A DNA stretch of 64,000 bases from a virus (lineage: Duplodnaviria; Caudoviricetes): positions 16,268 through 80,267 of the IMG/VR virus record IMGVR_UViG_2654588115_000001; one strand, written 5' to 3'. Positions 1 to 64,000 of this stretch are shown one piece after another (position 1 is the first letter of the stretch; the number at the start of each line of letters is the position of its first letter). The notes below the pieces were generated by a model. That model saw nothing but the letters and a program-made list of their open reading frames with translations. It had not been told where the DNA came from and made no database searches. Both the position numbers and the translations under genes were made by a program.

Positions 1-590
1 CGAAATGCCGCCATAACTTCCTCATAATGCTCATGGGATAACTTGACCCGTAGAATATCGTTGATGAGATTCATGGCTTTCTCCACCGTTTCGTAGCGAT
101 ATACCTTTTCCTGTATCGCGCCTATCTCCGAAGAAAGCGTTTGTTGCCGCAAGGTCATTTTGTCCAGCATATCAATGACCAGTTTTAACTCGCCAACCTC
201 GACCTCACCCCTGCCAACCTTGCCATCCAGTTCGTCAAGCTCCACCGAGATAATATCTACAGCATTGTTCACCAGGTTCAAAGCCTTGACCTTGGTTCCA
301 TAAACATTGACAATCTGTTCATCAGTCGGCGCGGTAAAATCACCGCCCAGACCATTATCCCTGCACCAACGGGCAATCGAATTATGGGAAATCTTATACC
401 CATTGGGAATGAAATTCCCCTCGTTGATTTCCTTCGTAATATCCCGATAGCTTTTGCCCTTCATGCGCTTATCCCGGATTAACTCACCGATACCGAACTT
501 CTCTACAAGCGTTCCATCCCGGCCGCTAACCTGCAATCGCTCTGGGCAAACCTTGTTAGGCGGCGGTGGAACCGGATGTTTATTTGCCAC
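1..590 (-). CDS. Probable terminase small subunit (runs off left edge; not in ORF track)
   Basis: Hand-translated from GTG at 590 with AGGAGG RBS: MANKHPVPPPPNKVCPERL...KGKSYRDITKEINEG...ISHNSIARWCRD (HTH-like), then helical/coiled-coil; open to the window edge. TerS call is inferred from size, HTH and position at the head of the leftward late region. Confidence 0.6.
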   Translation of the reverse strand, partial: MANKHPVPPPPNKVCPERLQVSGRDGTLVEKFGIGELIRDKRMKGKSYRDITKEINEGNFIPNGYKISHNSIARWCRDNGLGGDFTAPTDEQIVNVYGTKVKALNLVNNAVDIISVELDELDGKVGRGEVEVGELKLVIDMLDKMTLRQQTLSSEIGAIQEKVYRYETVEKAMNLINDILRVKLSHEHYEEVMAAF

Positions 591-605
591 CGCAATCCCT
601 CCTCA

Positions 606-690
606 TAAAAAAAGAACAAGCACCGCAGCGCTCGCCCTCCGCCGTTCCCCACAGGTACTTGGCTATGTAAACACCTGCGCTGTTACGACA
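606..690 (-). promoter_or_regulatory. Structured leader / terminator-like element just upstream of the terS RBS
   Basis: Minus strand CAGCGC...GCGCTG and CAGGTG...TACCTG stems, followed by a U-tract directly before GAGGAGG. Confidence 0.4.
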
Positions 691-731
691 AGAAATAACC
701 ACATACAACATTATCTCTCTCGCAGTTTTTC

Positions 732-780
732 ACACCATTATACATTTATACAGTTATACCATTATACCGTTGTAATGGCG
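732..780. repeat. 8-bp repeat array 1 (parS-like)
   Basis: Tandem degenerate TTAYACMA units (CACCATTATACATTTATACAGTTATACCATTATACCG). Confidence 0.7.
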
Positions 781-790
781 TTTTTTTAGT

Positions 791-852
791 AGGCAGGAGA
801 AGGAATTGCACCCCCAGCATCACCGATGCACCGTTCTACATACGCTCCCACC
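791..852 (-). ncRNA. tRNA-like element with collapsed anticodon loop
   Basis: GGTGGGA/TCCTGCC 7-bp acceptor-like stem, GGGGG-TGCAATT-CCTTC T-arm, GCATC-GGT-GATGC arm with a 3-nt loop; no CCA. Confidence 0.45.
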
Positions 853-855
853 ATA

Positions 856-1055
856 AGGGGGCCTTCGCCCCATAACCTGTTTAGGCCACAGGCAAGACCT
901 CCGCAGACAAACCTCTAAATCCTGCGGCTCCTAGTTTCGTATAGGTTTTTTCAACCACGACAAGCAAATCACCCTCGAACACACCCCAACGGTTACTTCA
1001 AACACGGCGGTAATCCCTTGTCCTCTTGTGGCACTTAGGAACGGTAGCTACACAT
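856..1055 (-). ncRNA. ORF-less structured RNA segment upstream of the tRNA-like element
   Basis: Series of hairpins: CCGCAG...CTGCGG, CCTGT...ACAGG, GGGGC-GAAG-GCCCC. Confidence 0.35.
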
Positions 1056-1060
1056 CTTAA

Positions 1061-1192
1061 TCAGTCACCGAAGTGAATCCATCTGCCGACAATGCGCTTA
1101 CCAGCTTCTTGCAGACCGACCATCAGATAACTTCCAACGAATAATCCGGCAGCCAGGCATACGCCATAACCAAACATATATGCAAAGCTCAT
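1061..1192 (-). CDS. Small membrane protein, 43 aa (not in ORF track)
   Basis: MSFAYMFGYGVCLAAGLFVGSYLMVGLQEAGKRIVGRWIHFGD; GAGGTG RBS. Confidence 0.6.
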   Translation of the reverse strand: MSFAYMFGYGVCLAAGLFVGSYLMVGLQEAGKRIVGRWIHFGD

Positions 1193-1205
1193 TCTAAAAA
1201 TCACC

Positions 1206-1364
1206 TCAGCTCTCCAACTCTTTAATTTTTATCTTCAAATCAATGATTTCATCAATGAAAGCAAAGCAATCATCCAGCAAATCATCGTATTTCTTCATCG
1301 CCCAATACCCTAGCCAAAGCATGGCTATATTCAAAAGCACACTCATTACCAAAATAAATTCCAT
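1206..1364 (-). CDS. Small membrane protein, 52 aa (not in ORF track)
   Basis: MEFILVMSVLLNIAMLWLGYWAMKKYDD...; GGAGG RBS; N-terminal TM helix plus coiled coil. Confidence 0.6.
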   Translation of the reverse strand: MEFILVMSVLLNIAMLWLGYWAMKKYDDLLDDCFAFIDEIIDLKIKIKELES

Positions 1365-1449
1365 CACGCCGCCTCCAATTTGCTTTAATCACAACACATT
1401 GTAATTTGTTAAATTTACGTTGTGAAGTTCTTATTTTACGCCAACGGTA

Positions 1450-1945
1450 AAAAAATATCTTGACTGCACAAGCCCCAAGAGATAAACTTCTTGATTTCCA
1501 GGAAACGGCAAGGCAGACTAATCCCGCGAAGGAAAAAAGTTAGCCTGTAAAACGAGAAACTTCCGTCATTCCGAGGTTTCCGTATAAGTGATGCTACTCT
1601 GACCGAAGTCAGCATGATATATCAGCCAACGACCTTCCCCGGCTGTCCGGCGTTTCCACCGCAATACCATGAACCCTGCTCACTGCCACTATCGCAGCCA
1701 ACAAAAGGCTTACCCTCCGCACCCTACTTTTCACCATGGGAAAATCCTTTAGGCATAACGAGGTCCTGAAGTGCGTTCCAACCCCTGTGGTAATTCCTCG
1801 GTAGCATCATACAGACCAAGGAAGCCCCGCATATTCTCTGCATCGGCTATGCGACACCGGCATTTTTATACTGCTGGCAGCAGATAGCGAATCCACCAGA
1901 GAAATAGTGTGTTCCAGTGAACCGCCCTTTGACTCTCGTCAACAG
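1450..1945 (-). ncRNA. Long structured ncRNA A (about 500 nt)
   Basis: No ORF; consensus promoter upstream; GNRA/UUCG hairpins (TTGAC-GAGA-GTCAA, CGGTG-GAAA-CGCCG, CTGAC-TTCG-GTCAG); ends in a TCTTG...CAAGA hairpin plus T-tract; shares ordered motifs with 33680-34240. Confidence 0.75.
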
Positions 1946-1950
1946 TTCAC

Positions 1951-1980
1951 ATTATACATAAGTAAAATCACAACTGTCAA
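1951..1980 (-). promoter_or_regulatory. Sigma70 promoter of ncRNA A
   Basis: TTGACA-N18-TATAAT; operator-like TTATTTTACA at 1991-2000 and a part-site in the spacer. Confidence 0.8.
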
Positions 1981-2077
1981 GTGTCTTTTTTTATTTTACA
2001 CTATAAATAAACTATGATTATCATTGCACTGCTATGTTATAACTCTGTTCTTACCATTATTCAATCAATAACAATTC

Positions 2078-2145
2078 GGTAAGGAGTAACTACGAGCATA
2101 GCGAGTAGTTAAGGAGCGAAGCGACTTGATTCAGAGTTACTTACC
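2078..2145 (+). other. ssi/primosome-assembly-like hairpin
   Basis: GGTAAG...CTTACC outer stem, TAACTAC...GTAGTTA inner stem, GAGCATAGCGA and GAGCGAAGCGA motifs of the kind seen at plasmid single-strand initiation sites. Confidence 0.45.
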
Positions 2146-2164
2146 ATTGTTATACCAATGTTAT

Positions 2165-2225
2165 ACTCTTTCCCCCTACCCCCATATATAATAGAAAAAC
2201 AGGGGGTCTTGGCAACCCTATTTTT
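2165..2225 (-). promoter_or_regulatory. Putative late promoter (phage sigma-like factor)
   Basis: GGGTTGCCAAGACCCCCTGTTTTTCTAT; near-identical motif at 58070-58100 upstream of the tail-tip genes. Confidence 0.55.
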
Positions 2226-2361
2226 CAAAAAAACTTCCAAAATCATAAAAATATTTTTAAGCCGCTAAAAGATGAATATTAACCTACTCATATTCATCTT
2301 GAAAATGACAGTTCCCCGGAAGTTCTTCCCTCACCAGCGAATTACATGGCAACTACCATTC

Positions 2362-2450
2362 ACACCTGTATAACTGTATAACGTCATAACATTGTAATGG
2401 TGTAATTGTATAACTGTGTAAATGTACAGTATTATACCATCACAATGGCA
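2362..2450. repeat. 8-bp repeat array 2 (parS-like)
   Basis: TGTATAAC/TGTAATGG/TGTAATTG units, mostly in reverse orientation. Confidence 0.7.
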
Positions 2451-2646
2451 TTGAATCCTCCTTTTGCCACCTCACAGACGGAAAAATAACCCATTTCCAC
2501 GCAGACCGCTCTCACGTCCTCTGTATGCCATTTTAGCATCCGGTGCAGGTAAACTATCGTAAATCCATCTACAGGCCCCTAGAATCGACCGTGAGAGAGC
2601 AAAAAAATCCCTCTCGCGAGCAATGTAAAATAAAAGCGTCACTCTG

Positions 2647-2808
2647 TCAATTCGTAGATGTGCTTTTATTCTTTTGGGGTGCATCTGAAGAAACACCTTT
2701 ATTGGGGAGTTGAGGATGTATTTTCTCTAAGCGCGCCTCTAGCTCTTCTGGTGTTAGTTCTTCGATTTCCTTCAGAATTCTCTCAAGAAATTCCATCTGG
2801 TCGCTCAT
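2647..2808 (-). CDS. Hypothetical 53-aa protein (not in ORF track)
   Basis: MSDQMEFLERILKEIEELTPEELEARLEKIH...; GAGGTG RBS. Confidence 0.55.
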   Translation of the reverse strand: MSDQMEFLERILKEIEELTPEELEARLEKIHPQLPNKGVSSDAPQKNKSTSTN

Positions 2809-2814
2809 TAGCAA

Positions 2815-2979
2815 TCACCTCTCTGGAAGCAATGGAGTTTTCCAATTTTCCTTTATTGCATTGAGCAATGTTTCGGGGTTTGCCTCCGGATTTTGTTGCA
2901 TCATATAATGCAAGCACTCCTCTGGTGTTTTGGCATCGATTGCTTTGAATGCCAGCTCTAACCATTCCATTTGTGTCAT
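2815..2979 (-). CDS. Hypothetical 54-aa protein (not in ORF track)
   Basis: MTQMEWLELAFKAIDAKTPEECLHYMMQQNPEANPETLL...; AAAGGAG RBS; tandem with the next ORF. Confidence 0.55.
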   Translation of the reverse strand: MTQMEWLELAFKAIDAKTPEECLHYMMQQNPEANPETLLNAIKENWKTPLLPER

Positions 2980-3529
2980 TGCCCATCAGCTCCTTTTATC
3001 ACATTATCCAGTAAGCTATCAGAATTGTCAATATATAACCTGCCTACCAGCATTTATCTATGAATAACTATGTATGCCGACACAGAAGTCCCATTTTGTA
3101 TGATACCTGTTTCATCCGGTCCGAATCCTGTTATCCATTGGTATAACTATGTGTCACGCCATCTTCCAAGCCCCAAAATCTTCTGTATCACCTTGGTAAA
3201 GTCATTGCATCCCCTATGAATCAAGGCATGATGGCCGCTCATTGATGCAGAAATCCCTCAAAACCTGTATCACTGCGGTAAAAAGTGCCGTAATCCCTAG
3301 TAAATAAAGGCTTCCAGCTGGTTTTCATTGGTTATTCTATGTATCACAATACGTATCACCCCCCATAATCCCAGTAAATACGCGGTCTGACGACTAAAAA
3401 CTTTGAAAATGACGGCGAAACGCACGGACGGTCACGCCCCGCCCCGGACCAGGAAAGGTTTCCCCCATTGGTGGGATTTTTCGCACCCCTCCCCCTATAC
3501 TCACACAAAGAAGGGGGATTTTTCCCCAT

Positions 3530-3890
3530 TGTTACCACCAACAACGCCACCGCCACCGCTTCGACAAAGTACACCCACCGCACACACCACCGCCACCACA
3601 CCGCCACCAACACCGCACCCCCCTATTTTACGGCGAAAAAAAGTATATGAAATATGTATTTAATATGTTTTTGTCAGATGAAGAGGAAAACACCGACAAA
3701 AACAACCACCGCACCACCGCCACCACATCGAAGGAGAGGGCAGAACAGGGGGATATATAAAGATGTTACCATGTAAGAAAATCCCTGCCGTTTTACCGTT
3801 GGTATAGTATCAAACCGCTGCAACCTTCCCCCAATGGCTACACCAACGCAATAACACCACTATACAAAGTTATAACACCGCCACCGCTGA
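3530..3890 (+). repeat. Strand-polarised CCACCGC/CACCGCCAC repeat cluster
   Basis: Many CACCGC/CACCAC copies on one strand at about 3535-3620, 3705-3725 and 3877-3888. Confidence 0.7.
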
Positions 3891-4036
3891 AAATATCCAA
3901 TAAAATATTTTTTTCTTTTCCCCCTATTAATGAAGAGAAAAGACAATATTATACAATGCTGCAACCTTGTAAGCCTTGAAGTATAAGGGTATTTATGCTT
4001 TTTATATTTTATTTTACAAAAAGTTAAAGATAACGC

Positions 4037-4065
4037 TTGACGTTCATGTTAAAGGACGATATACT
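4037..4065 (+). promoter_or_regulatory. Early sigma70 promoter
   Basis: TTGACG-N17-TATACT; operator-like TTATTTTACA at 4009-4018. Confidence 0.7.
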
Positions 4066-4218
4066 TTTAATTGTCAAAGGGAAAACAACAAAACGTATTC
4101 CGCTTGTGTACTTATCGCCGTAACCATCGCAGGGGAGGGATTAAAGGCAAGTGATACAAAGTAGGGTTTTACCAATGACAACGCCAAATTAATAGTTTTA
4201 TGAAAAGAGGTTTTAACC

Positions 4219-4779
4219 ATGAAGAAAACTTATGTATCTGTAAACAATCGCCGTTTTTTTCGTATTGAAGTAAAAGACAAAGAAAAGGAATTAGCTACAA
4301 AGTTATATGCCGAATTACAGGATGTATTTCCTTGTGCCGTATACAAAGAGAATCCTGCCGATAACATGCCGAATATAATTGTAGAATTAAACGAATTTCA
4401 TTTTACTACTGTAAAGGATTTTAAGGCAGAATTTAACAAAGTTTATAACATGGTTAAAAAGGACGGTTCCACCCTAAATAAAGACGAAAAAAACGTCCCC
4501 AAAATGGAAAATACACCTACATGCTACACCGCCAAAAATACGGCTAAAAAAGTAAGAAGACGTAACCACCAGATTGTAAAAGCAAGGAATTTATACAATC
4601 ACATGGTTAATACCATGATGGAGGAGAACTTTGATAAATATGATAATTCCCCCCTTAATTTTCATCTTGTAAACCATGCACCAGCATTTTATTACAAGTC
4701 GTTTGCACAGTACAGGGAAGCAAAAAAGATTTATAACTTTTCTAAGTATCATACAAGGTTTTTTCCTGCCGTTGCATAA
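4219..4779 (+). CDS. Hypothetical early protein
   Basis: 186-aa ORF, GAGG RBS, first gene of the rightward operon. Confidence 0.75.
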   Translation: MKKTYVSVNNRRFFRIEVKDKEKELATKLYAELQDVFPCAVYKENPADNMPNIIVELNEFHFTTVKDFKAEFNKVYNMVKKDGSTLNKDEKNVPKMENTPTCYTAKNTAKKVRRRNHQIVKARNLYNHMVNTMMEENFDKYDNSPLNFHLVNHAPAFYYKSFAQYREAKKIYNFSKYHTRFFPAVA

Positions 4780-4826
4780 ATGTAAAATAAGAACGTCATT
4801 TTTATAATATTATTGGAGGTATAGCA

Positions 4827-5042
4827 ATGTATATAAAAAAAGAATACTCATTTACTGACCTGCTTAATAATTCCTGGTCTGGTGCTACGCAAGTATTAGA
4901 AAAAATCGAAGAAGACGGCAGAGAAAATGAAGCCATGGGAATCATAGAAGAAACATTTTACGGCGAAGTTCCCACCGATACACAGGTTAATGATTTTATA
5001 TGGTTTGACCTTGCGGACATTATGGGATTATACGAAGAATAA
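4827..5042 (+). CDS. Small acidic early protein
   Basis: 71 aa, GGAGG RBS, D/E-rich. Confidence 0.8.
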   Translation: MYIKKEYSFTDLLNNSWSGATQVLEKIEEDGRENEAMGIIEETFYGEVPTDTQVNDFIWFDLADIMGLYEE

Positions 5043-5061
5043 CACTATGGAGGGATAGACA

Positions 5062-5301
5062 ATGGATAACAAAGTTATAGCGGTAAAGGCTGACAGTGCG
5101 TTTTCTGGATTCGCAATACACGAAATTATATATGGAATTGACGATAAAGTATTATTTTCCTACCAATGGAAAGGCATAGACGGTATGAAAAGCACAAAGA
5201 AAATACAGTCAAAAATCAGATATACGGCGAAGGGTAAAGCCTATTTTATGGCAAGGAAACAACGTCAATATTTAGATGAATTTATGAAAGTAGGGGCATA
5301 A
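5062..5301 (+). CDS. Hypothetical early protein
   Basis: 79 aa, GGAGG RBS. Confidence 0.75.
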   Translation: MDNKVIAVKADSAFSGFAIHEIIYGIDDKVLFSYQWKGIDGMKSTKKIQSKIRYTAKGKAYFMARKQRQYLDEFMKVGA

Positions 5302-5303
5302 AA

Positions 5304-5492
5304 ATGAAAAGAGTAAACACAAAGATTATTGACCTTTTAATGTATGTTATCGGTTTATATAGCCGTAAAAAATCAGTGGTAACTTGTGACGGTGTGTTTT
5401 GTGGCTATGCTTACAGTGGCTATCCTGTCCGCCGTTACCTATGGACAGCCGTATTATTCGGCGCAATGGTAGCAGGTTTGATTATTGATTGA
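5304..5492 (+). CDS. Small membrane protein
   Basis: 62 aa, C-terminal hydrophobic helix. Confidence 0.55.
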   Translation: MKRVNTKIIDLLMYVIGLYSRKKSVVTCDGVFCGYAYSGYPVRRYLWTAVLFGAMVAGLIID

Positions 5493-5505
5493 TGGAGGGA
5501 TTAAA

Positions 5506-5905
5506 AATGCGTGTGCTTATGGCAAAAGGAAAAGAAATAAAAATGTATGGTGGCAAGTTCTGGGGCGTAGAAGTTTCACCGTATGGAATGAAGCATAAGT
5601 GTTTAGACTATAAAACTATGGTTATTGCCTTGACCTATAACGAATGTTTTTCAAATTACAATGTAATGACAGCCGTTAATGATTGGGACCTTGAAAATGG
5701 TAGCGACTACAACGAAGAAAATGACGAATACATAGAGGTGATGGACTACCTTATTATGAGCCCACGCGCAGCCGAAAACATAAAGAAATATACCGATGAA
5801 ATTGTTTATTATTCCCCATCATTGGACCTGTATGTATTAGGTGTTTGTCATTGTGGCACATCATGGGATTATGTAAGCACTGATTATGAAATTATTGGAG
5901 AATAA
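5506..5905 (+). CDS. Conserved phage/plasmid early protein (GTSWDYV motif)
   Basis: EIVYYSPSLDLYVLGVCHCGTSWDYVST motif; likely start is the ATG at about 5507 after GGAGG (track start 5489). Confidence 0.75.
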
Positions 5906-5907
5906 CA

Positions 5908-6165
5908 ATGGAAAAGTTTTTGCATTATGTGACAGTAGAAATAAATCTTGAAAAAGAAAAGTTTTGCCGTGAAGTATGGAAGGATATAACCAAGGCTTAT
6001 GGTGTTACCTTCCCTGCCGACCTTGATAGTGCTACCTATTGGGGCATAAGCGACCTAACAGGGCTATGGTCAGATGTGGTGCCGGTCCAGACAGAAAATG
6101 GAAACTATTCCATAGATGTTTATGTTATACCTGCCATTGTAAACGGCGACTATATGGAGGTCTAA
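5908..6165 (+). CDS. Hypothetical early protein
   Basis: 85 aa, GGAG RBS, operonic spacing. Confidence 0.7.
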   Translation: MEKFLHYVTVEINLEKEKFCREVWKDITKAYGVTFPADLDSATYWGISDLTGLWSDVVPVQTENGNYSIDVYVIPAIVNGDYMEV

Positions 6166-6168
6166 CAA

Positions 6169-6480
6169 ATGGGGTATACAGTGAAAATCCTGCCGTTATT
6201 TCGTGGCGTAAAAGGTGTAAGAATTATACACCGTGGCCCATGGTCCGACCCGTTGTTAGTTTATAGAGGGTACATGTTTAACTATTGGGATATAGAGGAG
6301 GCATTATGGGACCACTTTTTAGCGGACCAGGGCGAAAATGAAGCCGATTATAAAAACCTAGCAGCGGTGGATGAACAAGACAAACGGTTTAATCAGTGGC
6401 TGCAAGCTAACCGAGAAACACAAAACTATTTAGACGATTGTATTTTAGGCAAGTGTTATACAGGTTATTTCTATAAATAA
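6169..6480 (+). CDS. Hypothetical early protein
   Basis: 103 aa, GGAGG RBS. Confidence 0.75.
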   Translation: MGYTVKILPLFRGVKGVRIIHRGPWSDPLLVYRGYMFNYWDIEEALWDHFLADQGENEADYKNLAAVDEQDKRFNQWLQANRETQNYLDDCILGKCYTGYFYK

Positions 6481-6499
6481 ATGAAAGGTGGATTAAATT

Positions 6500-6799
6500 A
6501 TGAAAATGCAAAGATATATTGATTTGCTACCACATGGTAGCGGCGTAAATTATGACTATAAGATTAAAGAGGGTAAAAACAAGATAACTGTTTACAACAA
6601 ATATGATTACATGGACGAAAACGGTTATTATGACGATATATTCCCGTTTTCCGTAACCTTTACCGCCGAAAATGTAACCTTGCATTTTCATAATTTAACA
6701 AGATGGCAATATAAAAAAATTGAACATAACGGACTTCGCGACTATTTAGAAGAAATTTTCTACGATGTAAGAGAAAAAGTATTAAAGGTAGGTGCTTAA
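6500..6799 (+). CDS. Hypothetical early protein (LPHGSG motif)
   Basis: 99 aa, AGGTGG RBS. Confidence 0.75.
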   Translation: MKMQRYIDLLPHGSGVNYDYKIKEGKNKITVYNKYDYMDENGYYDDIFPFSVTFTAENVTLHFHNLTRWQYKKIEHNGLRDYLEEIFYDVREKVLKVGA

Positions 6800-6800
6800 A

Positions 6801-7457
6801 ATGAGAATCGAAAAGAAAATCATTGCAGCGGTATATATTCCGGCCCATGTAGAAACTACAAAATACTACAAGTTCACCGAACTTAATAAGGAAATACAGG
6901 AACGACTCATTAAAGAGAAACAAGACGAAGTAACCAACGATGAATATTTTTGGCAGGATATTTACTGTGATGAATTCAAGGAAAGTGCATTAAATACAAT
7001 CCGTGAGAAAATCCCAGGTATTGAAGGTGAGGAATTACAATTTTCTCTTAATTGTTGTCAAGGTGATGGCGTATCATTCACTGGTGAATTAGGGGAGGAA
7101 AATATAGCATCCTTACTATCATTGGTATATGGTGGTAACATTCCGCGTCAAGTAAATAGAATTATCCCCCATATGGAAAGCATATTTTTTGAACGTAATA
7201 GGCATTTAAGATATTGCCACGAATACACTGTAAGTACCGAAATAAAAATTAATGGTCACGAATACTATACAGAATTTTATCCACGAATCGAAAAACTATT
7301 GGAAGGTCTGGAAAAGCAAATTGACCAATACAGGGTAGAAATCTGTAAGGAATTGGAAAAAGAAGGTTATGACCTACAAGATTACTACACAAGCCGTGAA
7401 TATGCTATCCAGGAACTATCCAGCAACGAATACTACGAATCCGGGGAGGTAGCATAA
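6801..7457 (+). CDS. Conserved MGE early protein (family often labelled 'antitoxin of TA stability system')
   Basis: YKFTEL...FS..CQGDGVSF.G...YCHE...LEKEGY..QDY..S.E motif pattern. Confidence 0.65.
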   Translation: MRIEKKIIAAVYIPAHVETTKYYKFTELNKEIQERLIKEKQDEVTNDEYFWQDIYCDEFKESALNTIREKIPGIEGEELQFSLNCCQGDGVSFTGELGEENIASLLSLVYGGNIPRQVNRIIPHMESIFFERNRHLRYCHEYTVSTEIKINGHEYYTEFYPRIEKLLEGLEKQIDQYRVEICKELEKEGYDLQDYYTSREYAIQELSSNEYYESGEVA

Positions 7458-7619
7458 AATGTGGCAGTGGGTAGGTGACTATATTATAGAACCAGTGGGC
7501 TTTTGCTATGGCGTAAAGGAAAATCAGTGTGGTTCGTTCATCACCATTTTTCGTGGAAAATGGTCCGCTTGTTATCGTTATGCTATGGATAAGACAAAAC
7601 AACGGGAGGCACGGAGAAA

Positions 7620-7814
7620 ATGTTAATCCCACGAAAAAAGCATAGCAACGGCAGCTATACATGGGCCGTATGGAATACAAAAGAAAAACATTGGGATAAT
7701 TCCCCAATATTTCTCGAATATGACACAAAACAAGAATGTAATAATGTGATTAGGTACTTTGTAAAAGAAGGTGGCCTACTCGACAATGTTAAGCATAATA
7801 AATACAGTTTATAA
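7620..7814 (+). CDS. Small early protein (paralog of 9618-9791)
   Basis: 64 aa, GGAG RBS. Confidence 0.65.
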   Translation: MLIPRKKHSNGSYTWAVWNTKEKHWDNSPIFLEYDTKQECNNVIRYFVKEGGLLDNVKHNKYSL

Positions 7815-8557
7815 TGGAGAGCAAAATCATGGAAAATAATGTAATTTCAACTGGTTCATGGAAAGAATATCAGCGAATTGTGTTCTACAAAGATAAAACC
7901 ACTGCAACTGCAAAGGACCTAAACTCAACAGAGTTCAATTTACCACCAGAGAATTGGAAGGACCAGGTTAAAACGCCGTTTGACCGAGTGTTTATCCAGA
8001 ACTACCATGGAATCGTGATTGACAGTAACCTTAAAATTCGCAATGCTCGCAAGCTAAATCTGGAAAAGAACGATGTGTTTGCCTACAAAGAAGGTGAAAA
8101 CAAAAGCCTTTATATTCCCACAGATGTGTCGTTGGTAGGTACAGAGAAAAAAGTAGAAACAAGATACGGCTATCATCTTTACAACAAATACGAAGTTCTT
8201 CACCCCGTGGAAGTAGAAATAATGGGAATCAATGAAATCAGCAAGGAAGAATCCGACAGACTTTGTAACGAGTGGGGAAGGACCACACACTATGCTGACG
8301 GTATTCACTACGAAACAAAATACAGGGAAGCGAGTTTTATAGGCAATGAATCATGGTTATTAATTCAGCGTTTCACGATGGTATTACCTTACTTTTATCA
8401 TTTAGAATTTAACGAGATTATTCGCAGTGATTTTTATAAAAAAACTGATGGTATAGCAGATAAAATCAATGGTATTTTACACAGGAAAATATTATCGCAC
8501 TATGATATAGGCGAACTATTAAACCACTTTGATATTACAGAAAAACAGGAGCAATAA
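7814..8557 (+). CDS. Hypothetical protein
   Basis: 247-aa ORF; start may be 7829. Confidence 0.75.
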   Translation: MESKIMENNVISTGSWKEYQRIVFYKDKTTATAKDLNSTEFNLPPENWKDQVKTPFDRVFIQNYHGIVIDSNLKIRNARKLNLEKNDVFAYKEGENKSLYIPTDVSLVGTEKKVETRYGYHLYNKYEVLHPVEVEIMGINEISKEESDRLCNEWGRTTHYADGIHYETKYREASFIGNESWLLIQRFTMVLPYFYHLEFNEIIRSDFYKKTDGIADKINGILHRKILSHYDIGELLNHFDITEKQEQ

Positions 8558-8560
8558 ACT

Positions 8561-8821
8561 ATGGAACCGAAAAGAGAATCTACCAGAGCCCGTTGTTATA
8601 ACTTTTTAGCAATGAATTGTGATGGAGCATTGAAGGTAAAGGCCAATGGCATGTTCAACTGGAAAAGCGTATATAATGACTGTGAAACTAAAATAGGATT
8701 ACTTTGCGAGATTCTACGCATTGACAAAAGCAGCCTTAACTACCATGAAACTGTCAAAAAATACCGTCCAGACTTATTTGAACAGAGTTTTTACGATGAT
8801 GTAAGGAAGTGGGTAAAATGA
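8561..8821 (+). CDS. Hypothetical protein
   Basis: 86 aa, AGGAG RBS. Confidence 0.7.
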   Translation: MEPKRESTRARCYNFLAMNCDGALKVKANGMFNWKSVYNDCETKIGLLCEILRIDKSSLNYHETVKKYRPDLFEQSFYDDVRKWVK

Positions 8822-9045
8822 TGGAAAAATGGGAAAAAGAACACGCGCAGGATGTCATTGAGAAAATGGTAGAGCATTACCTTTACTATTACCCTAAGTA
8901 CAAGGTGGAAGCAGCAGGTTATGAGGCGAAAATCGAAGGGTACATTCAAGGTATTGCCTTTGCTGACCAGGAATTTTCAAAAAAGATGAAACTGCATTCC
9001 TTCACGCTGATGTATCGTGGATTAAAGAGGAGGTATGAAAAGTGA
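8818..9045 (+). CDS. Hypothetical protein
   Basis: ATGA overlap with the previous gene; EGYIQGI motif resembles EGYIECI in the next ORF. Confidence 0.65.
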   Translation: MMEKWEKEHAQDVIEKMVEHYLYYYPKYKVEAAGYEAKIEGYIQGIAFADQEFSKKMKLHSFTLMYRGLKRRYEK

Positions 9046-9266
9046 ATCTCATTGAATTAGAAAAACACATGGGTAAAATAAAATACTATGCCCTCCTAAT
9101 GGCAAATGAAGTGGTAAACGGCGAAAAGACAACAGTATGGACTGATTACAGAAACCGCGCCGAAGGTTACATAGAATGTATTTCTGTGGCATTTGACAAC
9201 GAAATCGGCAAGCAGCTAGAAAAATACATGTGGGATTCTTACAAGCACATTATGGAGGACAAATAA
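9042..9266 (+). CDS. Hypothetical protein
   Basis: 74 aa, GAGGAGG RBS, GTGA overlap. Confidence 0.7.
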   Translation: MNLIELEKHMGKIKYYALLMANEVVNGEKTTVWTDYRNRAEGYIECISVAFDNEIGKQLEKYMWDSYKHIMEDK

Positions 9267-9267
9267 A

Positions 9268-9624
9268 ATGGAACTTTTGGAAACCTTACAGGAAATTTGC
9301 AATGGCACGAATTGGGAACCGGAACACGAAGACGGCAACACCTATGGTTTCCGTTGGACCGGTGGGGATTACGATGGCTACATCATACTTTCCGGCGATA
9401 CTATCAGCGACCTTGAAGACGATGCCTATGTAGCCTATGAGAACTTCGATGTTGACGAAGAAACTGCCCTCTGGATTGGCGAGGACGGACACGGCAAGAA
9501 CGGCGCCCCGTACCGCATTAGGGATATTCTGGAGGAATTTGAGAACTACGAAAAGGACCTGGAAAACCTCTGGGATAACCTGCGAAGGGCACGCCAGAGA
9601 GAGGAGGGCATGGCACAATGGTAA
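9268..9624 (+). CDS. Highly acidic protein (possible DNA mimic)
   Basis: 118 aa, GGAGG RBS, very D/E-rich, GKNGAPY motif. Confidence 0.75.
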   Translation: MELLETLQEICNGTNWEPEHEDGNTYGFRWTGGDYDGYIILSGDTISDLEDDAYVAYENFDVDEETALWIGEDGHGKNGAPYRIRDILEEFENYEKDLENLWDNLRRARQREEGMAQW

Positions 9625-9791
9625 GATACGAACCCAGGCAAAGAGAGGCTATTGACGGCGTTGTGTGGTGGGTTCCCTATGACATGCAGAAAAACCGTTA
9701 TTCCACCCTGCTATGCCACGGCAAATACCGCACGAAAAAGGCATGTGCTGCTGCTATCAAATTCTATGAACATTGCTATAGAGGTAACTGA
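9618..9791 (+). CDS. Small 57-aa protein (not in ORF track)
   Basis: MVRYEPRQREAIDGVVWWVPYDMQKNRYSTLLCHGKYRTKKACAAAIKFYEHCYRGN; GGAGG RBS; fills the operon gap. Confidence 0.7.
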   Translation: MVRYEPRQREAIDGVVWWVPYDMQKNRYSTLLCHGKYRTKKACAAAIKFYEHCYRGN

Positions 9792-9793
9792 CC

Positions 9794-10045
9794 ATGAAAA
9801 GATACTTGAATATTACCCACAAGGGATTCACAGTTGGCACTCGCCCCACCAAACACTCGCTAGGGGCCGCCGATATTCCGAAACTGAACCTGAAATACAA
9901 TCAGCGAATTGCTCTGATTGACCACTTTATAGGAATCGGGCTCCTATTCTGGGGTCATGACTATGATTTCTGCGGTAACGAAACGCCGGACCAGAAGTTG
10001 TACCTTACCGATGCAGGGTTCCGGACAGCGTTCGGAAGACATTAA
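9794..10045 (+). CDS. Hypothetical protein
   Basis: 83 aa, GAGGT RBS. Confidence 0.65.
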   Translation: MKRYLNITHKGFTVGTRPTKHSLGAADIPKLNLKYNQRIALIDHFIGIGLLFWGHDYDFCGNETPDQKLYLTDAGFRTAFGRH

Positions 10046-10073
10046 ACATGATATAATATACGGAGGATTTACC

Positions 10074-10322
10074 ATGATTTATGATATTGTTGAATGTGTA
10101 GAAAACTGCCACGGCAGCTATGAATCAGAGAATACAGAAAAATATATTATCGTCAACAACACCAACGACCACAAGGACATTTTGGCAAGCGTGGCTGCCG
10201 AAACGGGCACTCCTGCCCACAGCCTGTATGTTACCCATGAATTTGACGATGATTGGATTCCCCTTAACTACCGTAGCGATAACGCGCCGGCCTATGATTT
10301 GCGCCGGAGAAACATGGAATAA
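10074..10322 (+). CDS. Hypothetical protein
   Basis: Start MIYDIVEC after GGAGG (track start 9957). Confidence 0.7.
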   Translation: MIYDIVECVENCHGSYESENTEKYIIVNNTNDHKDILASVAAETGTPAHSLYVTHEFDDDWIPLNYRSDNAPAYDLRRRNME

Positions 10323-11149
10323 TGAGAGGTGCGAACATGACTATTTACAATGACTTCCTTGAAGAAATCCGCAAGACCCGCCGCCAATCCACCTATAAAA
10401 ACTACAAACGTGCCCTTACTCTGTTCCCCGATGGCTCCGAGGACGAAATCGTGGATTACATTGATAAATCCGAGCACTCCGGCGTTACCAAAAAAAACAA
10501 CCTCCGTGTCCTCAGTATCGCCTTGAAATATAACGGAGCACTGACCAAAGGCATCCACCGCATAATCAGCACCTTCAAACCCGATGAGCCCATCCAGGAA
10601 TGCCCTACAGACGAGCAGGTAGAACTCGTATGGCAGAACCTCAACAAAGACCGTGACCGCGCCATATTCGCACTGATGGCCTACATGGGCTTGCGCGTTG
10701 GCGAGGTCCACAATCTCGACCTGGGCGACATTACCGAAGATGGCAGAATCATCATCCGGAAATCCAAAGGCCACCGTGCCGACATTATGCCCATGGTACA
10801 CGAGCGCGTAGAACGGTCATTACAGAACTATATTGCCGGAGAGCGCCGAGAATCCCATGACAATGCCCTCTTTACAAGCTGCCATGGCAGATTATCCCTC
10901 ATATACTTGCAGCAGATTATCAAAACCGAATTTACCGATAACGGCCTTGGTAAATTCCACTGCCATTCCTTGCGCCGCTACTTTGCCAATTCCATGTATA
11001 ACCATGGCGTTTCCCTGCTCGATATGCAGGACTGTATGCGCCACGCCTCGCCGGAAACCACACGCCGTTACCTCAATCTGAGTCAGCAGAACCGCATCGA
11101 TGCAATGAAAAAGGCTTTCGATGGCAATGTAGGAAGGAGATTTGCCTAA
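10322..11149 (+). CDS. Tyrosine recombinase (XerC/D-like)
   Basis: MGLRVGEV (R), KSKG (K), HSLRRYFA (HxxR), RHASPETTRRY (H, Y); no arm-binding N-terminal domain. Confidence 0.92.
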   Translation: MRGANMTIYNDFLEEIRKTRRQSTYKNYKRALTLFPDGSEDEIVDYIDKSEHSGVTKKNNLRVLSIALKYNGALTKGIHRIISTFKPDEPIQECPTDEQVELVWQNLNKDRDRAIFALMAYMGLRVGEVHNLDLGDITEDGRIIIRKSKGHRADIMPMVHERVERSLQNYIAGERRESHDNALFTSCHGRLSLIYLQQIIKTEFTDNGLGKFHCHSLRRYFANSMYNHGVSLLDMQDCMRHASPETTRRYLNLSQQNRIDAMKKAFDGNVGRRFA

Positions 11150-11260
11150 TGTTTCACTTCTTTGCCCTTATCATTGTCGTTTGGCTTTTGGCAATAAAGA
11201 ACTTATAATATACTGGATGCCCCCGGTGCCACCGCCGAGGACTGAACGGAGGAAATAAAC

Positions 11261-11896
11261 GTGGACAAACAGAAAATCATGGAACGCATTGCCAAGCTAA
11301 TGCAGAAAACCGAGGATAACGGCTGCACTCCCGAAGAAGCCGCAGCAGCCGCATCCATGGTACAAAAACTCATAGCCAAACACCATGTAGACATGGGTGA
11401 ATTCCGAGAAGTCGAGGATATTGCCGCCGAAGAAACCTTTGCAGGTAAGCCGTGGATGGAATACCTTGCCAACATCATAGCCGAAAACACCTGCTGCCAA
11501 GTGGTGGGCGACCACATTCATCGCGGAAAAATCATTCTTACCTTCATTGGCAAAGACACGGACAGAACGGCAGCCCTGCAAATATTCGATAAACTTGTCA
11601 ACGTATGCAGGGTAGGTATTCAGCGAGAAAAAGCAAAATCAAAACTCCGCTATGGAACCTGCCGCAACGTAGAGCATAGCTATGCAATGGGCTTCATCAT
11701 CGCCGTAAAAAAAGCCATGGACGAGCAATGTCGTGCTCTCACATTGGTAGTGCCAGAGGAAGTAAAGGCAAAAACCCATGAACTATTCCCCAATGTTTCC
11801 ACCCAGAAAGCTCGCCCAGTTCGTCACGCAGAAGCATACACCGCAGGAAAACAAGACGGCGCGGATGCCGCAGGACAGAAAAGGATAGGTGCATAA
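11261..11896 (+). CDS. DUF2786-domain protein
   Basis: N-terminus KIMERIAKLM...TPEEAAAAASMVQKLIAKH; C-terminal AY.AGK.DG. Confidence 0.8.
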   Translation: MDKQKIMERIAKLMQKTEDNGCTPEEAAAAASMVQKLIAKHHVDMGEFREVEDIAAEETFAGKPWMEYLANIIAENTCCQVVGDHIHRGKIILTFIGKDTDRTAALQIFDKLVNVCRVGIQREKAKSKLRYGTCRNVEHSYAMGFIIAVKKAMDEQCRALTLVVPEEVKAKTHELFPNVSTQKARPVRHAEAYTAGKQDGADAAGQKRIGA

Positions 11897-11897
11897 T

Positions 11898-12479
11898 ATG
11901 AGCAATGAATTTACAGTATTCAAGGCCGGCGAACAGTTCCCCATCGCCGATACTCGTGGCAAACAAGGTTTCTTCTTCGACTACGCCGAAGACAACATGG
12001 CCATACTTACCTGCTGCTTTCCCAATATGACCAAACGGGAAAGCGACCTAGTTCTCGCAAGCCACGGCACAGTAGGCCTCTTCATGTACCAGGGAGTTAT
12101 CTTCTTCACCGCCAAATTCGGCAAGATTGACGGCGATGCTGCCTATAACATCAATCTGCACGAACATCCGGAGAAAATTATCGTTAAAGAGCCTGCACCA
12201 GGCACCGGCCTCCCCCTCTACATCTTCGCCGTAGACAGTGCCACCAACATTCTCATCGGCTCCCGTGTCTGCGGTCTTGGCACCCGATTCACCCATGACT
12301 TCCGCAAAATGACTGAGGAACAGCGCCACATGGACTTTAACGAACCCACATTCATGCAGAGTGTCCTCGAATGCCAAAACCGTTGGACCACCAAAGACCT
12401 ACACCGCATGGCTACCACCTACAAACTGGGCACCAAGGAAGGGGAATCTCCCCTGGATATACTGGAAATTCCACGATGA
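11898..12479 (+). CDS. Hypothetical protein
   Basis: About 193 aa, operonic. Confidence 0.75.
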   Translation: MSNEFTVFKAGEQFPIADTRGKQGFFFDYAEDNMAILTCCFPNMTKRESDLVLASHGTVGLFMYQGVIFFTAKFGKIDGDAAYNINLHEHPEKIIVKEPAPGTGLPLYIFAVDSATNILIGSRVCGLGTRFTHDFRKMTEEQRHMDFNEPTFMQSVLECQNRWTTKDLHRMATTYKLGTKEGESPLDILEIPR

Positions 12480-12520
12480 TAGATGGTATAATTAACAGAT
12501 AGCAAAAGGGGGGCATAACC

Positions 12521-12739
12521 ATGGGAGCATTTGACTTACCACATGACGAAGTATTTATCTATGATGATAAAAAGAGATGCGTTGCTATTATTGACGGTCA
12601 TCCCTATGAAAGCGAGGTAAAAGAGTGGATAGATGACTACGGAAATCCGAGGAAAATCACGGTAATGCCTCTTTCCGGCGAGGAATACACGGTCTATGAA
12701 GACGGCAAAATTATGAACTGCCAGCCCGATTTTATGTGA
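12521..12739 (+). CDS. Hypothetical protein
   Basis: 72 aa, AAGGGGG RBS. Confidence 0.7.
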   Translation: MGAFDLPHDEVFIYDDKKRCVAIIDGHPYESEVKEWIDDYGNPRKITVMPLSGEEYTVYEDGKIMNCQPDFM

Positions 12740-12758
12740 GGAAAACAAGGAGCCAACG

Positions 12759-12959
12759 ATGTTATCAAAGAAAAAAGTTTCCTCAATGGATAACAAGGAA
12801 TTGCTACAAACCACGATAAGATTAGAAGATAGTCTGATGGTTGAAGCGAACAGTCGACGAGGAGTGACCAAGAAAACCTCTCACGACATGGATATTTGCC
12901 TTGAGGAATTATGCCAACGTCTGGACATAGAGTATAATCCGTCAGACTGGGACATATAA
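12759..12959 (+). CDS. Hypothetical protein
   Basis: 66 aa, AAGGAG RBS. Confidence 0.7.
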   Translation: MLSKKKVSSMDNKELLQTTIRLEDSLMVEANSRRGVTKKTSHDMDICLEELCQRLDIEYNPSDWDI

Positions 12960-12991
12960 GAGTTTTCAAATCCGATATAGAGGTTATGCAG

Positions 12992-13237
12992 ATGTCAAAG
13001 AAAATGGATGCCGCGACCGAAACGCGAGAATTCATCAGTGAAATAATACAAGAGCTACACAAGGAAATCACCACTGGCACAGTCGGTGTGACTAACCAGG
13101 ACTATTTCTCCGAAGGGTTGAACCGCATACAGAAAAAGTACAACCTAACGGATGAACAAATTGGAGATATAGTGAAAGATATATCCAATAAAGACCTGGT
13201 ACATAAGGTCTTAGCAGCGAAAGGACAGGATGAATGA
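12992..13237 (+). CDS. Hypothetical protein
   Basis: GAGGT RBS, operonic. Confidence 0.65.
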   Translation: MSKKMDAATETREFISEIIQELHKEITTGTVGVTNQDYFSEGLNRIQKKYNLTDEQIGDIVKDISNKDLVHKVLAAKGQDE

Positions 13238-13440
13238 ACCCCATTGAACAGAATAGCTGCCAACTTTTCAACACCGGCAGATTCAACGATATTGTACTGG
13301 CCTATGTAATTCTCTCCATGAGAAACGCTAGAACGCCCCAGGACGAGGCTTTGAAGCTCATTGATGCCCTCGGTCATAACCTTGACAGCATGACCGCAGA
13401 ACAAGCCTTACAGCATTACAGGGCAGGTATCAACGGATGA
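13234..13440 (+). CDS. Hypothetical protein
   Basis: 68 aa, ATGA overlaps on both sides. Confidence 0.7.
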   Translation: MNPIEQNSCQLFNTGRFNDIVLAYVILSMRNARTPQDEALKLIDALGHNLDSMTAEQALQHYRAGING

Positions 13441-13808
13441 TACTCACCACCAATACCCGGTTCAGCAGCCAGGCACACCAAAATTTCATCTTTGACCATG
13501 GCGTATGGCACAAGATGATTCCGGAACGGGCATCCCTCATCTACCTGCTTGGTATACTACGGGTCACACGAGAACATATCCGAGAGATTATCGACTTTGA
13601 AAATGATGAAATCCAACCAGAATGCCTCTCCCAGCCCTGGGTAACACCTTTGGCTCGGCGAACCATAATGTTGGCCTTCAATCTCTATACCAACTGGATA
13701 CCCGATGAGTACCCGGAGGATTGTTCCCCATCCGCATTGTTTGACAATGACAAAATCCGGGAGTTTATGCAAGAGGGATTAAATATAAGATATAGGAAAC
13801 CATCATAA
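13437..13808 (+). CDS. DUF6075-like protein
   Basis: SLIYLLGI...REHI..I.DF....I.PECL..PW.T....R...LAFNLY pattern. Confidence 0.65.
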   Translation: MILTTNTRFSSQAHQNFIFDHGVWHKMIPERASLIYLLGILRVTREHIREIIDFENDEIQPECLSQPWVTPLARRTIMLAFNLYTNWIPDEYPEDCSPSALFDNDKIREFMQEGLNIRYRKPS

Positions 13809-13837
13809 AAAGAGAGCCTGCAACAGGCTCTCTTTTT
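13807..13837. terminator. Bidirectional intrinsic terminator
   Basis: AAAAAGAGAGCCTG-CAA-CAGGCTCTCTTTTT between convergent genes. Confidence 0.9.
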
Positions 13838-14474
13838 ATGCTCTAACCATTTCTAAAGTTACTTTATCATATAGAGATTTTAGTTCATTAATTGCTTTTC
13901 TTACAACTTCGATATTATCTACTTTATCACATTCAATAGTCTTATATATTTGTGTTCTGTAAATTTTATTTTCACTAATAATATTTTTTAATTCATCTTT
14001 ATCTCTAAGTGGGACAACCTTAGTGCTTCTTCTTTTTGAGATACCATATTGGAAACCGCTTGGTAAATCCATCGTAAGAGTTATATCGTTGTACTTATTA
14101 ATCATTTTATAAGTAGTTTGTTTTTCATTTATTTCCAAAGCAACTCTATACTCTGCTTTTTCATTATTAGGTTCTGCAAACAAAGAAATACTAACTGCCC
14201 CACCAACATAATTGATATTCTGCAATTCTGCCCATAAATATGTTCTAATTCTTCTTCGTGTTCCATCGAGCACATTATTATGTTGGACAAAAACAAAATC
14301 TGTATTTGCACATATGTTTTCAACTTCTTTATTAAAAACTTCAATCATATGCAGAGAATTTTTATATAAATCTTCCATATATTTTTTTTCATTTGCATCG
14401 ATTATCTTTTTAGGAGATTTATACGCTTTGCCACAGCAGGACATAATATAGTTAGCCAATTCACTATTATTCAT
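13836..14474 (-). CDS. R-M island accessory protein, unknown function
   Basis: About 212 aa, low GC, overlaps the MTase stop. Confidence 0.75.
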   Translation of the reverse strand: MNNSELANYIMSCCGKAYKSPKKIIDANEKKYMEDLYKNSLHMIEVFNKEVENICANTDFVFVQHNNVLDGTRRRIRTYLWAELQNINYVGGAVSISLFAEPNNEKAEYRVALEINEKQTTYKMINKYNDITLTMDLPSGFQYGISKRRSTKVVPLRDKDELKNIISENKIYRTQIYKTIECDKVDNIEVVRKAINELKSLYDKVTLEMVRA

Positions 14475-15453
14475 GCTCGCAACCTTCTTCATTTAGATAT
14501 TTTGTCACTTGATTAGCTATATGCCAAAACATAACAGGAGGAATTGCATTCCCTAATGCCCTATACTGACTTGAATCACTACCACAGAGCTTGAAGTCCT
14601 CCGGGAAAGACTGTATTCTTGCTACCTCTCTAGGAGTAAATCTTCTATACTTGTCATTTTCAAACAATACAGGGTCAGTACTGTTCAAGGATACTTTTGC
14701 TAAATGAGCACCAACTGTATTGCATGGGCCATTAATATCCTGGGCTCTTCCTTTATTCATTGAATCACGATTTTTCATCATTCCATCAACTGCTCTTTGC
14801 GAAAAGTAATATTTGTCCGGCACATCTTCTTCGAGAACTTTTCTTAATGGAACATAATCACTGCTATCATTAATTAAAGACTCTGGAAACTCAAAGTCAA
14901 CATTCAAGTCTTTTCTAAAGCCTACAATTATAACCCTTTCTCTTTTCTGTGGAACCCCATACTCAACAGCCTTAACAATATCATACTTAACTGTATAACC
15001 AGAATCCTCGAATTCTTTTATAATCAAAGGAAACGCCTCATGTTTATTGGCAGTTAATATCCCTTTAACATTTTCCGCAATAAAGCATTTAGGTTTTTTT
15101 TCACGTAATATTCTACACATCTCGAAGAAAAGCATTCCCTTATCGTCTTTAATACCCAGTCTTTTTGGATTCTGGGCTACTATTGAAAAACTTTGACACG
15201 GGAAACCACCAGTTAAAATATCAATTTCTGGTATTTCGGATGATTTAACTGTTCTAATATCTCTATTATCCGGTTTTAATCCAAAATTTTCTTCAAAAAT
15301 ATTGCAAGCCGATTCTTCAATATCATTAGCATATACAATTTCCATACCATTGTCATTATAGTGATTTCCTAAAAAGTTAAAATCACCTAACAACCCAACA
15401 TCAGTTCCTCCACACCCACAAAACAAAGATGCAACTTTTAATTTCCGTTCCAC
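14467..15453 (-). CDS. DNA (cytosine-5) methyltransferase M2
   Basis: FCGCGG, GGFPCQSFS, ENV, QKRERV, R.FTPREVARIQSF, YRALGNA. Confidence 0.97.
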   Translation of the reverse strand: MERKLKVASLFCGCGGTDVGLLGDFNFLGNHYNDNGMEIVYANDIEESACNIFEENFGLKPDNRDIRTVKSSEIPEIDILTGGFPCQSFSIVAQNPKRLGIKDDKGMLFFEMCRILREKKPKCFIAENVKGILTANKHEAFPLIIKEFEDSGYTVKYDIVKAVEYGVPQKRERVIIVGFRKDLNVDFEFPESLINDSSDYVPLRKVLEEDVPDKYYFSQRAVDGMMKNRDSMNKGRAQDINGPCNTVGAHLAKVSLNSTDPVLFENDKYRRFTPREVARIQSFPEDFKLCGSDSSQYRALGNAIPPVMFWHIANQVTKYLNEEGCEHE

Positions 15454-16868
15454 GCTAATAACTCCTCATATTGTCCAGCTTTTTCCTTAAATGTTATTTC
15501 CATTCCATCTCTAGGCGCTATTGAAATTAAATCATCCTTAAATAATTTGACAGGGTCATTTAATATAAATAATTTTATATTCGACTTGCTTATCATCAAT
15601 CTGTAAACAAAATACCTATTTGTATAGCTTGTTGCAGCTTGCCATTCATTAGGCGTAAGATGAATTTTATTAAAAACAATAGGCCTATTACTAATAGTAG
15701 TCTTTACTTCTATATTCCTTATAGTTTCGTCAAGTTCTCTTGAGCTAATATCATATCCAACAGCTAATTCTGTCGGCATCTTTTTCACCAAATGTATAAG
15801 GTCTTCTCTACCACCAATTCGTAGTCTCTCACACTCGTGCCCTTCAACTAACGTTTCGCCAATATCGCCAATATCTTTGGTGTTTAAGTTGTCAAATTTA
15901 TTAATTTTTTCAAGATAAACCGCAAATTGTTTCATTCTTTCATTACGATTATCTTTTTCACTATCCAACGCATCGCAAATATAATTTGTTATATCTGTGC
16001 TAAAGTCTGTGTCGGTTAGTTCTCTGTTAACATATCTAAACCAGTTCGATTTACAATTATTAATCTCATCTAGTGAAGCCGTTCCTCTTTCAATGTACTC
16101 ATCATACTCATCGAACCATTCATTTGAATTAACGAACCTAAGTATTGTTTCATTTTCTCTATGGTTCAAGTAGAAATGTTTTCCATTATACGACGTTAAT
16201 AAATTTGCTAATTCCATATAATCAAGTATATCTCCTGCATACCTAATTATATCTCCTTCTTGAACATACTCCCTTTCCAATTCTCTATTTTTTTGAATAC
16301 GATGCCACGCATTTATAGGAGGTTCATTATCCCTAGTACATCTCAAATCGTTAAATATGCAATAACAAGCCTCTGCTTTTGTAATATAGCATTTTTTTCC
16401 TGTTTCTTTTTCTGCATCACTTAATACTCTTAGAAAATATGCTACAGGCTTAAATCTTATTTTATTTTCGATAAGTTCTTTTATATATTTAGCTTTTACA
16501 TGCGCCCCAGGATATTGAAATGTAAAACAAAATCTCTTAAAGAATCTTACCAAATCATTTGATTCAGCCAACTCATTTGCACTTAGACAAGCATGATTTT
16601 TTCTATATTCATCTTCATAGAACAATCCAAACAGTGATGAGATTTCCGTTCTCCAATTATTCATTGTCTTCACTGTCACTGTCGCATTTCCAGGAAAGCA
16701 TCTTATTGATTTTAACAGCTCTTCATTAAATTCATCTTTGTCTCTACTACCAATTCTATTAATCTCAGAAGCCATATAAATCAATACTGCTTCTACATTA
16801 GACTTAAAGCGTGGTCTGCAATGATGTATTCTAAAGTTGTATTCTTCCGGAGTATGATATATAGACAC
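15438..16868 (-). CDS. Probable type II restriction endonuclease (C-terminal DUF3883/PD-(D/E)XK)
   Basis: IGE...GYDISS...IEVKTT...LTPNEW; lies between two MTases. Confidence 0.85.
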   Translation of the reverse strand: MSIYHTPEEYNFRIHHCRPRFKSNVEAVLIYMASEINRIGSRDKDEFNEELLKSIRCFPGNATVTVKTMNNWRTEISSLFGLFYEDEYRKNHACLSANELAESNDLVRFFKRFCFTFQYPGAHVKAKYIKELIENKIRFKPVAYFLRVLSDAEKETGKKCYITKAEACYCIFNDLRCTRDNEPPINAWHRIQKNRELEREYVQEGDIIRYAGDILDYMELANLLTSYNGKHFYLNHRENETILRFVNSNEWFDEYDEYIERGTASLDEINNCKSNWFRYVNRELTDTDFSTDITNYICDALDSEKDNRNERMKQFAVYLEKINKFDNLNTKDIGDIGETLVEGHECERLRIGGREDLIHLVKKMPTELAVGYDISSRELDETIRNIEVKTTISNRPIVFNKIHLTPNEWQAATSYTNRYFVYRLMISKSNIKLFILNDPVKLFKDDLISIAPRDGMEITFKEKAGQYEELLAWNGN

Positions 16869-16870
16869 AA

Positions 16871-17962
16871 TTATCTCTCCTCTTTAGCTTCAAGGACTTT
16901 TCTTACTTGCTTTGCTATTTCCTGTGCCATAAGTGGTGGCACAGCATTTCCCACTTGTCTAAATTGCTGTGTTTTATTACCTAAAAACCGAAAATCATCT
17001 GGGAATGATTGTAATCTTGCACATTCTCTTACAGTCGGAACTCTATTATATTTGTAATGGAAATGATGTCTATGTCCTGTATCTATTGTTGGAGCAGGCT
17101 TATTATCTGGAAATCTCGTCCATGCAACATGGAAATTTCTTGTATTTCTATATTCTTCTGGTAAATCCTTGTAATTTCCTCCGGCAGGAACTAAAGATAT
17201 AATCTTTCTAACTCTTTCCGTATGGTTAGCAGCTATATGGTTTTTTACACTGTCCGAATTTTTTCTCATTAATTTTTGATAATCATTTTGCGGTTGAACT
17301 GCATAATCCTGGATTTCTTCTCCTAATGTATCTTCTAATGGAGGCAAATCTGACAAAGCCATTTCGCAGGTGACTATTTCAGATTTAGGCGTAGGATAAT
17401 GAAATTCTATATTTGCATCCTTCGTCCCCACAAAAATAACTCTTCTTCTATTTTGTGGAACTCCATAATCAGCAGAACATAATATTTCGCATTTAACATC
17501 ATAACCCATTTTCCCAAATTCTGTTAAAATGCTTTCTTTAATTTTTCCCTTAAACAAACCGACAAGACCAGGTACATTCTCAATGACAAATGCTTTTGGT
17601 TGGATTTCCTTAACCAGTCTAATATATGACAAATATAGTTTATTTCGTGGGTCATCAAACTTTCTAGGGCCAGATAGCGACATGCCCTGACATGGCGGCC
17701 CACCAACTATTATATCAATAGTTTTATCTCCGATAAGAGGTTTTATATCCTTCTCATAAGTAATTGTTGTTATATCACCACAAATAGACTTTGCCCCTTT
17801 ATGGTTTAATTCAAATGTTTCTAATGCTTTCTGGTCACTGTCTATTCCTACTAAAATATCAAAATTATCCTGTTGAAAGCCATAAGAAAGGCCGCCAGCA
17901 CCACAAAATAAGTCTATTGCATTATATTTTTTCACCTTATTTATCACCTTTTCAAAATACAT
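16871..17962 (-). CDS. DNA (cytosine-5) methyltransferase M1
   Basis: FCGAGG, GGPPCQGMS, ENV, QNRRRV, TVRECARLQSF, QVGNAV. Confidence 0.97.
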   Translation of the reverse strand: MYFEKVINKVKKYNAIDLFCGAGGLSYGFQQDNFDILVGIDSDQKALETFELNHKGAKSICGDITTITYEKDIKPLIGDKTIDIIVGGPPCQGMSLSGPRKFDDPRNKLYLSYIRLVKEIQPKAFVIENVPGLVGLFKGKIKESILTEFGKMGYDVKCEILCSADYGVPQNRRRVIFVGTKDANIEFHYPTPKSEIVTCEMALSDLPPLEDTLGEEIQDYAVQPQNDYQKLMRKNSDSVKNHIAANHTERVRKIISLVPAGGNYKDLPEEYRNTRNFHVAWTRFPDNKPAPTIDTGHRHHFHYKYNRVPTVRECARLQSFPDDFRFLGNKTQQFRQVGNAVPPLMAQEIAKQVRKVLEAKEER

Positions 17963-17971
17963 TTAACTATC

Positions 17972-18175
17972 TCATTTATCTATAGACCCAAACACTCTTG
18001 TCATTCCTGTCACGCTAATAAGCCACGTTCCTCCCGATTTTCTTGCTTCCATCGAGGTAAATCTTGCAGCTACATTAGCATAGCCTGTACATGCTTGTCT
18101 AACAGTTATAGGTGCGAGATGCCAGCGCGCTGCCGCCTCTGATGCCGTCATGACATTTTCAAGCTCACTACGCAT
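17972..18175 (-). CDS. Small HTH protein (putative R-M controller)
   Basis: VMTASEAAARW.L...TVRQAC...RKSGGTWLIS; excisionase-like wHTH; GAGGAG RBS. Confidence 0.8.
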   Translation of the reverse strand: MRSELENVMTASEAAARWHLAPITVRQACTGYANVAARFTSMEARKSGGTWLISVTGMTRVFGSIDK

Positions 18176-18469
18176 TACTACTCCTCCTCATACTAATCCT
18201 AGTATAATATTATACAAGATATCCAATAATATTTCAATCTTTTTCGATTGGAGTTTTATATTTACCTTATTATCATTACTTTAAGTTAATTATCCTTTCA
18301 ATTCCTTCAATGTATATCATTTGTATCATAATTATTTAAGCTATATCATTTATCAAATAATAATCATCCAATCAACATTTATATCAATATGTAGATTTTT
18401 AAGATTATTTGAATTATACATTTTTTAGCGAGCACATATTAGAATAATTAATCAAATTTTTAGCCCATA

Positions 18470-18572
18470 AAAAAAGTCTGCTGCAATCACTATGCAACAG
18501 ACCTTTTGCGTATTTCCTTTACCTGCTGAGCTTCCCCGCTCTTGAAGGATTTCATCACTTCCCCAAGTGACA
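18470..18572 (-). ncRNA. sRNA of about 100 nt with two GGGGA-loop hairpins
   Basis: TTGCTT-N17-TATAAT (18607-18579); TCACTT-GGGG-AAGTGA and GAGC-GGGGAA-GCTC hairpins; terminator GTCTG...CAGAC-T7. Confidence 0.65.
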
Positions 18573-18627
18573 ACAGCTATTATACGCCTCTCATATACAT
18601 AAAGCAACCCCGAAACCTTATTATTTT

Positions 18628-18677
18628 CATTACGCCATTATACCATTACACATGTATAACATTATACATGTGTAATG
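18628..18677. repeat. 8-bp repeat array 3 (parS-like)
   Basis: TTACGCCA TTATACCA TTACACAT... Confidence 0.75.
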
Positions 18678-18696
18678 TCCAAATTCACTTACCCTC

Positions 18697-19347
18697 TTAC
18701 TGCCTCAGTTCCCATGTAAACGCCACGGTATCGCTGATTCTAATATCATCCGGCTGCATATCAAAATTAGCGCTCCCTGCTTCACACGCTGTGAATTTAT
18801 CATCTGATTCAAAGCAAACCTCACTCCAGCTGTAGTCAATAGATAGAAGTTTTCCCAGTTTGACATTTGATGCTTTGCATAATATATTTGCTTTTTCAAA
18901 AGCATCCTTTGTTGCCTTTTCCAAAATCTCCTTTTTGACACCATCTTCATCCGATATTTTGAAGCCAATGTTGACTTCCGGATTTACAATGCTCATAGCC
19001 AAAACAGAAATCACCCCATCTAATTTCTTCATATCGAATGGAAATGACAGGCTAAGACTTTGTGTAACCTTATACCCTAAAAAATGCCTTATGTAGTCTC
19101 CATCTTTGGTCCGCGTGTCCTCATAATCTTGGTCAATATCAAAATTCCTGGTTTTCAAGTCTTCTTTCTTGAATCCCAGAGAAGTAATGTTACTTTGAAT
19201 CAGCTGCACTTGTTTTGCAGCATTCTCTACCGCTTCACTATAACTGGGGTCTTTTGCTTTTATATACAATGAAACCTCGATTGTATCTGGAGTTCTTTTT
19301 ACACGCCCCACGCCCTTAACTTGAATATACGGTTCTTGGTTAATCAT
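18697..19347 (-). CDS. SIMPL (DUF541) family protein
   Basis: IQVKG.G.V...PD, LKT..F.I..DY, A.KDA..KA..L, I.ISDTV...W; no signal peptide. Confidence 0.9.
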   Translation of the reverse strand: MINQEPYIQVKGVGRVKRTPDTIEVSLYIKAKDPSYSEAVENAAKQVQLIQSNITSLGFKKEDLKTRNFDIDQDYEDTRTKDGDYIRHFLGYKVTQSLSLSFPFDMKKLDGVISVLAMSIVNPEVNIGFKISDEDGVKKEILEKATKDAFEKANILCKASNVKLGKLLSIDYSWSEVCFESDDKFTACEAGSANFDMQPDDIRISDTVAFTWELRQ

Positions 19348-19359
19348 AAATATTCCCCC

Positions 19360-20172
19360 TTATTCATATGCGGTTCCAATAGGTGTTTTCAAATAATTAT
19401 TCAAATCATTCGTAGCAATTTTCATGCGTTCGCCTTTCTTATCCAGTAAATAGATGCCCCCCCAATCATAATCGTTATAAAATACCATTTTGCGGCCACT
19501 CTGCAAATGCAAAGCAAACTTACTTATGTATGATTGCAGATTTTCTTCTAAATATATTCCCCATGAGCCTGTAAAATCATTGTCAGCTGCCGAATATGAA
19601 CATTCTTCTACTGAAACATCTTCTATAATATCTCCTTTTAAGCAGGCTAACAATTTTCTCGAATCGTATGAATACTTTATTGAGTCATCACTCTGATAAT
19701 ATTTTTCTGGAATACAATCCTTAGACATTCTTACCGAACTTGACTCACTAAAATCTATCTCAAATTTTCCTTTATCCGTTAATAAAATAACGGGCGTATC
19801 TATCCAGCTAATATCATAATCAATATAGCCTTTATTATTTAACCACGCAATAACTTCATCATAATCCCACGGTTCATACTCATACTCTCCAGATGGTTTA
19901 ATTCTTTTAACACACATATTTGGATATAAGGACGATACATGTATGTTTCCCAAGTGGCCTATGCTATCTTCAACTATCGCTATTTCTTTAATTTCAGCAT
20001 CAATAAGTCCTATTATTTTAATAAATTCTTTTAGGACAGATGGTTGTTGAATAAATGGAGCACTCCATTCTCTGCCATTGAATTCTTTACTATCAAATGT
20101 GTCTGTACCGCCTAATGTTTGTAGGTTATTCAAACTTATAAAATCTTTCACTCTTTGTTCATACACTTTCAT
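19360..20172 (-). CDS. Hypothetical moron protein
   Basis: About 270-aa low-GC ORF. Confidence 0.75.
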   Translation of the reverse strand: MKVYEQRVKDFISLNNLQTLGGTDTFDSKEFNGREWSAPFIQQPSVLKEFIKIIGLIDAEIKEIAIVEDSIGHLGNIHVSSLYPNMCVKRIKPSGEYEYEPWDYDEVIAWLNNKGYIDYDISWIDTPVILLTDKGKFEIDFSESSSVRMSKDCIPEKYYQSDDSIKYSYDSRKLLACLKGDIIEDVSVEECSYSAADNDFTGSWGIYLEENLQSYISKFALHLQSGRKMVFYNDYDWGGIYLLDKKGERMKIATNDLNNYLKTPIGTAYE

Positions 20173-20278
20173 CACTTCCTACATCAGTACAATTATGTAC
20201 GAATCCAACTCTCTGCTAGTATTTCGATATTCCATCCTTCTTTTCCTGCCCCCGAAATGCTGTTACCCCTCCCCACCC

Positions 20279-20345
20279 CACCATTACACCATTACACCAT
20301 TATACATGTATACCATTATGACATTATACAATTATACATGTATAT
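20279..20345. repeat. 8-bp repeat array 4 (parS-like)
   Basis: CACCATTACACCATTACACCATTATACATGTATACCATTATGACATTATACAATTATAC. Confidence 0.8.
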
Positions 20346-20389
20346 GCACACAAAAGCCCGTGAGCACTATGCCCACGGGCCTTTCCATA

Positions 20390-20731
20390 TCATTTCGCTC
20401 TGGCCTTTTCCAGCTTTTTCATGCGTTTCTCATACGCCTTTTCCAGTTTCTCTACTGTTCCAGGTTCCAGGTGCTGACGAAAATCTTCCCAATCCTCGTT
20501 CTCCATGCGCCCTCCCATCCATGCCAGGAAGGTACTATGTTTTATCCAAAATTCTCCTCCATCCGTACCATTTAGATTCAGAGGGTCATTCATCATACAC
20601 CGCCGATATGCCAGATAGTTTTTTAGGTGAATTAACTCCGGAGAAGAACAATAAATTCCCTGTGTTTTACTGGTGTAAGCCACCTCTTTTTTTCGTCCGG
20701 CACCTTCTCTTTTTCCGCCCCAATTATTCAT
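20390..20731 (-). CDS. Small DNA-binding protein (WGGKREGAGRK motif)
   Basis: N-terminal GG.R.GAGRK motif; terminator-like hairpin at 20353-20385. Confidence 0.7.
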   Translation of the reverse strand: MNNWGGKREGAGRKKEVAYTSKTQGIYCSSPELIHLKNYLAYRRCMMNDPLNLNGTDGGEFWIKHSTFLAWMGGRMENEDWEDFRQHLEPGTVEKLEKAYEKRMKKLEKARAK

Positions 20732-21239
20732 TGCTATTCTCCCCTATTACGATAGTTTCAATCGGCTTGGCGTATGTGGTAAAATCATATCCATTTTCTC
20801 TGCTGATTACCTTTAATGCATAACCGAATATATCACAGATAATCTGAAATTGAGAAACACTAAAAGTCTGGTCGCGAATTTTTTGAGCAAACCCCGTTTG
20901 ACTGGATTTTTTCCCTGTGCGATTTTCATATTCTTTACGCAGCACCTCGCGAGAAATTCCATTTTTCTCCAATTCATTTTCGATAAATTCACGGCTAGTA
21001 AAAAACTCACTGTATTTATTATCCGTGTTATCCTTATTTACGATACAGGAATAACATCCGAGAATGTCACATAATACTTGAAACTCATGCACTCTCAAAG
21101 TTCCATTATTAATCTTAACCTTTAATGTTGACGAGGAATAATTCGCCCCGGTTCTTTCATTATATTCATTTATATATTCCTTTTGTTTTATCCCACAGGC
21201 ACTAGCCATGGCCTTCAAGATAATTTTCGTATCAAACAT
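20724..21239 (-). CDS. Tandem double HTH (XRE-like) regulator
   Basis: Two internal repeats, each ending (K)I...T..V.EFQ..CDI.G; GGAGG RBS. Confidence 0.75.
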   Translation of the reverse strand: MFDTKIILKAMASACGIKQKEYINEYNERTGANYSSSTLKVKINNGTLRVHEFQVLCDILGCYSCIVNKDNTDNKYSEFFTSREFIENELEKNGISREVLRKEYENRTGKKSSQTGFAQKIRDQTFSVSQFQIICDIFGYALKVISRENGYDFTTYAKPIETIVIGENSNE

Positions 21240-21519
21240 TTATAATAAATCCTCCGTATAATCTTCCATCACACCATAATTATAACAAAACCAATCTTGA
21301 TTTTCAATAAGAAAATCATCTTGATATGCATATAGTTTTTCAAAGTACGAAAATACAACAAAAAAGCCCCCAGACGAACCACAACGCCGTCTAAGGGCTT
21401 TTACCATATTACGCAACTGTTTATACCTAAATCCATAAACAAAGCCGTCTACGGCAATCCTACGAGGTCATTTTTCAACAGACTCTTGATTCTTGATTTC
21501 CATTCATCTACAATGTAAT

Positions 21520-21608
21520 CAGAAGGTATCCTCATACCTTCCCTCTAGTTACTTGCGCTTCTTGGGTTTTCGCTTGGTAGGCTGACCCTTGGAGCGCTTT
21601 TATTTTTT
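21520..21608 (+). ncRNA. sRNA of about 90 nt
   Basis: TTGATT-N17-TACAAT (21486-21514); GAAGGTAT...ATACCTTC hairpin; GCGCTTC...GGAGCGC terminator plus T-tract. Confidence 0.6.
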
Positions 21609-21659
21609 CCAGGTCATTTCTTTTCATCTTCACCATCCATTTGAAAAACTATAAGAAAA

Positions 21660-22136
21660 TCAAAATATTGCCTCTATACCATCATTCTTCGTTCCTCGCT
21701 GATATACCTTCAAATCACACCCCAGAATATCTGCCATGACCTGCAATTCCATGACCGTCACATTCTCCCCGGTAATCTTTGCGCTGATGCTGGACCGGCT
21801 GATGTTCTTCCCGGTCCTCTCCGTAACAATCTGCCGCAATTCCTCCTGTGTCATTTTCTTGGCTGCCATAATGAACTTCAACTGCTTTTCTATGGGCAGA
21901 GCCATTAACAGAGCATCAGTAGCCCTGTCACGATACCACATTTCAAACCCACATATATCACAAATGATGGCAAAATCAACCGCTTTCAGTTTCCGGTTCT
22001 TTATTTTGTAGTCAATGGCTTGCGCCGAGTAATTAGAATCCGCTACCATATTGAAACGCTCTGTGAGTTCCCTTGTTCTAAGATTCGCAGAGCCCATCAT
22101 GCCTTTTGTCGTATGCTTTACATCGAACAACTCCAT
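21660..22136 (-). CDS. Tandem double HTH (XRE-like) regulator, paralog of 20724-21239
   Basis: KI.NR.L...DF..ICDI.G and KITGENVTVMELQVMADILG repeats. Confidence 0.75.
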   Translation of the reverse strand: MELFDVKHTTKGMMGSANLRTRELTERFNMVADSNYSAQAIDYKIKNRKLKAVDFAIICDICGFEMWYRDRATDALLMALPIEKQLKFIMAAKKMTQEELRQIVTERTGKNISRSSISAKITGENVTVMELQVMADILGCDLKVYQRGTKNDGIEAIF

Positions 22137-22189
22137 CACCCCATCAATAGTATAGCACGAATTAAGTTTGAAAAACATTAAGAAAATCA

Positions 22190-22214
22190 AAAAGCCACCC
22201 CGAAAGGTGACTTC
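22190..22214 (-). terminator. Intrinsic terminator
   Basis: AAGTCACC-TTTCG-GGTGGCTTTTT. Confidence 0.7.
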
Positions 22215-22217
22215 ATG

Positions 22218-22775
22218 TTATCGGTTATCTTTATTCCTGCGGCATTTCTCGCAATAGCAGCACCGCGTATTCGTATCGTCAAAGCACTCTGCCATATACT
22301 CCGGCATCCGGCACTTCCGCAGGTTCTTCATGGCTGCATCCATTGGATAACACACCTTCACCATCGGAGTTCCTGCCTCGTATATCGGAGAATCCCTACG
22401 CAGAAACTCCTGCAGTCCCTCGGCGTATTTGCGGATGGTCAGCAGACGCTTGCTCACCGCTTGATGGGAAATCCCCAGGGCATCCCCTATTTCCGCATAG
22501 GTCTTGCCACGAACCACCATCACCAGTACCTTCCAATTTTCCTTCGAGAGCTTATTCCGCAGGTTTACCAGATGTTCTCGCAGGGCAATCGCCCTTTCTT
22601 CCTCTATGAGGATTTCCGCAGGGTCACGGGGAATCTTCATATAATCCTCGGGCAAAGGCTTTTTATCCTCTGCCCATGCAAGGAAATTCAGTCGGTTCAA
22701 CGTATCACCGAGCGTAACGCGGCCGGCATTGTAATCATCCACAAGCTGGCGCAGATAATCAATCGCCATTGGCAA
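22218..22775 (-). CDS. Sigma-70 region 4 / ECF-like phage transcription activator
   Basis: LS.EN..VL...VRGKTYAEIGDALGISHQAVSKRL; Cys-rich C-terminus. Confidence 0.85.
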   Translation of the reverse strand: MPMAIDYLRQLVDDYNAGRVTLGDTLNRLNFLAWAEDKKPLPEDYMKIPRDPAEILIEEERAIALREHLVNLRNKLSKENWKVLVMVVRGKTYAEIGDALGISHQAVSKRLLTIRKYAEGLQEFLRRDSPIYEAGTPMVKVCYPMDAAMKNLRKCRMPEYMAECFDDTNTRCCYCEKCRRNKDNR

Positions 22776-23073
22776 TGACCTCCTTTGCGCTCCGCGCTTT
22801 CTTCACGGTGTTCAGTTTATATTCCGATGTAGCAAACCGCATATTATAACCGGTCTTGCTGCCGAAGAACTGACAACGGCGAACCACCGAACCATCCGGC
22901 AGCACACGGACACCTTTATCTTTTCTTCCCAACTCCCCCTTAGAGTCCACATACCGCACATCCGGAGAATACTCCAGAAGCTGTGCAAGAGTACGGCACA
23001 AATCATCCGACTCGACCATCAGACGATACAAATTACCATCATTGTTCAAGTCCATGAGTATCTGATGAATCAA
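22759..23073 (-). CDS. Hypothetical protein
   Basis: 104 aa, coupled to dut. Confidence 0.65.
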   Translation of the reverse strand: MIHQILMDLNNDGNLYRLMVESDDLCRTLAQLLEYSPDVRYVDSKGELGRKDKGVRVLPDGSVVRRCQFFGSKTGYNMRFATSEYKLNTVKKARSAKEVIANGD

Positions 23074-23486
23074 CGGCCGGTACTCCCAAAGCCACCACGG
23101 TTCGGTCCATCCAGGTCAGACACCAGAGAAAACTTCACCGACTTCATCACCGGCACGGCGCGGAACTGTGCAATGCGCTCTCCCTTACGGATAACGCCAT
23201 CCCTCGTGGCAAATACAGGAAAATGCCATTCGTCACCATTCCCGGCATAGGCATTGTCGATAATGCCCGTTCCATTCACCAACAGTACCCCATACTTCTT
23301 GAAGGTCGAGCTTCTGGGGAGCAGATGCCCCTCATAGCCCTGCGGCAACCTCATGGCCACCCCCAGGGGAATCATCACGAAATCCCCTTTGTTATACTTC
23401 ACCGTCAATCCGGCTTTCAGGTCCACCCAATCCCCATGCCGTTCCGGCAGGGAGCCAGGGCGAATCTCCTTGACTTTAATCTTCAT
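23070..23486 (-). CDS. dut: Trimeric dUTPase
   Basis: DLKA, PRSS, GIIDNAY, RIAQF, RGGFGSTG motifs. Confidence 0.96.
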   Translation of the reverse strand: MKIKVKEIRPGSLPERHGDWVDLKAGLTVKYNKGDFVMIPLGVAMRLPQGYEGHLLPRSSTFKKYGVLLVNGTGIIDNAYAGNGDEWHFPVFATRDGVIRKGERIAQFRAVPVMKSVKFSLVSDLDGPNRGGFGSTGR

Positions 23487-24094
23487 CAAAATGCAGCAAC
23501 TCCTAGTTCCTTCGCATATGGCAAGCCCTTGATAAATTCATCGCAGAACCATCGCCACTGCGGTAATCTGTGATTCTTTCTCTGATAAAAAATGGTTCGT
23601 AGCTGTGCGTAGTTCGTGCTAATCCCTGCGCCAAGACATACCCCTTCCGGCATATTCGCCTTTACCCGCAGCAGATTTTCCTCGGTGGGATTCTCCGTGT
23701 AATCCTCCACGATAGCAAGAAACCGGTCAAGGATTTTATCATCGACCAGACCATCCGACATACGGCGGTAATCCAATGCCTTGCCCCGGTGCATCGTGCT
23801 CTGGGAATTTTTCGTGGTGAAAACACCGTAGGTATCGAACTGCGCCCAGAAATAACGCGGTGCCAATAGGTCGAAGGAAACCATAATCTGCCGCAGGAAC
23901 TTATCATCACCATGACCAATGGGCGCGTGCCCCAGTGTTTTCCCAATGCGTAGCATATCTTCCACAGTACGCTTATCCAGTGTCATATCCTCATTGACTA
24001 CCGTAGCCATCGGATAACCAGCCCGGATTAGAGCCTCACGAATCCCATACACCCGCACATTGAACACCTTGAACAACCTGTCATTCATCTGCAT
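23486..24094 (-). CDS. ThyX-like (flavin-dependent thymidylate synthase-like) protein
   Basis: GDDKFLR, APRYFW.QFDTY, NSQSTMH, TNY.QLR....QR..HRL..W; adjacent to dut; canonical RHRx7S not seen. Confidence 0.65.
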   Translation of the reverse strand: MQMNDRLFKVFNVRVYGIREALIRAGYPMATVVNEDMTLDKRTVEDMLRIGKTLGHAPIGHGDDKFLRQIMVSFDLLAPRYFWAQFDTYGVFTTKNSQSTMHRGKALDYRRMSDGLVDDKILDRFLAIVEDYTENPTEENLLRVKANMPEGVCLGAGISTNYAQLRTIFYQRKNHRLPQWRWFCDEFIKGLPYAKELGVAAF

Positions 24095-24260
24095 ATTTCA
24101 GTTTCCCCCTTTCCACGTCCACTACCGCACCACTGCACAGCTTTACCTTCGCCACACCATTGACATGGCCCTTGTATATTCCTGTGAGCCTCCAAGGAGC
24201 ACCGCAGGAAAGCCGTTCCTGCCACTCCACCCGGTCGCCCACCCTAAATTTCGTCTGCAT
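24081..24260 (-). CDS. Small SH3/KOW-like protein
   Basis: MQTKFRVGDRVEW... Confidence 0.55.
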   Translation of the reverse strand: MQTKFRVGDRVEWQERLSCGAPWRLTGIYKGHVNGVAKVKLCSGAVVDVERGKLKYADE

Positions 24261-24408
24261 CCCAGTTCTGTTTCTCAATACCATCAATCTCCAGCTCAAT
24301 ATCTTCTTGATTTTCATTAATAAATTCAAATGCTTTTTCATAGGCCTCATTTTCATCATGGCCAGCCACAAAGAAATTCCCCTTGACGGTCACATAATAT
24401 TCCTTCAT
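24244..24408 (-). CDS. Small acidic 54-aa protein (not in ORF track)
   Basis: MKEYYVTVKGNFFVAGHDENEAYEKAFEFINENQEDIELEID...; coupled to the upstream stop. Confidence 0.6.
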   Translation of the reverse strand: MKEYYVTVKGNFFVAGHDENEAYEKAFEFINENQEDIELEIDGIEKQNWDADEI

Positions 24409-24593
24409 CAATCCTTTGTCCTCATATAAAGGTCAATGACACAGGCCGCCATAGATAGCACCTGCAAACAAAGAACACCACAGAAAAACATCACCGAAAA
24501 TTCATCTGCTCCCGTCGGTATCGAGGATAGGGAGAGGATAGCCCCCAGCCCTATCAAGATACCGGACACAAAGCCCGAATCAAAGGAAGTCAA
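24408..24593 (-). CDS. Small two-TM membrane protein
   Basis: 61 aa hydrophobic, GGAGG RBS, TTGA overlap. Confidence 0.6.
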   Translation of the reverse strand: MTSFDSGFVSGILIGLGAILSLSSIPTGADEFSVMFFCGVLCLQVLSMAACVIDLYMRTKD

Positions 24594-25108
24594 CCTACTG
24601 CCTCCACCATCAGTCTATTGAGCTCGTCGCGCAAAGCATCAATTTCAGTGGAAAGTTGCCTAATTTTGGCAACAATTTCGTCTTCCTCGTCACTGCCAAG
24701 CGGCATCGGACCACCATCGAATAGGCAGCCCAGTTCATACATGGACAGCGCATCGCCCACACAGTCTACAACATCACCGTCAATGAGTTCATACGGTCCA
24801 TCTTCCAATTCTCCACCATCGCAATCCTCGATATTGAAGGGAACCCCCTCACGAACACCGAGGGCATAAAAAGCGTTTTCTCGCGGTGACAGCGGCTCAA
24901 CTTCGTCGTAAGTCACGTTACAACAATGCCCAGGATGCCGTAGCAGGCTTCTGTCAATCTCACCGCTATGCCCCTCAAATTCAGCATCGAACTCCACAGT
25001 CAATATTTCTTCGCGACCGCCGACAATAACGCCGATTTTGCCAATGAGCGCATCGTCTTCCTCACCGATATATCTTACGCGCTGACCAATATAAAACTTA
25101 TTTTCCAT
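24590..25108 (-). CDS. Hypothetical acidic protein
   Basis: Start MENKFYIGQRV after GGAAGGA; N-terminal SH3-like domain. Confidence 0.7.
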   Translation of the reverse strand: MENKFYIGQRVRYIGEEDDALIGKIGVIVGGREEILTVEFDAEFEGHSGEIDRSLLRHPGHCCNVTYDEVEPLSPRENAFYALGVREGVPFNIEDCDGGELEDGPYELIDGDVVDCVGDALSMYELGCLFDGGPMPLGSDEEDEIVAKIRQLSTEIDALRDELNRLMVEAVG

Positions 25109-25514
25109 TTGCATCGTCCTTCCAATAACCACTCCACTTATCAACCTCTGGGTCATAACGCCGGAACACCATTTCCAGCCGGGGATTTTCCCTGTCCAGA
25201 CCAAAGTCAATATACCGTGGCAGCACCATCTTATCGTCTTTGTAAATAATGCCCTCCAGGGCATCCAGTAGCACCTTCGCCCCATTGTGAACATCATGGC
25301 GGCGGCGGTCCTTCCAGTAGGTCATTATGTCAACAACTAGCTTTTCATCGGTGGTCATTGCCCACCCTTGTTTCTCGCAGGCCTCCATTGCCAGTGTCCT
25401 CGTGCGTTCCACCCACGCTTTTGCATCTTTTTTCAAAATGCGCATACCATTCCGCGCGGTAAAGAACGCATGATTCACACTAGGAGCCAGCTCCGTAACC
25501 AGTCTAAGTTCCAA
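25098..25514 (-). CDS. rusA: RusA-like Holliday junction resolvase
   Basis: PSVNH, RRHDVHNGAKVLLDALEGIIYKDD, PRLEM. Confidence 0.9.
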   Translation of the reverse strand: MELRLVTELAPSVNHAFFTARNGMRILKKDAKAWVERTRTLAMEACEKQGWAMTTDEKLVVDIMTYWKDRRRHDVHNGAKVLLDALEGIIYKDDKMVLPRYIDFGLDRENPRLEMVFRRYDPEVDKWSGYWKDDANGK

Positions 25515-25604
25515 TCAGAGTCCTGCAACCTTGAAATCATCCCATTTAGGAATCTTTACATAATCGCCAAGTTTATTTTTCATTACACATAATACCTTTC
25601 TTAT

Positions 25605-25967
25605 TTAACATTCATAGCCAACAAAAAGTCCCTGCTCCTTCATCGCCCCGAATATTGCCACCAGTACCGGCACACAAATGGAGTTGCCGGCCTGTTTATA
25701 GAGCTGGGTATCTGAAAGCCCATTGGCCGACAACATATCGGCATCCTCCTTGGCAAAACCTTGGAGCGCAAAACATTCTCTAGGGGTAAGTTTTCTAATT
25801 CTACCGTCTACCATTATTCCCTCCGCACAACTGCAACTTAATGTGTGAGCACATCCCTCTATGATTCTCCCACGGCGTTTCCCATGCGGAAAATCGAGGG
25901 CTAGTCCGTCATACTCTTTGCCCACTGCATAACCTCGCTTCGTATTGTTCCTTGCGTAGTAAATCAA
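25605..25967 (-). CDS. Split m5C MTase part 4: TRD plus motifs IX-X
   Basis: TKRGY...RRGR...AHTLSC, then RKLTPRECFALQGF and QLYKQAGNSI. Confidence 0.9.
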   Translation of the reverse strand: MIYYARNNTKRGYAVGKEYDGLALDFPHGKRRGRIIEGCAHTLSCSCAEGIMVDGRIRKLTPRECFALQGFAKEDADMLSANGLSDTQLYKQAGNSICVPVLVAIFGAMKEQGLFVGYEC

Positions 25968-26272
25968 CTATCCACCAACACTTTCGGTATGTTGTTCCCT
26001 CCGGACCCCGTAGGGAGCGTAGGCGCAACACCATTCGTGCCATAGACACGTCTTAGATAATCATGGCCACTAATAGTGGTCACTGTACCCTCACGAACAA
26101 TACCATCATTAATCCCCTGCGGACTGGCGAAGGAAACAAAGCCCTTCAACTTTTCATCCGAGAGGAAATACCGTTCCGCAACATCGCGGTCACAAACATC
26201 CTGCAAATGAATTTCCAGCGGAACCGGCTGCGGAAACTTAAATCCCAGTAGCGGTATATCCACCCTATTCAT
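25964..26272 (-). CDS. Split m5C MTase part 3: stand-alone TRD module
   Basis: FKFPQPVPL...LQDVCD.DV.ERYFLS...RVYGTNGVAPTLPT.SGGN..PKVL; ATG with GAGGG RBS. Confidence 0.8.
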   Translation of the reverse strand: MNRVDIPLLGFKFPQPVPLEIHLQDVCDRDVAERYFLSDEKLKGFVSFASPQGINDGIVREGTVTTISGHDYLRRVYGTNGVAPTLPTGSGGNNIPKVLVDS

Positions 26273-26285
26273 TGCCCTCTGGACT

Positions 26286-26597
26286 TTATTCACCCAGGAA
26301 CACCATCCTTGGGGCCTTGTATTCGGTAGCTGCAAGACAGGGTACAATAGATTTCAAATGACATACTTCGTAGTGCTGATGAACCTTACCATCATTCAGC
26401 GCAAGGCCAAAGACAAAATTCTTATTTGTCATTGGAGTAATGCGGCCATACCACATATCTGCCATGTAATATTTTCCAGGGACATCATCATCTAAAATAT
26501 CCCCCAATGTCTTTACTCCGGGCTTTCCTTGCGGAAATTCAAAGGAAAGCGAGGGAATCATCCGCACATTTTCCTGTGCGCGTTCAAGACTGGTCAA
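26286..26597 (-). CDS. Split m5C MTase part 2: stand-alone TRD module
   Basis: FEFPQGK....TLGDILDDDVPGKYYM...PCL.ATEYKAPRMV. Confidence 0.8.
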   Translation of the reverse strand: MTSLERAQENVRMIPSLSFEFPQGKPGVKTLGDILDDDVPGKYYMADMWYGRITPMTNKNFVFGLALNDGKVHQHYEVCHLKSIVPCLAATEYKAPRMVFLGE

Positions 26598-27118
26598 TCG
26601 GCAAGCCTCGACACACAGAAGATGCGCTCTCTGCTCTGCGGCACACCGTAGTCCTTGGCATTAAGGGTATCAAAGGAAGATTCATAGCCCATCTTGGCCA
26701 GCTCTTCCAGATATTCCTTGAACACAGGCAGATGCTTTTCCGAGAGCACATTCGGAACATTTTCCCACAAAACGAATTTAGGCTTCTTCGCCCTCACAAT
26801 TTCCACCGTGTTCCAGAGTAAGGAAGAACGAGTCCCCGAACCTTTTACACCACCTTCTCCACGGCCGGCCACAGAAAATGACTGACAGGGAGAACCATGG
26901 AATACCATATCAAAATCTGGAAGCTCCTCCGGCACAATCTTTGTAATATCCCCGAGATTCATACTCTCCGGCACATTATGCAACAGGGAATAACTGCGGC
27001 TGGCAAACTTATCAATCTCACAGTAAGCCACCAGTTCAAAGGGAATCCCTGCTTTCTTCAAGGCCATTTCCGGGGCTCCAATACCAGAAAACAAACTCAA
27101 TAATCGTAATTTCTTCAA
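26594..27118 (-). CDS. Split m5C MTase part 1: catalytic motifs I-VIII
   Basis: FSGIGA, EID, GDIT, HGSPCQSFS, RSSL, WENV, PQSRERIF; stops just after motif VIII. Confidence 0.93.
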   Translation of the reverse strand: MKKLRLLSLFSGIGAPEMALKKAGIPFELVAYCEIDKFASRSYSLLHNVPESMNLGDITKIVPEELPDFDMVFHGSPCQSFSVAGRGEGGVKGSGTRSSLLWNTVEIVRAKKPKFVLWENVPNVLSEKHLPVFKEYLEELAKMGYESSFDTLNAKDYGVPQSRERIFCVSRLAD

Positions 27119-27990
27119 GACTTACCTCCGTAATTCTCCTGCCAATAAGGGCAGAACTCATGTACATCACACCAGTCACGGCATTTTCTGTCCGGATAGG
27201 ACTTGGAATTATCCCAGCGGTCACGCTTGTTGCAGACCGGAGGAATCTCGCCGCTTTCCAATGCTTTCATCAACGCATCATATTTGGCCTTCATATAGGT
27301 ACGAACCCATTTCAGCGAAATAAAGTGAATCGGAACGATGTACCCTGCCTGGGTAATCCCGTACTTCTTCGCCGTGGCATCCACACCACCTCGGACAAAC
27401 ATATTGACATTGATTGCTTTGACATGAATCCCATGCTTCTCCATGAGATAGCGGTAGTAATTAAGCTGAATGGCAATCTCGCGCACATCACGGATGCCAC
27501 CAGGCTCAAATACCTGCTCCCACTTTTCCTTGCCCTTGTCCTTGCCACGGGTAACGATTCTGCTGCGCCACTTCGGCTTAAAGCCTAGAGCCTTTGAAAT
27601 ACGAAAAGCCCCAAAGAACTTCCAATCCCACAGAATCTGATTTTTGCAGTCATAGGCATCAAACTGTCCGGAGGTTATATCGTCCTCCAGGCGAACTTCC
27701 GCCAACCAACCATTCGGCTGATTATCCTCGAAAGCCTTGTGGCTGTTCGTGCCAATCATCGCCGCAATCCCCCCCATAGGGTCGATAGCATAATCATGGA
27801 CGATTTCAAGGTAAGTCTGTCTGGTCGGCTTGATGAGCTGCGTAACGCTCGGCTTACCAAACCAATGCCTTGTACTGTCCACCGCCGCCGTCAACGCCGG
27901 CAAACTCATACAACGCTGGTCGCAATGCTTTAAGCACTGCTCAAAAGGAATCTTCTCCCCGGCATTACACCGGAAGAACTTTGCTGGCAC
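27115..27990 (-). CDS. Cas4-like PD-(D/E)XK exonuclease
   Basis: SVTQL, GT..H, E.RL, GQFDAY...WDWKF, QLN.Y; C-terminal C..WC.....C Fe-S-like cluster. Confidence 0.85.
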   Translation of the reverse strand: MPAKFFRCNAGEKIPFEQCLKHCDQRCMSLPALTAAVDSTRHWFGKPSVTQLIKPTRQTYLEIVHDYAIDPMGGIAAMIGTNSHKAFEDNQPNGWLAEVRLEDDITSGQFDAYDCKNQILWDWKFFGAFRISKALGFKPKWRSRIVTRGKDKGKEKWEQVFEPGGIRDVREIAIQLNYYRYLMEKHGIHVKAINVNMFVRGGVDATAKKYGITQAGYIVPIHFISLKWVRTYMKAKYDALMKALESGEIPPVCNKRDRWDNSKSYPDRKCRDWCDVHEFCPYWQENYGGKS

Positions 27991-28032
27991 TAAGCCTCTA
28001 ACCCCTTATAAATCAACGCGTTTCCTCCTTTA

Positions 28033-28100
28033 GTACATGTATACCATTACGCCATTACACAGTTATACCATTATAACGGCGTAACGCTATACCATTGTTA
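28033..28100. repeat. 8-bp repeat array 5 (parS-like)
   Basis: TATACCATTACGCCATTACACAGTTATACCATTATAAC... Confidence 0.8.
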
Positions 28101-28123
28101 TGTACTTCCTTAATACATTTATT

Positions 28124-28173
28124 ATTATAAATATGTAAAATGATAAAGTCAAGAGTGTATTTCTTATTTTACA
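28124..28173 (-). promoter_or_regulatory. Sigma70 promoter with operator sites
   Basis: TTGACT-N17-TATAAT; TTCTTATTTTACA at 28161-28173 and ATTTTACA in the spacer. Confidence 0.75.
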
Positions 28174-30163
28174 TTCCTTCCGTAACTTTTTCGCTTAACC
28201 GTGAAGTTGCCGGATTATAGACCAGGGTAAATAACTCGTCCTCACTGCGCCGCTCTCTGGCCTTTACCAACTTAATCATTGAGTCGTACTTATACTTTTC
28301 CTTGTCGAGGGGCGAAAGAGTAGAATCCAAAGCCCTGCGCCACAGCAGGAACACATAGTCACCAGAGTCACCAATGGCACCGGAACCACGCAAATCCTTC
28401 TGCTCTGGCTCATGCCATTTACCGCCCTGCTCCTTGCCCTGACCTGCCTTGGATAACTGCGACAGAACCACGAACAGAACATTGAGCTTCTTGGCAAAGT
28501 CCTTGGTCCGCTCTGCCATCAATTCTTCGGCAGCAATGGTATCACGCCCACGCATCTTTTGGAAATAATCTACCGCCACAATATCAACGCCCTGCACACG
28601 GGTATTCATCAGATTGACATATTCCTCCATGCCATCCAATGTCAGACCAGGCTTATCTACAATATACAGGCACTGCTCCAGCTTATCCTTGATAAGCCCA
28701 TAGGTGTCCGGATGCTGCCGAATATACTCCGGCACTTCATACCGTCGCGTCTGCACAATTTTCGCCACAAGGATTTTCATTATATCCTCCTTCGGCATTT
28801 CCAACGAGAAGAACAGAACCGTTTTTCGTAGCTTCACCGTCCAATACAGAATCCACTCCAGAAGATTTTCCGTCTTACCAGAGTTGGATGCAGCACCGAG
28901 GATAACCACATTCTTGCGCTTGAATTTTGCCGCCTTGTCGATATTCGGAAAGCCCACGCCGAAATATTCTTCGTCGCGCAATGACTCCAACGCCCGGAAT
29001 GAATCCGTAGCACTGGCAATATCTTTCAGCTTTTCTTCCGTGGTATCATCTTTAAGATTCAGCAGGGCCTTGACCACATCAATTCCCTTCCCCCAGGTCC
29101 TCGCCAAAAGCTCAGCTATATCCTGCAATACCACTGGATTCCCCACTGTTCTCACATAGTCCAGAATGTTCCGCTCCTGCACCTCCCTGTCCTCTTCCTC
29201 GGCTATCATTTCCATAACCACATAGAGGTCTATCGGCAGATAAATACAATCCGCAGCAATATCTTTCCCACCAATAAGCATATCATTAAAGTCTTTGTAC
29301 CCATCCGGGATTACTGCCACTTTAACCACGGTTTTCGGCGCATGGTTTTTGAACAAATCCCTTGCCCGGCGCACGAACTTCGATGCCTTGCCATCATTAT
29401 CCGGGCAGAGCACCACCTTGCTGTTCTCCACCGTTTTCAACATCCCCTTGATGCGTTCCACATGGCTTTTGGTTATGCTGATGCCACAGTAAGCCACGCA
29501 GCAATTCCCCTGCTGCACCGCAGACATACAATCAAAAGCTCCTTCGGCAAGCATAAGTGTCCGCGTTTCCTTCAAATTCTTTTGCGCCTGGGGCAAACCA
29601 AAGAGAAATTCTCCCTTGGTAAACAGCCCTTTCACGTTCTTACTATTTTTGTACTTCGGCTTTCCCTCAAAGAATCGATACAGAAACGCCACCGGTCGAT
29701 GCCATTCATCAAACATAGGGATTGTCAGTGCCTTTAACTTATCGGAATACCCCAGCTGATAGGCTTCGATGGTTTCATCAGTAAGCCCACGCTTATGCAG
29801 ATAATCCACCACAGTCGGCAATTCTTTACGCATCCGTCCAATCCACTCGTCATTTCGTTGGACAATCGAGCTGTGCTCCCGGTACTCGTCCGTATCGCTG
29901 ATGGTCAGGCCAAAATCATCACACAGGGTATGAATGGCGGTTTCAAAACTGCAACCGTCACGCCCCATAACATAGCGGATTATATCGCCACTGCTATGGC
30001 AGCCAAAGCAATAATACCGATTATCCGGGTAAACCACGAAAGCCGTATCATTATGCCCACCGTGGATTGGGCAGGCGCAGCGATAAGTTCCGTCGCTCTG
30101 CAATTTCAGTTCGGGGATATACTCTACCAGTGATTTCCCCCGGATAACATCCACAATATTCAA
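28169..30163 (-). CDS. Primase-helicase (CHC2 zinc finger + TOPRIM + DnaB-like SF4)
   Basis: CPIH...CFGC; KYKNS, EGAFD, PDND; AASNSGKT, FSLEM, VDYFQ, SQL, LRGSG. Confidence 0.95.
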   Translation of the reverse strand: MNIVDVIRGKSLVEYIPELKLQSDGTYRCACPIHGGHNDTAFVVYPDNRYYCFGCHSSGDIIRYVMGRDGCSFETAIHTLCDDFGLTISDTDEYREHSSIVQRNDEWIGRMRKELPTVVDYLHKRGLTDETIEAYQLGYSDKLKALTIPMFDEWHRPVAFLYRFFEGKPKYKNSKNVKGLFTKGEFLFGLPQAQKNLKETRTLMLAEGAFDCMSAVQQGNCCVAYCGISITKSHVERIKGMLKTVENSKVVLCPDNDGKASKFVRRARDLFKNHAPKTVVKVAVIPDGYKDFNDMLIGGKDIAADCIYLPIDLYVVMEMIAEEEDREVQERNILDYVRTVGNPVVLQDIAELLARTWGKGIDVVKALLNLKDDTTEEKLKDIASATDSFRALESLRDEEYFGVGFPNIDKAAKFKRKNVVILGAASNSGKTENLLEWILYWTVKLRKTVLFFSLEMPKEDIMKILVAKIVQTRRYEVPEYIRQHPDTYGLIKDKLEQCLYIVDKPGLTLDGMEEYVNLMNTRVQGVDIVAVDYFQKMRGRDTIAAEELMAERTKDFAKKLNVLFVVLSQLSKAGQGKEQGGKWHEPEQKDLRGSGAIGDSGDYVFLLWRRALDSTLSPLDKEKYKYDSMIKLVKARERRSEDELFTLVYNPATSRLSEKVTEGM

Positions 30164-30180
30164 AAGGCATCCCTCCTACG

Positions 30181-30206
30181 AAAAAAAACCCCGCATCTAA
30201 CGGGGC
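30181..30206 (-). terminator. Intrinsic terminator upstream of primase
   Basis: GCCCCG-TTAGATG-CGGGGTTTTTTTT. Confidence 0.65.
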
Positions 30207-30212
30207 TTCACC

Positions 30213-30395
30213 TTATTTGTCACTCTTGGCCCTGCGGCTATTACGGTGTGCGACCATTTCAGCCTTGGCCTTTGCTGCTACACACTTCATCTGTTCCCTG
30301 TGATGATGCGGAGCCACTTCCTCGTTTCTCCGCTTGTAGCGGTGGCTCATATTGAATTTCTTAGCCAGCTTAACAAGGTCCATTTTTTTTACCAT
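30213..30395 (-). CDS. Small basic protein
   Basis: 60 aa, GGAGG RBS. Confidence 0.6.
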   Translation of the reverse strand: MVKKMDLVKLAKKFNMSHRYKRRNEEVAPHHHREQMKCVAAKAKAEMVAHRNSRRAKSDK

Positions 30396-30398
30396 TCA

Positions 30399-30671
30399 TT
30401 ATTCCTCCATCTTTTCTATGATTCGTTCATTTGCTTCTTCAACTATTTTTACGGCTAGATATGTACCCAATTCCATAAGGCCCAATTCGGGAACATCATG
30501 TTCTTTAACGGCGGTATCTAGGAACGTGGCTCCCAGATGAATCGCAGCAAGCCCCAACGGCATCTGACCATCACCAGAATATATGATTTCACCTTCTGAT
30601 TCGGGGAAGCCAAGGACGATAATGCCCTTCATTCCTGTTTCCATGCGGATTTTTTCTGCAATCTTTTTCAT
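30399..30671 (-). CDS. Hypothetical protein
   Basis: Start MKKIAEK after GAAGGA. Confidence 0.65.
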   Translation of the reverse strand: MKKIAEKIRMETGMKGIIVLGFPESEGEIIYSGDGQMPLGLAAIHLGATFLDTAVKEHDVPELGLMELGTYLAVKIVEEANERIIEKMEE

Positions 30672-30673
30672 CG

Positions 30674-30985
30674 TCACCATTCCTTCAACAATTCCAGATA
30701 ATCTTCGATATGTGTTTCGGCGATTTTCGCCGTCCGTTGCTTCTGATTCCACGCAGGAGCCTCATAGAACAGTCCCTTCATGGTAAGCCTTGGGTTACTC
30801 CCCGTTGCCACCAGATACTCGTGAAACAGATTCAATGCCGCCACATCCAACTTTTTGAAGAAGTTATAGACCTTAAAGAAATCACGGCTCGGCTTGCCTC
30901 CGACAAAAGCCCTCTTACCGATAGTCCCCAAGAACTCCATCGCTAAGTGATGCGGTTTATTGCACTCACTCCATGACTTTGCCAT
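30674..30985 (-). CDS. Hypothetical protein
   Basis: Start MAKSWSEC; operonic. Confidence 0.65.
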   Translation of the reverse strand: MAKSWSECNKPHHLAMEFLGTIGKRAFVGGKPSRDFFKVYNFFKKLDVAALNLFHEYLVATGSNPRLTMKGLFYEAPAWNQKQRTAKIAETHIEDYLELLKEW

Positions 30986-31148
30986 TACCGAAATCAACCA
31001 TCCCTTCCAACTGTTTCGCCAGGTTATCCAGCCTTCCACCAAGGATTCTCATAGCTTTACAGGTATGACTGCCCTCATGTAATGCCGCCATCCCACAAGC
31101 CAGTTCAGAAAGCCCTTCGATTTCGTACAAAATGTCTTCTAATGCCAT
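30966..31148 (-). CDS. Small helical protein
   Basis: MALEDILYEIEGL...; GGAGGAG RBS. Confidence 0.65.
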   Translation of the reverse strand: MALEDILYEIEGLSELACGMAALHEGSHTCKAMRILGGRLDNLAKQLEGMVDFGNGKVME

Positions 31149-31229
31149 AGATTGATATTCTCCTCCGTTATATGCAGGGAAAACCCGTGCGAGGAGCCAT
31201 CCCCGCACGAGCCAAACCAGTGATATTGC

Positions 31230-31832
31230 TTAAATAGGAACCTCCTCATCAGCAATACCGAAATCATCTGCCGGTTTATTCTCAGCCAGTTCAATACCGA
31301 ACTCCGAGAAATCAGCGGCTCCACCCCGGTACTCAATCAACTTATCCACCGCCAGCTTTACGATATACAGATTGATACCGTTAGCACGGGCAGAAGCGTA
31401 GTAAGCACTGGGCTGGTAAAGCACACGCACCATCGAGCCATCACCAATGGCAACATCTTTGTCGAGCTGGATGCGGCGCACCGTGTCAACTACAGGAACG
31501 AACCGTTGTTTTTCCTCACCGGTCTGCTTATCGCGATAGAAAGCACCAGTCTGGAAGAAGAAGTACAGCTCTCCGTTCTCCTGCTCTTTGTAACCGCAGG
31601 TAGCATCGGCAGACCATTTTTTCCCCTGGAACTTCTCGTTTTCCTTCGCAGCCGCAAGATAATCGTCACAGATTTTCTTCATCTTGGTTTCGGTTTCCTT
31701 ATCAAAGGAAAGAGCCAGCTTGTACTTGCGTTTACCCTCAAACTCGTCAAACCGGGTATTCACCTTTACCCAGTGGGCCTTGCCGGAGAAGGAAACAACG
31801 GGTTTCTCTGTTAAGTTGACATTAAGATTCAT
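31230..31832 (-). CDS. ssb: Single-stranded DNA-binding protein (T7 gp2.5-like)
   Basis: G.A.W.KV, KYK..L, IG.GS.VRV, G+.L pattern; acidic tail DDFGIADEEVPI. Confidence 0.85.
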   Translation of the reverse strand: MNLNVNLTEKPVVSFSGKAHWVKVNTRFDEFEGKRKYKLALSFDKETETKMKKICDDYLAAAKENEKFQGKKWSADATCGYKEQENGELYFFFQTGAFYRDKQTGEEKQRFVPVVDTVRRIQLDKDVAIGDGSMVRVLYQPSAYYASARANGINLYIVKLAVDKLIEYRGGAADFSEFGIELAENKPADDFGIADEEVPI

Positions 31833-31868
31833 TAATTAGCAACACTCCTTTGAATTTACAAAGTATGT

Positions 31869-32085
31869 TTCTTATTTTACATAAAAAGCATACTAATTGA
31901 CACTTGGTGTAAAATAAAAGAGGTGTTCCGTGTAAATATATGTACATTTACTTGACATGATTTAACAAGAACGCTATAATTACACGAGAAGCAGTTCTTA
32001 TTTAACACCCGATGATGATTATTATAACAGTCCCCGGGTGAGAAGTCAACACTATTTCTATAAAAATGATGTTTTTATTTTACAC
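31869..32085. promoter_or_regulatory. Lysis/lysogeny switch: face-to-face promoters and operators
   Basis: (+) TTGACA-N17-TATAAT at 31952-31980 toward the repressor; (-) TTGACT-N17-TATAAT at 32049-32021 toward ssb; operator copies at 31869, 31908, about 31995 and about 32074. Confidence 0.8.
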
Positions 32086-32119
32086 TGTGTTGCTTTGACT
32101 AGACGAAAGGAAGATAACA

Positions 32120-32527
32120 ATGGAGAACAAACCGTATAAGAACAAGTGCCGCAACCGCATCAGAGAGTTGCGCATTGCACGCGGTCATAATTCTTTGCGG
32201 GGGTTCGCGGAGTTCATCAATACCCATCTAGGCTACGAAGTATCAGCCAGTGCTCTTTCCCAACTGGAACTCCATAGACGTGAGAACCCCTACTGGGAGC
32301 TTGTCGATGTATTATCCACTTACTTCGGCGTAACCGCAGATTACCTCATGGGCAAAACAGACTATAATGTGAGGAAAGAAGAAGTTATCAAAGACCGGGA
32401 AGACAAAGTAACCAAATCCCCGGAAGAAGAACTTCTGATGCAGCAGTTCTACGATAAGATGCGTGAAATGTATGCAGAAAAGGAAAAGGCAAAAGAAGAA
32501 CGCCGCGCCTTAAAAGAAGATAATTGA
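32120..32527 (+). CDS. XRE-family HTH repressor
   Basis: RIRELRIARG..SLRGFAE...VSASALSQLE...ENP...L..YFGVTADYLMG; divergent from the replication operon. Confidence 0.9.
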   Translation: MENKPYKNKCRNRIRELRIARGHNSLRGFAEFINTHLGYEVSASALSQLELHRRENPYWELVDVLSTYFGVTADYLMGKTDYNVRKEEVIKDREDKVTKSPEEELLMQQFYDKMREMYAEKEKAKEERRALKEDN

Positions 32528-32540
32528 TTTTTTACATCAT

Positions 32541-32583
32541 AAAACCCGAAGGAAGACACACCGTATTCCTTCGGGTATTTTTT
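32541..32583. terminator. Bidirectional terminator
   Basis: ACCCGAAGGAA...TTCCTTCGGGT-ATTTTTT. Confidence 0.8.
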
Positions 32584-32651
32584 CGCTTATTTCTATATTG
32601 GTATAATTTCGTTATTATTGGCTTTATGTCAGTGTTTCTTAGAAACACCAA

Positions 32652-32819
32652 TCACACATCTTTGTGTTCCGTAATCATGCACACGCAAGCTGAAACCTTG
32701 TTCGCAATCACCCTAATTCCAGGGTGGACTGCCATCAAATCTTCATCCTTGCAAAACGACCGTAGCAAATCTTCAACTTCGTAAAGTTCATCCAATAAGG
32801 CATGATTATTATCGTCCAT
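32652..32819 (-). CDS. 55-aa protein with own promoter and structured leader (not in ORF track)
   Basis: MDDNNHALLDELYEVEDLLRSFCK...; AAGGAGG RBS; TTGACA-N17-TATTAT at 32941-32913. Confidence 0.65.
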   Translation of the reverse strand: MDDNNHALLDELYEVEDLLRSFCKDEDLMAVHPGIRVIANKVSACVCMITEHKDV

Positions 32820-33049
32820 ATGTACCTCCTTATGGTAGAGAAAAAATTCGGCGTTGGCATTTATCCGGATTCAACCAACCCGTCAAAGGACAATGTCTTT
32901 AACGTGAGTACTATAATAAGCCAAAACACGATAATTGTCAACCGCAAAATTTGTAAATGTCAAAAAATCAATCAAAAATTAGCAGCCATCCGTATTGTGA
33001 AATTGGCAGAAGAATATAACCTCAATTTTTATCCGCGAAAAGCAAACTC

Positions 33050-33660
33050 TTAACAGGCTCATCTACTATAAAATCATTCATAAAAATATAAGTTTAAGAA
33101 CTAAATAGGATGCAATCAAAATTCCCTTAACCCCTGTTTTTACTATGAAGATTGAAACCAGTCAAGGGAATTTAATTAAATGTAAAAGAAAATTTTCCAT
33201 ACGACATATTTCCGAAAAATCCTGCCTTAAAAATCCAAAAAAAACAAGAAGTAATATTCCGACAAAACGTGAAACATGTGAAACAAAAACATAGCGAAAG
33301 AAGCAAGTAAACCAAGAAAAATCACAATAAAAAACAATAGATAAGTCGCGACAAATTTGCGATAAAACCGATAATCTGAAACATATGTACACATACAATA
33401 TACTAAGTAATGAAAATGAAAATGCCCCTTGGAACACACTAGCATCCCAAGAGGCGTTCTTACTCATAAAATTAAAAGTCAAAAAGAAATTCTATACACC
33501 AGGCAATACCTTCAAAAACACTACTTACTACGCCCAATACTTCCCCGTCCCTTGCAAACATCCTTAACTCATCAAGTGAAGAATGTTCTAACCAACTAAG
33601 AAGAAATTTAATTTTTATCTAGTAGAGATATAAATATCTTGAAAAATTCTTATTGACTTG
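33050..33660. other. AT-rich, A-skewed non-coding region downstream of ncRNA B
   Basis: About 600 bp, very A-rich on the + strand, no credible ORF. Confidence 0.5.
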
Positions 33661-34347
33661 TAGGTGTTTTTATGATGGAGACCACAGGAAACGGAGGAGC
33701 GGAACAGAGTGCAACCTTAGTTTCTGCAAATACAGTATACTACTGTCGCACCATGTCGAAAATTGATGGATTCCACGAGGTATCCGGTATCGCTTTTCAC
33801 AGTTCAATTAGTCACCGTCGCTACAACGATGCAGAGTTTTAATAGTGGTCTTATACCCCACACTACCACGCCCCTCGGCGCGTTCCTCTGGCTCGGCATA
33901 TTTCATCCGTATACATGACAGGGCAGGTATCGCGCTCTCACGCGAATTTAGGGAACCTGGCACCTGTGATTAAGCCCCCGCAGGCTTCTTAACGCTCCGC
34001 AGACAACAAAAAAAGACGCATACTTGCGCCTTACCCTTTGTATATATACCGGTATCTTAGCCTTCCACGGCCCCAGCATACCGTCTGCCTACGCTTATTA
34101 TGGGAGTTAGCCTGTTCTTCACCCACTTAGGTCACAGAAGGACATTGAACAAATTCCTTCTGACCCCGCCGATATTCTGTGCATCCGCTGGCGAAACGGT
34201 GGTCTCTCTACGAGTAGCCAGGATTATACTGCTTGCGTGCAGTGACATAGTAACCTTACCTACATTTTCCCGCAATAAGGACACGGGCAACCTACGGCAG
34301 CTTCTTCCTGCCGTTGAGGAACGCAGAAACACCGCGAAAACACTTGA

Positions 34348-34375
34348 CAAAAACCCAGTAAATCCTTATACTAGG
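34348..34375 (-). terminator. Attenuator-like terminator in the ncRNA B leader
   Basis: CCTAGTA-TAAGGATT-TACTGGG-TTTTT. Confidence 0.5.
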
Positions 34376-34378
34376 CTT

Positions 34379-34449
34379 ATAACTTGAACTCAATGTTGTG
34401 TGTTTACGCAACTCGGGACTTGGATGTTGGCGCATTCAAGTCCTTTTTT
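34379..34449 (+). ncRNA. Antisense (countertranscript) RNA, about 70 nt
   Basis: TTGACA-N17-TATACT (34344-34372); two stem-loops, the last GGACTTGGATG-TTGGCG-CATTCAAGTCC-TTTTTT; complementary to the ncRNA B leader. Confidence 0.8.
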
Positions 34450-34501
34450 CTTATGTTCATTTTCGATTGTCTTACCTATCTATCGGCTATCCCCAGTCCA
34501 C

Positions 34502-34542
34502 TGTGGATAACTCATGCTCAAATAATATCATACTTATCCACA
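34502..34542. promoter_or_regulatory. Two perfect DnaA boxes
   Basis: TGTGGATAA at 34502-34510 and TTATCCACA at 34534-34542, overlapping the ncRNA B promoter. Confidence 0.9.
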
Positions 34543-34583
34543 GAAGTCAACATGATTTATTTCTTTATATATATACCACCCTC

Positions 34584-34612
34584 TTGAAATCCGCATAAAC
34601 TGGTGCTATAAT
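34584..34612 (+). promoter_or_regulatory. parAB promoter
   Basis: TTGAAA-N17-TATAAT with TG extension. Confidence 0.75.
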
Positions 34613-34620
34613 CTAATCAA

Positions 34621-34718
34621 ACACCATTACACCATTACGCCATTATACTGGTGTTACAGCATTATAACGCTGTAATGTCATAATGGTATACCGTTATAAT
34701 GGTGTAACGCTATAACGT
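34621..34718. repeat. 8-bp repeat array 6: parS/operator of parAB
   Basis: Direct and inverted TTAYRCCA units between the promoter and the parA RBS, typical of type Ib systems. Confidence 0.85.
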
Positions 34719-34740
34719 TATTCAAAAGGGAGGAACACCT

Positions 34741-35502
34741 ATGATTACAGTGGTTATCAGCAACAAGAAAGGCGGCGTAGGCAAAACTACTACGGCTTAT
34801 AATTTGGCAGCAGGACTTCGGAAGCGCGGTAAATCAGTTCTGGCCATCGACCTTGACCCGCAATGTTCCCTTACGAAATTCTGCGGCGTAAATAAGAACG
34901 GTCCAACCTCCTTCGGTGTAATCACCAAGGAAGTCAACATCAACTCCGCTATTCTGAAACTGGAGTTCTTCGACCTCATTCCTGGCAGCGCATCACTGGC
35001 CACTGCTGACCAGACCCTGCCCGAATCTGTAAACCGCCTTATGCGCATCCGTGAAGCCCTCTCCGAGCTGAAAACGGATTATGACTACTGCATCATGGAT
35101 AATGCTCCGGCTATCGGCGTAGTTACCGTTAATGCCTACATGGCCACCGACTATGTAATCATCCCCGCCGAAGCCAACGAACTCTCCACGGATGGCATCG
35201 CTAATGTTTATGAATCCATCCTCGATGTGAAGAAGTACGTGAACCCCCATATCCAAATCGCCGGTATTCTGCTGACTCGCTACAAGCCCAACACAGTTCT
35301 CAACCGCGAATACAGCGATATATTCAACGAACTGGCCAAGGGTATGGGTACTAAGGTTTTCAAAACGCCAATCCGTGAGAACGTCAACCTCTCCGAATTG
35401 CCGTCCATCCATGTTCCCATCTTCGATTACAAACCCGGCTCCACTGGTGCCGAAGACTACAATGCCTTTATTGATGAATTTATTAAGGGAGTTGAAAAAT
35501 AA
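34741..35502 (+). CDS. parA: ParA/Soj Walker-A partition ATPase (type Ib)
   Basis: KKGGVGKTT, DLDPQ, DNAP; no N-terminal HTH. Confidence 0.96.
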   Translation: MITVVISNKKGGVGKTTTAYNLAAGLRKRGKSVLAIDLDPQCSLTKFCGVNKNGPTSFGVITKEVNINSAILKLEFFDLIPGSASLATADQTLPESVNRLMRIREALSELKTDYDYCIMDNAPAIGVVTVNAYMATDYVIIPAEANELSTDGIANVYESILDVKKYVNPHIQIAGILLTRYKPNTVLNREYSDIFNELAKGMGTKVFKTPIRENVNLSELPSIHVPIFDYKPGSTGAEDYNAFIDEFIKGVEK

Positions 35503-35906
35503 TGGCAATCAAAAGAAGCGAAATGTTCCATAAGCGCAAATCCGATGTGCTCATGCAGATAAAAGGTGCTACCGAAAAATTTGAGGAGGCCCCCGAACCG
35601 GAACTCGTAGAGGCCTTCAAAGAAGCTGCTGAAAACAAAGAAGAAACAGAAACCGCTGCAGCACCTATCGTAAAAGCCCCTCCTGCCAAACCAAAGGCAA
35701 AAAAGGCTCAGCCCAAGGAAGAAGAAAAGGAACGCCGCGACAAACGCGTGACTCTTTATCTTACCCAGGAAGAATACGATATGTTCCGTGAACAGGCTTA
35801 CCGCCGTCACAAAAAACTCAATGAAGTTATCGTAAGCGCAGCCAAGAAAAACATTGGCAGACCGCCTGCGCCCCCAAAAGAATATCGCGAAGAAAACGAC
35901 GATTAA
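35502..35906 (+). CDS. Centromere-binding protein (ribbon-helix-helix, type Ib ParB)
   Basis: Disordered N-terminus, then KRVTLYLTQEEYDMFREQAYRRHKKLNEVI (RHH); coupled to parA. Confidence 0.85.
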   Translation: MAIKRSEMFHKRKSDVLMQIKGATEKFEEAPEPELVEAFKEAAENKEETETAAAPIVKAPPAKPKAKKAQPKEEEKERRDKRVTLYLTQEEYDMFREQAYRRHKKLNEVIVSAAKKNIGRPPAPPKEYREENDD

Positions 35907-35930
35907 TTATTCTTGACCAAGGGTATAATT

Positions 35931-36140
35931 ATGGATTTTGATTTGAAGCCAAATAAACATGAAGAATGTTTAAGTTTACAGGCAGAGGTAAACCGTCTTA
36001 GCTGTGAAAATCGCATAAGAGCAATTTCCTTAAAATATAACATTTCAAGCGATGATATTTCTATCTTGGTCGAAGGAATAGAAAATTACCTAAATCAAGC
36101 CGTAGATGATGTTTATGAATCATCAATTAAATCTCGTTAG
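35931..36140 (+). CDS. Hypothetical protein
   Basis: About 69 aa after parB; weak RBS. Confidence 0.45.
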   Translation: MDFDLKPNKHEECLSLQAEVNRLSCENRIRAISLKYNISSDDISILVEGIENYLNQAVDDVYESSIKSR

Positions 36141-36143
36141 TAT

Positions 36144-36184
36144 AAAAACTCGTAGACGAATAGTAAATGGTCTACGAGTTTTTT
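36144..36184. terminator. Bidirectional terminator
   Basis: AAAAACTCGTAGAC...GTCTACGAGTTTTTT. Confidence 0.85.
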
Positions 36185-36208
36185 GCATCTTAACGGAAAT
36201 TATTGTTT

Positions 36209-36511
36209 TCAGTAACCTTTAGGTTCTGGTTCCATAAAATCATCTGGCTCTGGTTCCTCGAAATCATCCATCGCACTTTTGGGGAAATAATACATAGCTA
36301 TACTTTTATCTATAAGACCTTCTAGCTCATGCAGGCCTTCCACGCCCTCATACCCATCAAAAAGGTCAACAATGTAAGAGCGGACAGCCTTGCTTCTCTC
36401 AACATACTTCATATTCTCCGTTTCGCATCGTACCCCCATGCGATTCCAGCCAGCATCAATCCTCTTTTGTAACAGCTCCGTTAATCCTTTTACCAGCTCA
36501 TCATTATTCAT
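36209..36511 (-). CDS. Hypothetical protein
   Basis: Start MNNDELVK after GGAGGGG; acidic C-terminal DDFxEPEP repeat. Confidence 0.7.
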   Translation of the reverse strand: MNNDELVKGLTELLQKRIDAGWNRMGVRCETENMKYVERSKAVRSYIVDLFDGYEGVEGLHELEGLIDKSIAMYYFPKSAMDDFEEPEPDDFMEPEPKGY

Positions 36512-36555
36512 TATTGTCCCCCTCCATTCATCATCTTCGGCATGTAAATTCAAAA

Positions 36556-37155
36556 TTAGCCGGCCATTATTCGCCCCAACCGCCGGAAGAACATCCGGAT
36601 TTTTTTCGTATCTTTCTTGCCGTTAGTTTCTAGCCCCTCTGACACTTCCACAGCATACGGAAGGGTGCTCTTATTTACTTCCTTCACATTTTCTCGGCGT
36701 ATATTCGCAGCCAAAATCACAGATTTATGTGTATCGGTTATCTCCAGTGCTATTTCTTTCCTGGTATAATCCTGCTCACCAAGGTCTAGTAGAATCATTT
36801 CTGCCACAGTCCTTCTGGCCTTTTCCACCGAGAAACCTTCATCATACCGATACCGTTTTATCACCGGGCAAGCGACCTGCCAGATATACTCCTCGTCCTC
36901 ATGTCCATTCAGTTGCACATAATCCAGTCCTACCTTGCTTACCACATCATTAACCGTGTCCAAATCTTCGTCCTTGAACACACCTACCAGACGTGAGCCA
37001 GGCACCTGCTGCGCAATAACAGCGGCTCTATCCGGCGATACATAATCCTTGTTTTCTCTGTCGAATACAAAAGCGATAAAGTCAGCCCCACATTCTTCTG
37101 CCGTCTTAGCCGTAAACATATCCGTAATTCCCGAAACCATAGCTCTTATGTACAT
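36556..37155 (-). CDS. trpF: Divergent phosphoribosylanthranilate isomerase-like protein
   Basis: GADFIAFVF, VGVF.D, YVQLNGHE, ILLD, VSEGLE..GKKD..KI..F; catalytic and phosphate-binding motifs altered. Confidence 0.85.
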   Translation of the reverse strand: MYIRAMVSGITDMFTAKTAEECGADFIAFVFDRENKDYVSPDRAAVIAQQVPGSRLVGVFKDEDLDTVNDVVSKVGLDYVQLNGHEDEEYIWQVACPVIKRYRYDEGFSVEKARRTVAEMILLDLGEQDYTRKEIALEITDTHKSVILAANIRRENVKEVNKSTLPYAVEVSEGLETNGKKDTKKIRMFFRRLGRIMAG

Positions 37156-37289
37156 CGCCAGACCTCCCGTTTATTATTCACCTCAAATTATACCACAAAG
37201 TCCTCTCCATACATACTAAATATGTTGTATATAGTAAAAATCAAGACCAAATCATTGACATAATTAAAACCGAGGTCTACAATGTAATC

Positions 37290-37378
37290 GTGCTTCAAAT
37301 CACACACCTTTCCGTTTTGGAGCAACGTGTATAGCATCATTAATCCCCGACCCCAGCCACCCGAAGCTGGGGTTTCGG
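37290..37378 (+). ncRNA. sRNA or leader of about 90 nt
   Basis: TTGACA-N17-TACAAT (37255-37283); TGCTTCAAA-loop(CACACCTTTCC)-TTTGGAGCA; ACCCCAGC...GCTGGGGT hairpin. Confidence 0.55.
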
Positions 37379-37379
37379 C

Positions 37380-37430
37380 ATTATATCACACAATTACACA
37401 ATTATACCATTATACAATTACAATGGCGTA
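37380..37430. repeat. 8-bp repeat array 7 (parS-like)
   Basis: TCACACAA TTACACAA TTATACCA TTATACAA TTACAATG. Confidence 0.8.
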
Positions 37431-37443
37431 GAAAGGACAATCC

Positions 37444-37983
37444 ATGAAAAAACTTTTACTCTTACTCACTATGCTGCTTGCCTTGTCCTCCACAACCTTT
37501 GCCACCGATTGGCAGCCAACTATGAATCTCCATGGCGATGGCATTGAATACGATGAAGATAGCGTTGGCATCGACCAAAACTTTAACAGCGGCCGGCCAG
37601 AAGACAGAAATATCTATGTATGGACAAAAATTACTTACAGCTCTAATTACATCGAAAGCCTGTACCAAAAAGGACTCTGGAAAGGCTATAGCCCCCTCGG
37701 CGAGTTCTCCCTGCTAAAGATTAACTTGTCGAAACGCACCTGCACCGTAGGAACCATTTGCATGTTCGATATAGCCCATGGAGAAATAGGTGAGAAAAGA
37801 AACTGGGGTCGAACCATGCAGATAACCTCAAACAACAACCTCGGCAAATTCCTGCTTGTCCTTATGAAACGCACCAAGGACAAACAGGAGGCCATTGTCA
37901 AGCGCACCTATTCCTCCGACAATCCCCCCAGCAGCCCTTACACCTACAATCCTCTGACTCGCGAATGGGAAAATAAGCAATAA
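37444..37983 (+). CDS. Secreted/periplasmic moron protein
   Basis: Signal peptide MKKLLLLLTMLLALSSTTFA; W...YD..S...VW.K pattern. Confidence 0.8.
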   Translation: MKKLLLLLTMLLALSSTTFATDWQPTMNLHGDGIEYDEDSVGIDQNFNSGRPEDRNIYVWTKITYSSNYIESLYQKGLWKGYSPLGEFSLLKINLSKRTCTVGTICMFDIAHGEIGEKRNWGRTMQITSNNNLGKFLLVLMKRTKDKQEAIVKRTYSSDNPPSSPYTYNPLTREWENKQ

Positions 37984-38057
37984 GAGTAGATTTCGCTTCC
38001 AGAAAGTATCTTTCTGAAAATTATTGCGCTTTATTTGCTTTTGCGATATAATATCTC

Positions 38058-38132
38058 CAATCTCAAATTTATTATCCTACCCCTCGCCACCTCTGTTTTT
38101 CATCCCTTCGCAGAGGTGGCTTCCCTGTTTTT
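38058..38132 (+). ncRNA. sRNA of about 75 nt
   Basis: TTGCGC-N17-TATAAT (38024-38052); GCCACCTCTG...CAGAGGTGGC hairpin. Confidence 0.5.
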
Positions 38133-38145
38133 AAGGCAAATTATG

Positions 38146-38193
38146 CACCATTATAGTGGTATACCATTACACCATTATACAATTACACATGTA
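38146..38193. repeat. 8-bp repeat array 8 (parS-like)
   Basis: TATACCATTACACCATTATACAATTACACATG. Confidence 0.8.
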
Positions 38194-38229
38194 CAAAAAT
38201 AGCAGGAGCAATCACGCCCCTGCTTATTT

Positions 38230-41200
38230 TTATGCCGTCACCTGTCGCGCATCCACGATAATCCCCTTGGGGCTCCGGATGAACTCATAGCTCAGCCCCT
38301 GTATTACATTGATGCCCTTCTGCCAGCCACGGTATCTATCATAGTATTTGGCCTTCTTCCACGCCGATGCGAACACTATGCCGTCAAAATCACCGTAAGC
38401 CGTGCGGAACACCAACTTGGCCATGGTATTGCCCTTCTTATCGTTGAACTCATACACCGACTTGGCAACGCCTGTCAGCACCTTCGGTAGTGAAGTAAAG
38501 GAGAAAGACAGCACCGAGATTTCCCCTGCAATTCTGTCGTATTTCTCTGCAGCAGATTCCTTGAACGTTACATCAGCCAGCTTGGCCTTCCACTGCTCCA
38601 CCATACGATTGGCCTTATTCCGCTCCTTATCCGTTTCTGCAGCAAGGCATTTCGCCGCGTAGAATTCCATGCGTTCCTCACAATGCGCCTTACGGTCCGC
38701 AGCCTCCTTGGCCGAAACCAGGTTAGCCAACATCCACCCACGGTCTTTGCCAAGGTAATCCAGTGCTCCTGCCTTAATCAGCCCCTCGTTAATCAGCTTG
38801 TTATTGGCAGCGAATACCTCCTGCCAATCCGAGGAACGAACCAGGTTCAAGTTTGTTCCCACACCTTTGATATAACAGAGCCCCACACGGATAGCATCGC
38901 CCTCCACGGTAAACTTTCGATTACCCTTGGACAAATCTGGTGGCAACAGTTCAATCCACATCCGCTTACATTCCTCGATATACGGCAGAATCTTCTTCTG
39001 GTCGCTACGAGAGTTAAGTAACGCACACATATACTGCGCCGGATAATGAGCTTTGAGAAACGCCGTCTTATAGGAGAGCTTGGCGTAGGACACCGCATGG
39101 CTTTTATTGAACACATACCGGCCGGCCGCCTCAATCTGCCCTGCTACTTCCTCGGCCACCTCACGGCTATACCCATTTTTCATGCAGCACTCCACAAAAT
39201 CAGCTACCGCAGCCTTAATCTTCGGCAGTTCCTTTCGACCAATAACCTTGCGGAGCCCATCGGCTTGTCCCAAGTCATACCCTGCCATCTTCATGGAGAT
39301 AAGCATAATCTGCTCCTGGAACACTAGCACCCCATAGGTACTGCCAGCGATTTCCTCCATGGCCTCACAGGGATATTCCACGGTAATCTTGCCGTTCTTG
39401 GCATCCACATACTGTTGGAGCATACCAGAGTCAATCGGACCCGGACGGTACAATGCCACAAGCACCGCCAAATCATCGAATCGGTTCGGATGCAGTTCCC
39501 TTGCCACCTTCTGCATACCAGGGCTTTCCATCTGGAATACCCCTGTAGTGTGTCCACCTGCATACAGTTCAAAGGTTTTCTGGTCATTCATCGGAATATC
39601 TTCCAGAGAAAGTTCCTGCGGTATACCGGCCAGACATTCTGCGATAATATCCAACGTGCGCAAGCCCAGAATGTCCAGTTTCAAGAGACCCATATCTTCC
39701 AACGTGTGGTACTCAAAGGCAGCCACACGCACATACTCACGCTTGCCAGTGGATGTGTCCGTAGATGTGCAGCCCTCGACCGGACAATATTTCTCCACCG
39801 CATCCGGAGTAACGAGGATTGCCGAGGCATGAACCCCCATTTTATCAATGCGGCCGGCAAAATGTTGGGAAACATCCAGCAACCGTTCCCGTTCTTCCGC
39901 GGAGAAATCACTATTTACCGTAAGAATTTCATCCATAGAGTCCGTAAGTTCCTTTGTCACCGTCAGGACCCGCTCCCTGGTCCAGCGCATCCCTGTGTCC
40001 TGCTTATTTTTCTTCCGCAGGTCAATATCTGTCCTCTGTTCATCGGTCAGTCCCAGATATTCTTCTTTTTCCAACGCTTGCTGCGCACGGAGTACCGCTT
40101 GTTTCCCGACATCTGGCTTGTCCGGATTCTTGGTGTAACCATAGGTGGTGACTTTATAGACCGTACCGTAATGCTCCCGGATATAGTCGATGATGCGCCC
40201 ACGGTTATCCGTAGACACATCCGTATCAATATCCGCCGGTGACTGTCTATATGGATTACAGAAGCGGAAGAACGCTGTATCATAGGCGATGCTATCAACC
40301 TTATGGAATCCCATCAAATACCCCACGAGGCACCCTGCCGCCGAGCCACGGCCTTCCCCCACGGGGATATTGTTTTTTACGCACCAGTTGACCAAATCCC
40401 AGATAATCAGCAGGTAATTAAGGTAATTCGCCTTTTTGAGGTCACGCATTTCAGCCTCGAAGCGTTTCCCGTATTCCTTGTACTTGCCTCGTGGCACTTT
40501 GCTTCGCCAATTCTCACGGCAAATTTCCCGGATTACTTCCTCTGGGTCACGGTCGGTATAGGTGGGATAGTGCATACCGCCAAACTCGATTTCCACATTG
40601 CACATATCGGCAATCTTCACCGTATTAGCAATGGCTTCTTCCTTCACATCATCGGGAATCCATGCTGTGGCTATGATTTCATCCTCGCTATGCAGATAGT
40701 TCTCGTTGTCATGGTAGCCATTGCCATGAATCTGCAACCACAAGTAATGATACGGTTCATCCTCGGCCTTTGCATAGTGCGCATCTGTAGTAACCACCAA
40801 CGGCACATCGTATTTCCTCGCCAGGGAAATAACCTTGTCATTGTATGCCCACTGCCGGTCAATGTTCAGTGGCTGAATTTCTGCGAAAAAACGTGCGCCG
40901 AAAATCTCCTTGAACCGCTGAAACCACTCCTCGCCATTATCTGTATTGACAATCGAGGCCATACATGCTGACAGGCAAATCAGCCCCTCTGCGTGGTTTC
41001 TAAGGTCATTCTCGTCAATTCTCGGCTTATAGAACATATGGCTTTCGTTATAAGCAATGGAATCCAGCTCTTTGAGGTTACGGTAGCCGGTATCATTCAT
41101 CGCCAGAAGAACCAAATGGTGCGTAAAGGCACGGTCACGGATGGTAACATCGGGGCAGAAGTAAAACTCGCAGCCGATAATCGGTTTGATTTCCTGCGCC

Positions 41201-41361
41201 TTGCATTCACGGTAAAATTCAACGATGCCACGCATGGTTCCGTGGTCCGTAATGGCCACAGCAGACTGCCCCAGCTCCTTTACGCGGTTGACCATTTCCT
41301 TCGCCGTCTGGTAGCCGTCCAAAATTGAAAAATCCGTATGATTATGAAGTGAAATATACAT
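38230..41361 (-). CDS. dnaE: DNA polymerase III alpha subunit (family C)
   Basis: PHP motifs HNHTDFS.LDG, TDHG, TTDAHY; GRGSAAG, DIDTD, LLKLDILGL, GVFQMES, RPGP, FNKSHA. Confidence 0.97.
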   Translation of the reverse strand: MYISLHNHTDFSILDGYQTAKEMVNRVKELGQSAVAITDHGTMRGIVEFYRECKAQEIKPIIGCEFYFCPDVTIRDRAFTHHLVLLAMNDTGYRNLKELDSIAYNESHMFYKPRIDENDLRNHAEGLICLSACMASIVNTDNGEEWFQRFKEIFGARFFAEIQPLNIDRQWAYNDKVISLARKYDVPLVVTTDAHYAKAEDEPYHYLWLQIHGNGYHDNENYLHSEDEIIATAWIPDDVKEEAIANTVKIADMCNVEIEFGGMHYPTYTDRDPEEVIREICRENWRSKVPRGKYKEYGKRFEAEMRDLKKANYLNYLLIIWDLVNWCVKNNIPVGEGRGSAAGCLVGYLMGFHKVDSIAYDTAFFRFCNPYRQSPADIDTDVSTDNRGRIIDYIREHYGTVYKVTTYGYTKNPDKPDVGKQAVLRAQQALEKEEYLGLTDEQRTDIDLRKKNKQDTGMRWTRERVLTVTKELTDSMDEILTVNSDFSAEERERLLDVSQHFAGRIDKMGVHASAILVTPDAVEKYCPVEGCTSTDTSTGKREYVRVAAFEYHTLEDMGLLKLDILGLRTLDIIAECLAGIPQELSLEDIPMNDQKTFELYAGGHTTGVFQMESPGMQKVARELHPNRFDDLAVLVALYRPGPIDSGMLQQYVDAKNGKITVEYPCEAMEEIAGSTYGVLVFQEQIMLISMKMAGYDLGQADGLRKVIGRKELPKIKAAVADFVECCMKNGYSREVAEEVAGQIEAAGRYVFNKSHAVSYAKLSYKTAFLKAHYPAQYMCALLNSRSDQKKILPYIEECKRMWIELLPPDLSKGNRKFTVEGDAIRVGLCYIKGVGTNLNLVRSSDWQEVFAANNKLINEGLIKAGALDYLGKDRGWMLANLVSAKEAADRKAHCEERMEFYAAKCLAAETDKERNKANRMVEQWKAKLADVTFKESAAEKYDRIAGEISVLSFSFTSLPKVLTGVAKSVYEFNDKKGNTMAKLVFRTAYGDFDGIVFASAWKKAKYYDRYRGWQKGINVIQGLSYEFIRSPKGIIVDARQVTA

Positions 41362-41370
41362 GATAGCTCC

Positions 41371-41934
41371 TTATGCCGCAAACTTGACTTTATTCGTAAG
41401 AACATCTTTGATTTTAGCGAAGGTCAGCGTTCCATTGGCAAGCTGCACCGAAATATCGCCGGCCGCCTTGTGCGCCCTGGCAAGGCGAACCTTCTTGTAC
41501 CCCCATCCATCGAGCAAACTAATCATAAACGCCGCCGAAACCTCATCCACGGCTTTCATGCGGATTTCCGTGGTACGGCTGCGGTCTTTGTTTTTCTCTC
41601 GCAGGATGCCATAATTTGCCTCGTCGCGTAGGATATTTTCAATGTCAGCCACCGTAACCAAACCACAGCGCATACATTCAAGGTGAGAGAGCATCTTTTC
41701 TTTCAGTGCCGCCAGACGGTCCTTACCGAAGCCCAGAGCATCGTGAGCCGCCGCCATGAAAATGACAAACAAATCCTCCATCGCAGATTTCTTGACTGAC
41801 ATTTCAGTGACATTCTGCCGGATGAAGCTATGGCGAACCTGCGCCTTTGCCCTGTTTTCTGACAAGCGTTTTCTCGTCAACATCCTCCCCATTTTGGCAC
41901 TCTGCTTCTTCTTGATTTTCTTAGATAATTTCAA
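41371..41934 (-). CDS. Hypothetical protein with a duplicated helical repeat
   Basis: HDALGFGKDRL / LDGWGYKKVRL repeats. Confidence 0.75.
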   Translation of the reverse strand: MKLSKKIKKKQSAKMGRMLTRKRLSENRAKAQVRHSFIRQNVTEMSVKKSAMEDLFVIFMAAAHDALGFGKDRLAALKEKMLSHLECMRCGLVTVADIENILRDEANYGILREKNKDRSRTTEIRMKAVDEVSAAFMISLLDGWGYKKVRLARAHKAAGDISVQLANGTLTFAKIKDVLTNKVKFAA

Positions 41935-41946
41935 GTTGCTTTCTCC

Positions 41947-42147
41947 TTACAAATAATACCAACGCCAACTATGCAGCCGCCGATAGAAGCCTGGTGAAAC
42001 CTGTTCCAAAGCTGACAAGGGCTTAACCCTTGCCACCTCATTGGTTCTTTCCTTCGCCCAGGTCTTAGCCAACTTCACCGCATTTTTCCACCGCCGTTTT
42101 TTCCGTGGTCTACAGAACTTACGGCGGTAATAATCGGGGCGGTTCAA
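41947..42147 (-). CDS. Small basic protein
   Basis: 66 aa, TTGA overlap. Confidence 0.5.
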   Translation of the reverse strand: MNRPDYYRRKFCRPRKKRRWKNAVKLAKTWAKERTNEVARVKPLSALEQVSPGFYRRLHSWRWYYL

Positions 42148-42368
42148 AGTCGGCTCTCTGCCTCACGGATGGCAAAATCAACGTATTGCTTTGCCTTTTG
42201 CAAATCCTCGATTTCCTTGCTTACATCGCCCTCCGGCTTATGGCCGGCCCGGACAATGTACTTCACACAGTTTCCCTTGGCAAAATCCAGTCTCTTATCC
42301 TGGATAAAATCAATACATTCAATCCTGCCCTGCGTATAATGACTGGGATGTTTCACCGCATCATCCAT
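42144..42368 (-). CDS. DUF3310 (SaV / T7 gp1.7-like) protein
   Basis: VKHPSHYTQGRIECIDFI...F.KGN.VKY..RAG.K....EDL.KA..Y. Confidence 0.9.
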   Translation of the reverse strand: MDDAVKHPSHYTQGRIECIDFIQDKRLDFAKGNCVKYIVRAGHKPEGDVSKEIEDLQKAKQYVDFAIREAESRL

Positions 42369-42546
42369 TCGGCAGCACCGTCCTTTCAATATCCTCCAAT
42401 GTTTCCACCAGAATCCATTCCACGCCCTCCGCAGTGAGCACTTTTGCGGTACTATTGCGGAGCCCCATGCTGATAACCAAGCCAGCAATCTTTTCCCCCG
42501 TGGTACGAGAGTAAACCTTAACAACATCGCCAATCTTCATGGTCAC
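42361..42546 (-). CDS. Small SH3-like protein
   Basis: MKIGDVVKVY... Confidence 0.6.
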   Translation of the reverse strand: MTMKIGDVVKVYSRTTGEKIAGLVISMGLRNSTAKVLTAEGVEWILVETLEDIERTVLPNG

Positions 42547-42737
42547 ACCTCCAATGCCGGACTGGGGACACTCCCCATACTATTCCATGCTGACAGGAAT
42601 CGGAACAACTTATTGGCGTTCTCTGCCACCGTCGCAGGTACATAACTCATAATCTCCGGCACCGACCGATGTTCCCGCAGCTGAATCTTCTCAATTTCCC
42701 CTGCAATATCATAGATAAGCACGATTTTCCCCCTCAT
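42543..42737 (-). CDS. Hypothetical protein
   Basis: 64 aa, operonic. Confidence 0.55.
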   Translation of the reverse strand: MRGKIVLIYDIAGEIEKIQLREHRSVPEIMSYVPATVAENANKLFRFLSAWNSMGSVPSPALEV

Positions 42738-42754
42738 TTCTCTCTACAACGCCT

Positions 42755-42807
42755 GTACGCCATTATAATTGTATAACGGTACACAGTTATACAATTACAC
42801 CATTATG
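42755..42807. repeat. 8-bp repeat array 9 (parS-like)
   Basis: TACGCCATTATAATTGTATAAC...GTTATACAATTACACCATTATG. Confidence 0.75.
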
Positions 42808-42994
42808 CCTGTTCGGACACCCATATACGGCGTTCTGACGGTACGTTTTTTACTTCTTCGCTCTTTATCCGGCGTATCTCCACTTTCAGCCTATGATTCT
42901 CCATTTGATAGTCATAAGCAAGGTTATGACATATCCAAAGAATACACAGGAGAACGAGAATAATATAGCCGAGTGTGATTTCCAAGATATTCAT
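42803..42994 (-). CDS. Small membrane protein
   Basis: MNILEITLGYIILVLLCILWIC...; GGAGG RBS. Confidence 0.6.
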   Translation of the reverse strand: MNILEITLGYIILVLLCILWICHNLAYDYQMENHRLKVEIRRIKSEEVKNVPSERRIWVSEQA

Positions 42995-43166
42995 GCACCA
43001 TCCTCCAAAAAACTCATAAATAATACCTTTGTAAAAGCATTTGTCCAGATTTTGCATCTGCCCACCACAAGGCCATTTCTCTGCTATACCCTATGAGAAG
43101 ATACGCACGATAGAACTGCCGCAACCTCAATCCTGTACCTTAAAACCTTCCTTGTCCCCATTTTCA

Positions 43167-43424
43167 TCAGTCACCACATACTTTGCCATTATGCTTTGCC
43201 TCCAATATGTCAATCAGTGGCTCATAGAACGCATGGTCACTGCGCCGCCACAACTTTGCCTTTTCCTTGAAATCGCAGAACTCCGATGTTACTGCAACAA
43301 TATCTACCGACATTTTCCCCCACCGAAACGGACAAGGCGGTATTCTCTGGGCATTCCGATATGACCGAGCCAGTTCAACCTTGCGATTATTCTTTAGGTG
43401 AATCGTATACTTTACATAACGCAT
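43167..43424 (-). CDS. Hypothetical protein
   Basis: 85 aa, first gene after the promoter at 43467-43495. Confidence 0.6.
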   Translation of the reverse strand: MRYVKYTIHLKNNRKVELARSYRNAQRIPPCPFRWGKMSVDIVAVTSEFCDFKEKAKLWRRSDHAFYEPLIDILEAKHNGKVCGD

Positions 43425-43466
43425 TTATCATTATCACCACCGTTCATATTATTTTACGTTACCATT

Positions 43467-43495
43467 ATTATACAAGTGTAAAATAAGAAAATCAA
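43467..43495 (-). promoter_or_regulatory. Sigma70 promoter of the dnaE operon with operator in the spacer
   Basis: TTGATT-TTCTTATTTTACACTTG-TATAAT. Confidence 0.75.
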
Positions 43496-43505
43496 CCCAT
43501 AAAAC

Positions 43506-43550
43506 AAAAAAGGTGGGCTATTGAGGTTTTTTCTCCCCCAATAGCCCAAC
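43506..43550 (-). terminator. Terminator after the lysis cassette
   Basis: TGGGCTATTG...CAATAGCCCA-CCTTTTTT. Confidence 0.75.
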
Positions 43551-43554
43551 GCAT

Positions 43555-44007
43555 CTAAAAAGAAACCCCCACGAGCACCGCCGCTACCGTAGCTATTTGC
43601 CACGCTTGCCGCTGGTGTCGCAGGTTATTTTCCGTCTTTATATGTTGCCTTTCCAGTTCATCAATATCACTTTTCGTACTTCGCAAGGATTCCTTCGCAT
43701 TGGTCAATGAGCCGGATGCAGCGGTCAACTGTGTTTTCAGCATTACTATTTCCCTGCTCTGCTCTTGTAACTGACTCTGCGCTCTTTCTAACTGCATCCT
43801 CGATTCTGCCAACTGACTCTTGGCTTCCTTCAATGCTCCCTTGGCCTCGGTCAAGGTCAGCTTCAGTTCGTTGAAATCCTCCCTCGACATTACCACGGTA
43901 TTCTCCTGTCCGGCAGCTTGTGCCTGGTTCATAGATGAACATAAACCAGCAGAGGGCAATAACCAGAAGGAGACCAACGCCATAAAACATATAACGAAAT
44001 TTCTCAT
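43555..44007 (-). CDS. Spanin-like coiled-coil protein 2 (signal peptide + C-terminal hydrophobic segment)
   Basis: N-terminal hydrophobic segment, long heptad region, C-terminus AWQIATVAAVLVGVSF; overlaps the next ORF in another frame. Confidence 0.65.
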   Translation of the reverse strand: MRNFVICFMALVSFWLLPSAGLCSSMNQAQAAGQENTVVMSREDFNELKLTLTEAKGALKEAKSQLAESRMQLERAQSQLQEQSREIVMLKTQLTAASGSLTNAKESLRSTKSDIDELERQHIKTENNLRHQRQAWQIATVAAVLVGVSF

Positions 44008-44017
44008 TCATCATCAC
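43667..44017 (-). CDS. i-spanin-like protein
   Basis: N-terminal TM plus coiled coil with Cys; directly after the endolysin. Confidence 0.65.
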   Translation of the reverse strand: MMMNEKFRYMFYGVGLLLVIALCWFMFIYEPGTSCRTGEYRGNVEGGFQRTEADLDRGQGSIEGSQESVGRIEDAVRKSAESVTRAEQGNSNAENTVDRCIRLIDQCEGILAKYEK

Positions 44018-44604
44018 ATCCCCTCATTTCTGTACCAGTTTGCCTTGCCTCGCAAAACATTCCCTCCAGTGGCAGGGCTATCGTAGTTCACCGTATACTG
44101 CGGACTCTCATCTGTGCCGAGATACTGCAAATCCCAACGCTCTACCGTTGTTTGCGGTCCATATGGCTCATGCGGATAAAGCCCATCCAGATTATCCGCC
44201 GCTTCTCCGTGGGTCATAACATGGTCACGGTCAATGGTCAGCCACAAGCCATCAGCGACCGCCACAATCGCTTGTGCCATCGCCTCAATCTGCGCAGCTG
44301 TGGGAGGTTCCGGACCAAGGTCTTCGGATGTTGCCTTGTATGCGCAGCACAGGCTGATACCGACCGCACCGGTATTGCGCCGCCATGTATGTGCTTTAAT
44401 CTCGTTCAAATCCCCAGTACATACCATCTTGCCATCTTCAAGGATATTGATGTGGTAATCCTGGAACACGCTATCATAATGCCCTGCGCTCCAATGCAGA
44501 TAAATCTTCGGCTCCCTGCCATAAGCCTGCGCCTGTGCCCAAATGCTCTCTCTGGCCTCCGCAGCCATTTCCCTTAAATCCTCAATGGTCACTACTTTTA
44601 GCAT
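44014..44604 (-). CDS. Endolysin, N-acetylmuramoyl-L-alanine amidase (Amidase_2)
   Basis: IYLHWSAG, YHINI, HTWRRNTGAVGI, VMTHGE. Confidence 0.9.
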   Translation of the reverse strand: MLKVVTIEDLREMAAEARESIWAQAQAYGREPKIYLHWSAGHYDSVFQDYHINILEDGKMVCTGDLNEIKAHTWRRNTGAVGISLCCAYKATSEDLGPEPPTAAQIEAMAQAIVAVADGLWLTIDRDHVMTHGEAADNLDGLYPHEPYGPQTTVERWDLQYLGTDESPQYTVNYDSPATGGNVLRGKANWYRNEGM

Positions 44605-44785
44605 ACGCATCATCCCTTCCATGCTCCAATGCCCCACGGGACATCCATCCAATCAGCCCCGATGCTATCGAGGTCTGCAATTCCTTACTGCCACCAGTAA
44701 ACAGGGACAAAATAAGGGCAAGCACCAAGCCTGCCCCTACGATTTTATCTACTGTCAGCCAACGAATAAACGCTGTTCCTGTCAT
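44582..44785 (-). CDS. Putative holin
   Basis: 67 aa, two hydrophobic segments, upstream of the endolysin. Confidence 0.65.
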   Translation of the reverse strand: MTGTAFIRWLTVDKIVGAGLVLALILSLFTGGSKELQTSIASGLIGWMSRGALEHGRDDAYAKSSDH

Positions 44786-45024
44786 TTCATCACCCCCATT
44801 ATGCCAAGGCCAACCGCTATCGCCCATGCGATAAACTCACGCACACCGAAGAATTGCGCACTGCGCTCCTCCAATGCTGAAATCCGTTCCTCGTGGTTTT
44901 CCAGGAGCTTTCCCAGTCGGGCACTCTCGGCAATTTGCGTATTCAGCATAGTTTCAATCCTTGTGGTTCTCTCGGAAATCACTGTTACTTTGTCGTAGAT
45001 TTTAATGAGCTGGTCGTCCGTCAT
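44782..45024 (-). CDS. XhlA-like membrane lysis protein
   Basis: Coiled coil (ERTTRIET, HEERISALE) plus C-terminal TM. Confidence 0.7.
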   Translation of the reverse strand: MTDDQLIKIYDKVTVISERTTRIETMLNTQIAESARLGKLLENHEERISALEERSAQFFGVREFIAWAIAVGLGIMGVMK

Positions 45025-45037
45025 TCGCATCACCTCC

Positions 45038-45412
45038 TTATGTTGCACGTGGTTTAGCCTTGGGGTCATATGTAACCACACAGTCAGCCGGAGCGCCCCA
45101 CGGTTGATTTTTCTGCAATGCCTTGTTTGCTTTGCGCCCCAAGACGATTTTCTTCAGCTTCGGACAGTTCAAAAAGGCGTTCTTTTGGATATTCGCCACA
45201 TTTTTCGGCACAAACACCTCTTCCAGTTCCAAGAAATCAGCAAAGGTATAGGATTCAATGAGGTCAAAATCACTGCTCTTCGGTATTTCCAAATAAGTCA
45301 ACGTTCCCTCGAAGAATCCCACATCTGCTGAACTGGTATCTATCGTAATATCCTCGTCCTTGCTATGGTCACGGCAATCCACAATCATGTTTATTACAGG
45401 CAAATTACCCCC
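45038..45412 (-). CDS. BspA-like LRR protein
   Basis: IESYTF....LEEV.VP..V..IQ.NAF.NC..L; PWGAP; start uncertain. Confidence 0.8.
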   Translation of the reverse strand, partial: GGNLPVINMIVDCRDHSKDEDITIDTSSADVGFFEGTLTYLEIPKSSDFDLIESYTFADFLELEEVFVPKNVANIQKNAFLNCPKLKKIVLGRKANKALQKNQPWGAPADCVVTYDPKAKPRAT

Positions 45413-45824
45413 TCCATTCCACTTCCGGCTCATTATCCGCACCCCACGGGTAGCCAGTTATACTATCCTTGGGAGCATGAAAGATTATTTTCCCCGGCGA
45501 TGTGTCACGAAAGCAATCCACAGGTAAGGCCGTAACCGTACTCGGAAACTCCACCGAACCGAGCTGACAATTACAGAACGCCTTGCTATGCACCTCCGTT
45601 ACCCCCTCTGGTACAGTCACCACCAAGTCACTACTGGGCCAACAATCGTTGAAAATATAGCTGCGAAGTTTCTTCGTTCCCTTCGGAATATTCACCGCAG
45701 GAATTTCCCCAGAATGATACAGAAGAGCCACCGCTACCGCAGATAACCCTTTATCACCGCTCGGCTGTACCGTAGTTGCACCGGCAGGAAGAATCTCCAT
45801 CGGAATCCGGTTTATCAGCATCAA
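45405..45824 (-). CDS. BspA-like LRR protein
   Basis: IP.G...L.SY.F, VPEGVTEV.SKAF, FPSTVT.L; PWGA. Confidence 0.8.
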   Translation of the reverse strand: MMLINRIPMEILPAGATTVQPSGDKGLSAVAVALLYHSGEIPAVNIPKGTKKLRSYIFNDCWPSSDLVVTVPEGVTEVHSKAFCNCQLGSVEFPSTVTALPVDCFRDTSPGKIIFHAPKDSITGYPWGADNEPEVEWRG

Positions 45825-47827
45825 ATCACCACCATTTCAAAAGTTACATCTACCGTAGGAGCCTGCTGCATAGCCCGGAGGGTAACGTAGCCATCCTCCT
45901 GCCATACACAGCTTATACAAGCCTGTGCCACCTGTTTGTAGACTTCGAGGGTGGTATCATTCGGCAGACCAAGAAACATCACGGAATCCTTCTTTATCGC
46001 CTCATTGCTTAGTTCTGCCTCCTTGTCTTTCCAACTACTGGCAGAAATCGTGAAGGCGAACGTGGTTTTCTGCATCGCAGCACCACCGCTGGACGAGCCA
46101 CTAGCCCCTTTTGGCAGCACAAAGTCCAACACCGCATCCGTGTCCGTACCGCTATTGATAACACTGGGCGTATCGCCCTCGGTAACTGTGCCAATTTTCA
46201 CCGTTGCGGCCTTGCCATCAGCACCTTTAGCTCCCGTCGCTCCATCCGCGCCTTTTTCGCCAGGAACGCCTTGGATACCCTGCTCACCTTGCGGTCCCTG
46301 TGCGCCATCAGCTCCTTTCAAGGATTCTAGCCATGCTTTCTCCGAACCCACGAAGCCATTATCAAGGGCAATCTCATAGGCACTTCTCCCATCCTTGCCT
46401 GGAGTTCCAGTGCCCCCTCCGGAGCCCGTATCAGTAACAGGCAGGGTAAAATCAAAGATTGCTTCGCTTTCTGTGCCCACATTTACAACACGGGGAGCCG
46501 AACCGGTAGTTACCTTGCCAACTTTGATTGTCGCAGCCTTGCCATCTGCACCATTGGCCCCGTCTTTCCCTGGTACTCCATTCGCACCCGGTTTTCCATC
46601 CGTACCACGCTCTCCATCTTTTCCTTTAAGGGATTCGAGCCATTCTTGTACCGTTCCCTCAAAGCCAGTATCCTTTGCCACCTCATAGGCAGACCGACCA
46701 TCTTTCCCCTGTCCCCCTGTGCCAGTGCTGCTCCCCATGGACGCGGGGAAAGTAAAATTCAGAACCGCATCCAAGTCCGTTCCTACATTTTCCACGGCAA
46801 GTTTATCGCCAACACTCACCGTACCAACCTTGATACGGGCAGAGGTTCCATCGAACCCACGCAAAGACTGTAACCAGGCTGACTCCGAACCTTCATAGCC
46901 ATTTTCCACTGCAACTTCATAGGCGGATAATCCACTTTCCCCCTTCAATGCAGTCAGCCATTCCTTTTCTGTGCCGGTATACCCCAGTTCCTTCGCCGCT
47001 TCATAAGCACTTTTACCGGTTGCGCCCTGTTTGATGCTGGAATAACTTGGCATAACAATATCCAGGACAACCTCAGATTCCGTGCCGGAATTCGTCACCT
47101 TAAACTCATTTTTATCTGAAAAAGCAACTTTACCAACCGAAAAGGTACAAGGCTTTCCATCTATGCCATTTGCTCCGTTTACCCCGTCCTTGCCATCCTT
47201 ACCATTGATGCCGTCCTTGCCCTTCAATGAAGCCAGCCAATTAACTTCCGAGGAGTTATAGCCATTCTTGACGGCAATTTCATAGGCAGACAGGCCATTT
47301 ACGCCATCCTTGCCGTTTGCACCGTCTTTACCATCCTGACCAGGCTTGCCATTCGTACCGTTCTTCCCGTTAGCACCGTCTTGTCCTTTGAGAGATTCGA
47401 GGAATGCCTTTTCCGTGCCCACAAAGCCGTTTTCCAGCGCGAGGTCATATACGGACTTGCCCACTGCATCCTTGCCGTCTTTACCATTCTGGCCAGCAGG
47501 TCCGGTATCGCCCTTCTCCCCCTTATCACCTTTCAGCGAGGCCAGCCACGCAGATTCAGAGCCGGTGAATCCTTGCCGCACCGCGATAGCATAGGCAGAT
47601 TCGCCATCTTTGCCATTGACACCAGCCCCACCGCTGCCGGAAGAACCACTGCCACTCCCACGGTTATCGTAGAGCCACCGCAGATTTTCAGCTATAACAT
47701 CGTACAAACCATTATTATCACCAGTGGCAAAGGCGGTTTCCTTACCGGCTACGCCGGCCTTTACGATGTTATTATTTTTATCCCGCTGTTCCAAATATTG
47801 AAATCCTGCATTAAGCAAACTTATCAT
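45821..47827 (-). CDS. Collagen-like tail fibre
   Basis: G-X-Y runs; repeated SAYE.A..NG..G.E..WL.SLKG and ATIKVG.V...V.N.GT...A..DF modules. Confidence 0.9.
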   Translation of the reverse strand: MISLLNAGFQYLEQRDKNNNIVKAGVAGKETAFATGDNNGLYDVIAENLRWLYDNRGSGSGSSGSGGAGVNGKDGESAYAIAVRQGFTGSESAWLASLKGDKGEKGDTGPAGQNGKDGKDAVGKSVYDLALENGFVGTEKAFLESLKGQDGANGKNGTNGKPGQDGKDGANGKDGVNGLSAYEIAVKNGYNSSEVNWLASLKGKDGINGKDGKDGVNGANGIDGKPCTFSVGKVAFSDKNEFKVTNSGTESEVVLDIVMPSYSSIKQGATGKSAYEAAKELGYTGTEKEWLTALKGESGLSAYEVAVENGYEGSESAWLQSLRGFDGTSARIKVGTVSVGDKLAVENVGTDLDAVLNFTFPASMGSSTGTGGQGKDGRSAYEVAKDTGFEGTVQEWLESLKGKDGERGTDGKPGANGVPGKDGANGADGKAATIKVGKVTTGSAPRVVNVGTESEAIFDFTLPVTDTGSGGGTGTPGKDGRSAYEIALDNGFVGSEKAWLESLKGADGAQGPQGEQGIQGVPGEKGADGATGAKGADGKAATVKIGTVTEGDTPSVINSGTDTDAVLDFVLPKGASGSSSGGAAMQKTTFAFTISASSWKDKEAELSNEAIKKDSVMFLGLPNDTTLEVYKQVAQACISCVWQEDGYVTLRAMQQAPTVDVTFEMVVI

Positions 47828-49208
47828 CCTCCCCACTTTCAAAGTATTCATAGGCATCAATTACATCGAGGAATACCCCATCGAAATTCGCCCGTAGAAT
47901 CAAATCAAGGTAACTGTCCTCCAAGCCGAATAAAACTTTTTTCCATTCAGCTGTCCAATACTTGACCTTGTAGTTCCCCTCCCAAAAGGGGTTCGGTTCA
48001 GCAATCCATTCGCAGTAAGAAACCGCGTCCTTCCACTTCATGTAATTGGGGTCTGTTGGGTCGTCACTACCAGGCTTATAATTGCTCCATTCTGGATTCC
48101 AGTAGGAACGATAGACCTCTGCCTCTCCCAATGACATATAGCAGCATACCAATCGCCTTGCTCCGTTAGGCTTATAGCGCAGCCGCTGAATATCCTCTCG
48201 CGTCAGCACATCGCCGGCATATACCAGGTCAATAATTATGCAATCGAACCATGTAGCGGCCAGCTTATTCAGATAATCGTCCTTATCCGTAAACTGTGGC
48301 TCTTTATCACTATTCGGATTAAGCAGCAGCATGAAACTGTCAAGGTCTGCAATCTTATATACATCACGGGGCGTATGGGGTAATTCGTATGTAGGAATCT
48401 TGGTCAGCTCACGGTCGGTAGCCACGCAATCACCAAATCCCCTCCGCTTGCACTCCTCAAAGCTGCGCTTTATCTTCTCCGGCGACCAGCAGTAGTCAAT
48501 AACGAGTGACCGCACCCCGACACGCTCTGCCGTGGCCATGTAGCTGTAGAAATCCTCTCGATACTGTTCTGGCGTTTCTTCATCGTCCGCCGCATCCCAG
48601 TTAATGTCTGCACCGTAATTCACATCCTCCACCGTCACCGCATCCACCACAGCCCCCAGTTTCTTTGTATCGTCCAATGTCCAGCCATGGGCCAAATCCT
48701 CGGTAAAGATGGCCACACCGCCGTTATTGATAATCTGGAAATCCGGATAGTTACGGGCAAGCGTATACTTACGAATATCCTCGATAAGCTCCCGCATGGC
48801 ATGACGGTAATTTTTAGGGTCGGGCGTTGATGTAGTTTTCGCAACAATCACTGGACTTGCCACAAAGGCACTCCCCTTGGGCTTTGCCGTCTTATCCCAG
48901 ATAACCTCACAGTCCTTTGGCGCTCCCCACGGCGCATATTTTGCCCATGTCTTTGCCTCTTTCTTATCCTTGGCAACCACAATCCGTTTCAGCTTGGGGC
49001 AATCCTTGAAAGTATGCGCATCAAAGGTTTCCGTCACCCCCGGCACAAACACTTCTTCCAGATTTGGAAAATTCACCACAGCATATTCCCCTGCGCCACT
49101 CCATTCCTCATTGAAGGGAAAGGAAAGGTATTTCAGATTTCCTGCCAAGACCTCCCTATCGAAAGGCGCAGCCTCACTGTTGCTAGTCCACACCGTATTA
49201 AAGAACAT
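47811..49208 (-). CDS. LRR + GH114-like (MJ1477/TM1410, PelA-like) glycoside hydrolase
   Basis: N-terminal LRR and PWGAP; KPNGARRLV.CY.SLGEAE.YR.YW, W.GNY.VKYW..EW, FDGVFLD.IDAYEYFE. Confidence 0.85.
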   Translation of the reverse strand: MFFNTVWTSNSEAAPFDREVLAGNLKYLSFPFNEEWSGAGEYAVVNFPNLEEVFVPGVTETFDAHTFKDCPKLKRIVVAKDKKEAKTWAKYAPWGAPKDCEVIWDKTAKPKGSAFVASPVIVAKTTSTPDPKNYRHAMRELIEDIRKYTLARNYPDFQIINNGGVAIFTEDLAHGWTLDDTKKLGAVVDAVTVEDVNYGADINWDAADDEETPEQYREDFYSYMATAERVGVRSLVIDYCWSPEKIKRSFEECKRRGFGDCVATDRELTKIPTYELPHTPRDVYKIADLDSFMLLLNPNSDKEPQFTDKDDYLNKLAATWFDCIIIDLVYAGDVLTREDIQRLRYKPNGARRLVCCYMSLGEAEVYRSYWNPEWSNYKPGSDDPTDPNYMKWKDAVSYCEWIAEPNPFWEGNYKVKYWTAEWKKVLFGLEDSYLDLILRANFDGVFLDVIDAYEYFESGEDDKFA

Positions 49209-49855
49209 TAACTATCACCATCCCATATTCCCTCTGGATTTCCTGTGTTGCCACCATACCAGGGAGGGTCGAACCAATCTCCCTTGGCATCGAACCATCC
49301 CATCGACCCATCTTGCATGCTGCCATATTTTCTATGCACAACTAAGGATTTTACCGTACAGTCAAAGGCTCCATCGCCAATAGTTCGTATGCCCTCACCA
49401 ATTTCCACGATAACGCCCCCCGGCACATCCATTCCCGAAAAAGCATTCTTACCAATCTTCTGTATGGAATCCGGCAGAATCACCGTTTCAAGAGCTGGCC
49501 CGTCCATAAAGGCTTCCTCGCCAATTTCCACCAAACCTTCTTCAAAGGTAATCCTGGTTAAGCCAGCACCGTAAAAAGCATGATGGTCTATTTTCTTTAC
49601 CCCTTTGGGAATACGAATTTCTTTTATCGCACACTCCGAAAAAGCATACGGAGCGATATAGTTGAGGGTGTCCGGCAGTTCAATCACTAGATTTTCACTT
49701 TCCGGCCAAAAGTTATAAAAAGCATAGGGGCGTATGCTTGTTACCCCTTCGGGGATTACATAGTAATCCAGGTCTTTCGTAAAATATTTTCGCAGGTCAG
49801 TGCTGATTCGGTAGTTATCCCTTTTCGGTGGAGCAAATAGATTGCAAAAACTCAT
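49208..49855 (-). CDS. BspA-like LRR protein
   Basis: Multiple IPEGVTSI..YAF / LPDSIQKIGKNAF repeats; ATGA-coupled start. Confidence 0.88.
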   Translation of the reverse strand: MSFCNLFAPPKRDNYRISTDLRKYFTKDLDYYVIPEGVTSIRPYAFYNFWPESENLVIELPDTLNYIAPYAFSECAIKEIRIPKGVKKIDHHAFYGAGLTRITFEEGLVEIGEEAFMDGPALETVILPDSIQKIGKNAFSGMDVPGGVIVEIGEGIRTIGDGAFDCTVKSLVVHRKYGSMQDGSMGWFDAKGDWFDPPWYGGNTGNPEGIWDGDS

Positions 49856-50784
49856 AGCAGCAAGAACCTCACATTCACCGATTGGTCCGGGGCATCCCCA
49901 AGGCATTTGATAATGAAATAGCCATTGCCCTGCTCCCGGCATACGATATGCGCATCCGCAATGATGTTATACACCGTTTCGCTTGTTCCAACCTCCGGCT
50001 CCATAATAATGTCCGTTGCAGGCGTAATAAGAACGTCCTCAATACGGTATTCCTTTTGGCTATCCCACTTGCCAGGAAGCAAGGTTACTTTCAGCGACTT
50101 CTTCTGCATCAGCCCAGCATCCACGGTTATATCCTTGGTTCCATCAAATGCCACGCCATTGATTTTTGCAGGCAGCCGTAGTTTATCAGCCACCTCGGCT
50201 CTCTTCGCCCTATCGACATTACCTGTAATATCGCCATGGATAAGCCCGGAAACATGGAACTCACCATCATCGTCAACACTGATGGTTCCCTTCACCGCAT
50301 TTGCCGTATCATGGAAAGTAACCGCGTACCCCACATTTCCCGTAGAAATAGCCTCCTTACGCCCCAGCAGGGCCTCAATATTGGTCGCGGTTTGGTTTAG
50401 CGTTGCGATTAAGGTTTTCATTTCCTTTATCTTTGATGCAGCCAAATCAACGGAAGCCACAGTTTCATCCCGATAGGTTTTCGCATTGTCCGCAGCGCTC
50501 TGTGCAATAGCCACATTAGCTTTCACTTGCCCGGCAGCCTTATTCGCATCAGAGAGTGCCTTATCCACCTGTTTCGCTATGGCGTTGACTTTATCCAAAT
50601 CCTCTCGCGTAACCTCCTGTTGAAAATTATCCAGCATGGATTTCAGTACCCGTAAATCCTCCGCAATAACATCGTAAATGCCTGTATTATCGCCGGTTGT
50701 TAATGGGCTATCCTTAGAAACCACACCTTCTGCAAGGATATTCCCCTTTTTATCCCGTTGTTCTAATGCTTGAAAACCGGACAA
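49852..50784 (-). CDS. Tail fibre / side fibre protein
   Basis: Coiled coil, ADKL..PAKINGVAFDGTKDIT motif; N- and C-terminal domains shared with 45821-47827. Confidence 0.85.
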   Translation of the reverse strand: MSGFQALEQRDKKGNILAEGVVSKDSPLTTGDNTGIYDVIAEDLRVLKSMLDNFQQEVTREDLDKVNAIAKQVDKALSDANKAAGQVKANVAIAQSAADNAKTYRDETVASVDLAASKIKEMKTLIATLNQTATNIEALLGRKEAISTGNVGYAVTFHDTANAVKGTISVDDDGEFHVSGLIHGDITGNVDRAKRAEVADKLRLPAKINGVAFDGTKDITVDAGLMQKKSLKVTLLPGKWDSQKEYRIEDVLITPATDIIMEPEVGTSETVYNIIADAHIVCREQGNGYFIIKCLGDAPDQSVNVRFLLL

Positions 50785-50796
50785 TCAATCACCTCC

Positions 50797-52200
50797 CTAT
50801 ACAATATCTACAATGTGACACATAGAAAGGTCACAGGCTATACCATCCGTAATCGTCCAGTTGCCACCTTCTTCTTTTTTTCGCCCACCTAAATAATTAT
50901 TCCAAGACCAGACAGGCATATTCGGATTAGCAACATAACAACACTCTGCAATAAGCTCTCCGTTTTCATGCCATTGAAGCACTTTGCCTATACCTTCGTA
51001 ATAGTAGGTATAATCGTACTCTTTCCCTACAACAAATTGGTCAATTTCCTCTTTACTACAATTCTCATTCCATCCGCCTTTTTCACTGCCACTTGCTATT
51101 ACCTTGTTTAAGTGCTCTAATGACCCTGCACCTTTAAGTTTTGTCAGCCTTAAAATCTCGAACTCTTGTGCCAATCGGATATGTCTTTTGCCGTCAAGAT
51201 TCGTGAATTCATAGCCCACAGCATAACAACAGTTTTTATCTTTTTCCGGCCCAACAAGCGATGGCAGCCATATATTCATAGGGCACATCAACGATGCGGA
51301 TGGAGTGGTTATACAATCCCATTTTTTATCTATTTTTATATGTATTCCGGCTGGCAGCGTCCTTCCATAAACGGTTATTTTCTCTGGTTTTGCATCACCA
51401 AACAATTTTTTCCAGTCATCTTTTGTATAATAATCGTCACCTTTCCAATATCTGTACTCTATATACTTAAATTCCGAATAAAGGTATCTTTCCATAGGAC
51501 GATTACCAAACTCTCCCCTATTGGGGAACTTAGCCCACTCATATTCCTTGTTTCCCGTGTTTGCAGGTTTGCCATCCACGCCACCGAAACGATACCCATG
51601 AATAGAACAATTCTTGCTTACCTCTCTATGGAACCACTTTTTATCACTGCTATAAGACACATCATATTCGTTATAGGTTCCCCAGAACCTCACAGCCAAC
51701 GCCAAATATAACATGGGAAATCCAGGAGCATAATAAACATCGGAGTAACCTGTCAGCAGCTGCTTGCTGTTCTCCGTGCTTACATATTTTTGGAAAGTAG
51801 TTACCCCTGTGTAAAGTGACTCTTTGAAACTTCCCAGATAGCCACGATTGTTAAATACGATATTCCCTTTTCCATCCCGCAGTTCCAGCCCAGCACCATG
51901 CTCCATTTCCGGAAAATAATCCTCAGACCAGAAATACGCCCTAATAGGCGATTCCATAGAACTTGTTACATACTGGATTTTCTTTCCATCCCTAGTGCAT
52001 TCGGGAGATATATACAGGGTTCCCTCTCTCGTCCAATACGAAACACCTGCTATCCCCTCTGGGATTTCAACCCCGTATATTTCCCCTTTTTCCATTTCAG
52101 CAACAAATTCCTTTTTTTCAACAATATGTAATAGACGTGTATTATCAGAGAACTGGAAAACATTATCTTTATTTCTCACTTCAAAATAAGTATCAGCCAT
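50797..52200 (-). CDS. Tail-associated protein (possible receptor-binding protein)
   Basis: Low-GC ORF after the tail tip; GLELRD..G.IVF motif. Confidence 0.65.
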   Translation of the reverse strand: MADTYFEVRNKDNVFQFSDNTRLLHIVEKKEFVAEMEKGEIYGVEIPEGIAGVSYWTREGTLYISPECTRDGKKIQYVTSSMESPIRAYFWSEDYFPEMEHGAGLELRDGKGNIVFNNRGYLGSFKESLYTGVTTFQKYVSTENSKQLLTGYSDVYYAPGFPMLYLALAVRFWGTYNEYDVSYSSDKKWFHREVSKNCSIHGYRFGGVDGKPANTGNKEYEWAKFPNRGEFGNRPMERYLYSEFKYIEYRYWKGDDYYTKDDWKKLFGDAKPEKITVYGRTLPAGIHIKIDKKWDCITTPSASLMCPMNIWLPSLVGPEKDKNCCYAVGYEFTNLDGKRHIRLAQEFEILRLTKLKGAGSLEHLNKVIASGSEKGGWNENCSKEEIDQFVVGKEYDYTYYYEGIGKVLQWHENGELIAECCYVANPNMPVWSWNNYLGGRKKEEGGNWTITDGIACDLSMCHIVDIV

Positions 52201-52568
52201 TAGAAATAACCATACCTCCATGTAATAGCATAAATAGTATCATGTCCGTTTACGTTGTCCATGATTCCATGAAAATAATCATGTATTGGCGTAGGCTTTA
52301 TATGGGAATACTCCCACTTTATCTGGTTGCCATCAACGCCAATCTTAGACGGGTACATATACACATTATTACTTCCGGCAGAAACCAATTTTATTTCCGA
52401 TGGTAAAATGGCAATATTTCTTCCAGCGATTTTATCATCTGTTATATATCCTGTTTCCACATCCCCACGGGTAACAAACGAGCCGAGCAGCTTAAACGGG
52501 CGCGACTCGTCCAATACCATATTGACTCCATACTCATTCTTGAACTTAAATCCGGCCTTCATCACCAC
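52200..52568 (-). CDS. Tail-associated protein
   Basis: 122 aa, AG....N..G....D motif typical of genes following J-like tips. Confidence 0.7.
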   Translation of the reverse strand: MVMKAGFKFKNEYGVNMVLDESRPFKLLGSFVTRGDVETGYITDDKIAGRNIAILPSEIKLVSAGSNNVYMYPSKIGVDGNQIKWEYSHIKPTPIHDYFHGIMDNVNGHDTIYAITWRYGYF

Positions 52569-55500
52569 ACCCCCAGTTTTACTCGCAGCACATTATTTTC
52601 ATCGAAAACCTTGATAAGATTATCGCTTATCTCCACTCGCGCCCCGGTGTCCTTGGTACGCAGCAGGCCAATCTTTGCTGATAACGCCGAAAGCTGCTTC
52701 ACGTTAACGCGGTCAGCCGAAATCGACCCTGCCGCCAGTTTATCAGCCGTAATACTCCCAGCCTTAATCATGCTCTCCGTGATAATATCATCGTCAAACT
52801 TGGTTTTCCCTGTCACATGCAGGTATTTGCCGTCAATTACCGTGCCATTCGAGGTCATGTTAATCTGATTGATTACATCCCCCTTCACCACACGCGCATT
52901 GATACCATCCACCAACTGCGTAATGGCAGAATACCCACTCTTAGATGGGTCTGTGTTTAGGTCTGTGATAACCTGCTGGATTTTATCGGCATTAATCTTT
53001 ACATCCGATGCCAGCCCTTTGTTCCGGTCTACAATTTTTGCATCAATTTCATTGGCTATCTGCGTAATCTGGCTTTGCGTCTGCGTTTTGGTATCCTGCA
53101 CCAACCCTTTGATTTCCGTATCGGATTTCGTAAGTTCAGCCAGCGATACATCTATCTCGCCAAGCTTCTTTGCCGTATCCTTTAGGTCTGCCACCGCCGA
53201 CTTGGCTATGCCATCGAATTTCTCCATGGACACAGAGCCATCCGCTATCCATTCGGCAGGAAAAGTCGGCTCAATGACCGCAGCGAATATCTGCGACATT
53301 TCCCCCTCGCCCATCCGGTCATAATAACAAGCCTTTACATCGTAAATCCCGGATTTCTCCATGAAATTAAGCACAGGATTCTCTAACCGGAAGGACTTGG
53401 AATAGCTTGTGCCGGTAATATAGAAGACCACACCACTTGCCCCATATGGCAATGGCGGTGCTACGATACTGACACCACGAGGGATTTTATTCACCGTGAT
53501 TTCCGTAGGTGCTTTCGGTCTTGGGTACGAGTAGGAAACCACCGCCGGATAGCTGGCCTTCTTGTACGCATTTATCGCATAGACATAGACCTTGCCACTA
53601 CGAGATTGCAGCGATACCGCGATGCTCCTGTCCTGCGTCCTGCCTAGAAGGCCAAATTCTTCGCCCACCTTCGTATTACTGCGGATTTCGTAGTAGACCA
53701 CATCCGAATCAGCCACATCATCCCATGAGAACAGGAATCTCTCACTGAAATCATAGCGGAGGTTCTGCGGACTGGCTGGAACCGTAGATTTCGGCGTAAC
53801 CACTATCCGTACATGGGGCGCACTGCTTTCCGAAGACAGCAGCCCTTCATCCGACTTTGCCTGTACGCGGAACTCATATTCATCACCGATATGCACATTC
53901 GGAATAACGAGCGTTCCCTGCGACTCTCCTGCGGATTTCCAAGGGGATAAGAACCCCAGTTGGTCAAGAGGCACATCCACAGGAATCTCCTGCACATCAC
54001 TGGCAATGGCGTTATTCGTCCGATAGGACACCACCGCCGTATTTACATCGTACCGCTGGGGCAGCTTGAACTTCACCACAATGTCATAACCGGTACTGCC
54101 GTCCATCCGTGTTCTGTACCGCGTAACCGCCGTCAGAGCCGATACCTGCCCCGGTCTGCGCCGTTCTACCGCAGTAGATTCATTGGCCGGTATGTAGTTA
54201 TACCAGCTAATGCCACCGCCTAAATCATCGTTATAGAGGTCAGGGTTATACTGTCGGCCGGAAATTGTGAACCGATGTTCCTCCGTTTCCCGAATCTCGG
54301 CAATGCGGATGGGCAAATTCTTGAACACATCATGGTAACTTACCGTGACCACATCCCCCGGCTCCAGGTGCATGGCCTGGTAGCCCGTGGTAAAGCTGAT
54401 TTGCAGCGGACAGGCAAGGTTATAGTCACGATAGAACCGCGCCAGGCGCAATGCCTGGTTTTGTGAGGTCACACCGTTTAATTGCACTTCCTTGGTGACA
54501 ACCTTTCCGCGCTCCTTCTGGTCGGAAAAATCCTCACACAGACAGGCAATGCTCTGCCAGTTATTACGCGGGTCAATGATTTTCACACTGTACTTATTCG
54601 GCGTTTCCGAGAGCTTCAGCGGAGCCACGGACAAATCCGAGCAGTTGCTATCCGTGAACCGATAAGACACCGGCTCCTTCTTCTCGATTTTCAGCTTGAA
54701 TTTCCCATGGGAAATCGTGAGATAACCACAAAAGTTCGCCAGAATCTCCTGCAACCAGTTAATCGCCGAATTGCTCTGGTCAATAATCATATTGAGTTCA
54801 TAGCGTTTCGCCTTTACCACCACATTATCTGCATTGTGGAACTCAATGATTTCATCGCAGTAATCCGCAGCCTCTTTCCACGAATCCTCGTCCAAATCAG
54901 CCTCCGTAATCCATTTACCCATGCCATAGCGTTTACTAAGCATAAAATCCCGCAGACAGAGCGCAGGGTTCGTAGAGTACACGGTTTTGCCAGTGCGCAG
55001 GTCAAAGACCTTCTTGCCACGCACAATCGCCGATACCGAGGGATTGCCATTGAGTTCTGCCGAGGTATTGAAGTGCATATCCAACCAGGCCAATTTCGGA
55101 TAACCGCCAACATCGTTGTAATTATCCGGTGCCTCACAGTCATGGAATGTGTACTTCGTACCGCCCTTCACCGTATCAGCCGTGAGTTTCAGCGGATTGT
55201 TATAGCATTTCCCCGCCGTGGGCAGTTTCAAGTCTCCCGGATATTTCGTTGTCGTGGCCGTGGGAAAGGCTTCCCAGCCATCGCCCAGACGGTTGATATA
55301 CGCTATGAGCGAGGAAATATTCATCTGCCACTCATAGAAAGAACCACTGCCGGACGCATCATCCTTATTGCAGAGATAGACCGAATGATTTACACCGTTG
55401 GCAGATAGTGCCAGCGTTTTGTTACTCAATGAAACCATGGCATCCGCATACTTGCGGTTCTGCACCGTAAATACTGCGCCCTCCTGCTGTTTTCCCGTGG

Positions 55501-56008
55501 GAATTAACAGGTCATTGGCACACACACTTTCGATGCCGTCAATGCCTCCCTCGCAGAGCACCACATGTTTATGGAGCTGATTGGCCTCACTGTTGGTTTC
55601 ATGGAAGGTCTGATTGCCTGTCACCTTGCGATAGCCATAAACCACCGGAATCTGCCCATCCGAGGACATGGTTTCCTGCGCCCGGTCAAAGCGTTGCACA
55701 TCGGGGCTGCCCATCGAACCCATGTCATCCATCTTCGGACGATTAAAGGCTGTCCACACCGTAGAAGCGAGAGCCGCACCCATGACCGCAGCACCAAAAT
55801 GAGCCGATGCTGCCATACCAAAAGCCGCAGGGTTAAACCAGCCAAACGCAGCCAAGCCGATGGATAGCAACACCTTACCTACGCCTTTGCCACCACTGCT
55901 ATGCCCGAATAACTGCAAGTCAATCTGAAAATCCTCCGCCACAAAGGGTTTCAACAATTCTCTTTCATGTGCCGCATCCGATAATACATTTCTCGAATCA
56001 AAATCCAT
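52562..56008 (-). CDS. Tail tip / host-specificity protein (lambda J-like central fibre)
   Basis: IPVVYG, LCEG.I, YSTNPALCLRD, FN3-like regions, C-terminal GSITADKL...LSALSA.IG...RVKLGVW. Confidence 0.92.
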   Translation of the reverse strand: MDFDSRNVLSDAAHERELLKPFVAEDFQIDLQLFGHSSGGKGVGKVLLSIGLAAFGWFNPAAFGMAASAHFGAAVMGAALASTVWTAFNRPKMDDMGSMGSPDVQRFDRAQETMSSDGQIPVVYGYRKVTGNQTFHETNSEANQLHKHVVLCEGGIDGIESVCANDLLIPTGKQQEGAVFTVQNRKYADAMVSLSNKTLALSANGVNHSVYLCNKDDASGSGSFYEWQMNISSLIAYINRLGDGWEAFPTATTTKYPGDLKLPTAGKCYNNPLKLTADTVKGGTKYTFHDCEAPDNYNDVGGYPKLAWLDMHFNTSAELNGNPSVSAIVRGKKVFDLRTGKTVYSTNPALCLRDFMLSKRYGMGKWITEADLDEDSWKEAADYCDEIIEFHNADNVVVKAKRYELNMIIDQSNSAINWLQEILANFCGYLTISHGKFKLKIEKKEPVSYRFTDSNCSDLSVAPLKLSETPNKYSVKIIDPRNNWQSIACLCEDFSDQKERGKVVTKEVQLNGVTSQNQALRLARFYRDYNLACPLQISFTTGYQAMHLEPGDVVTVSYHDVFKNLPIRIAEIRETEEHRFTISGRQYNPDLYNDDLGGGISWYNYIPANESTAVERRRPGQVSALTAVTRYRTRMDGSTGYDIVVKFKLPQRYDVNTAVVSYRTNNAIASDVQEIPVDVPLDQLGFLSPWKSAGESQGTLVIPNVHIGDEYEFRVQAKSDEGLLSSESSAPHVRIVVTPKSTVPASPQNLRYDFSERFLFSWDDVADSDVVYYEIRSNTKVGEEFGLLGRTQDRSIAVSLQSRSGKVYVYAINAYKKASYPAVVSYSYPRPKAPTEITVNKIPRGVSIVAPPLPYGASGVVFYITGTSYSKSFRLENPVLNFMEKSGIYDVKACYYDRMGEGEMSQIFAAVIEPTFPAEWIADGSVSMEKFDGIAKSAVADLKDTAKKLGEIDVSLAELTKSDTEIKGLVQDTKTQTQSQITQIANEIDAKIVDRNKGLASDVKINADKIQQVITDLNTDPSKSGYSAITQLVDGINARVVKGDVINQINMTSNGTVIDGKYLHVTGKTKFDDDIITESMIKAGSITADKLAAGSISADRVNVKQLSALSAKIGLLRTKDTGARVEISDNLIKVFDENNVLRVKLGVW

Positions 56009-56020
56009 GCCCTCACCCCC

Positions 56021-56815
56021 TTATCTGTACACGCTCTCAAATGGAATCGCAGGGAATCCACTGTAATTTTTCATGTTGTCGTAAGCCTTACATCGCTCCA
56101 CCGTCTTGTTGCACCCTCTGGTCAGTGCCGCAGACTTACCAATGGTTTCATGGGCAAATCCAACATTTACTGTCACATTGTAGCCACTGGACGAGGAAAC
56201 CACCCTTGACTCCCCATCCACGCTGATTACGCCGTCCTTCCAGTAATCCTTCTCATGGCTCACGTTTAATATCAGCGTATTGCCCTTGCGCCCTGTCACC
56301 GCCAAATCCTCACGGGCAAGGCTCATACCGCACTCACTATCGCCGAATTCACTATTGCAGGCAAGGCGGTAATTACGGTTCGGACAGTTAATTTCTGGAA
56401 GTCGGGCATTGATTTTAGCCGAGAGCATACCGTTAGAGAAAGATGGTTCATCAATGAATCCCGAGAAAACCAGCTGCACCGCATTGGGATTCTTTAGGCT
56501 TTCCGGATACTGAATCCGCATAATCGTTGCATTGCACCCACGAAAGTCAAAGCCATTCATCACGAACTGCAACATTTCATGGGAGCAATCCGCCATCGAG
56601 ATTTCCACGGAATCATTGATGGTATCGAGGTTTCTCCCAATGTCCCCACGCTGAAAAGGAGCCGCAAGGTAAGTTTCTCCGGCGAATACGATATTTTCAT
56701 CGCAAGCCGCTAACCTCGTGACTCCCGTCCGTAAATTCAAAATGTAAAGTTCAATGAAAAATGGATTTTTGCTCTCCTTGGCCTTTGCCATGCAAACAGG
56801 CAGAACGATACTCAT
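56021..56815 (-). CDS. Minor tail protein (DUF2163/gpL-like hub)
   Basis: C...GD.EC and GCNKT.ERC...NYSGFP.IP Cys motif. Confidence 0.85.
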   Translation of the reverse strand: MSIVLPVCMAKAKESKNPFFIELYILNLRTGVTRLAACDENIVFAGETYLAAPFQRGDIGRNLDTINDSVEISMADCSHEMLQFVMNGFDFRGCNATIMRIQYPESLKNPNAVQLVFSGFIDEPSFSNGMLSAKINARLPEINCPNRNYRLACNSEFGDSECGMSLAREDLAVTGRKGNTLILNVSHEKDYWKDGVISVDGESRVVSSSSGYNVTVNVGFAHETIGKSAALTRGCNKTVERCKAYDNMKNYSGFPAIPFESVYR

Positions 56816-57225
56816 GCTTTCCTCCGGAATCCATACTTAAAGCACTTCGTCCACATATTGCGATGATAAATCGTAGATTCGGTTTCACCGGCCACCGTAG
56901 GAACTTCCATTGCCAGTAATTTACCGTATTCAAGGTAAATGCCTAGGTGGATGCAGCGGTTAATCTCGAACACCACCACATCACCGAAGGAAAGCTCATC
57001 ATAACCCACCTGCGTAAAATTCCGCAGCATATACTCATAGAGCCGCCGCCAAAACTTCGGCTGGGCATATTCGTATTCCTCGGGATAAGGCTGCCCATCC
57101 TCGAATTTCTGTGGCCATCCATGCTCCTTGTAGAATAGCTGCACCAGACCAAAGCAATCGCATTTATCGAAATCAGCACCACCGTAACCATGCGTGATGC
57201 CGATGAATTTACTTATATCTTCCAT
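56812..57225 (-). CDS. NlpC/P60 tail assembly protein (gpK-like)
   Basis: DCFGLV, GDVVVF, HLGIY. Confidence 0.88.
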   Translation of the reverse strand: MEDISKFIGITHGYGGADFDKCDCFGLVQLFYKEHGWPQKFEDGQPYPEEYEYAQPKFWRRLYEYMLRNFTQVGYDELSFGDVVVFEINRCIHLGIYLEYGKLLAMEVPTVAGETESTIYHRNMWTKCFKYGFRRKA

Positions 57226-57917
57226 CAGTCTATTACCTCCAATTCCATTTGACACTCATAGCCAATAATGTTCCGTAATTCCCGCTTGTCCTTTATCTCA
57301 ATCTTATCGGGGAATACCACCTTTAGGTCTTCGCCGTTATACCGGAAGGTCAAAGGCACTCGGCAATGGGAGTTAAAAAGCCGTATCAGCGTATCTCGCT
57401 CTGATTTCAGCCCCGACCACTTCCCGGTAATTGTCCGCGTGGGCTTCGTCTGCCTTGCCATACGCTCCGTGCGCTGGCCAGCCGTGACCAACTGCGTATG
57501 CCAATCGAATACCTGGTCTGTTTCACCGTGAGGATTCGGCAGCACATCCGTTTCCTGTGCCGTAGGATAGCTTGTAACCTGCCGGTCCACCTCCAATACC
57601 ACCTCGCAGGAATACGCCTTAATAACGCCATTCTCGCGCTTACAACGGGGATTTATCGCTTGGCTGAAATAGCAGACCTCCATAACTCCGTCATAGGCAA
57701 AATAAAAAGGCTCTTGCAAGCCTTTGTGTCTGTTATAGAATTTAACCAGTTCCGCCAGTTGCAGCCCACCTATGGTAAAGGCATAGGTTTTCTTCGCGTG
57801 AACCCTGCGCCGGTAATACTGTTTTGTATAATCTTCAAAGCTCATGGCCTTGGAATCCCATTGATAGGTAATGCTCACATCACCGTATGGGGTAAAATTG
57901 AATACCTCCATCAGCAT
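57225..57917 (-). CDS. Distal tail protein (gpM/DUF2460-like, duplicated domain)
   Basis: FYNRHKG..EPFYF and LFNSH....TF repeats; upstream of K-L-J. Confidence 0.75.
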   Translation of the reverse strand: MLMEVFNFTPYGDVSITYQWDSKAMSFEDYTKQYYRRRVHAKKTYAFTIGGLQLAELVKFYNRHKGLQEPFYFAYDGVMEVCYFSQAINPRCKRENGVIKAYSCEVVLEVDRQVTSYPTAQETDVLPNPHGETDQVFDWHTQLVTAGQRTERMARQTKPTRTITGKWSGLKSERDTLIRLFNSHCRVPLTFRYNGEDLKVVFPDKIEIKDKRELRNIIGYECQMELEVID

Positions 57918-57954
57918 ACCTCCGTTTCTTCAATGTTTAACAATGAATAGTCTT

Positions 57955-58102
57955 TGCCCCCTACCCCATAGCTTCCTCACAATTTCCCAGAAAAGAAACC
58001 ATGTATACTATGGAGTTACATGGCAAAGAAAAGAAATCAGAGTATAGGGACTTGCACCCTACACCCTTAATATAAAAAAACAGGGTCTTTGCAACCCTGT
58101 TT
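57955..58102 (-). promoter_or_regulatory. Putative late promoter and leader re-starting tail transcription
   Basis: GGGTTGCAAAGACCCTGTTTTTTTATAT (also a terminator-like hairpin), T-loop-like hairpin GTGTAGGG-TGCAAGT-CCCTATAC, and TATGGGGTAGGGGG; matches 2165-2225. Confidence 0.55.
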
Positions 58103-58121
58103 CAAAAATATTTTTATGAAA

Positions 58122-58325
58122 TTAGCCTTTGATGCAAGCCAGAACTTCCGCAGCAGACAGGTTATTATTAACCATGTACTCGGTCAGTTCTTTGTAATCG
58201 CCCTCTGCTTTTTTTGTTTTCAGTTCGGAAACCTTTGCTTTCAGAACCTTGATTTCTGCCTGTTTCTTTTCAATTTTTGATTCCAAAGCACTGATTTTTT
58301 CATCATAGTTTGCTTTTCTTGCCAT
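58122..58325 (-). CDS. Small coiled-coil protein (moron)
   Basis: 67 aa, AGGAGG RBS. Confidence 0.8.
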   Translation of the reverse strand: MARKANYDEKISALESKIEKKQAEIKVLKAKVSELKTKKAEGDYKELTEYMVNNNLSAAEVLACIKG

Positions 58326-58409
58326 TATAAATCTCCTCCTAAATACAATAATTTTATTATAGCCTATAACAAAAGAAAAGGCAAGTAGTTGCCTTTTCTT
58401 TTTATAATA

Positions 58410-58883
58410 TTATATGATTTCATTAACTTCATTAATGGCGAATAAATCCAAAGGAATATTATGTTCCTGCACAATTTGTTCAACCCGTTCCTTCCCCAAT
58501 GCGTAGGGAGAAGATGCCAAATGTATTACTAAGGCAAACACATATTCCAGGGAAATTTCAAGCTCAAACTCATACACATGCGAATTATTTTTGCCAATCT
58601 TATATCGTGCATTCCAATAATCAGATAACTCTTTTTTCTGATATGATATTTTGTTAAATTTTTCTCCCCCATTTTCTAAGTCAATACGAAAAAAGAATTC
58701 GGCATGTTTTAGTATTTTTTCGATTCCCTTCTCATATTTTTTTTCTCCATGTAACACAGCAATAAAATTTTCTATGGCTTTTGATAACGTTCTTTCAGCC
58801 TCTTTCCTAGGAATTAGCTTCACCCATACTTCCTTCTGCATTGATTCCATCTTGTCATAATCATCATCGGTAAACTTTAACAC
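58410..58883 (-). CDS. Hypothetical moron protein
   Basis: 157 aa, low GC, AAGGGGG RBS. Confidence 0.7.
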   Translation of the reverse strand: MLKFTDDDYDKMESMQKEVWVKLIPRKEAERTLSKAIENFIAVLHGEKKYEKGIEKILKHAEFFFRIDLENGGEKFNKISYQKKELSDYWNARYKIGKNNSHVYEFELEISLEYVFALVIHLASSPYALGKERVEQIVQEHNIPLDLFAINEVNEII

Positions 58884-59032
58884 TATGATGTCCCCCTTCG
58901 GTTAGTTGTGGTTCTTTTGTATTTTCCATATTAGCACACATTTCACGCATCGTCAATATATTTCCTATTGGTAAATTGTTTGACGCATAGGAAAGTGTAT
59001 GGTATACTATTTTTTATAAGGATGGTGCTAAT

Positions 59033-59410
59033 ATGAGTAAATTTAACCCCGATGCTATGGTGCAGCGTTACCCGGACAAGGAACACGTTACAATTCATCG
59101 TGATTTTCTTCGAGCCCTTGCCCAAGGAGATATATCTAAATCTGAACTGCGAGCCTTAATGAGTTTTCTTGCAGACTTAACCTCAGACAAATACCGCCGT
59201 ATCCACAAAAAACGCCTAGCTGAAAACTTAGGTGTTGCTCCCAGTTCTATCTCTAAAGGAACAACAAGGCTTGAAAATCGTGGCATTATTATCGCCGAGA
59301 ATTTTATGACAGATTTTGACGAAGACGATGATGATGAAATTACTGGAAGACCAGGCTACTACATAATTAACGACAGATATTTAGAAATTGGGAAAAACAG
59401 GCATATCTAA
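59033..59410 (+). CDS. Winged-HTH protein (RepL/MarR-like), moron
   Basis: KKRLAENLGVAPSSISKG..RL...GII; own promoter TTGACG-N17-TATACT (58980-59008); terminator at about 59415-59455. Confidence 0.75.
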   Translation: MSKFNPDAMVQRYPDKEHVTIHRDFLRALAQGDISKSELRALMSFLADLTSDKYRRIHKKRLAENLGVAPSSISKGTTRLENRGIIIAENFMTDFDEDDDDEITGRPGYYIINDRYLEIGKNRHI

Positions 59411-59651
59411 TAGCAGGAGGCCGGAGTCATTAAGACTCCAAGCCTCCTTGTTTTGTATGCAATTTTTCAATAACATATATTTTTCTAAAACGCATAGCAT
59501 CCTGTTATTTTAATCAGTAGGAACCCAGGTATAATCTTGAATAACCAATTTAGAATAGGTTTTTGATAAATTTCATAATAACCTCCATCATTATAACCTA
59601 TTTATATTCCATTATTTTAACGATATTAATGAACGCATACACTAAATTATT

Positions 59652-60290
59652 TCAGTATCTTTTTATTATCTGACTAAAATCAATCACGTCCATAATCCCT
59701 TCTAGTTCATAACCTATTTCTTCAGAGTCTCCCAAGTTCACCGCTGCCTCTCTATAAGTTTTCAAAAAGCTCCCCGGATACGTTCTAATCATCTTATCCC
59801 ATTCCGCTAAAACTTTTGGTGCCACAAAATTTGTAACCCATTCATCAAATGGTAACAATTCATTTAATTCATTATCTTTTTTTGCATCTTTCATCATAAA
59901 CAGTCTTTTTATATTTTCCACTGCTTTCGTCTTAAGATTATCTCCTACCTTTACAGGATTATTTATAACTTCCAAAAGGCTATCATTAGGCTCAACAATA
60001 CGCCATATAAATATTTTATTGCAAGGGGTATTAGAGTGAATTGTTTGCACTCGTGTTACCCTTTCATATCCCCCACCGAATTTCGGTTTATACGCATCTT
60101 CATATTTAACATTAGTAAAGGTTATATTTTTCTCGTGACGATACATAACCGTTGTTATTTTTTTATAATCATTAATTTTCTTTCTATTATTCATGTTACT
60201 ATAATAGCAATCATACACCTCACACTTAGGAACAATATAACCATGTTCTGCTATAGATTTCGGATTAATTTCAAGATAAATATGTTCCAT
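59652..60290 (-). CDS. Hypothetical moron protein
   Basis: 212 aa, low GC, GGAGG RBS. Confidence 0.75.
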   Translation of the reverse strand: MEHIYLEINPKSIAEHGYIVPKCEVYDCYYSNMNNRKKINDYKKITTVMYRHEKNITFTNVKYEDAYKPKFGGGYERVTRVQTIHSNTPCNKIFIWRIVEPNDSLLEVINNPVKVGDNLKTKAVENIKRLFMMKDAKKDNELNELLPFDEWVTNFVAPKVLAEWDKMIRTYPGSFLKTYREAAVNLGDSEEIGYELEGIMDVIDFSQIIKRY

Positions 60291-60420
60291 TTTATATCCT
60301 CCATTTTATAATCGTCCCGTCACCATAAAAACCTTCTACTCTTATCATCTGTTTATTTTCTCAATATTCAAACATTATATATATTCTTCTACACAAAACT
60401 TTTTTCTCCTTCCCATAACC

Positions 60421-60454
60421 AAAAAAGACCTCCAAGGATTTCTCCCCAGAGGTC
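60421..60454 (-). terminator. Terminator after the tape measure gene
   Basis: GACCTCT...GGAGGTC-TTTTTT. Confidence 0.7.
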
Positions 60455-60461
60455 AATCTTC

Positions 60462-63400
60462 TTACCGGAACCCCATCCGCTGGTTTCTTCCCAGGATAGC
60501 ATTGAGCGCCCGTGGGTTCTCTGCCAGTGCTTTCATCACTTGCTCCGAAGATGCCTGTGTATTGAGCACCACCAGTCCTCCGCCGTTGCCGTCCTTGCCC
60601 ATATTCCGCAGCAAGTCCGTTTGCTGCGCCATGAGGCTTTCCAGTTTGGCATTTGGATTATCCCGATTCAGCACCTCGGCTTTCTTCGTAACCGAAGTAG
60701 CTATATGGGGTACATACGGCGTGGGGGAAATTGCCCCACCCGTGGCGTACTTGCCATAGTTCATCCGGTCGAGATTGTCTTTGCCAATCCGCTGCGTAGC
60801 TTCGGCGGTCATTACATACTCACCATTTGAAAGGTACACGAATCTGTCCTTGTTTCCGATATAGGCGAGGATAGAATCGCTCGTTCCCGTGCCGGCCCCA
60901 GTGATTGCTCCTGCGGTCTGACCGCCGGATGCGTAACCAGGAATCATCCCACCGATAGCTTTCCCCGGAATAGCCCCGCCACCTGCGAAACCAAAGGCAC
61001 TACCCCAGCCAGCCTTGACAATAACGCTCTGCAGCTGAATCATCAATAGCTGCTTTAAGGCGAATTTACCAATATCAGCCCAGAGTTCCTTGAAGGAATC
61101 GCGGAAGGACTTACCCTCGGCCAATACGTTGGTAAACATACTAACCGTACCATCGAAGACCAGTTTGGCAAAATCCTGCTGCACCTTCTTGATGGCATCC
61201 GCATTATTCTTCAACGCCTCCGTACACTCGTCCACGGCCTTTTTCTCGTCCTGCTCCGCCTTTGTTCCCACGGCAGCCATAGACTGATACTCGTCCTTTA
61301 ACCGCGCCACCTCTGCCGTCTGGTCTGCGATTTTCTGCGTGGTATCTCCGGCAGTAACCTTATCCTCCAGTTCTTTGAGTTTAGCCTGTGCCGCCTCAAT
61401 GTCAGCCAGCTTATCCGACCGCTCTTCCACGCCCTTTGCACGGGCATCAGCATAACGCTCCTTGGCTCTGCGCAGATTTTCCTCCAGATACTCCCTCTGA
61501 ATCTCCAAGACCTTTCTCCGTCCGGGGGAACCAGATATATCATTGGGATGCAGCATATCATAATCCTTCACAACCCGGTCAGCCATGTATTTATTCCTTT
61601 CATCGACATTCATATAGCCCATGGCCTTATCACGAGCCTGCCGTTGTTCCTCAATGGCTTTCGTTGTCTGTACGATTTTCAGCCGGATTTTTTCTTCGGC
61701 CTCTACCTGCTTCTTGAAGGAATCATCACCGGCAAGGTCAGCCAAAGCCTTACGTTCTGCCGGAACAAGTTTCTGCCATGTCGTTCCCCTCTTTGCCAAC
61801 ACTTCGCCAATATCCTTATGCGTGGTAGCAAGGGCATTCTTGACATTCTTCTGCGTAGAATCCAAGGTATCCTCCAGGATTTCCTTCGCCGCCTGTTGCG
61901 AGGCAAGTTTCAGTTCTGCCACCGCCAGTGCCGCACGGTCTTGCCCCAGACTCCCACCGTTATAAAAATCATGGGATTTCCCTCGGTAGGTCATTTTGTC
62001 GGCATCTTCGTTTGCCAACTGTTCACGGTACAACGCCTCCTGGTACGGGTCAAGCTGAAAATCATTGATGGACTTCGGCTTCTTCTTACCGCCACGAACG
62101 CTGGTGGTATACGGCTTTCCGGCCAGTTCATTTACCGAAATAACCCCCTCAATACCAGAGCTTGCAAATGCGGTTTCCCAGTTTGTGCCATAGTAGGCAG
62201 ATTTCGTTCCCGGCTTGGATGCAGCATAGTACCCCTCGCCGTTTTCACCAATCATAATGACATGGCCCGCATGACCATTTTCGCCATTACTGGTATTTAC
62301 CAGACCAATATCCCCGGTTTTCGGTATGTAACCTCCGGATTGAATCTCGGAATACGAATGGAACGCATAGGAACCTGCCTTGGACCAGTTCGGAGCCCAC
62401 GCCGAGAGATTATCCACGGTATTCTCGTCCACACCAGCATTAATGAGCGCTTTCTGAATAAGGGTAGTACATACCTTTACCGTAGCATCACGCCACGAAC
62501 CACCACCATAATCCTGCCCCAGCTCCTCCTTGACCCCTGCAATAACATCGTCATTGAAGGAGCCAGGCAAACCAAAGCCATCATCATTGCCGAAGTTGAA
62601 GGATTCCTTCTGGGCTTGGAAATTCTTCCGCACCTGCGCCACATAACTGTCACTGCCGCCATTATATGCCCGGACGGCTTTCCAGAGTTCACCCGTGTTA
62701 TCGAATTTCTCTGCCAGAAGTTTCACTGCCGTCATGGCATTATTGAGCGGCACCGAAACATCCCCGGTGCCAAATCGCTCCGCATCTGCCTTGGTTACTT
62801 GGAACATACCGAAGTGGCCAGAGCCGGCATAATCCTCCAAGAGATTGCCGTTGCCATCCCACTGCCGAATCGTTGTGTCACCGCCGGATTCCCTTGCCGC
62901 AATGGCACGGAGCAGGGGTTCGGTGAACTTATACTGTTGGGCAATATCAGACTGCGCCGCCTCGTGGATGGCCGCCGAGAGCTCATCACTGGCATAATCA
63001 ATGGTGACTTTCTCATGTCTGCCTTTTCTTCCGTTGCGAGAGCGCGGTTCCCTGCCGTAGTTGTTGTTATCGGGAGTTGCAGTGTTTGTATCCGTGTTTA
63101 CCCCTCTTTGTAAATCCGCAACACTCTGTGCGGCCGCAGCAGCGACTTTTTCATGCCCAGCAAGAACTTCCTCCATGTGACCAAGGCTCGCCTCGTAACC
63201 ACCTATGGCAACCTCAAAGGTTTCCACATCACCGATATTCTTCGCATCGTCTATGGCTTCTTTTTCCTGTTGGTCGAATTTATTCCATATATCACTGGCC
63301 TTTTGAACCAAAGCGTCTACACCACCATTGGCTTCTACGGTCCAATCGTTGAAAAAGCCACTGATGCCGCCTATCTCCTTGTAGGTATTCGCAGCCGCTA

Positions 63401-64000
63401 ACAGGTCATTTGCACGTTTCTTCCCCTCCAGCGCAGCCTTGTACCGGGCATTATTCATAACCCTGTTCAACCAATTCCAGCCATTGCCATTTGCCCTGAC
63501 CTGCTTGAGTTCTTCCTTCATGGACTCAATTCTGGCCTTGGTGCTCTGAATCTGGGTTTTCGTAGCATCCGCATTATTCTTAGCCGTATTCATAATATCG
63601 GTCTGTTCCTGGATGTGCTTCGACTTTTCCTTCCCCATATAATCCTTAATGGAATCCATTTTTATTCCATTGTCGGTAATGAATTGGTCAGCGTTGGTGT
63701 GCAGAATCTGCCCCAGAGTAGTTTCCATGTCCTGTAACTGCTCCTGCTTGGCCTTATACTCCTCGCTCCCCTCCTGCATGGTAGCAAGGCTCTCACGGAC
63801 ACGGTTGTATGCCTCTGCCACCTGCAAGGCAGCGGTTTCCCTGCGTTCCGTCTGGTCATATTCCTGTTGTGCGGTTTCAATCTTTTTCTCCAAGGCATCC
63901 GTGGCTTCTTTCACCGCATTGGCTTCTTTTCCCTCTGCCTCTGCCGTAGCCAACAGATAAGGAACCGCTACGGATAACGCCGTCACAGCAATGCCAACAG
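60462..64000 (-). CDS. Tape measure protein (3' part) with SLT-lysozyme and CHAP/NlpC-like domains
   Basis: Long Ala/Lys/Glu-rich helical ORF open at the right edge; RESGG, GMFQV, AYNGG (SLT); CTT....AL...GD...GHV; C-terminal GGA..G.GTGTSDSI...LSNGEYV. Confidence 0.93.
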   Translation of the reverse strand, partial: VGIAVTALSVAVPYLLATAEAEGKEANAVKEATDALEKKIETAQQEYDQTERRETAALQVAEAYNRVRESLATMQEGSEEYKAKQEQLQDMETTLGQILHTNADQFITDNGIKMDSIKDYMGKEKSKHIQEQTDIMNTAKNNADATKTQIQSTKARIESMKEELKQVRANGNGWNWLNRVMNNARYKAALEGKKRANDLLAAANTYKEIGGISGFFNDWTVEANGGVDALVQKASDIWNKFDQQEKEAIDDAKNIGDVETFEVAIGGYEASLGHMEEVLAGHEKVAAAAAQSVADLQRGVNTDTNTATPDNNNYGREPRSRNGRKGRHEKVTIDYASDELSAAIHEAAQSDIAQQYKFTEPLLRAIAARESGGDTTIRQWDGNGNLLEDYAGSGHFGMFQVTKADAERFGTGDVSVPLNNAMTAVKLLAEKFDNTGELWKAVRAYNGGSDSYVAQVRKNFQAQKESFNFGNDDGFGLPGSFNDDVIAGVKEELGQDYGGGSWRDATVKVCTTLIQKALINAGVDENTVDNLSAWAPNWSKAGSYAFHSYSEIQSGGYIPKTGDIGLVNTSNGENGHAGHVIMIGENGEGYYAASKPGTKSAYYGTNWETAFASSGIEGVISVNELAGKPYTTSVRGGKKKPKSINDFQLDPYQEALYREQLANEDADKMTYRGKSHDFYNGGSLGQDRAALAVAELKLASQQAAKEILEDTLDSTQKNVKNALATTHKDIGEVLAKRGTTWQKLVPAERKALADLAGDDSFKKQVEAEEKIRLKIVQTTKAIEEQRQARDKAMGYMNVDERNKYMADRVVKDYDMLHPNDISGSPGRRKVLEIQREYLEENLRRAKERYADARAKGVEERSDKLADIEAAQAKLKELEDKVTAGDTTQKIADQTAEVARLKDEYQSMAAVGTKAEQDEKKAVDECTEALKNNADAIKKVQQDFAKLVFDGTVSMFTNVLAEGKSFRDSFKELWADIGKFALKQLLMIQLQSVIVKAGWGSAFGFAGGGAIPGKAIGGMIPGYASGGQTAGAITGAGTGTSDSILAYIGNKDRFVYLSNGEYVMTAEATQRIGKDNLDRMNYGKYATGGAISPTPYVPHIATSVTKKAEVLNRDNPNAKLESLMAQQTDLLRNMGKDGNGGGLVVLNTQASSEQVMKALAENPRALNAILGRNQRMGFR

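Follow-up and report, generated by a model that had tools for sequence, protein, structure and literature searches.

How does a phage that persists as a plasmid start its replication when no initiator gene is recognized in its DNA? This question is raised by a phage of a rumen bacterium, which is able to persist as a plasmid and carries two related large folded RNAs. The window, i.e., the whole stretch of DNA analyzed, is 64,000 nucleotides long. Two units are encoded on its minus strand, A (from about 1945 to 1450) and B (from about 34516 to 33643); both are ORF-free and have their own promoter. A preliminary description had proposed that one RNA family provides a copy-controlled primer for the plasmid state (B) and a derepressed one for lytic replication (A). 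The present analysis shows the homology and folds of the two units and the control elements and par linkage of B. GC skew tracks gene direction and marks no origin. No Rep-type domain was detected in 30 proteins scanned against Pfam (10 unexplained ones also against PHROGs), in line with the earlier statement that no rep gene lies nearby. The Pfam and PHROGs scans identified a T7-like primase-helicase, SSB and exonuclease, as well as DnaE. Many proteins of the element have no functional assignment, so a novel initiator is possible.

No conserved ORF was found in A or B, as had been described: hairpin-sized indels separate the relatives, and their lengths are not multiples of three. Each unit does have the promoter assigned to it. 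That of A, TTGACA-18-TATAAT (1951-1980, minus strand), matches the consensus at 12 of 12 positions and reads TTGACA-17-TACAAT in pSRC3, a Selenomonas plasmid; that of B is TTGACT-17-TATTAT (34522-34550, minus strand), and a promoter occupies the same place in all six B-type sequences. RNA B (33643-34516, minus strand) is about 870 nt long, of which about 180 nt form a regulatory leader. In a six-sequence alignment (A6) its fold comprises 185 pairs, with 95.5% of cells paired, and 55 of these pairs are compensatory, compared with 24.6 ± 3.4 in shuffled alignments (0/500) and 9-20 in slid controls. Many positions in B alternate G-U with G-C or A-U, a pattern that fits the transcribed strand, not duplex DNA. 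RNA A (1450-1945, minus strand), a compact member of the family, measures about 480-500 nt, its 3′ end being approximate. It is 81% identical to its pSRC3 counterpart, A′; in this comparison of two sequences, 23 of 119 predicted pairs are compensatory, versus 11.6 ± 2.3 after shuffling and 0-2 in slid controls. The excess over shuffles in both units agrees with the conserved RNA fold suspected earlier.

Covariance and HMM models indicate that A and B are homologous and belong to one RNA family, as the preliminary description had held. The model R1, for which only six B-type sequences were used, matched A at 1746-1887 (minus strand) with 18.1 bits (E = 3.3e-5; next non-self match, 9.6 bits) and A′ with 29.5 bits (E = 2.5e-9), each being the best match other than to the model's own sequences; B itself scored 196.6 bits. 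An HMM of A and A′ recovered the B-type RNA of locus L135 (E = 1.4e-5) as the sole match in 781,874 bases; E-values from both kinds of model are rough. The model R3 scored 85 bits on the A domain, A being in its training set, and A was not found by R2, a model of the B 3′ domain. One 24-bit R3 genome match fell over sufS/sufD coding sequence, so matches of about 20 bits need supporting evidence. A, A′, the six B sequences and G013 share five motif blocks in a constant order. The core domain of A is 53-62% identical to the six B sequences, and the B-type RNA of another plasmid (G080) is 49-55% identical to the same six. The exact-seed chain score of A against B was 31, versus 19.9 ± 3.0 in shuffles (0 of 500 reached 31). 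This score was reached by 1 of 142 and 2 of 318 natural control segments. Other cross-genome pairs were weaker; for two of them, 98 and 192 of the 318 controls scored as high. Taken by itself, the motif chain is thus marginal.

The conserved core of B comprises H1-H5 (34086-34250, minus strand), with seven covarying pairs in H4 and two in H1. Its homologue in A (1746-1887, the R1 match) retains H1 with UAUAA, H3, GGGG with H4, and H5; the H3 loop reads GAUGCA.AGAAUAU, and hairpin H2 is missing. A 3′ module, [A/C]CGG[A/G]WACCU ... CCGUUUCCU ... GUCAA, is shared by A, A′, the six B sequences and G013 with its parts in this order; its motif limits were set partly with A in view. In B (33652-33787, minus strand) it consists of CCGGAUACCU (33787-33778), CCGUUUCCU (33694-33686) and AGUCAAU (33658-33652), and A/T-rich DNA follows. 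In A (1459-1583, minus strand) it consists of ACGGAAACCU (1583-1574), CCGUUUCCU (1508-1500) and AGUCAAG (1465-1459), which follow one another as they do in G013 and the six B sequences, at similar spacing.

All six motif pairs listed in the preliminary description were found where it had placed them, and five blocks do share one order, but three of the six pairs occupy non-equivalent positions. R1 pairs the UCCCAU..GUAGG of B with GACCUCG..CCUAAAGG of A rather than with the TCCCAT..GTAGG of A. The TTTTGTTG.CTGCG motif is the 3′ strand of a helix in B and the 5′ strand of a hairpin in A. The equation of UAUACGGAAACCU in A (1583) with TATACGGA in B (33913) was rejected, the true partner being CCGGAUACCU of B at 33787. 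The AGGGTAAG hairpin is missing from the B of pSRC3.

B stands head-to-head with parA and carries the DnaA boxes and antisense unit ascribed to it. The first box (TGTGGATAA, 34534-34542, minus strand) lies in the promoter spacer and is perfect in the B of this element; among the six B-type sequences it is perfect in four, has one mismatch in one and is missing in L135. The second (TTATCCACA, 34502-34510, minus strand), directly past the transcription start, is perfect in all six. The countertranscript unit (34344-34450, plus strand) comprises the promoter TTGACA-17-TATACT (34344-34372), an RNA of about 75 nt and a terminator, i.e., a 13-bp hairpin (34415-34444) and a U-run. The antisense promoter is kept in all six close B-type sequences, as are the hairpin and U-run, which were read by eye. 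For the duplex of countertranscript and B leader, -154.6 kcal/mol was predicted, versus -38.2 for shuffles. Sequence and fold of the sense leader contain a hairpin, CCUAGUA..UACUGGG, followed by U5 (34349-34376, minus strand), which may act as an attenuator. These control elements are present in all six close B-type RNAs and also in G013. A cluster of GTATAAT/GTAATGG repeats (34590-34735) between the B promoter and parA is a candidate centromere or set of regulator sites. The par region (34741-35906, plus strand) contains parA (34741-35502), whose product shares 92% identity with the ParA annotated on pSRC3; an ORF of 134 aa follows (35502-35906) and has no Pfam match above threshold.

In ColE1, a long structured transcript (RNA II) replaces the initiator protein, and a 5′ antisense RNA (RNA I) sets copy number. 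An antisense RNA that would pair with the 5′ portion of the long transcript is likewise predicted for B, but not for A; neither is related to RNA I/II by sequence or through Rfam. B is also larger, has DnaA boxes and par linkage, and its control resembles transcription attenuation, not an arrest of primer maturation; moreover, where ColE1 relies on Pol I, this element encodes a replisome. A ColE1-like primer function of the RNA is something we only infer. In pIP501, pAMbeta1 and pT181, countertranscripts drive attenuation of rep genes. B resembles them in its antisense promoter within the leader, its countertranscript terminator and the downstream sense hairpin with a U-run, i.e., the countertranscript and leader parts of an attenuation system are both there. 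The Rep product is not: their downstream product is a rep ORF, whereas that of B is a folded RNA, with no conserved ORF and with RNA-type covariation. The primary origin of T7 is primed by transcription, and the replisome that acts there is of the gp4/gp2.5/gp6 type; no large folded RNA is involved, and the RNA polymerase is that of T7 itself. A replisome of the same type is encoded here.

Experimental evidence for RNA-based "non-RepA" origins has been reported for parABS mycobacteriophages such as Alma, LadyBird and RedRock (Wetzel et al., 2020; PMC7157519). According to the accessible part of that report, an ORF-free transcribed region of about 600 bp lies directly upstream of parA and is oriented the other way, repA is absent and the hosts are Actinobacteria; DnaA boxes, a countertranscript or a second copy are not described in that part. 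The layout is the same as that of B (an extrachromosomal prophage with an ORF-free region beside parA and no repA), the transcription of B being predicted. No homology with the B family was detectable: R3 with filters off gave no match at E ≤ 1 in Alma 25800-28600, the one phage covered. The origin of Bacillus subtilis pLS20, oripLS20, is a class E theta replicon of about 1.1 kb that lacks a typical rep gene and has, besides one consensus DnaA box, further near-matches to it; the accessible part of its description claims neither an RNA product nor a countertranscript (PMC8557374). It is like B in its layout, with no rep gene, one or more DnaA boxes and partition genes (alp7A) alongside; R1 and R3 gave no match to it at E ≤ 1 (L043). 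For pCB102, to which a similar motif order had been ascribed tentatively, the part of the source available gives the replication mechanism as unknown and shows a putative RepH ORF (PMC4383383).

Besides A and A′, 14 members were placed in the family by a model match or the B-profile. With A and A′ left out, all 12 members with readable flanks adjoin parA (the six B sequences, G080, G013 and four of four new loci whose flanks are long enough); the remaining two are truncated by the shortness of their DNA. A pattern search with the 3′ module only found 10 new IMG/VR loci, and in six of these the 5′ core domain (R3, 44-67 bits) lies 240-430 nt upstream on the same strand. A blastn search of A and B against PLSDB matched pSRC3 only. 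The Rfam check suggested earlier was run: neither A nor B had a match at the gathering score (the families without a match include ROOL, GOLLD, GEBRO, HEARO, OLE, group I/II introns and RNase P), and at E ≤ 10 the two stretches gave only chance-level matches to unrelated small families. The best explanation is that this is an uncatalogued RNA family, part of the module by which plasmids and phage-plasmids are maintained.

Based on these in silico tests, B is probably an RNA-based plasmid origin at which replication would start without an initiator protein. The promoter with DnaA boxes, the countertranscript, the adjoining parA and the absence of a Rep-type match fit the earlier proposal of a copy-controlled plasmid replication RNA. 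It is distinctly unlikely that the RNAs are regulators and that the origin is DnaA-box and A/T-rich DNA served by host DnaA or an unrecognized phage protein, RNA B merely tuning that origin or the par operon. Such a role would be consistent with the DnaA boxes around the start of B (the post-start box being perfect in all six), the repeats between B and parA and the many ORFs without known function. However, a countertranscript and attenuator normally gate a rate-limiting replication factor, and here the sole product is RNA; about 650 nt of covarying structure exceeds the needs of a regulator of a neighboring promoter. In mycobacteriophages, as far as the accessible text goes, the ORF-free RNA region alone is enough for replication (PMC7157519).

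The transcripts themselves, any priming or opening activity and the role of A are what we infer. The leader of B would be transcribed from a host-type promoter gated by DnaA boxes. The short countertranscript would pair with the leader, and the attenuator-like hairpin would stop most transcripts, a copy-number control of the pIP501/pT181 kind. Read-through would yield a folded RNA of about 650 nt in place of a rep mRNA. This RNA may open or prime the DNA in cis at the 3′ module (CCGUUUCCU ... AGUCAA and A/T-rich DNA). The T7-like replisome and the element's own DnaE polymerase could then take over, and an initiator protein would not be needed.

A differs from B in its surroundings. It is not next to parA, lying 32 kb from B (A′ lies 31 kb from B′ in pSRC3). 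A late-promoter-like sequence lies on one side of it and, on the other, a conserved RNA with a tRNA-like element ahead of terS; A′ abuts another RNA element, and no A/T-rich stretch follows it. No DnaA box was found at A within one mismatch, nor a countertranscript or attenuator-like hairpin like those of B. The statement that A has no antisense holds for a countertranscript unit, but a weak promoter-like TTGACT-17-TAAACT (1460-1488) faces back into it (TTGACT-18-TACTTT in pSRC3). As for the putative operator at the A promoter, the motif TTTTATTTTACAC (1989-2001, plus strand), immediately upstream of the -35 box, is real, with five copies at 1989(+), 4007(+), 32073(+), 2624(-) and 31908(-), two of them inside a divergent immunity-type region (31860-32090); it is possibly just an A/T-rich, UP-like upstream element. 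A second copy of the RNA was present in just two of nine records searched whole. A is missing from the close relative G002, which is 98% complete (ParA 92% and a TerS-like protein 81% identical), and L132 and L133 lack it at the equivalent locus.

No test supports the proposal that A is a derepressed lytic origin, a role that is no more than possible; A has no DnaA box or countertranscript and is absent from G002. P1 has separate plasmid (oriR) and lytic (oriL) origins, the lytic one under a repressor-controlled promoter. Both P1 origins depend on proteins (RepA and RepL), whereas A as an origin is conjectural. We consider it unlikely that a large folded RNA is itself what initiates replication in a widespread class of plasmids and phage-plasmids and that this element has two differently wired copies of it, B throttled by DnaA and the countertranscript and A unthrottled and leading to runaway lytic replication. 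In such an arrangement B would hold a low plasmid copy number, and A, under a phage-repressor-type promoter, would use the same replisome.

It is rather doubtful that B is the replicon RNA and that A, unrelated to replication, is an accessory "moron" RNA in which the fold is put to another use. A would then serve in the packaging/late leader region, for example in protein sequestration or in a role proposed for large phage RNAs among tRNA genes. Its position before terS, its dispensability in G002 and the lack of any origin-type mark of B would agree with this. ROOL and GOLLD are often found near tRNA genes; with GEBRO and HEARO, they resemble A and B in being large, ornate and carried on mobile elements, and A lies near tRNA-like genes. 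However, A matches none of the large phage RNAs in Rfam and retains the 3′ module, including the invariant CCGUUUCCU, with family-like spacing, and all other members with readable flanks adjoin par genes. Quite improbable is an action of A in trans on plasmid biology (titration, incompatibility/exclusion or shut-off of the plasmid mode in lytic growth), in which an unregulated copy of the replicon RNA would titrate a limiting factor or interfere with related replicons or phage-plasmids. The core of A is as close to the six B sequences as that of G080, its consensus promoter has no copy control and the second copy is sporadic, like accessory competition genes. Against this, the pairing of A with the countertranscript (-45.5 kcal/mol) is no better than that of shuffles (-48.7 ± 4.5; 32 of 40 as low or lower), and no factor is known.

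The reading in which A and B form one family, B being the working plasmid-state replicon and A a compact accessory paralogue, has in our judgment about an even chance of being correct. A, which has a consensus promoter, keeps the core domain and 3′ module and would have lost the leader, DnaA boxes and countertranscript. Its most likely use would be as an additional start site outside copy control or, once the promoter is on, as a supply of the same RNA in trans, an accessory part that is not required.

The source IMG/VR virus record comprises 80,267 bases with a CheckV completeness of 100%, of which the window covers bases 16268-80267. Among named relatives, the closest is the circular 73,380-bp plasmid pSRC3 (NC_017073.1) from Selenomonas ruminantium subsp. 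lactilytica TAM6421; it carries parA together with terminase, portal, and tail genes and is therefore a phage-plasmid. A second close relative, G002, is an IMG/VR record of 79,134 b that is 98% complete. GC skew tracks the direction of transcription and marks no origin. The cargo of the window (13839-17962 and 25608-27118, both minus strand) includes a BpuJI-like restriction endonuclease and C-5 cytosine methylases, three of them full-length and one apparently split over two ORFs. A phosphoribosylanthranilate isomerase (TrpF-type) gene, unusual in phage, adjoins the partition module (36559-37155, minus strand).

Two minus-strand units, A (about 1945 to 1450) and B (about 34516 to 33643, beside parA), had been described as ORF-less, each with its own sigma70 promoter, and both points were borne out. 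A is preceded by a perfect TTGACA-18-TATAAT (1980-1951) and B by TTGACT-17-TATTAT (34550-34522); no ORF of either survives comparison, as entire hairpins are inserted or deleted between relatives. B is not a gene leader; the B-type unit of pSRC3 runs into a convergent gene. Six B-type sequences were aligned (those of the window, pSRC3, and G002, plus three from metagenome contigs located via their ParA proteins, which are 88, 67, and 64% identical), and in the RNAalifold structure 95.5% of 1092 cells are paired. Two-sided changes were detected in 55 of its 185 pairs, compared with 24.6 +/- 3.4 in shuffles (0/500 reach 55) and 9-20 compensatory pairs when partners were slid by 1-3 columns, although the structure was derived from the very alignment used for scoring, which is somewhat in its favour. 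The B pairs often alternate G-U with G-C or A-U, which fits a folded minus-strand transcript and not duplex DNA. The structure of A rests on two sequences (window and pSRC3, 81% identical); 23 of its 119 pairs are compensatory (shuffles 11.6 +/- 2.3; slid controls 0-2). Compensatory pairs exceed shuffles in both units, and this covariation argues that A and B are both folded RNAs.

The two units had been linked by six pairs of shared motifs. All six were found in place; however, three of them (TCCCAT..GTAGG, AGGGTAAG..TTTTGTTG.CTGCG, and TATACGGA) do not mark equivalent positions. The chain of exact seeds between A and B scores 31 (shuffles 19.9 +/- 3.0; 0/500 reach 31), a score reached by 1/142 and 2/318 natural control segments. 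For A against the B of pSRC3, 98 of 318 controls reach the score of that pair, and for A' (the pSRC3 counterpart of A) against the B of G002, 192 of 318 do. These cross-genome chains are no better than controls, and therefore the motif list alone is insufficient for homology. Global MAFFT alignment did not bring the motifs of A and B into line, HMMs of the first three B and two A sequences gave no cross-match at E <= 10, and an HMM of the six B sequences did not match A.

The relationship was recovered with a covariance model, R1, covering a 166-position core, for which the six B-type sequences were the sole training data. In order, this core comprises hairpin H1 with UAUA(U)AA after it, H2, H3 with a GAUGCA.AGAAUAU loop, GGGG with the long hairpin H4, and H5. 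When R1 was run unfiltered across the full window, its best non-self match was A (1746-1887, minus strand; 18.1 bits, E 3.3e-5), the next match scoring 9.6 bits, and on pSRC3 the model matched A' at 29.5 bits (E 2.5e-9). In the reverse search, an HMM of A and A' returned one match from metagenome loci totalling 781,874 bases (E 1.4e-5), to the same core domain in the B-type RNA of locus L135; other B sequences were scored more weakly. Aligned through the model, A and A' share 53-62% identity with the six B sequences; for the B-type RNA of a different plasmid (G080) the figure is 49-55%, so that A and A' are no further from the B sequences than is that RNA. Five blocks (GUAUA.A, GGGG, [A/C]CGG[A/G]WACCU, CCGUUUCCU, and GUCAA) are found in fixed order in A, A', the six B sequences, and the distant B-type RNA of G013, with similar spacing in the 3' part. 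A model of the 3' domain of B (R2) did not match A at E <= 10, and therefore A and B differ in the helices that separate the shared 3' blocks. Given that the B-only model matches A and A' and the A + A' HMM matches the L135 RNA, we regard A and B as homologous structured RNAs, as had been claimed.

The Rfam search proposed in the preliminary description gave no match in the window at gathering score; A and B gave chance-level matches only at E <= 10, window 560-4250 gave nothing at E <= 0.5, and the scan of relatives gave one tRNA match only. By blastn, A and B had no match among 50,697 phage records and matched pSRC3 only in PLSDB. Against 262 Selenomonadaceae genomes, B matched at full length only in the pSRC3 record; the other five matches were fragments of 25-32 nt, and the one inspected is coding sequence. 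A pattern of the 3' blocks only retrieved 13 stretches from IMG/VR, three known and ten new. The 5' core domain was identified in six of the ten new loci, on the same strand and 240-430 nt upstream of the 3' blocks (44-67 bits with R3, a model with A in the training set); the other four (L227, L229, L233, L234) gave no R3 match at E <= 0.1. A partial R1 match was detected in G085 (15.6 bits). A and B are assigned to a widespread RNA family absent from catalogues. A match in G180 reached 24.2 bits with R3, but it overlies sufS/sufD and was taken as false, and motif-scan matches L003 and L009 were chance matches in coding DNA. In L017, L018, and L019, whose ParA is 56-72% identical, the region at the corresponding place upstream of the ParA gene is ORF-poor and gave no R1 or R3 match. 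In the two inspected, the place of B is taken by an unlike ORF-poor kilobase that follows a DnaA-box promoter (L017 2990-3780 and L019 1650-2700, both minus strand); several unrelated RNAs may fill the role of B.

The DnaA boxes and antisense unit previously ascribed to B are present in the window and in close B-type sequences. A perfect DnaA box, TTATCCACA, lies directly past the transcription start in all six, and a second perfect box, inverted, lies within the promoter spacer in four. An antisense promoter (TTGAC[A/G]-17/18-TAnAnT) is found 170-210 nt downstream in all six, followed by about 75 nt ending in a strong hairpin and U-run. The predicted countertranscript of the window (34373-34450, plus strand) has a two-hairpin fold and is complementary to the B leader; directly downstream, the sense leader of B carries a hairpin with U5 (34376-34349) which, from its appearance, is a putative attenuator. 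G013 repeats this set of DnaA boxes, countertranscript promoter, and attenuator-like hairpin, and the antisense promoter was also found in four new IMG/VR family members. The RNA is adjacent to parA in the six B sequences, G080, G013, and all four new loci with enough flank; in these four it is co-directional with parA, not divergent. The loop of the countertranscript terminator hairpin (34415-34444, plus strand) is UGUUGGCGCAUU in the window and L137 and the near reverse complement, GUACGCCAAUAC, in pSRC3 and G002, and, in both L017 and G080, GCGCCAAC also caps leader hairpins; selection seems to maintain the loop as a pairing (kissing) site. Clusters of the words GTATAAT / TGTAATGG occur at many intergenic spots, including the B-parA gap and both sides of A (737-771, 2367-2432, 18637-18662, 20281-20332, 34624-34700, 37401-37410, 38164-38175, and in G000 upstream of the window), and at matching places L017 and L132 carry a repeat word of their own. 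These could be dispersed centromere sites, such as those of N15, or late-regulator sites.

No Rep-type family was detected among 30 proteins searched against Pfam, or among the ten unexplained ones searched also against PHROGs. The scans identified a T7 gp4-like primase-helicase (28172-30163), a T7-type SSB (31233-31832), an exonuclease (27118-27990), and DnaE (38233-41361). Many proteins are without family, and a new kind of initiator may be among them. Plasmids as a rule meter the factor limiting initiation through a countertranscript combined with an attenuator; at B, the metered factor would have to be the RNA itself. Because of the predicted countertranscript and attenuator, par linkage, DnaA boxes, missing initiator, and self-contained T7-like replisome, the best reading of B is an RNA-based, initiator-free plasmid origin of an extrachromosomal prophage. 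At such an origin the RNA might act by priming (ColE1-like), by R-loop duplex opening, or by helicase recruitment.

Most parABS mycobacteriophages have no repA and express an ncRNA directly upstream of parA in reverse direction (PMC7157519). About 600 bp of this region is enough for autonomous replication, despite stop codons in the overlapping ORFs, and its deletion leaves lytic growth normal (PMC7157519). B resembles these non-repA origins in being an ORF-free, predicted RNA-coding region beside parA, with no Rep-type gene among the proteins searched. The 1.1-kb replication module of pLS20 likewise has DnaA sites and no typical rep gene (PMC8557374). Neither type of origin has detectable homology to the A/B family in searches with R3 (the ori-parA region of mycobacteriophage Alma) or with R1 and R3 (the pLS20 module). 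The passages of PMC4383383 on the pCB102 replicon, for which a similar motif order had been suggested, give no motif data.

In A, the distance from the start to H1 is about 75 nt, compared with about 285 nt in B; H2 is missing, and the middle part is shorter. No DnaA box was found in A within one mismatch and, in agreement with the preliminary description, no countertranscript unit. A weak promoter-like TTGACT-17-TAAACT (1460-1488, plus strand; TTGACT-18-TACTTT at the equivalent site of pSRC3, L001 9644, plus strand) would fire back across A; its -35 is the other strand of AGUCAA, a conserved word close to the 3' terminus of A that has no -10 partner at the 3' end of B. A role as a sponge for the countertranscript of B was rejected because A does not pair with it. 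The motif TTTTATTTTACA(C), described as a putative repressor operator, does abut the A promoter and has five occurrences, of which the divergent immunity-type region holds two and one precedes the early operon; it fits an operator and also a plain A/T-rich upstream element.

A sits in a 3.6-kb gene-poor island ahead of a terS-like gene. It is missing from the G002 island, where late-promoter-like sequence leads straight into the next conserved RNA element, and R1 with filters off found only the B-type copy in all 79 kb of G002. L132 and L133, found via the terS-like protein, are also without A. Among nine records searched whole (G000, pSRC3, G002, contig G080:C2, and five IMG/VR records), only G000 and pSRC3 have two copies; A is thus an accessory insertion with its own promoter. 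The island is headed, before the packaging genes, by a promoter-like block, GGGTTG... followed by TATTATAT.TG and GGGGTAGGGGG (window 2160-2215, minus strand; L001 10340-10420; L131 3590-3680), conserved in the window, pSRC3, G002, and L132. Between A and the terS-like gene lies a further conserved non-coding element (785-1052, minus strand), which starts with GUAGCUACCGU, has several hairpins fused to a tRNA-like end, and is kept in pSRC3, G002, and L132. The end of the pSRC3 copy scores as tRNA in Rfam (36 bits) with no ARAGORN tRNA call; the window copy has no Rfam match. The gap between A and this element holds two short hydrophobic ORFs of 52 and 43 codons (1061-1364, minus strand), which are absent at the matching place in pSRC3. 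Between the island and the early operon, window 3400-3900 (plus strand) has no genes and many CACCGCCACC-type repeats and G/C runs.

It had been proposed that one RNA family serves as plasmid origin at B and lytic origin at A. The single family is supported, and an RNA-based origin is the best reading of B. The two-origin idea draws on P1, a good analogy, and on the mycobacteriophage plasmid origin being unneeded for lytic growth. Because G002 does without A, and A has none of the origin marks, a second (lytic) origin at A is possible but no more than the leading option among several.

Initiator-free origins (pLS20) and RNA-based prophage origins of mycobacteriophages are known from genetics, with the mechanism unsolved. 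The RNA of the A/B family is large, covaries strongly, and has clear domains; its B-type leader is textbook copy control without a protein behind it, and one host strain, S. ruminantium TAM6421 with pSRC3, is in culture. The second copy, A, has no control leader and so serves as a built-in deletion series. Together, these features make the role of the RNA at the origin directly testable, and the family would supply a missing marker by which Rep-less plasmids and phage-plasmids could be recognised in metagenomes of gut and rumen.

Follow-up and report, generated by a model that had tools for sequence, protein, structure and literature searches.

A phage cytosine-5 DNA methyltransferase encoded in four overlapping reading frames, with two putative free-standing TRD modules

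Results

Within the 64,000-nt stretch of Caudoviricetes DNA analysed here (the window), the minus strand of 25605-27118 appears to encode a DNA (cytosine-5) methyltransferase (C5-MTase), like those of phi3T/SPbeta-like phages, that is naturally cut into four separately translated, coupled subunits. It is probably the multi-subunit counterpart of the multispecific C5-MTases known from Bacillus phages, with free-standing specificity subunits that are gained and lost. The ORF listing and translations give four overlapping ORFs (Table 1), exactly as an earlier sequence-only reading had described; parts 1 and 3 lie in one frame and parts 2 and 4 in another. Parts 1 and 4 between them hold the full set of ten C5-MTase motifs (PF00145 match and motif reading), and parts 2, 3 and 4 each contain one TRD-like segment with a P-(T/C/H)-L core, three in all. 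Several TRDs are placed between motifs VIII and IX, as in phi3T/SPR-type enzymes, yet no one polypeptide carries them all, and with four ORFs in alternating frames the locus does not have the monomeric form in which every C5-MTase motif sits on a single polypeptide.

Table 1. Parts and junctions of the methyltransferase locus (window positions).
Feature	Position	Strand	Basis
Part 1: predicted N-terminal catalytic subunit, motifs I-VIII, 174 aa, TTG start	26594..27118	-	PF00145
Part 2: putative free-standing entry motif + TRD module, 103 aa, TTG start	26286..26597	-	BLASTP, AF2
Part 3: putative free-standing entry motif + TRD module, 109 aa from GTG	25964..26293	-	profile, phi3T alignment
Part 3, longest ORF, TTG start at 26347	25964-26347	-	ORF listing
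Part 4: predicted C-terminal subunit, third TRD-like segment + motifs IX-X, 120 aa, TTG start	25605..25967	-	PF00145
TTGA overlap, upstream 291-aa gene / part 1	27115..27118	-	ORF listing, junction sequence
Junction parts 1/2: TTGA start/stop overlap, -1 frame change	26594..26597	-	junction sequence
Junction parts 2/3: GTGAATAA, start overlapping stop, +1 frame change	26286..26293	-	junction sequence
Junction parts 3/4: TTGA overlap, -1 frame change	25964..25967	-	junction sequence

The two outer parts carry the catalytic motifs. Part 1 matches Pfam PF00145 over positions 2-161 of 324 (E 8e-50) and contains FSGIG (I), SPCQSFS (IV), WENV (VI; ENV) and QSRERIF (VIII), where we take motif I to be F.G.G, motif IV to be PCQ with the catalytic Cys, motif VI to be ENV and motif VIII to be Q.R.R. 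The chain had been described as holding motifs I-VIII and stopping right after VIII, and it does end 9 residues past that motif, ahead of the entry motif. Part 4 matches PF00145 positions 270-323 (E 2e-10), with RKLTPRECFALQGF as motif IX and YKQAGNSICVPV as motif X, which we take to be R.LTPRE and GNS/A, respectively. Motifs I, IV with the catalytic Cys, VI and VIII of the PF00145 family are thus in part 1, and IX and X are in part 4. The third TRD-like segment that had been proposed for part 4 is present as ~50 aa with AHTLS, N-terminal to motifs IX-X and lacking the entry motif; part 4 is 59% identical to residues 380-430 of the phi3T MTase. Homologues more distant from part 1, at 72% identity or below, consist of one chain of 306-757 aa, and in genome contigs the part 1 profile found only prophages of Christensenellaceae MAGs, at 52% identity, and one 34% match.

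Parts 2 and 3 had no match in Pfam. Each carries F.FP...L.D..D.DV...Y and a P(C/T)L core, so the entry motif is duplicated, as had been claimed. In part 2, a helix at the N terminus is followed by the F.FP entry motif and a TRD with PCLAATEYK, and the TRD core of part 3 is APTLPTGSGGNN. BLASTP places parts 2 and 3 at residues ~170-265 of C5-MTases that are single chains (best E 2e-9 and 7e-17), with part 2 covering residues ~169-256. Over its entire length, part 3 shows homology to the first of the TRD regions in the multispecific MTase of phi3T (30% identical to residues 221-328, E 5e-16), and its profile matches M.HhaI residues 173-257 at E 2e-4. The AF2 model of part 2 (pLDDT 80) places residues 28-103 on the small domain of M.HhaI (189-269) with Z 5.0 and an rmsd of 3.3-3.4 A over 68 residues. 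A Foldseek search with this model returned nothing at E <= 0.001 (E at least 0.84), with C5-MTases at all of ranks 1-14, and the predicted model of part 3 was poor (pLDDT 62). For the free modules, an M.HhaI-like structure is hinted at only weakly, by the part 2 model.

Searches of nucleotide and phage data with these regions returned little. There were no matches for the region in GenBank phages (blastn), for part 2 in phages (tblastn) or for a narrower module alignment (A3) in genome contigs, and part 3 alone as a query found no related loci in viral contigs. The unrestricted profile search of 1.84 billion representatives gave proteins of 91-115 aa as its five best matches (E <= 1.6e-16), with the first long protein at E 3.6e-16. 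In the 54-191 aa band, all 19 matches at E <= 1e-5 were 86-153 aa long, and they came from many contigs. To judge by these closest database relatives, the modules here appear to be part of a clade of free-standing ~100-aa proteins; two modules, P0127 and P0140, had no close relative in viral contigs. A 168-aa relative, P0165, has a part-3-like module fused directly to motifs IX-X, so a two-piece form exists. Inteins or introns were also considered as the cause of the split and rejected, Pfam finding no such domain in the four parts. Scans for promoters and terminators gave no more than chance-level signals.

The number of modules differs between related phages. The closest comparison is L002, a 79-kb viral contig in which part 1 is 88-89% identical by amino acid alignment (87% in the best tblastn segment) and the gene occupies six ORFs. 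It has four free modules against two here, one of the additional modules being located between parts 2 and 3 and the other ahead of part 1 (HMM E 1.9e-31 for the latter). Two contigs from other studies (X2 and X3) have 249-325 extra letters at the same place upstream of part 1. The six modules of this phage and L002 match each other's profile at HMM E 1e-31 to 1e-43, so their likeness is not due to chance. A module upstream of part 1 could not be produced by decay of a single chain, and variation in module number between relatives is as expected for specificity cassettes. The gains and losses seen in L002 and in the X2/X3 insertion support the word "exchangeable" in the earlier reading.

The same loci can be read as a heterodimer of parts 1 and 4, like M.AquI, with the single specificity of the part 4 TRD and with parts 2 and 3 kept for another reason, e.g. 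as regulators, docking-site competitors or entry-segment fillers that do not read DNA. That the TRD-like segment of part 4 adjoins motif IX fits this reading, as does the joining of a part-3-like module to motifs IX-X in P0165, and natural two-polypeptide C5-MTases are known, according to PMC3404938. We nevertheless consider it unlikely, given that the TRD core (P-T/C-L, DYK.P or GG.N.PK) is kept in parts 2 and 3 under dN/dS of 0.04-0.25, that part 3 resembles the first phi3T TRD region over its whole length, and that module number varies between relatives.

The junctions bear on whether the parts are made separately. Both TTGA overlaps expected from the earlier reading were found, and the breaks fall only at module boundaries. 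At the parts 1/2 junction, the ATG of L002 precedes the TAA stop by 5 nt and the frame change is +1; a 1-nt indel separates this from the -1 change here, and the two parts are never in frame. L002 has ATGAATAG at the parts 2/3 junction, and at the parts 3/4 junction ATGA is found in L002 and TGATG in L164, a metagenome contig in which parts 2, 3 and 4 are each a separate ORF. Homologous starts across the three relatives are TTG/ATG, GTG/ATG/TTG and TTG/ATG/ATG, and a start codon at the junction is kept for every piece in all three. The phage uses the same style of TTGA coupling between unrelated genes, at the overlap of the upstream 291-aa gene with part 1.

Ribosome-binding sites were scored at 14 start candidates, nine of which had an SD-like duplex of -5.9 or better (background mean -3.1; 14% at or below -6). 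The TTG of part 1 follows GGAGG, with an SD duplex of -10.8 kcal/mol. Weaker values were obtained at internal starts, namely part 4 here (-4.9), L002 part 2 (-3.0) and L002 part 3 (-4.5). For part 3, the claim of its own RBS is borne out in part: the internal ATG has AGAGGG only 2-3 nt ahead, while the likely start, GTG 26293, which is homologous to the L002 ATG start, is preceded by AAGGA at 8 nt.

Recoding, by a ribosomal frameshift at each junction or by polymerase slippage, would instead yield one multispecific MTase of ~500 aa. Only two frames are used (parts 1/3 and parts 2/4), so a +1 or -1 shift would suffice at each junction. There is also the precedent of EcoKI, whose hsdM and hsdS genes share a 1-nt overlap with coupled translation; removal of that overlap turns it into a new type of system (PMC3510504, abstract). 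We regard recoding as improbable: neither a conserved slippery site nor the same shift direction in relatives was found, since the parts 1/2 junction would need -1 here and +1 in L002, every piece has a start codon at its junction in three relatives, and read-through could not join the module that L002 carries ahead of part 1 to the rest in the normal domain order. Inspection of the junction sequences revealed no X XXY YYZ heptamer, and 25600-27125 contains no homopolymer of at least 6 and no dinucleotide repeat of at least 4 units. SSR phase variation was rejected on the absence of a repeat from 25600-27125. Stop-codon recoding was rejected as well, because the frames differ between parts and stop read-through would not join them. 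Taken together, the varying starts and overlaps, the opposite shifts and the lack of a slippery site or repeat argue against a frameshift fusion and in favour of four polypeptides made separately by coupled translation.

Each part also evolves as a coding sequence in its own frame. Synonymous sites are near saturation (pS 0.57-0.89) against pN of 0.09-0.26, and dN/dS, which the earlier reading had proposed to examine for each ORF, lies far below 1: in three pairwise comparisons, each part gives 0.04-0.25 in its own frame, and values out of frame exceed 1. By part, dN/dS is 0.038 for part 1 against L002, 0.22-0.25 for part 2, 0.04-0.17 for part 3 and 0.036 for part 4 against L164 (part 4 pN/pS 0.245 against L002). 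Between this phage and L002, pN/pS is 0.13-0.40 in frame and 1.3-2.7 in the two other frames. Judged from these substitution patterns, purifying selection shows the ORFs to be translated and useful; a use in target recognition does not follow from selection.

A decaying pseudogene, i.e. a continuous multispecific MTase gene broken by frameshifts, deserves a hearing given that fragmented C5-MTase genes are common in viral contigs. Among 81 C5-MTase loci examined (80 and L002), the N- and C-terminal parts were in different stop-to-stop ORFs in 34, and some of the breaks in fragmented loci lie inside motif VIII, resembling damage or sequencing error. For the present locus this explanation is very improbable and close to refuted, as the breaks are confined to module boundaries, dN/dS exceeds 1 only out of frame, and all pieces are open with start codons in three lineages that have diverged almost to saturation at synonymous sites.

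Independent assemblies cover the split. Contigs from three other studies align without gaps: X2 record 3 over 25580-27061 (52 substitutions), X3 record 8 over 25400-26618 (77 substitutions) and X4 record 14 over 26329-26600 (2 substitutions). All three junctions are covered by independent metagenome contigs, 3-6% diverged, and no indel was observed. Of the substitutions listed, 34/40 are at third codon positions in the ORFs' own frames and 22/40 would be under one continuous frame (85 further substitutions exist). The predicted sharing of the split by related phages was borne out, with L002, L164 and the X2 and X3 contigs all split and no continuous ORF among them; the relatives with the split all belong to one fairly narrow clade. 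Indels introduced by the assembler or by sequencing can be set aside with near certainty even though the source record is a metagenome-assembled viral genome, as the junctions are covered with substitutions and zero gaps in the X2, X3 and X4 contigs and the split is common to two diverged relatives from other records (L002 and L164). On the evidence of these sequences, assembly error and recent decay can both be dismissed as the origin of the split. The checks proposed in the earlier reading that sequence comparison allowed all went its way.

Discussion

The locus combines features of several known systems. M.Phi3TI, M.SPbetaI/mtbP, M.SPRI and M.H2I likewise come from phages and combine a single catalytic core with several tandem TRDs between motifs VIII and IX. 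In those enzymes, one polypeptide carries all of this together with one entry segment; here each free TRD module is encoded by a separate gene and brings an entry segment of its own, and the core is itself interrupted after motif VIII. The tandem TRDs of such Bacillus-phage multispecific MTases give several target sequences, as described in PMC8936443. M.AquI is a natural two-polypeptide C5-MTase with an N-terminal piece carrying motifs I-VIII and a C-terminal piece carrying IX-X, and M.EcoHK31I also needs two polypeptides; these are the only natural two-chain C5-MTases cited in the portion of PMC3404938 available, which also states that detached fragments of monomeric C5-MTases complement each other in vivo. 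M.AquI has one specificity and a single cut, which lies within a variable region shared by its two polypeptides, while here there are four polypeptides, three cuts (five in L002) located after motif VIII and after each TRD, and some subunits without any conserved catalytic motif. In M.EcoHK31I, only motif IX is on the small polypeptide and the TRD is on the large one.

Type I R-M systems offer an analogy of design only. A separate specificity subunit, HsdS, is encoded just downstream of the methylase gene, as here, but HsdM/HsdS are unrelated in both fold and chemistry (N6-adenine, with each HsdS carrying two TRDs). The L002 module upstream of the catalytic gene recalls M.phiBssHII, the enzyme of Sethmann et al., which is reportedly a single chain. 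The papers returned by a full-text literature search contained, in their accessible parts, no description of a free-standing TRD subunit of a C5-MTase.

In the mechanism we propose, part 1 would bind AdoMet and provide the catalytic core with motifs I-VIII, part 4 would complete that core with motifs IX-X and add one TRD, and parts 2 and 3 would be specificity subunits, each with its own post-motif-VIII entry segment (F.FP...L.D.LD) followed by a TRD. The entry segment, which in M.HhaI sits where the large domain meets the small one, may dock each module non-covalently on the part 1/part 4 core. Such a docking role would explain its repetition in every free module, and would leave the positioning of the part 4 TRD, which has no entry motif, unexplained. 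Each docked module would then specify a target sequence of its own for methylation, which would shield the phage DNA from several host restriction enzymes, and related phages would gain and lose modules as whole genes. We only infer from sequence that the pieces would assemble and be active, that each module would have one specificity and that the role would be anti-restriction.

On balance, we lean towards a Type I-like C5-MTase, in which a core shared by all targets (parts 1 and 4) would be served by interchangeable ~100-aa subunits, each docking via its own entry segment and adding one target, and in which relatives would tune their anti-restriction repertoire by gaining, losing and reordering module genes. 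C5-MTases are textbook monomers, and the engineering of split cytosine MTases has been attempted by several groups through bisecting M.HhaI, M.SssI and M.EcoHK31I. If our reading is true, C5-MTase TRDs can work in trans, without a covalent link to motif VIII or IX. TRDs would then be autonomous, dockable units with the entry segment as the docking handle, and the modules would offer a natural, ready-made scaffold for programmable or split cytosine methyltransferases. For the phages themselves, modules working in trans would provide a cassette route to rapid change in the host restriction systems that they evade.

Organization of the split methyltransferase gene

The viral record holding the window is 80,267 bases long and 100% complete according to CheckV. 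Four ORFs lie head-to-tail on the minus strand at 25605-27118. The sequence-only reading had described them as one DNA cytosine-5 methyltransferase (C5-MTase) with motifs I-VIII and IX-X on separate pieces, two middle parts each made of an entry motif and a TRD (target-recognition domain)-like core, and two TTGA stop/start junctions. The ORF calls, the PF00145 matches and homology of the middle parts to the variable region of C5-MTases, M.HhaI and the phi3T enzyme bear this description out. Part 1 carries FSGIG, SPCQSFS, ENV and QSRERIF, and its C-terminal end falls nine residues past QSRERIF. In part 4, a ~50-residue segment containing AHTLS precedes RKLTPRECFALQGF and YKQAGNSICVPV; this part shares 59% identity with the phi3T multispecific methyltransferase over residues 380-430, and its TRD stands without an entry segment.

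Coordinates of the methyltransferase parts, modules and related loci (L, loci on other contigs)
Feature	Locus	Coordinates	Strand	Description
Part 1	Window	26594-27118	-	174 aa; PF00145 positions 2-161 of 324, E 8e-50 (Pfam)
Part 2	Window	26286-26597	-	103 aa; module
Part 3	Window	25964-26293 (from GTG)	-	109 aa; module
Part 4	Window	25605-25967	-	120 aa; PF00145 positions 270-323, E 2e-10 (Pfam)
Upstream module	L002	3705-4004		99 aa, entry motif and TRD; between 291-aa upstream gene and part 1; stop overlaps the TTG of part 1
291-aa upstream gene	Window	27115-27990	-	Cys-rich C-terminus
Its clear homologue	L002	2846-3721		291-aa ORF
C5-MTase and overlapping ORF	Window	14467-16868	-	328 aa, ordinary single chain, PF00145 E 2e-77; 476-aa ORF
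Frame change at (GA)9-10	L134	3687-3706		Encodes ERERERE
Frame change at (GA)9-10	L144	3654-3671		Encodes ERERERE
Frame change at (GA)9-10	L145	3663-3682		Encodes ERERERE
Frame change at (GA)9-10	L146	3366-3385		Encodes ERERERE
Broken multi-TRD C5-MTase	L007	3827-3832		Example from L005-L025
Broken multi-TRD C5-MTase	L008	3299-3817		Example from L005-L025
C5-MTase cut past TRD	L062	2924-4276		Example from L061-L079
Two-ORF C5-MTase	L094	2646-4395		396-aa and 190-aa ORFs, overlapping
Part-1 homologue	L165, L166	4881-6232		52% identical; Christensenellaceae MAG contigs

Parts 2 and 3 start with a short predicted helix and a F.FP...L.D..D.DV..Y segment, and both finish with a P-(C/T)-L core and, after it, a short strand; Pfam gave no match for either. 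Both align to residues ~170-265 of single-chain C5-MTases, immediately past motif VIII. The part 3 profile matched M.HhaI residues 173-257 (E 2e-4), and part 3 is 30% identical to phi3T multispecific methyltransferase residues 221-328 (E 5e-16). The structure predicted for part 2 by AlphaFold (pLDDT 80) could be superposed on M.HhaI 189-269 (Z 5.0, rmsd 3.3-3.4 Å, 68 residues), a weak match, yet at the expected place, and Foldseek alone gave no significant match for this model. Homology of both parts to the C5-MTase variable region is supported.

Conservation of the split and variation in module number

Sharing of the split points with related phages had been named as a check, and it was observed. 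A search of IMG/VR with part 1 gave one relative, L002, on a 79,134-base contig, at 87% identity in the best tblastn segment and 88-89% by pairwise alignment. Its gene is in six ORFs (upstream module, part 1, part-2 homologue, extra module, part-3 homologue and part-4 homologue), and parts 2, 3 and 4 are again separate ORFs in the metagenome contig L164. All four L002 free modules and both window modules were scored by the module profile at E 1e-31 to 1e-43.

The modules behave as cassettes. The extra L002 module sits between the part-2 and part-3 homologues, while the upstream one, to which the free proteins P0281 and P0128 are near-identical, could not be placed by frameshift in a single-chain ancestor because it lies ahead of the catalytic gene. 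In sequencing studies X2 and X3, 36-47 letters lying precisely where the upstream gene meets part 1 (window 27091-27139) are replaced by 249-325 others. Judged by its place and rough size, which match the L002 upstream module, this insertion is probably a module of the same kind.

Alternatives to separately translated parts

A frameshift fusion product is disfavoured relative to separate initiation. Parts 1/2 and 3/4 each overlap by TTGA and parts 2/3 by GTGAATAA, with frame changes of -1, +1 and -1 along the gene. The TTG start of part 1, preceded by GGAGG, and the stop codon of the unrelated gene upstream likewise form a TTGA overlap, which makes coupling of this style usual in the phage. 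Starts differ between window, L002 and L164: TTG, ATG and TTG for part 2; GTG, ATG and TTG one codon upstream for part 3; and TTG, ATG and TTG or ATG for part 4. A one-base indel leaves the part 1/2 junction out of frame in both genomes, with a change of -1 in the window and of +1 in L002; a recoding signal there would not survive such a flip. By eye, no slippery heptamer was seen at any junction. Of 14 scored start candidates, 9 are preceded by SD-like pairing of -5.9 kcal/mol or lower (background mean -3.1; 14% of random positions reach -6 or lower), and three were weak (window part 4, L002 parts 2 and 3). Reinitiation at overlapping stop/start pairs is possible without strong SD pairing. 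Promoter-like and terminator-like sites occurred at chance level only.

Recent decay is excluded by long-term in-frame coding constraint on every piece. By Nei-Gojobori estimates, synonymous differences per site (pS) were 0.57-0.89, near saturation, and non-synonymous differences (pN) 0.09-0.26. Each part had low dN/dS in its own frame: 0.038 for part 1, the piece under strongest constraint, 0.14-0.25 for part 2, 0.04-0.17 for part 3 (pN/pS 0.20 where dS was saturated) and 0.036 for part 4 (pN/pS 0.25-0.26 where dS was saturated). Between window and L002, pN/pS was 1.3-2.7 in the two wrong frames versus 0.13-0.40 in frame. Given low in-frame pN/pS at near-saturated pS, each piece has long been kept as coding in its own frame.

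An assembly artefact is ruled out, since contigs from three other sequencing studies, aligned over 25400-27300, were substituted but gapless: X2 record 3 (25580-27061, 52 substitutions), X3 record 8 (25400-26618, 77) and X4 record 14 (26329-26600, 2) had no inserted or deleted letters in their coverage of the four ORFs. X1, identical to the window here and perhaps its source, was excluded from the independent evidence. No RNA run was among those containing this stretch. Among 40 displayed substitutions (a further 85 were not shown), third codon positions hold 34 when each part is read in its own frame, and would hold only 22 if the part 1 frame ran through. Within 25600-27125 there is no homopolymer of at least 6 or dinucleotide repeat of at least 4 units.

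Breadth and origin of the family

A six-module profile matched 835 proteins at E ≤ 1e-3 among 1.84 billion representatives. The best five (E ≤ 1.6e-16) were 91-115 aa long, and the first long protein, of 620 aa with three matched stretches, appeared at E 3.6e-16. Proteins of 86-115 aa numbered 11 among the best 150 of 835. In the 54-191 aa band at E ≤ 1e-5, all 19 matches were 86-153 aa and came from many contigs, with several distinct variants per module type. Among the matches is a protein annotated as hypothetical from Selenomonas ruminantium, WP_303838996.1, encoded on a contig of 78,742 bases; it hints at this species as host of the L002-like phage. P0165 (168 aa) has a part-3-like module, alike at its N-terminus, fused straight to motifs IX-X, a two-piece form.

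More distant part 1 homologues, at ≤72% identity, are single chains of 306-757 aa. Some single chains bear a pair of entry motifs or as many as five TRD stretches. Ordinary multispecific enzymes are therefore the source from which the split clade derives. One part 1 homologue, P0002 (519 aa; 72% identity across 56% of the query), is an intein-containing C5-MTase with Hint and intein-splicing domains (PF13403, PF14890).

Other methyltransferase loci and neighbours

The window's single-chain C5-MTase overlaps an ORF that combines the N-terminal domain of BpuJI-type restriction endonucleases (PF11564, E 2e-97) with a NOV_C domain, and the two look like a phage-borne restriction-modification pair. 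The 291-aa gene, which is conserved, has no Pfam match; its Cys-rich C-terminus may resemble that of Cas4-type nucleases. In another phage lineage (L134, L144, L145, L146), the C5-MTase changes frame exactly at the (GA)9-10 repeat. The pattern resembles phase variation of a multispecific MTase through a simple-sequence repeat, or an ambiguity of assembly at the repeat.

The multi-TRD C5-MTases of ~40-kb viral contigs L005-L025 are variously broken: by a TAG in frame at a single conserved position (L007, L010, L013), by frameshifts within motif VIII (L010, L011, L013), or by a 172-aa NPPY-motif (N6-adenine-MTase-like) gene inserted amid the pieces (L008, L009, L012), followed in L009 and L012 by a free 66-aa TRD-like ORF. 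On 20-160-kb viral contigs L061-L079 (most 86-160 kb), the cut falls past a TRD ending IKQPGKE, the last ORF runs from motifs IX-X directly into motif I (FFSGIGAFEKGL) of the next MTase, and some copies have an additional frameshift at RWGG. In L094, motifs I-VIII and three TRD-like stretches with two entry motifs are on the first ORF, and a further TRD precedes or accompanies motifs IX-X on the second. In L165 and L166, a stop and ~140 bases separate the part-1 homologue from an ORF with TRD and motifs IX-X, and the neighbouring MTase gene ends with an (ER)n repeat; L166 has a further in-frame stop within the N-terminal part.

Relation to known systems and proposed mechanism

The predicted mode of working resembles that of multispecific phage C5-MTases, which differ in being single polypeptides, and that of M.AquI, likewise a split C5-MTase, which differs in having two chains with the cut within its variable region. 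Among the papers matched in a full-text search of openly accessible literature, none described a free-standing TRD subunit of a C5-MTase in the text available.

Because motifs I-VIII and IX-X lie on separate proteins and part 1 is most constrained, parts 1 and 4 would have to cooperate, acting jointly as split C5-MTase chains do. The two chains of M.AquI cooperate, as do detached fragments of M.BspRI, M.BsuRI, M.HhaI and M.SssI (PMC3404938). Parts 2 and 3 lack every catalytic motif and correspond to the small domain, and their simplest use would be as extra TRDs, one specificity each; tandem TRDs are described for Bacillus phage enzymes in PMC8936443. An entry segment of its own is present in every free module, against a single one in most single-chain relatives with several TRDs; this suggests that the segment may be the docking handle of each module. 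In the M.HhaI structure, this segment presumably sits where the large and small domains meet. The locus adjoins primase-helicase, RusA and SSB genes, a neighbourhood that would fit a phage-protective enzyme on replicating DNA.
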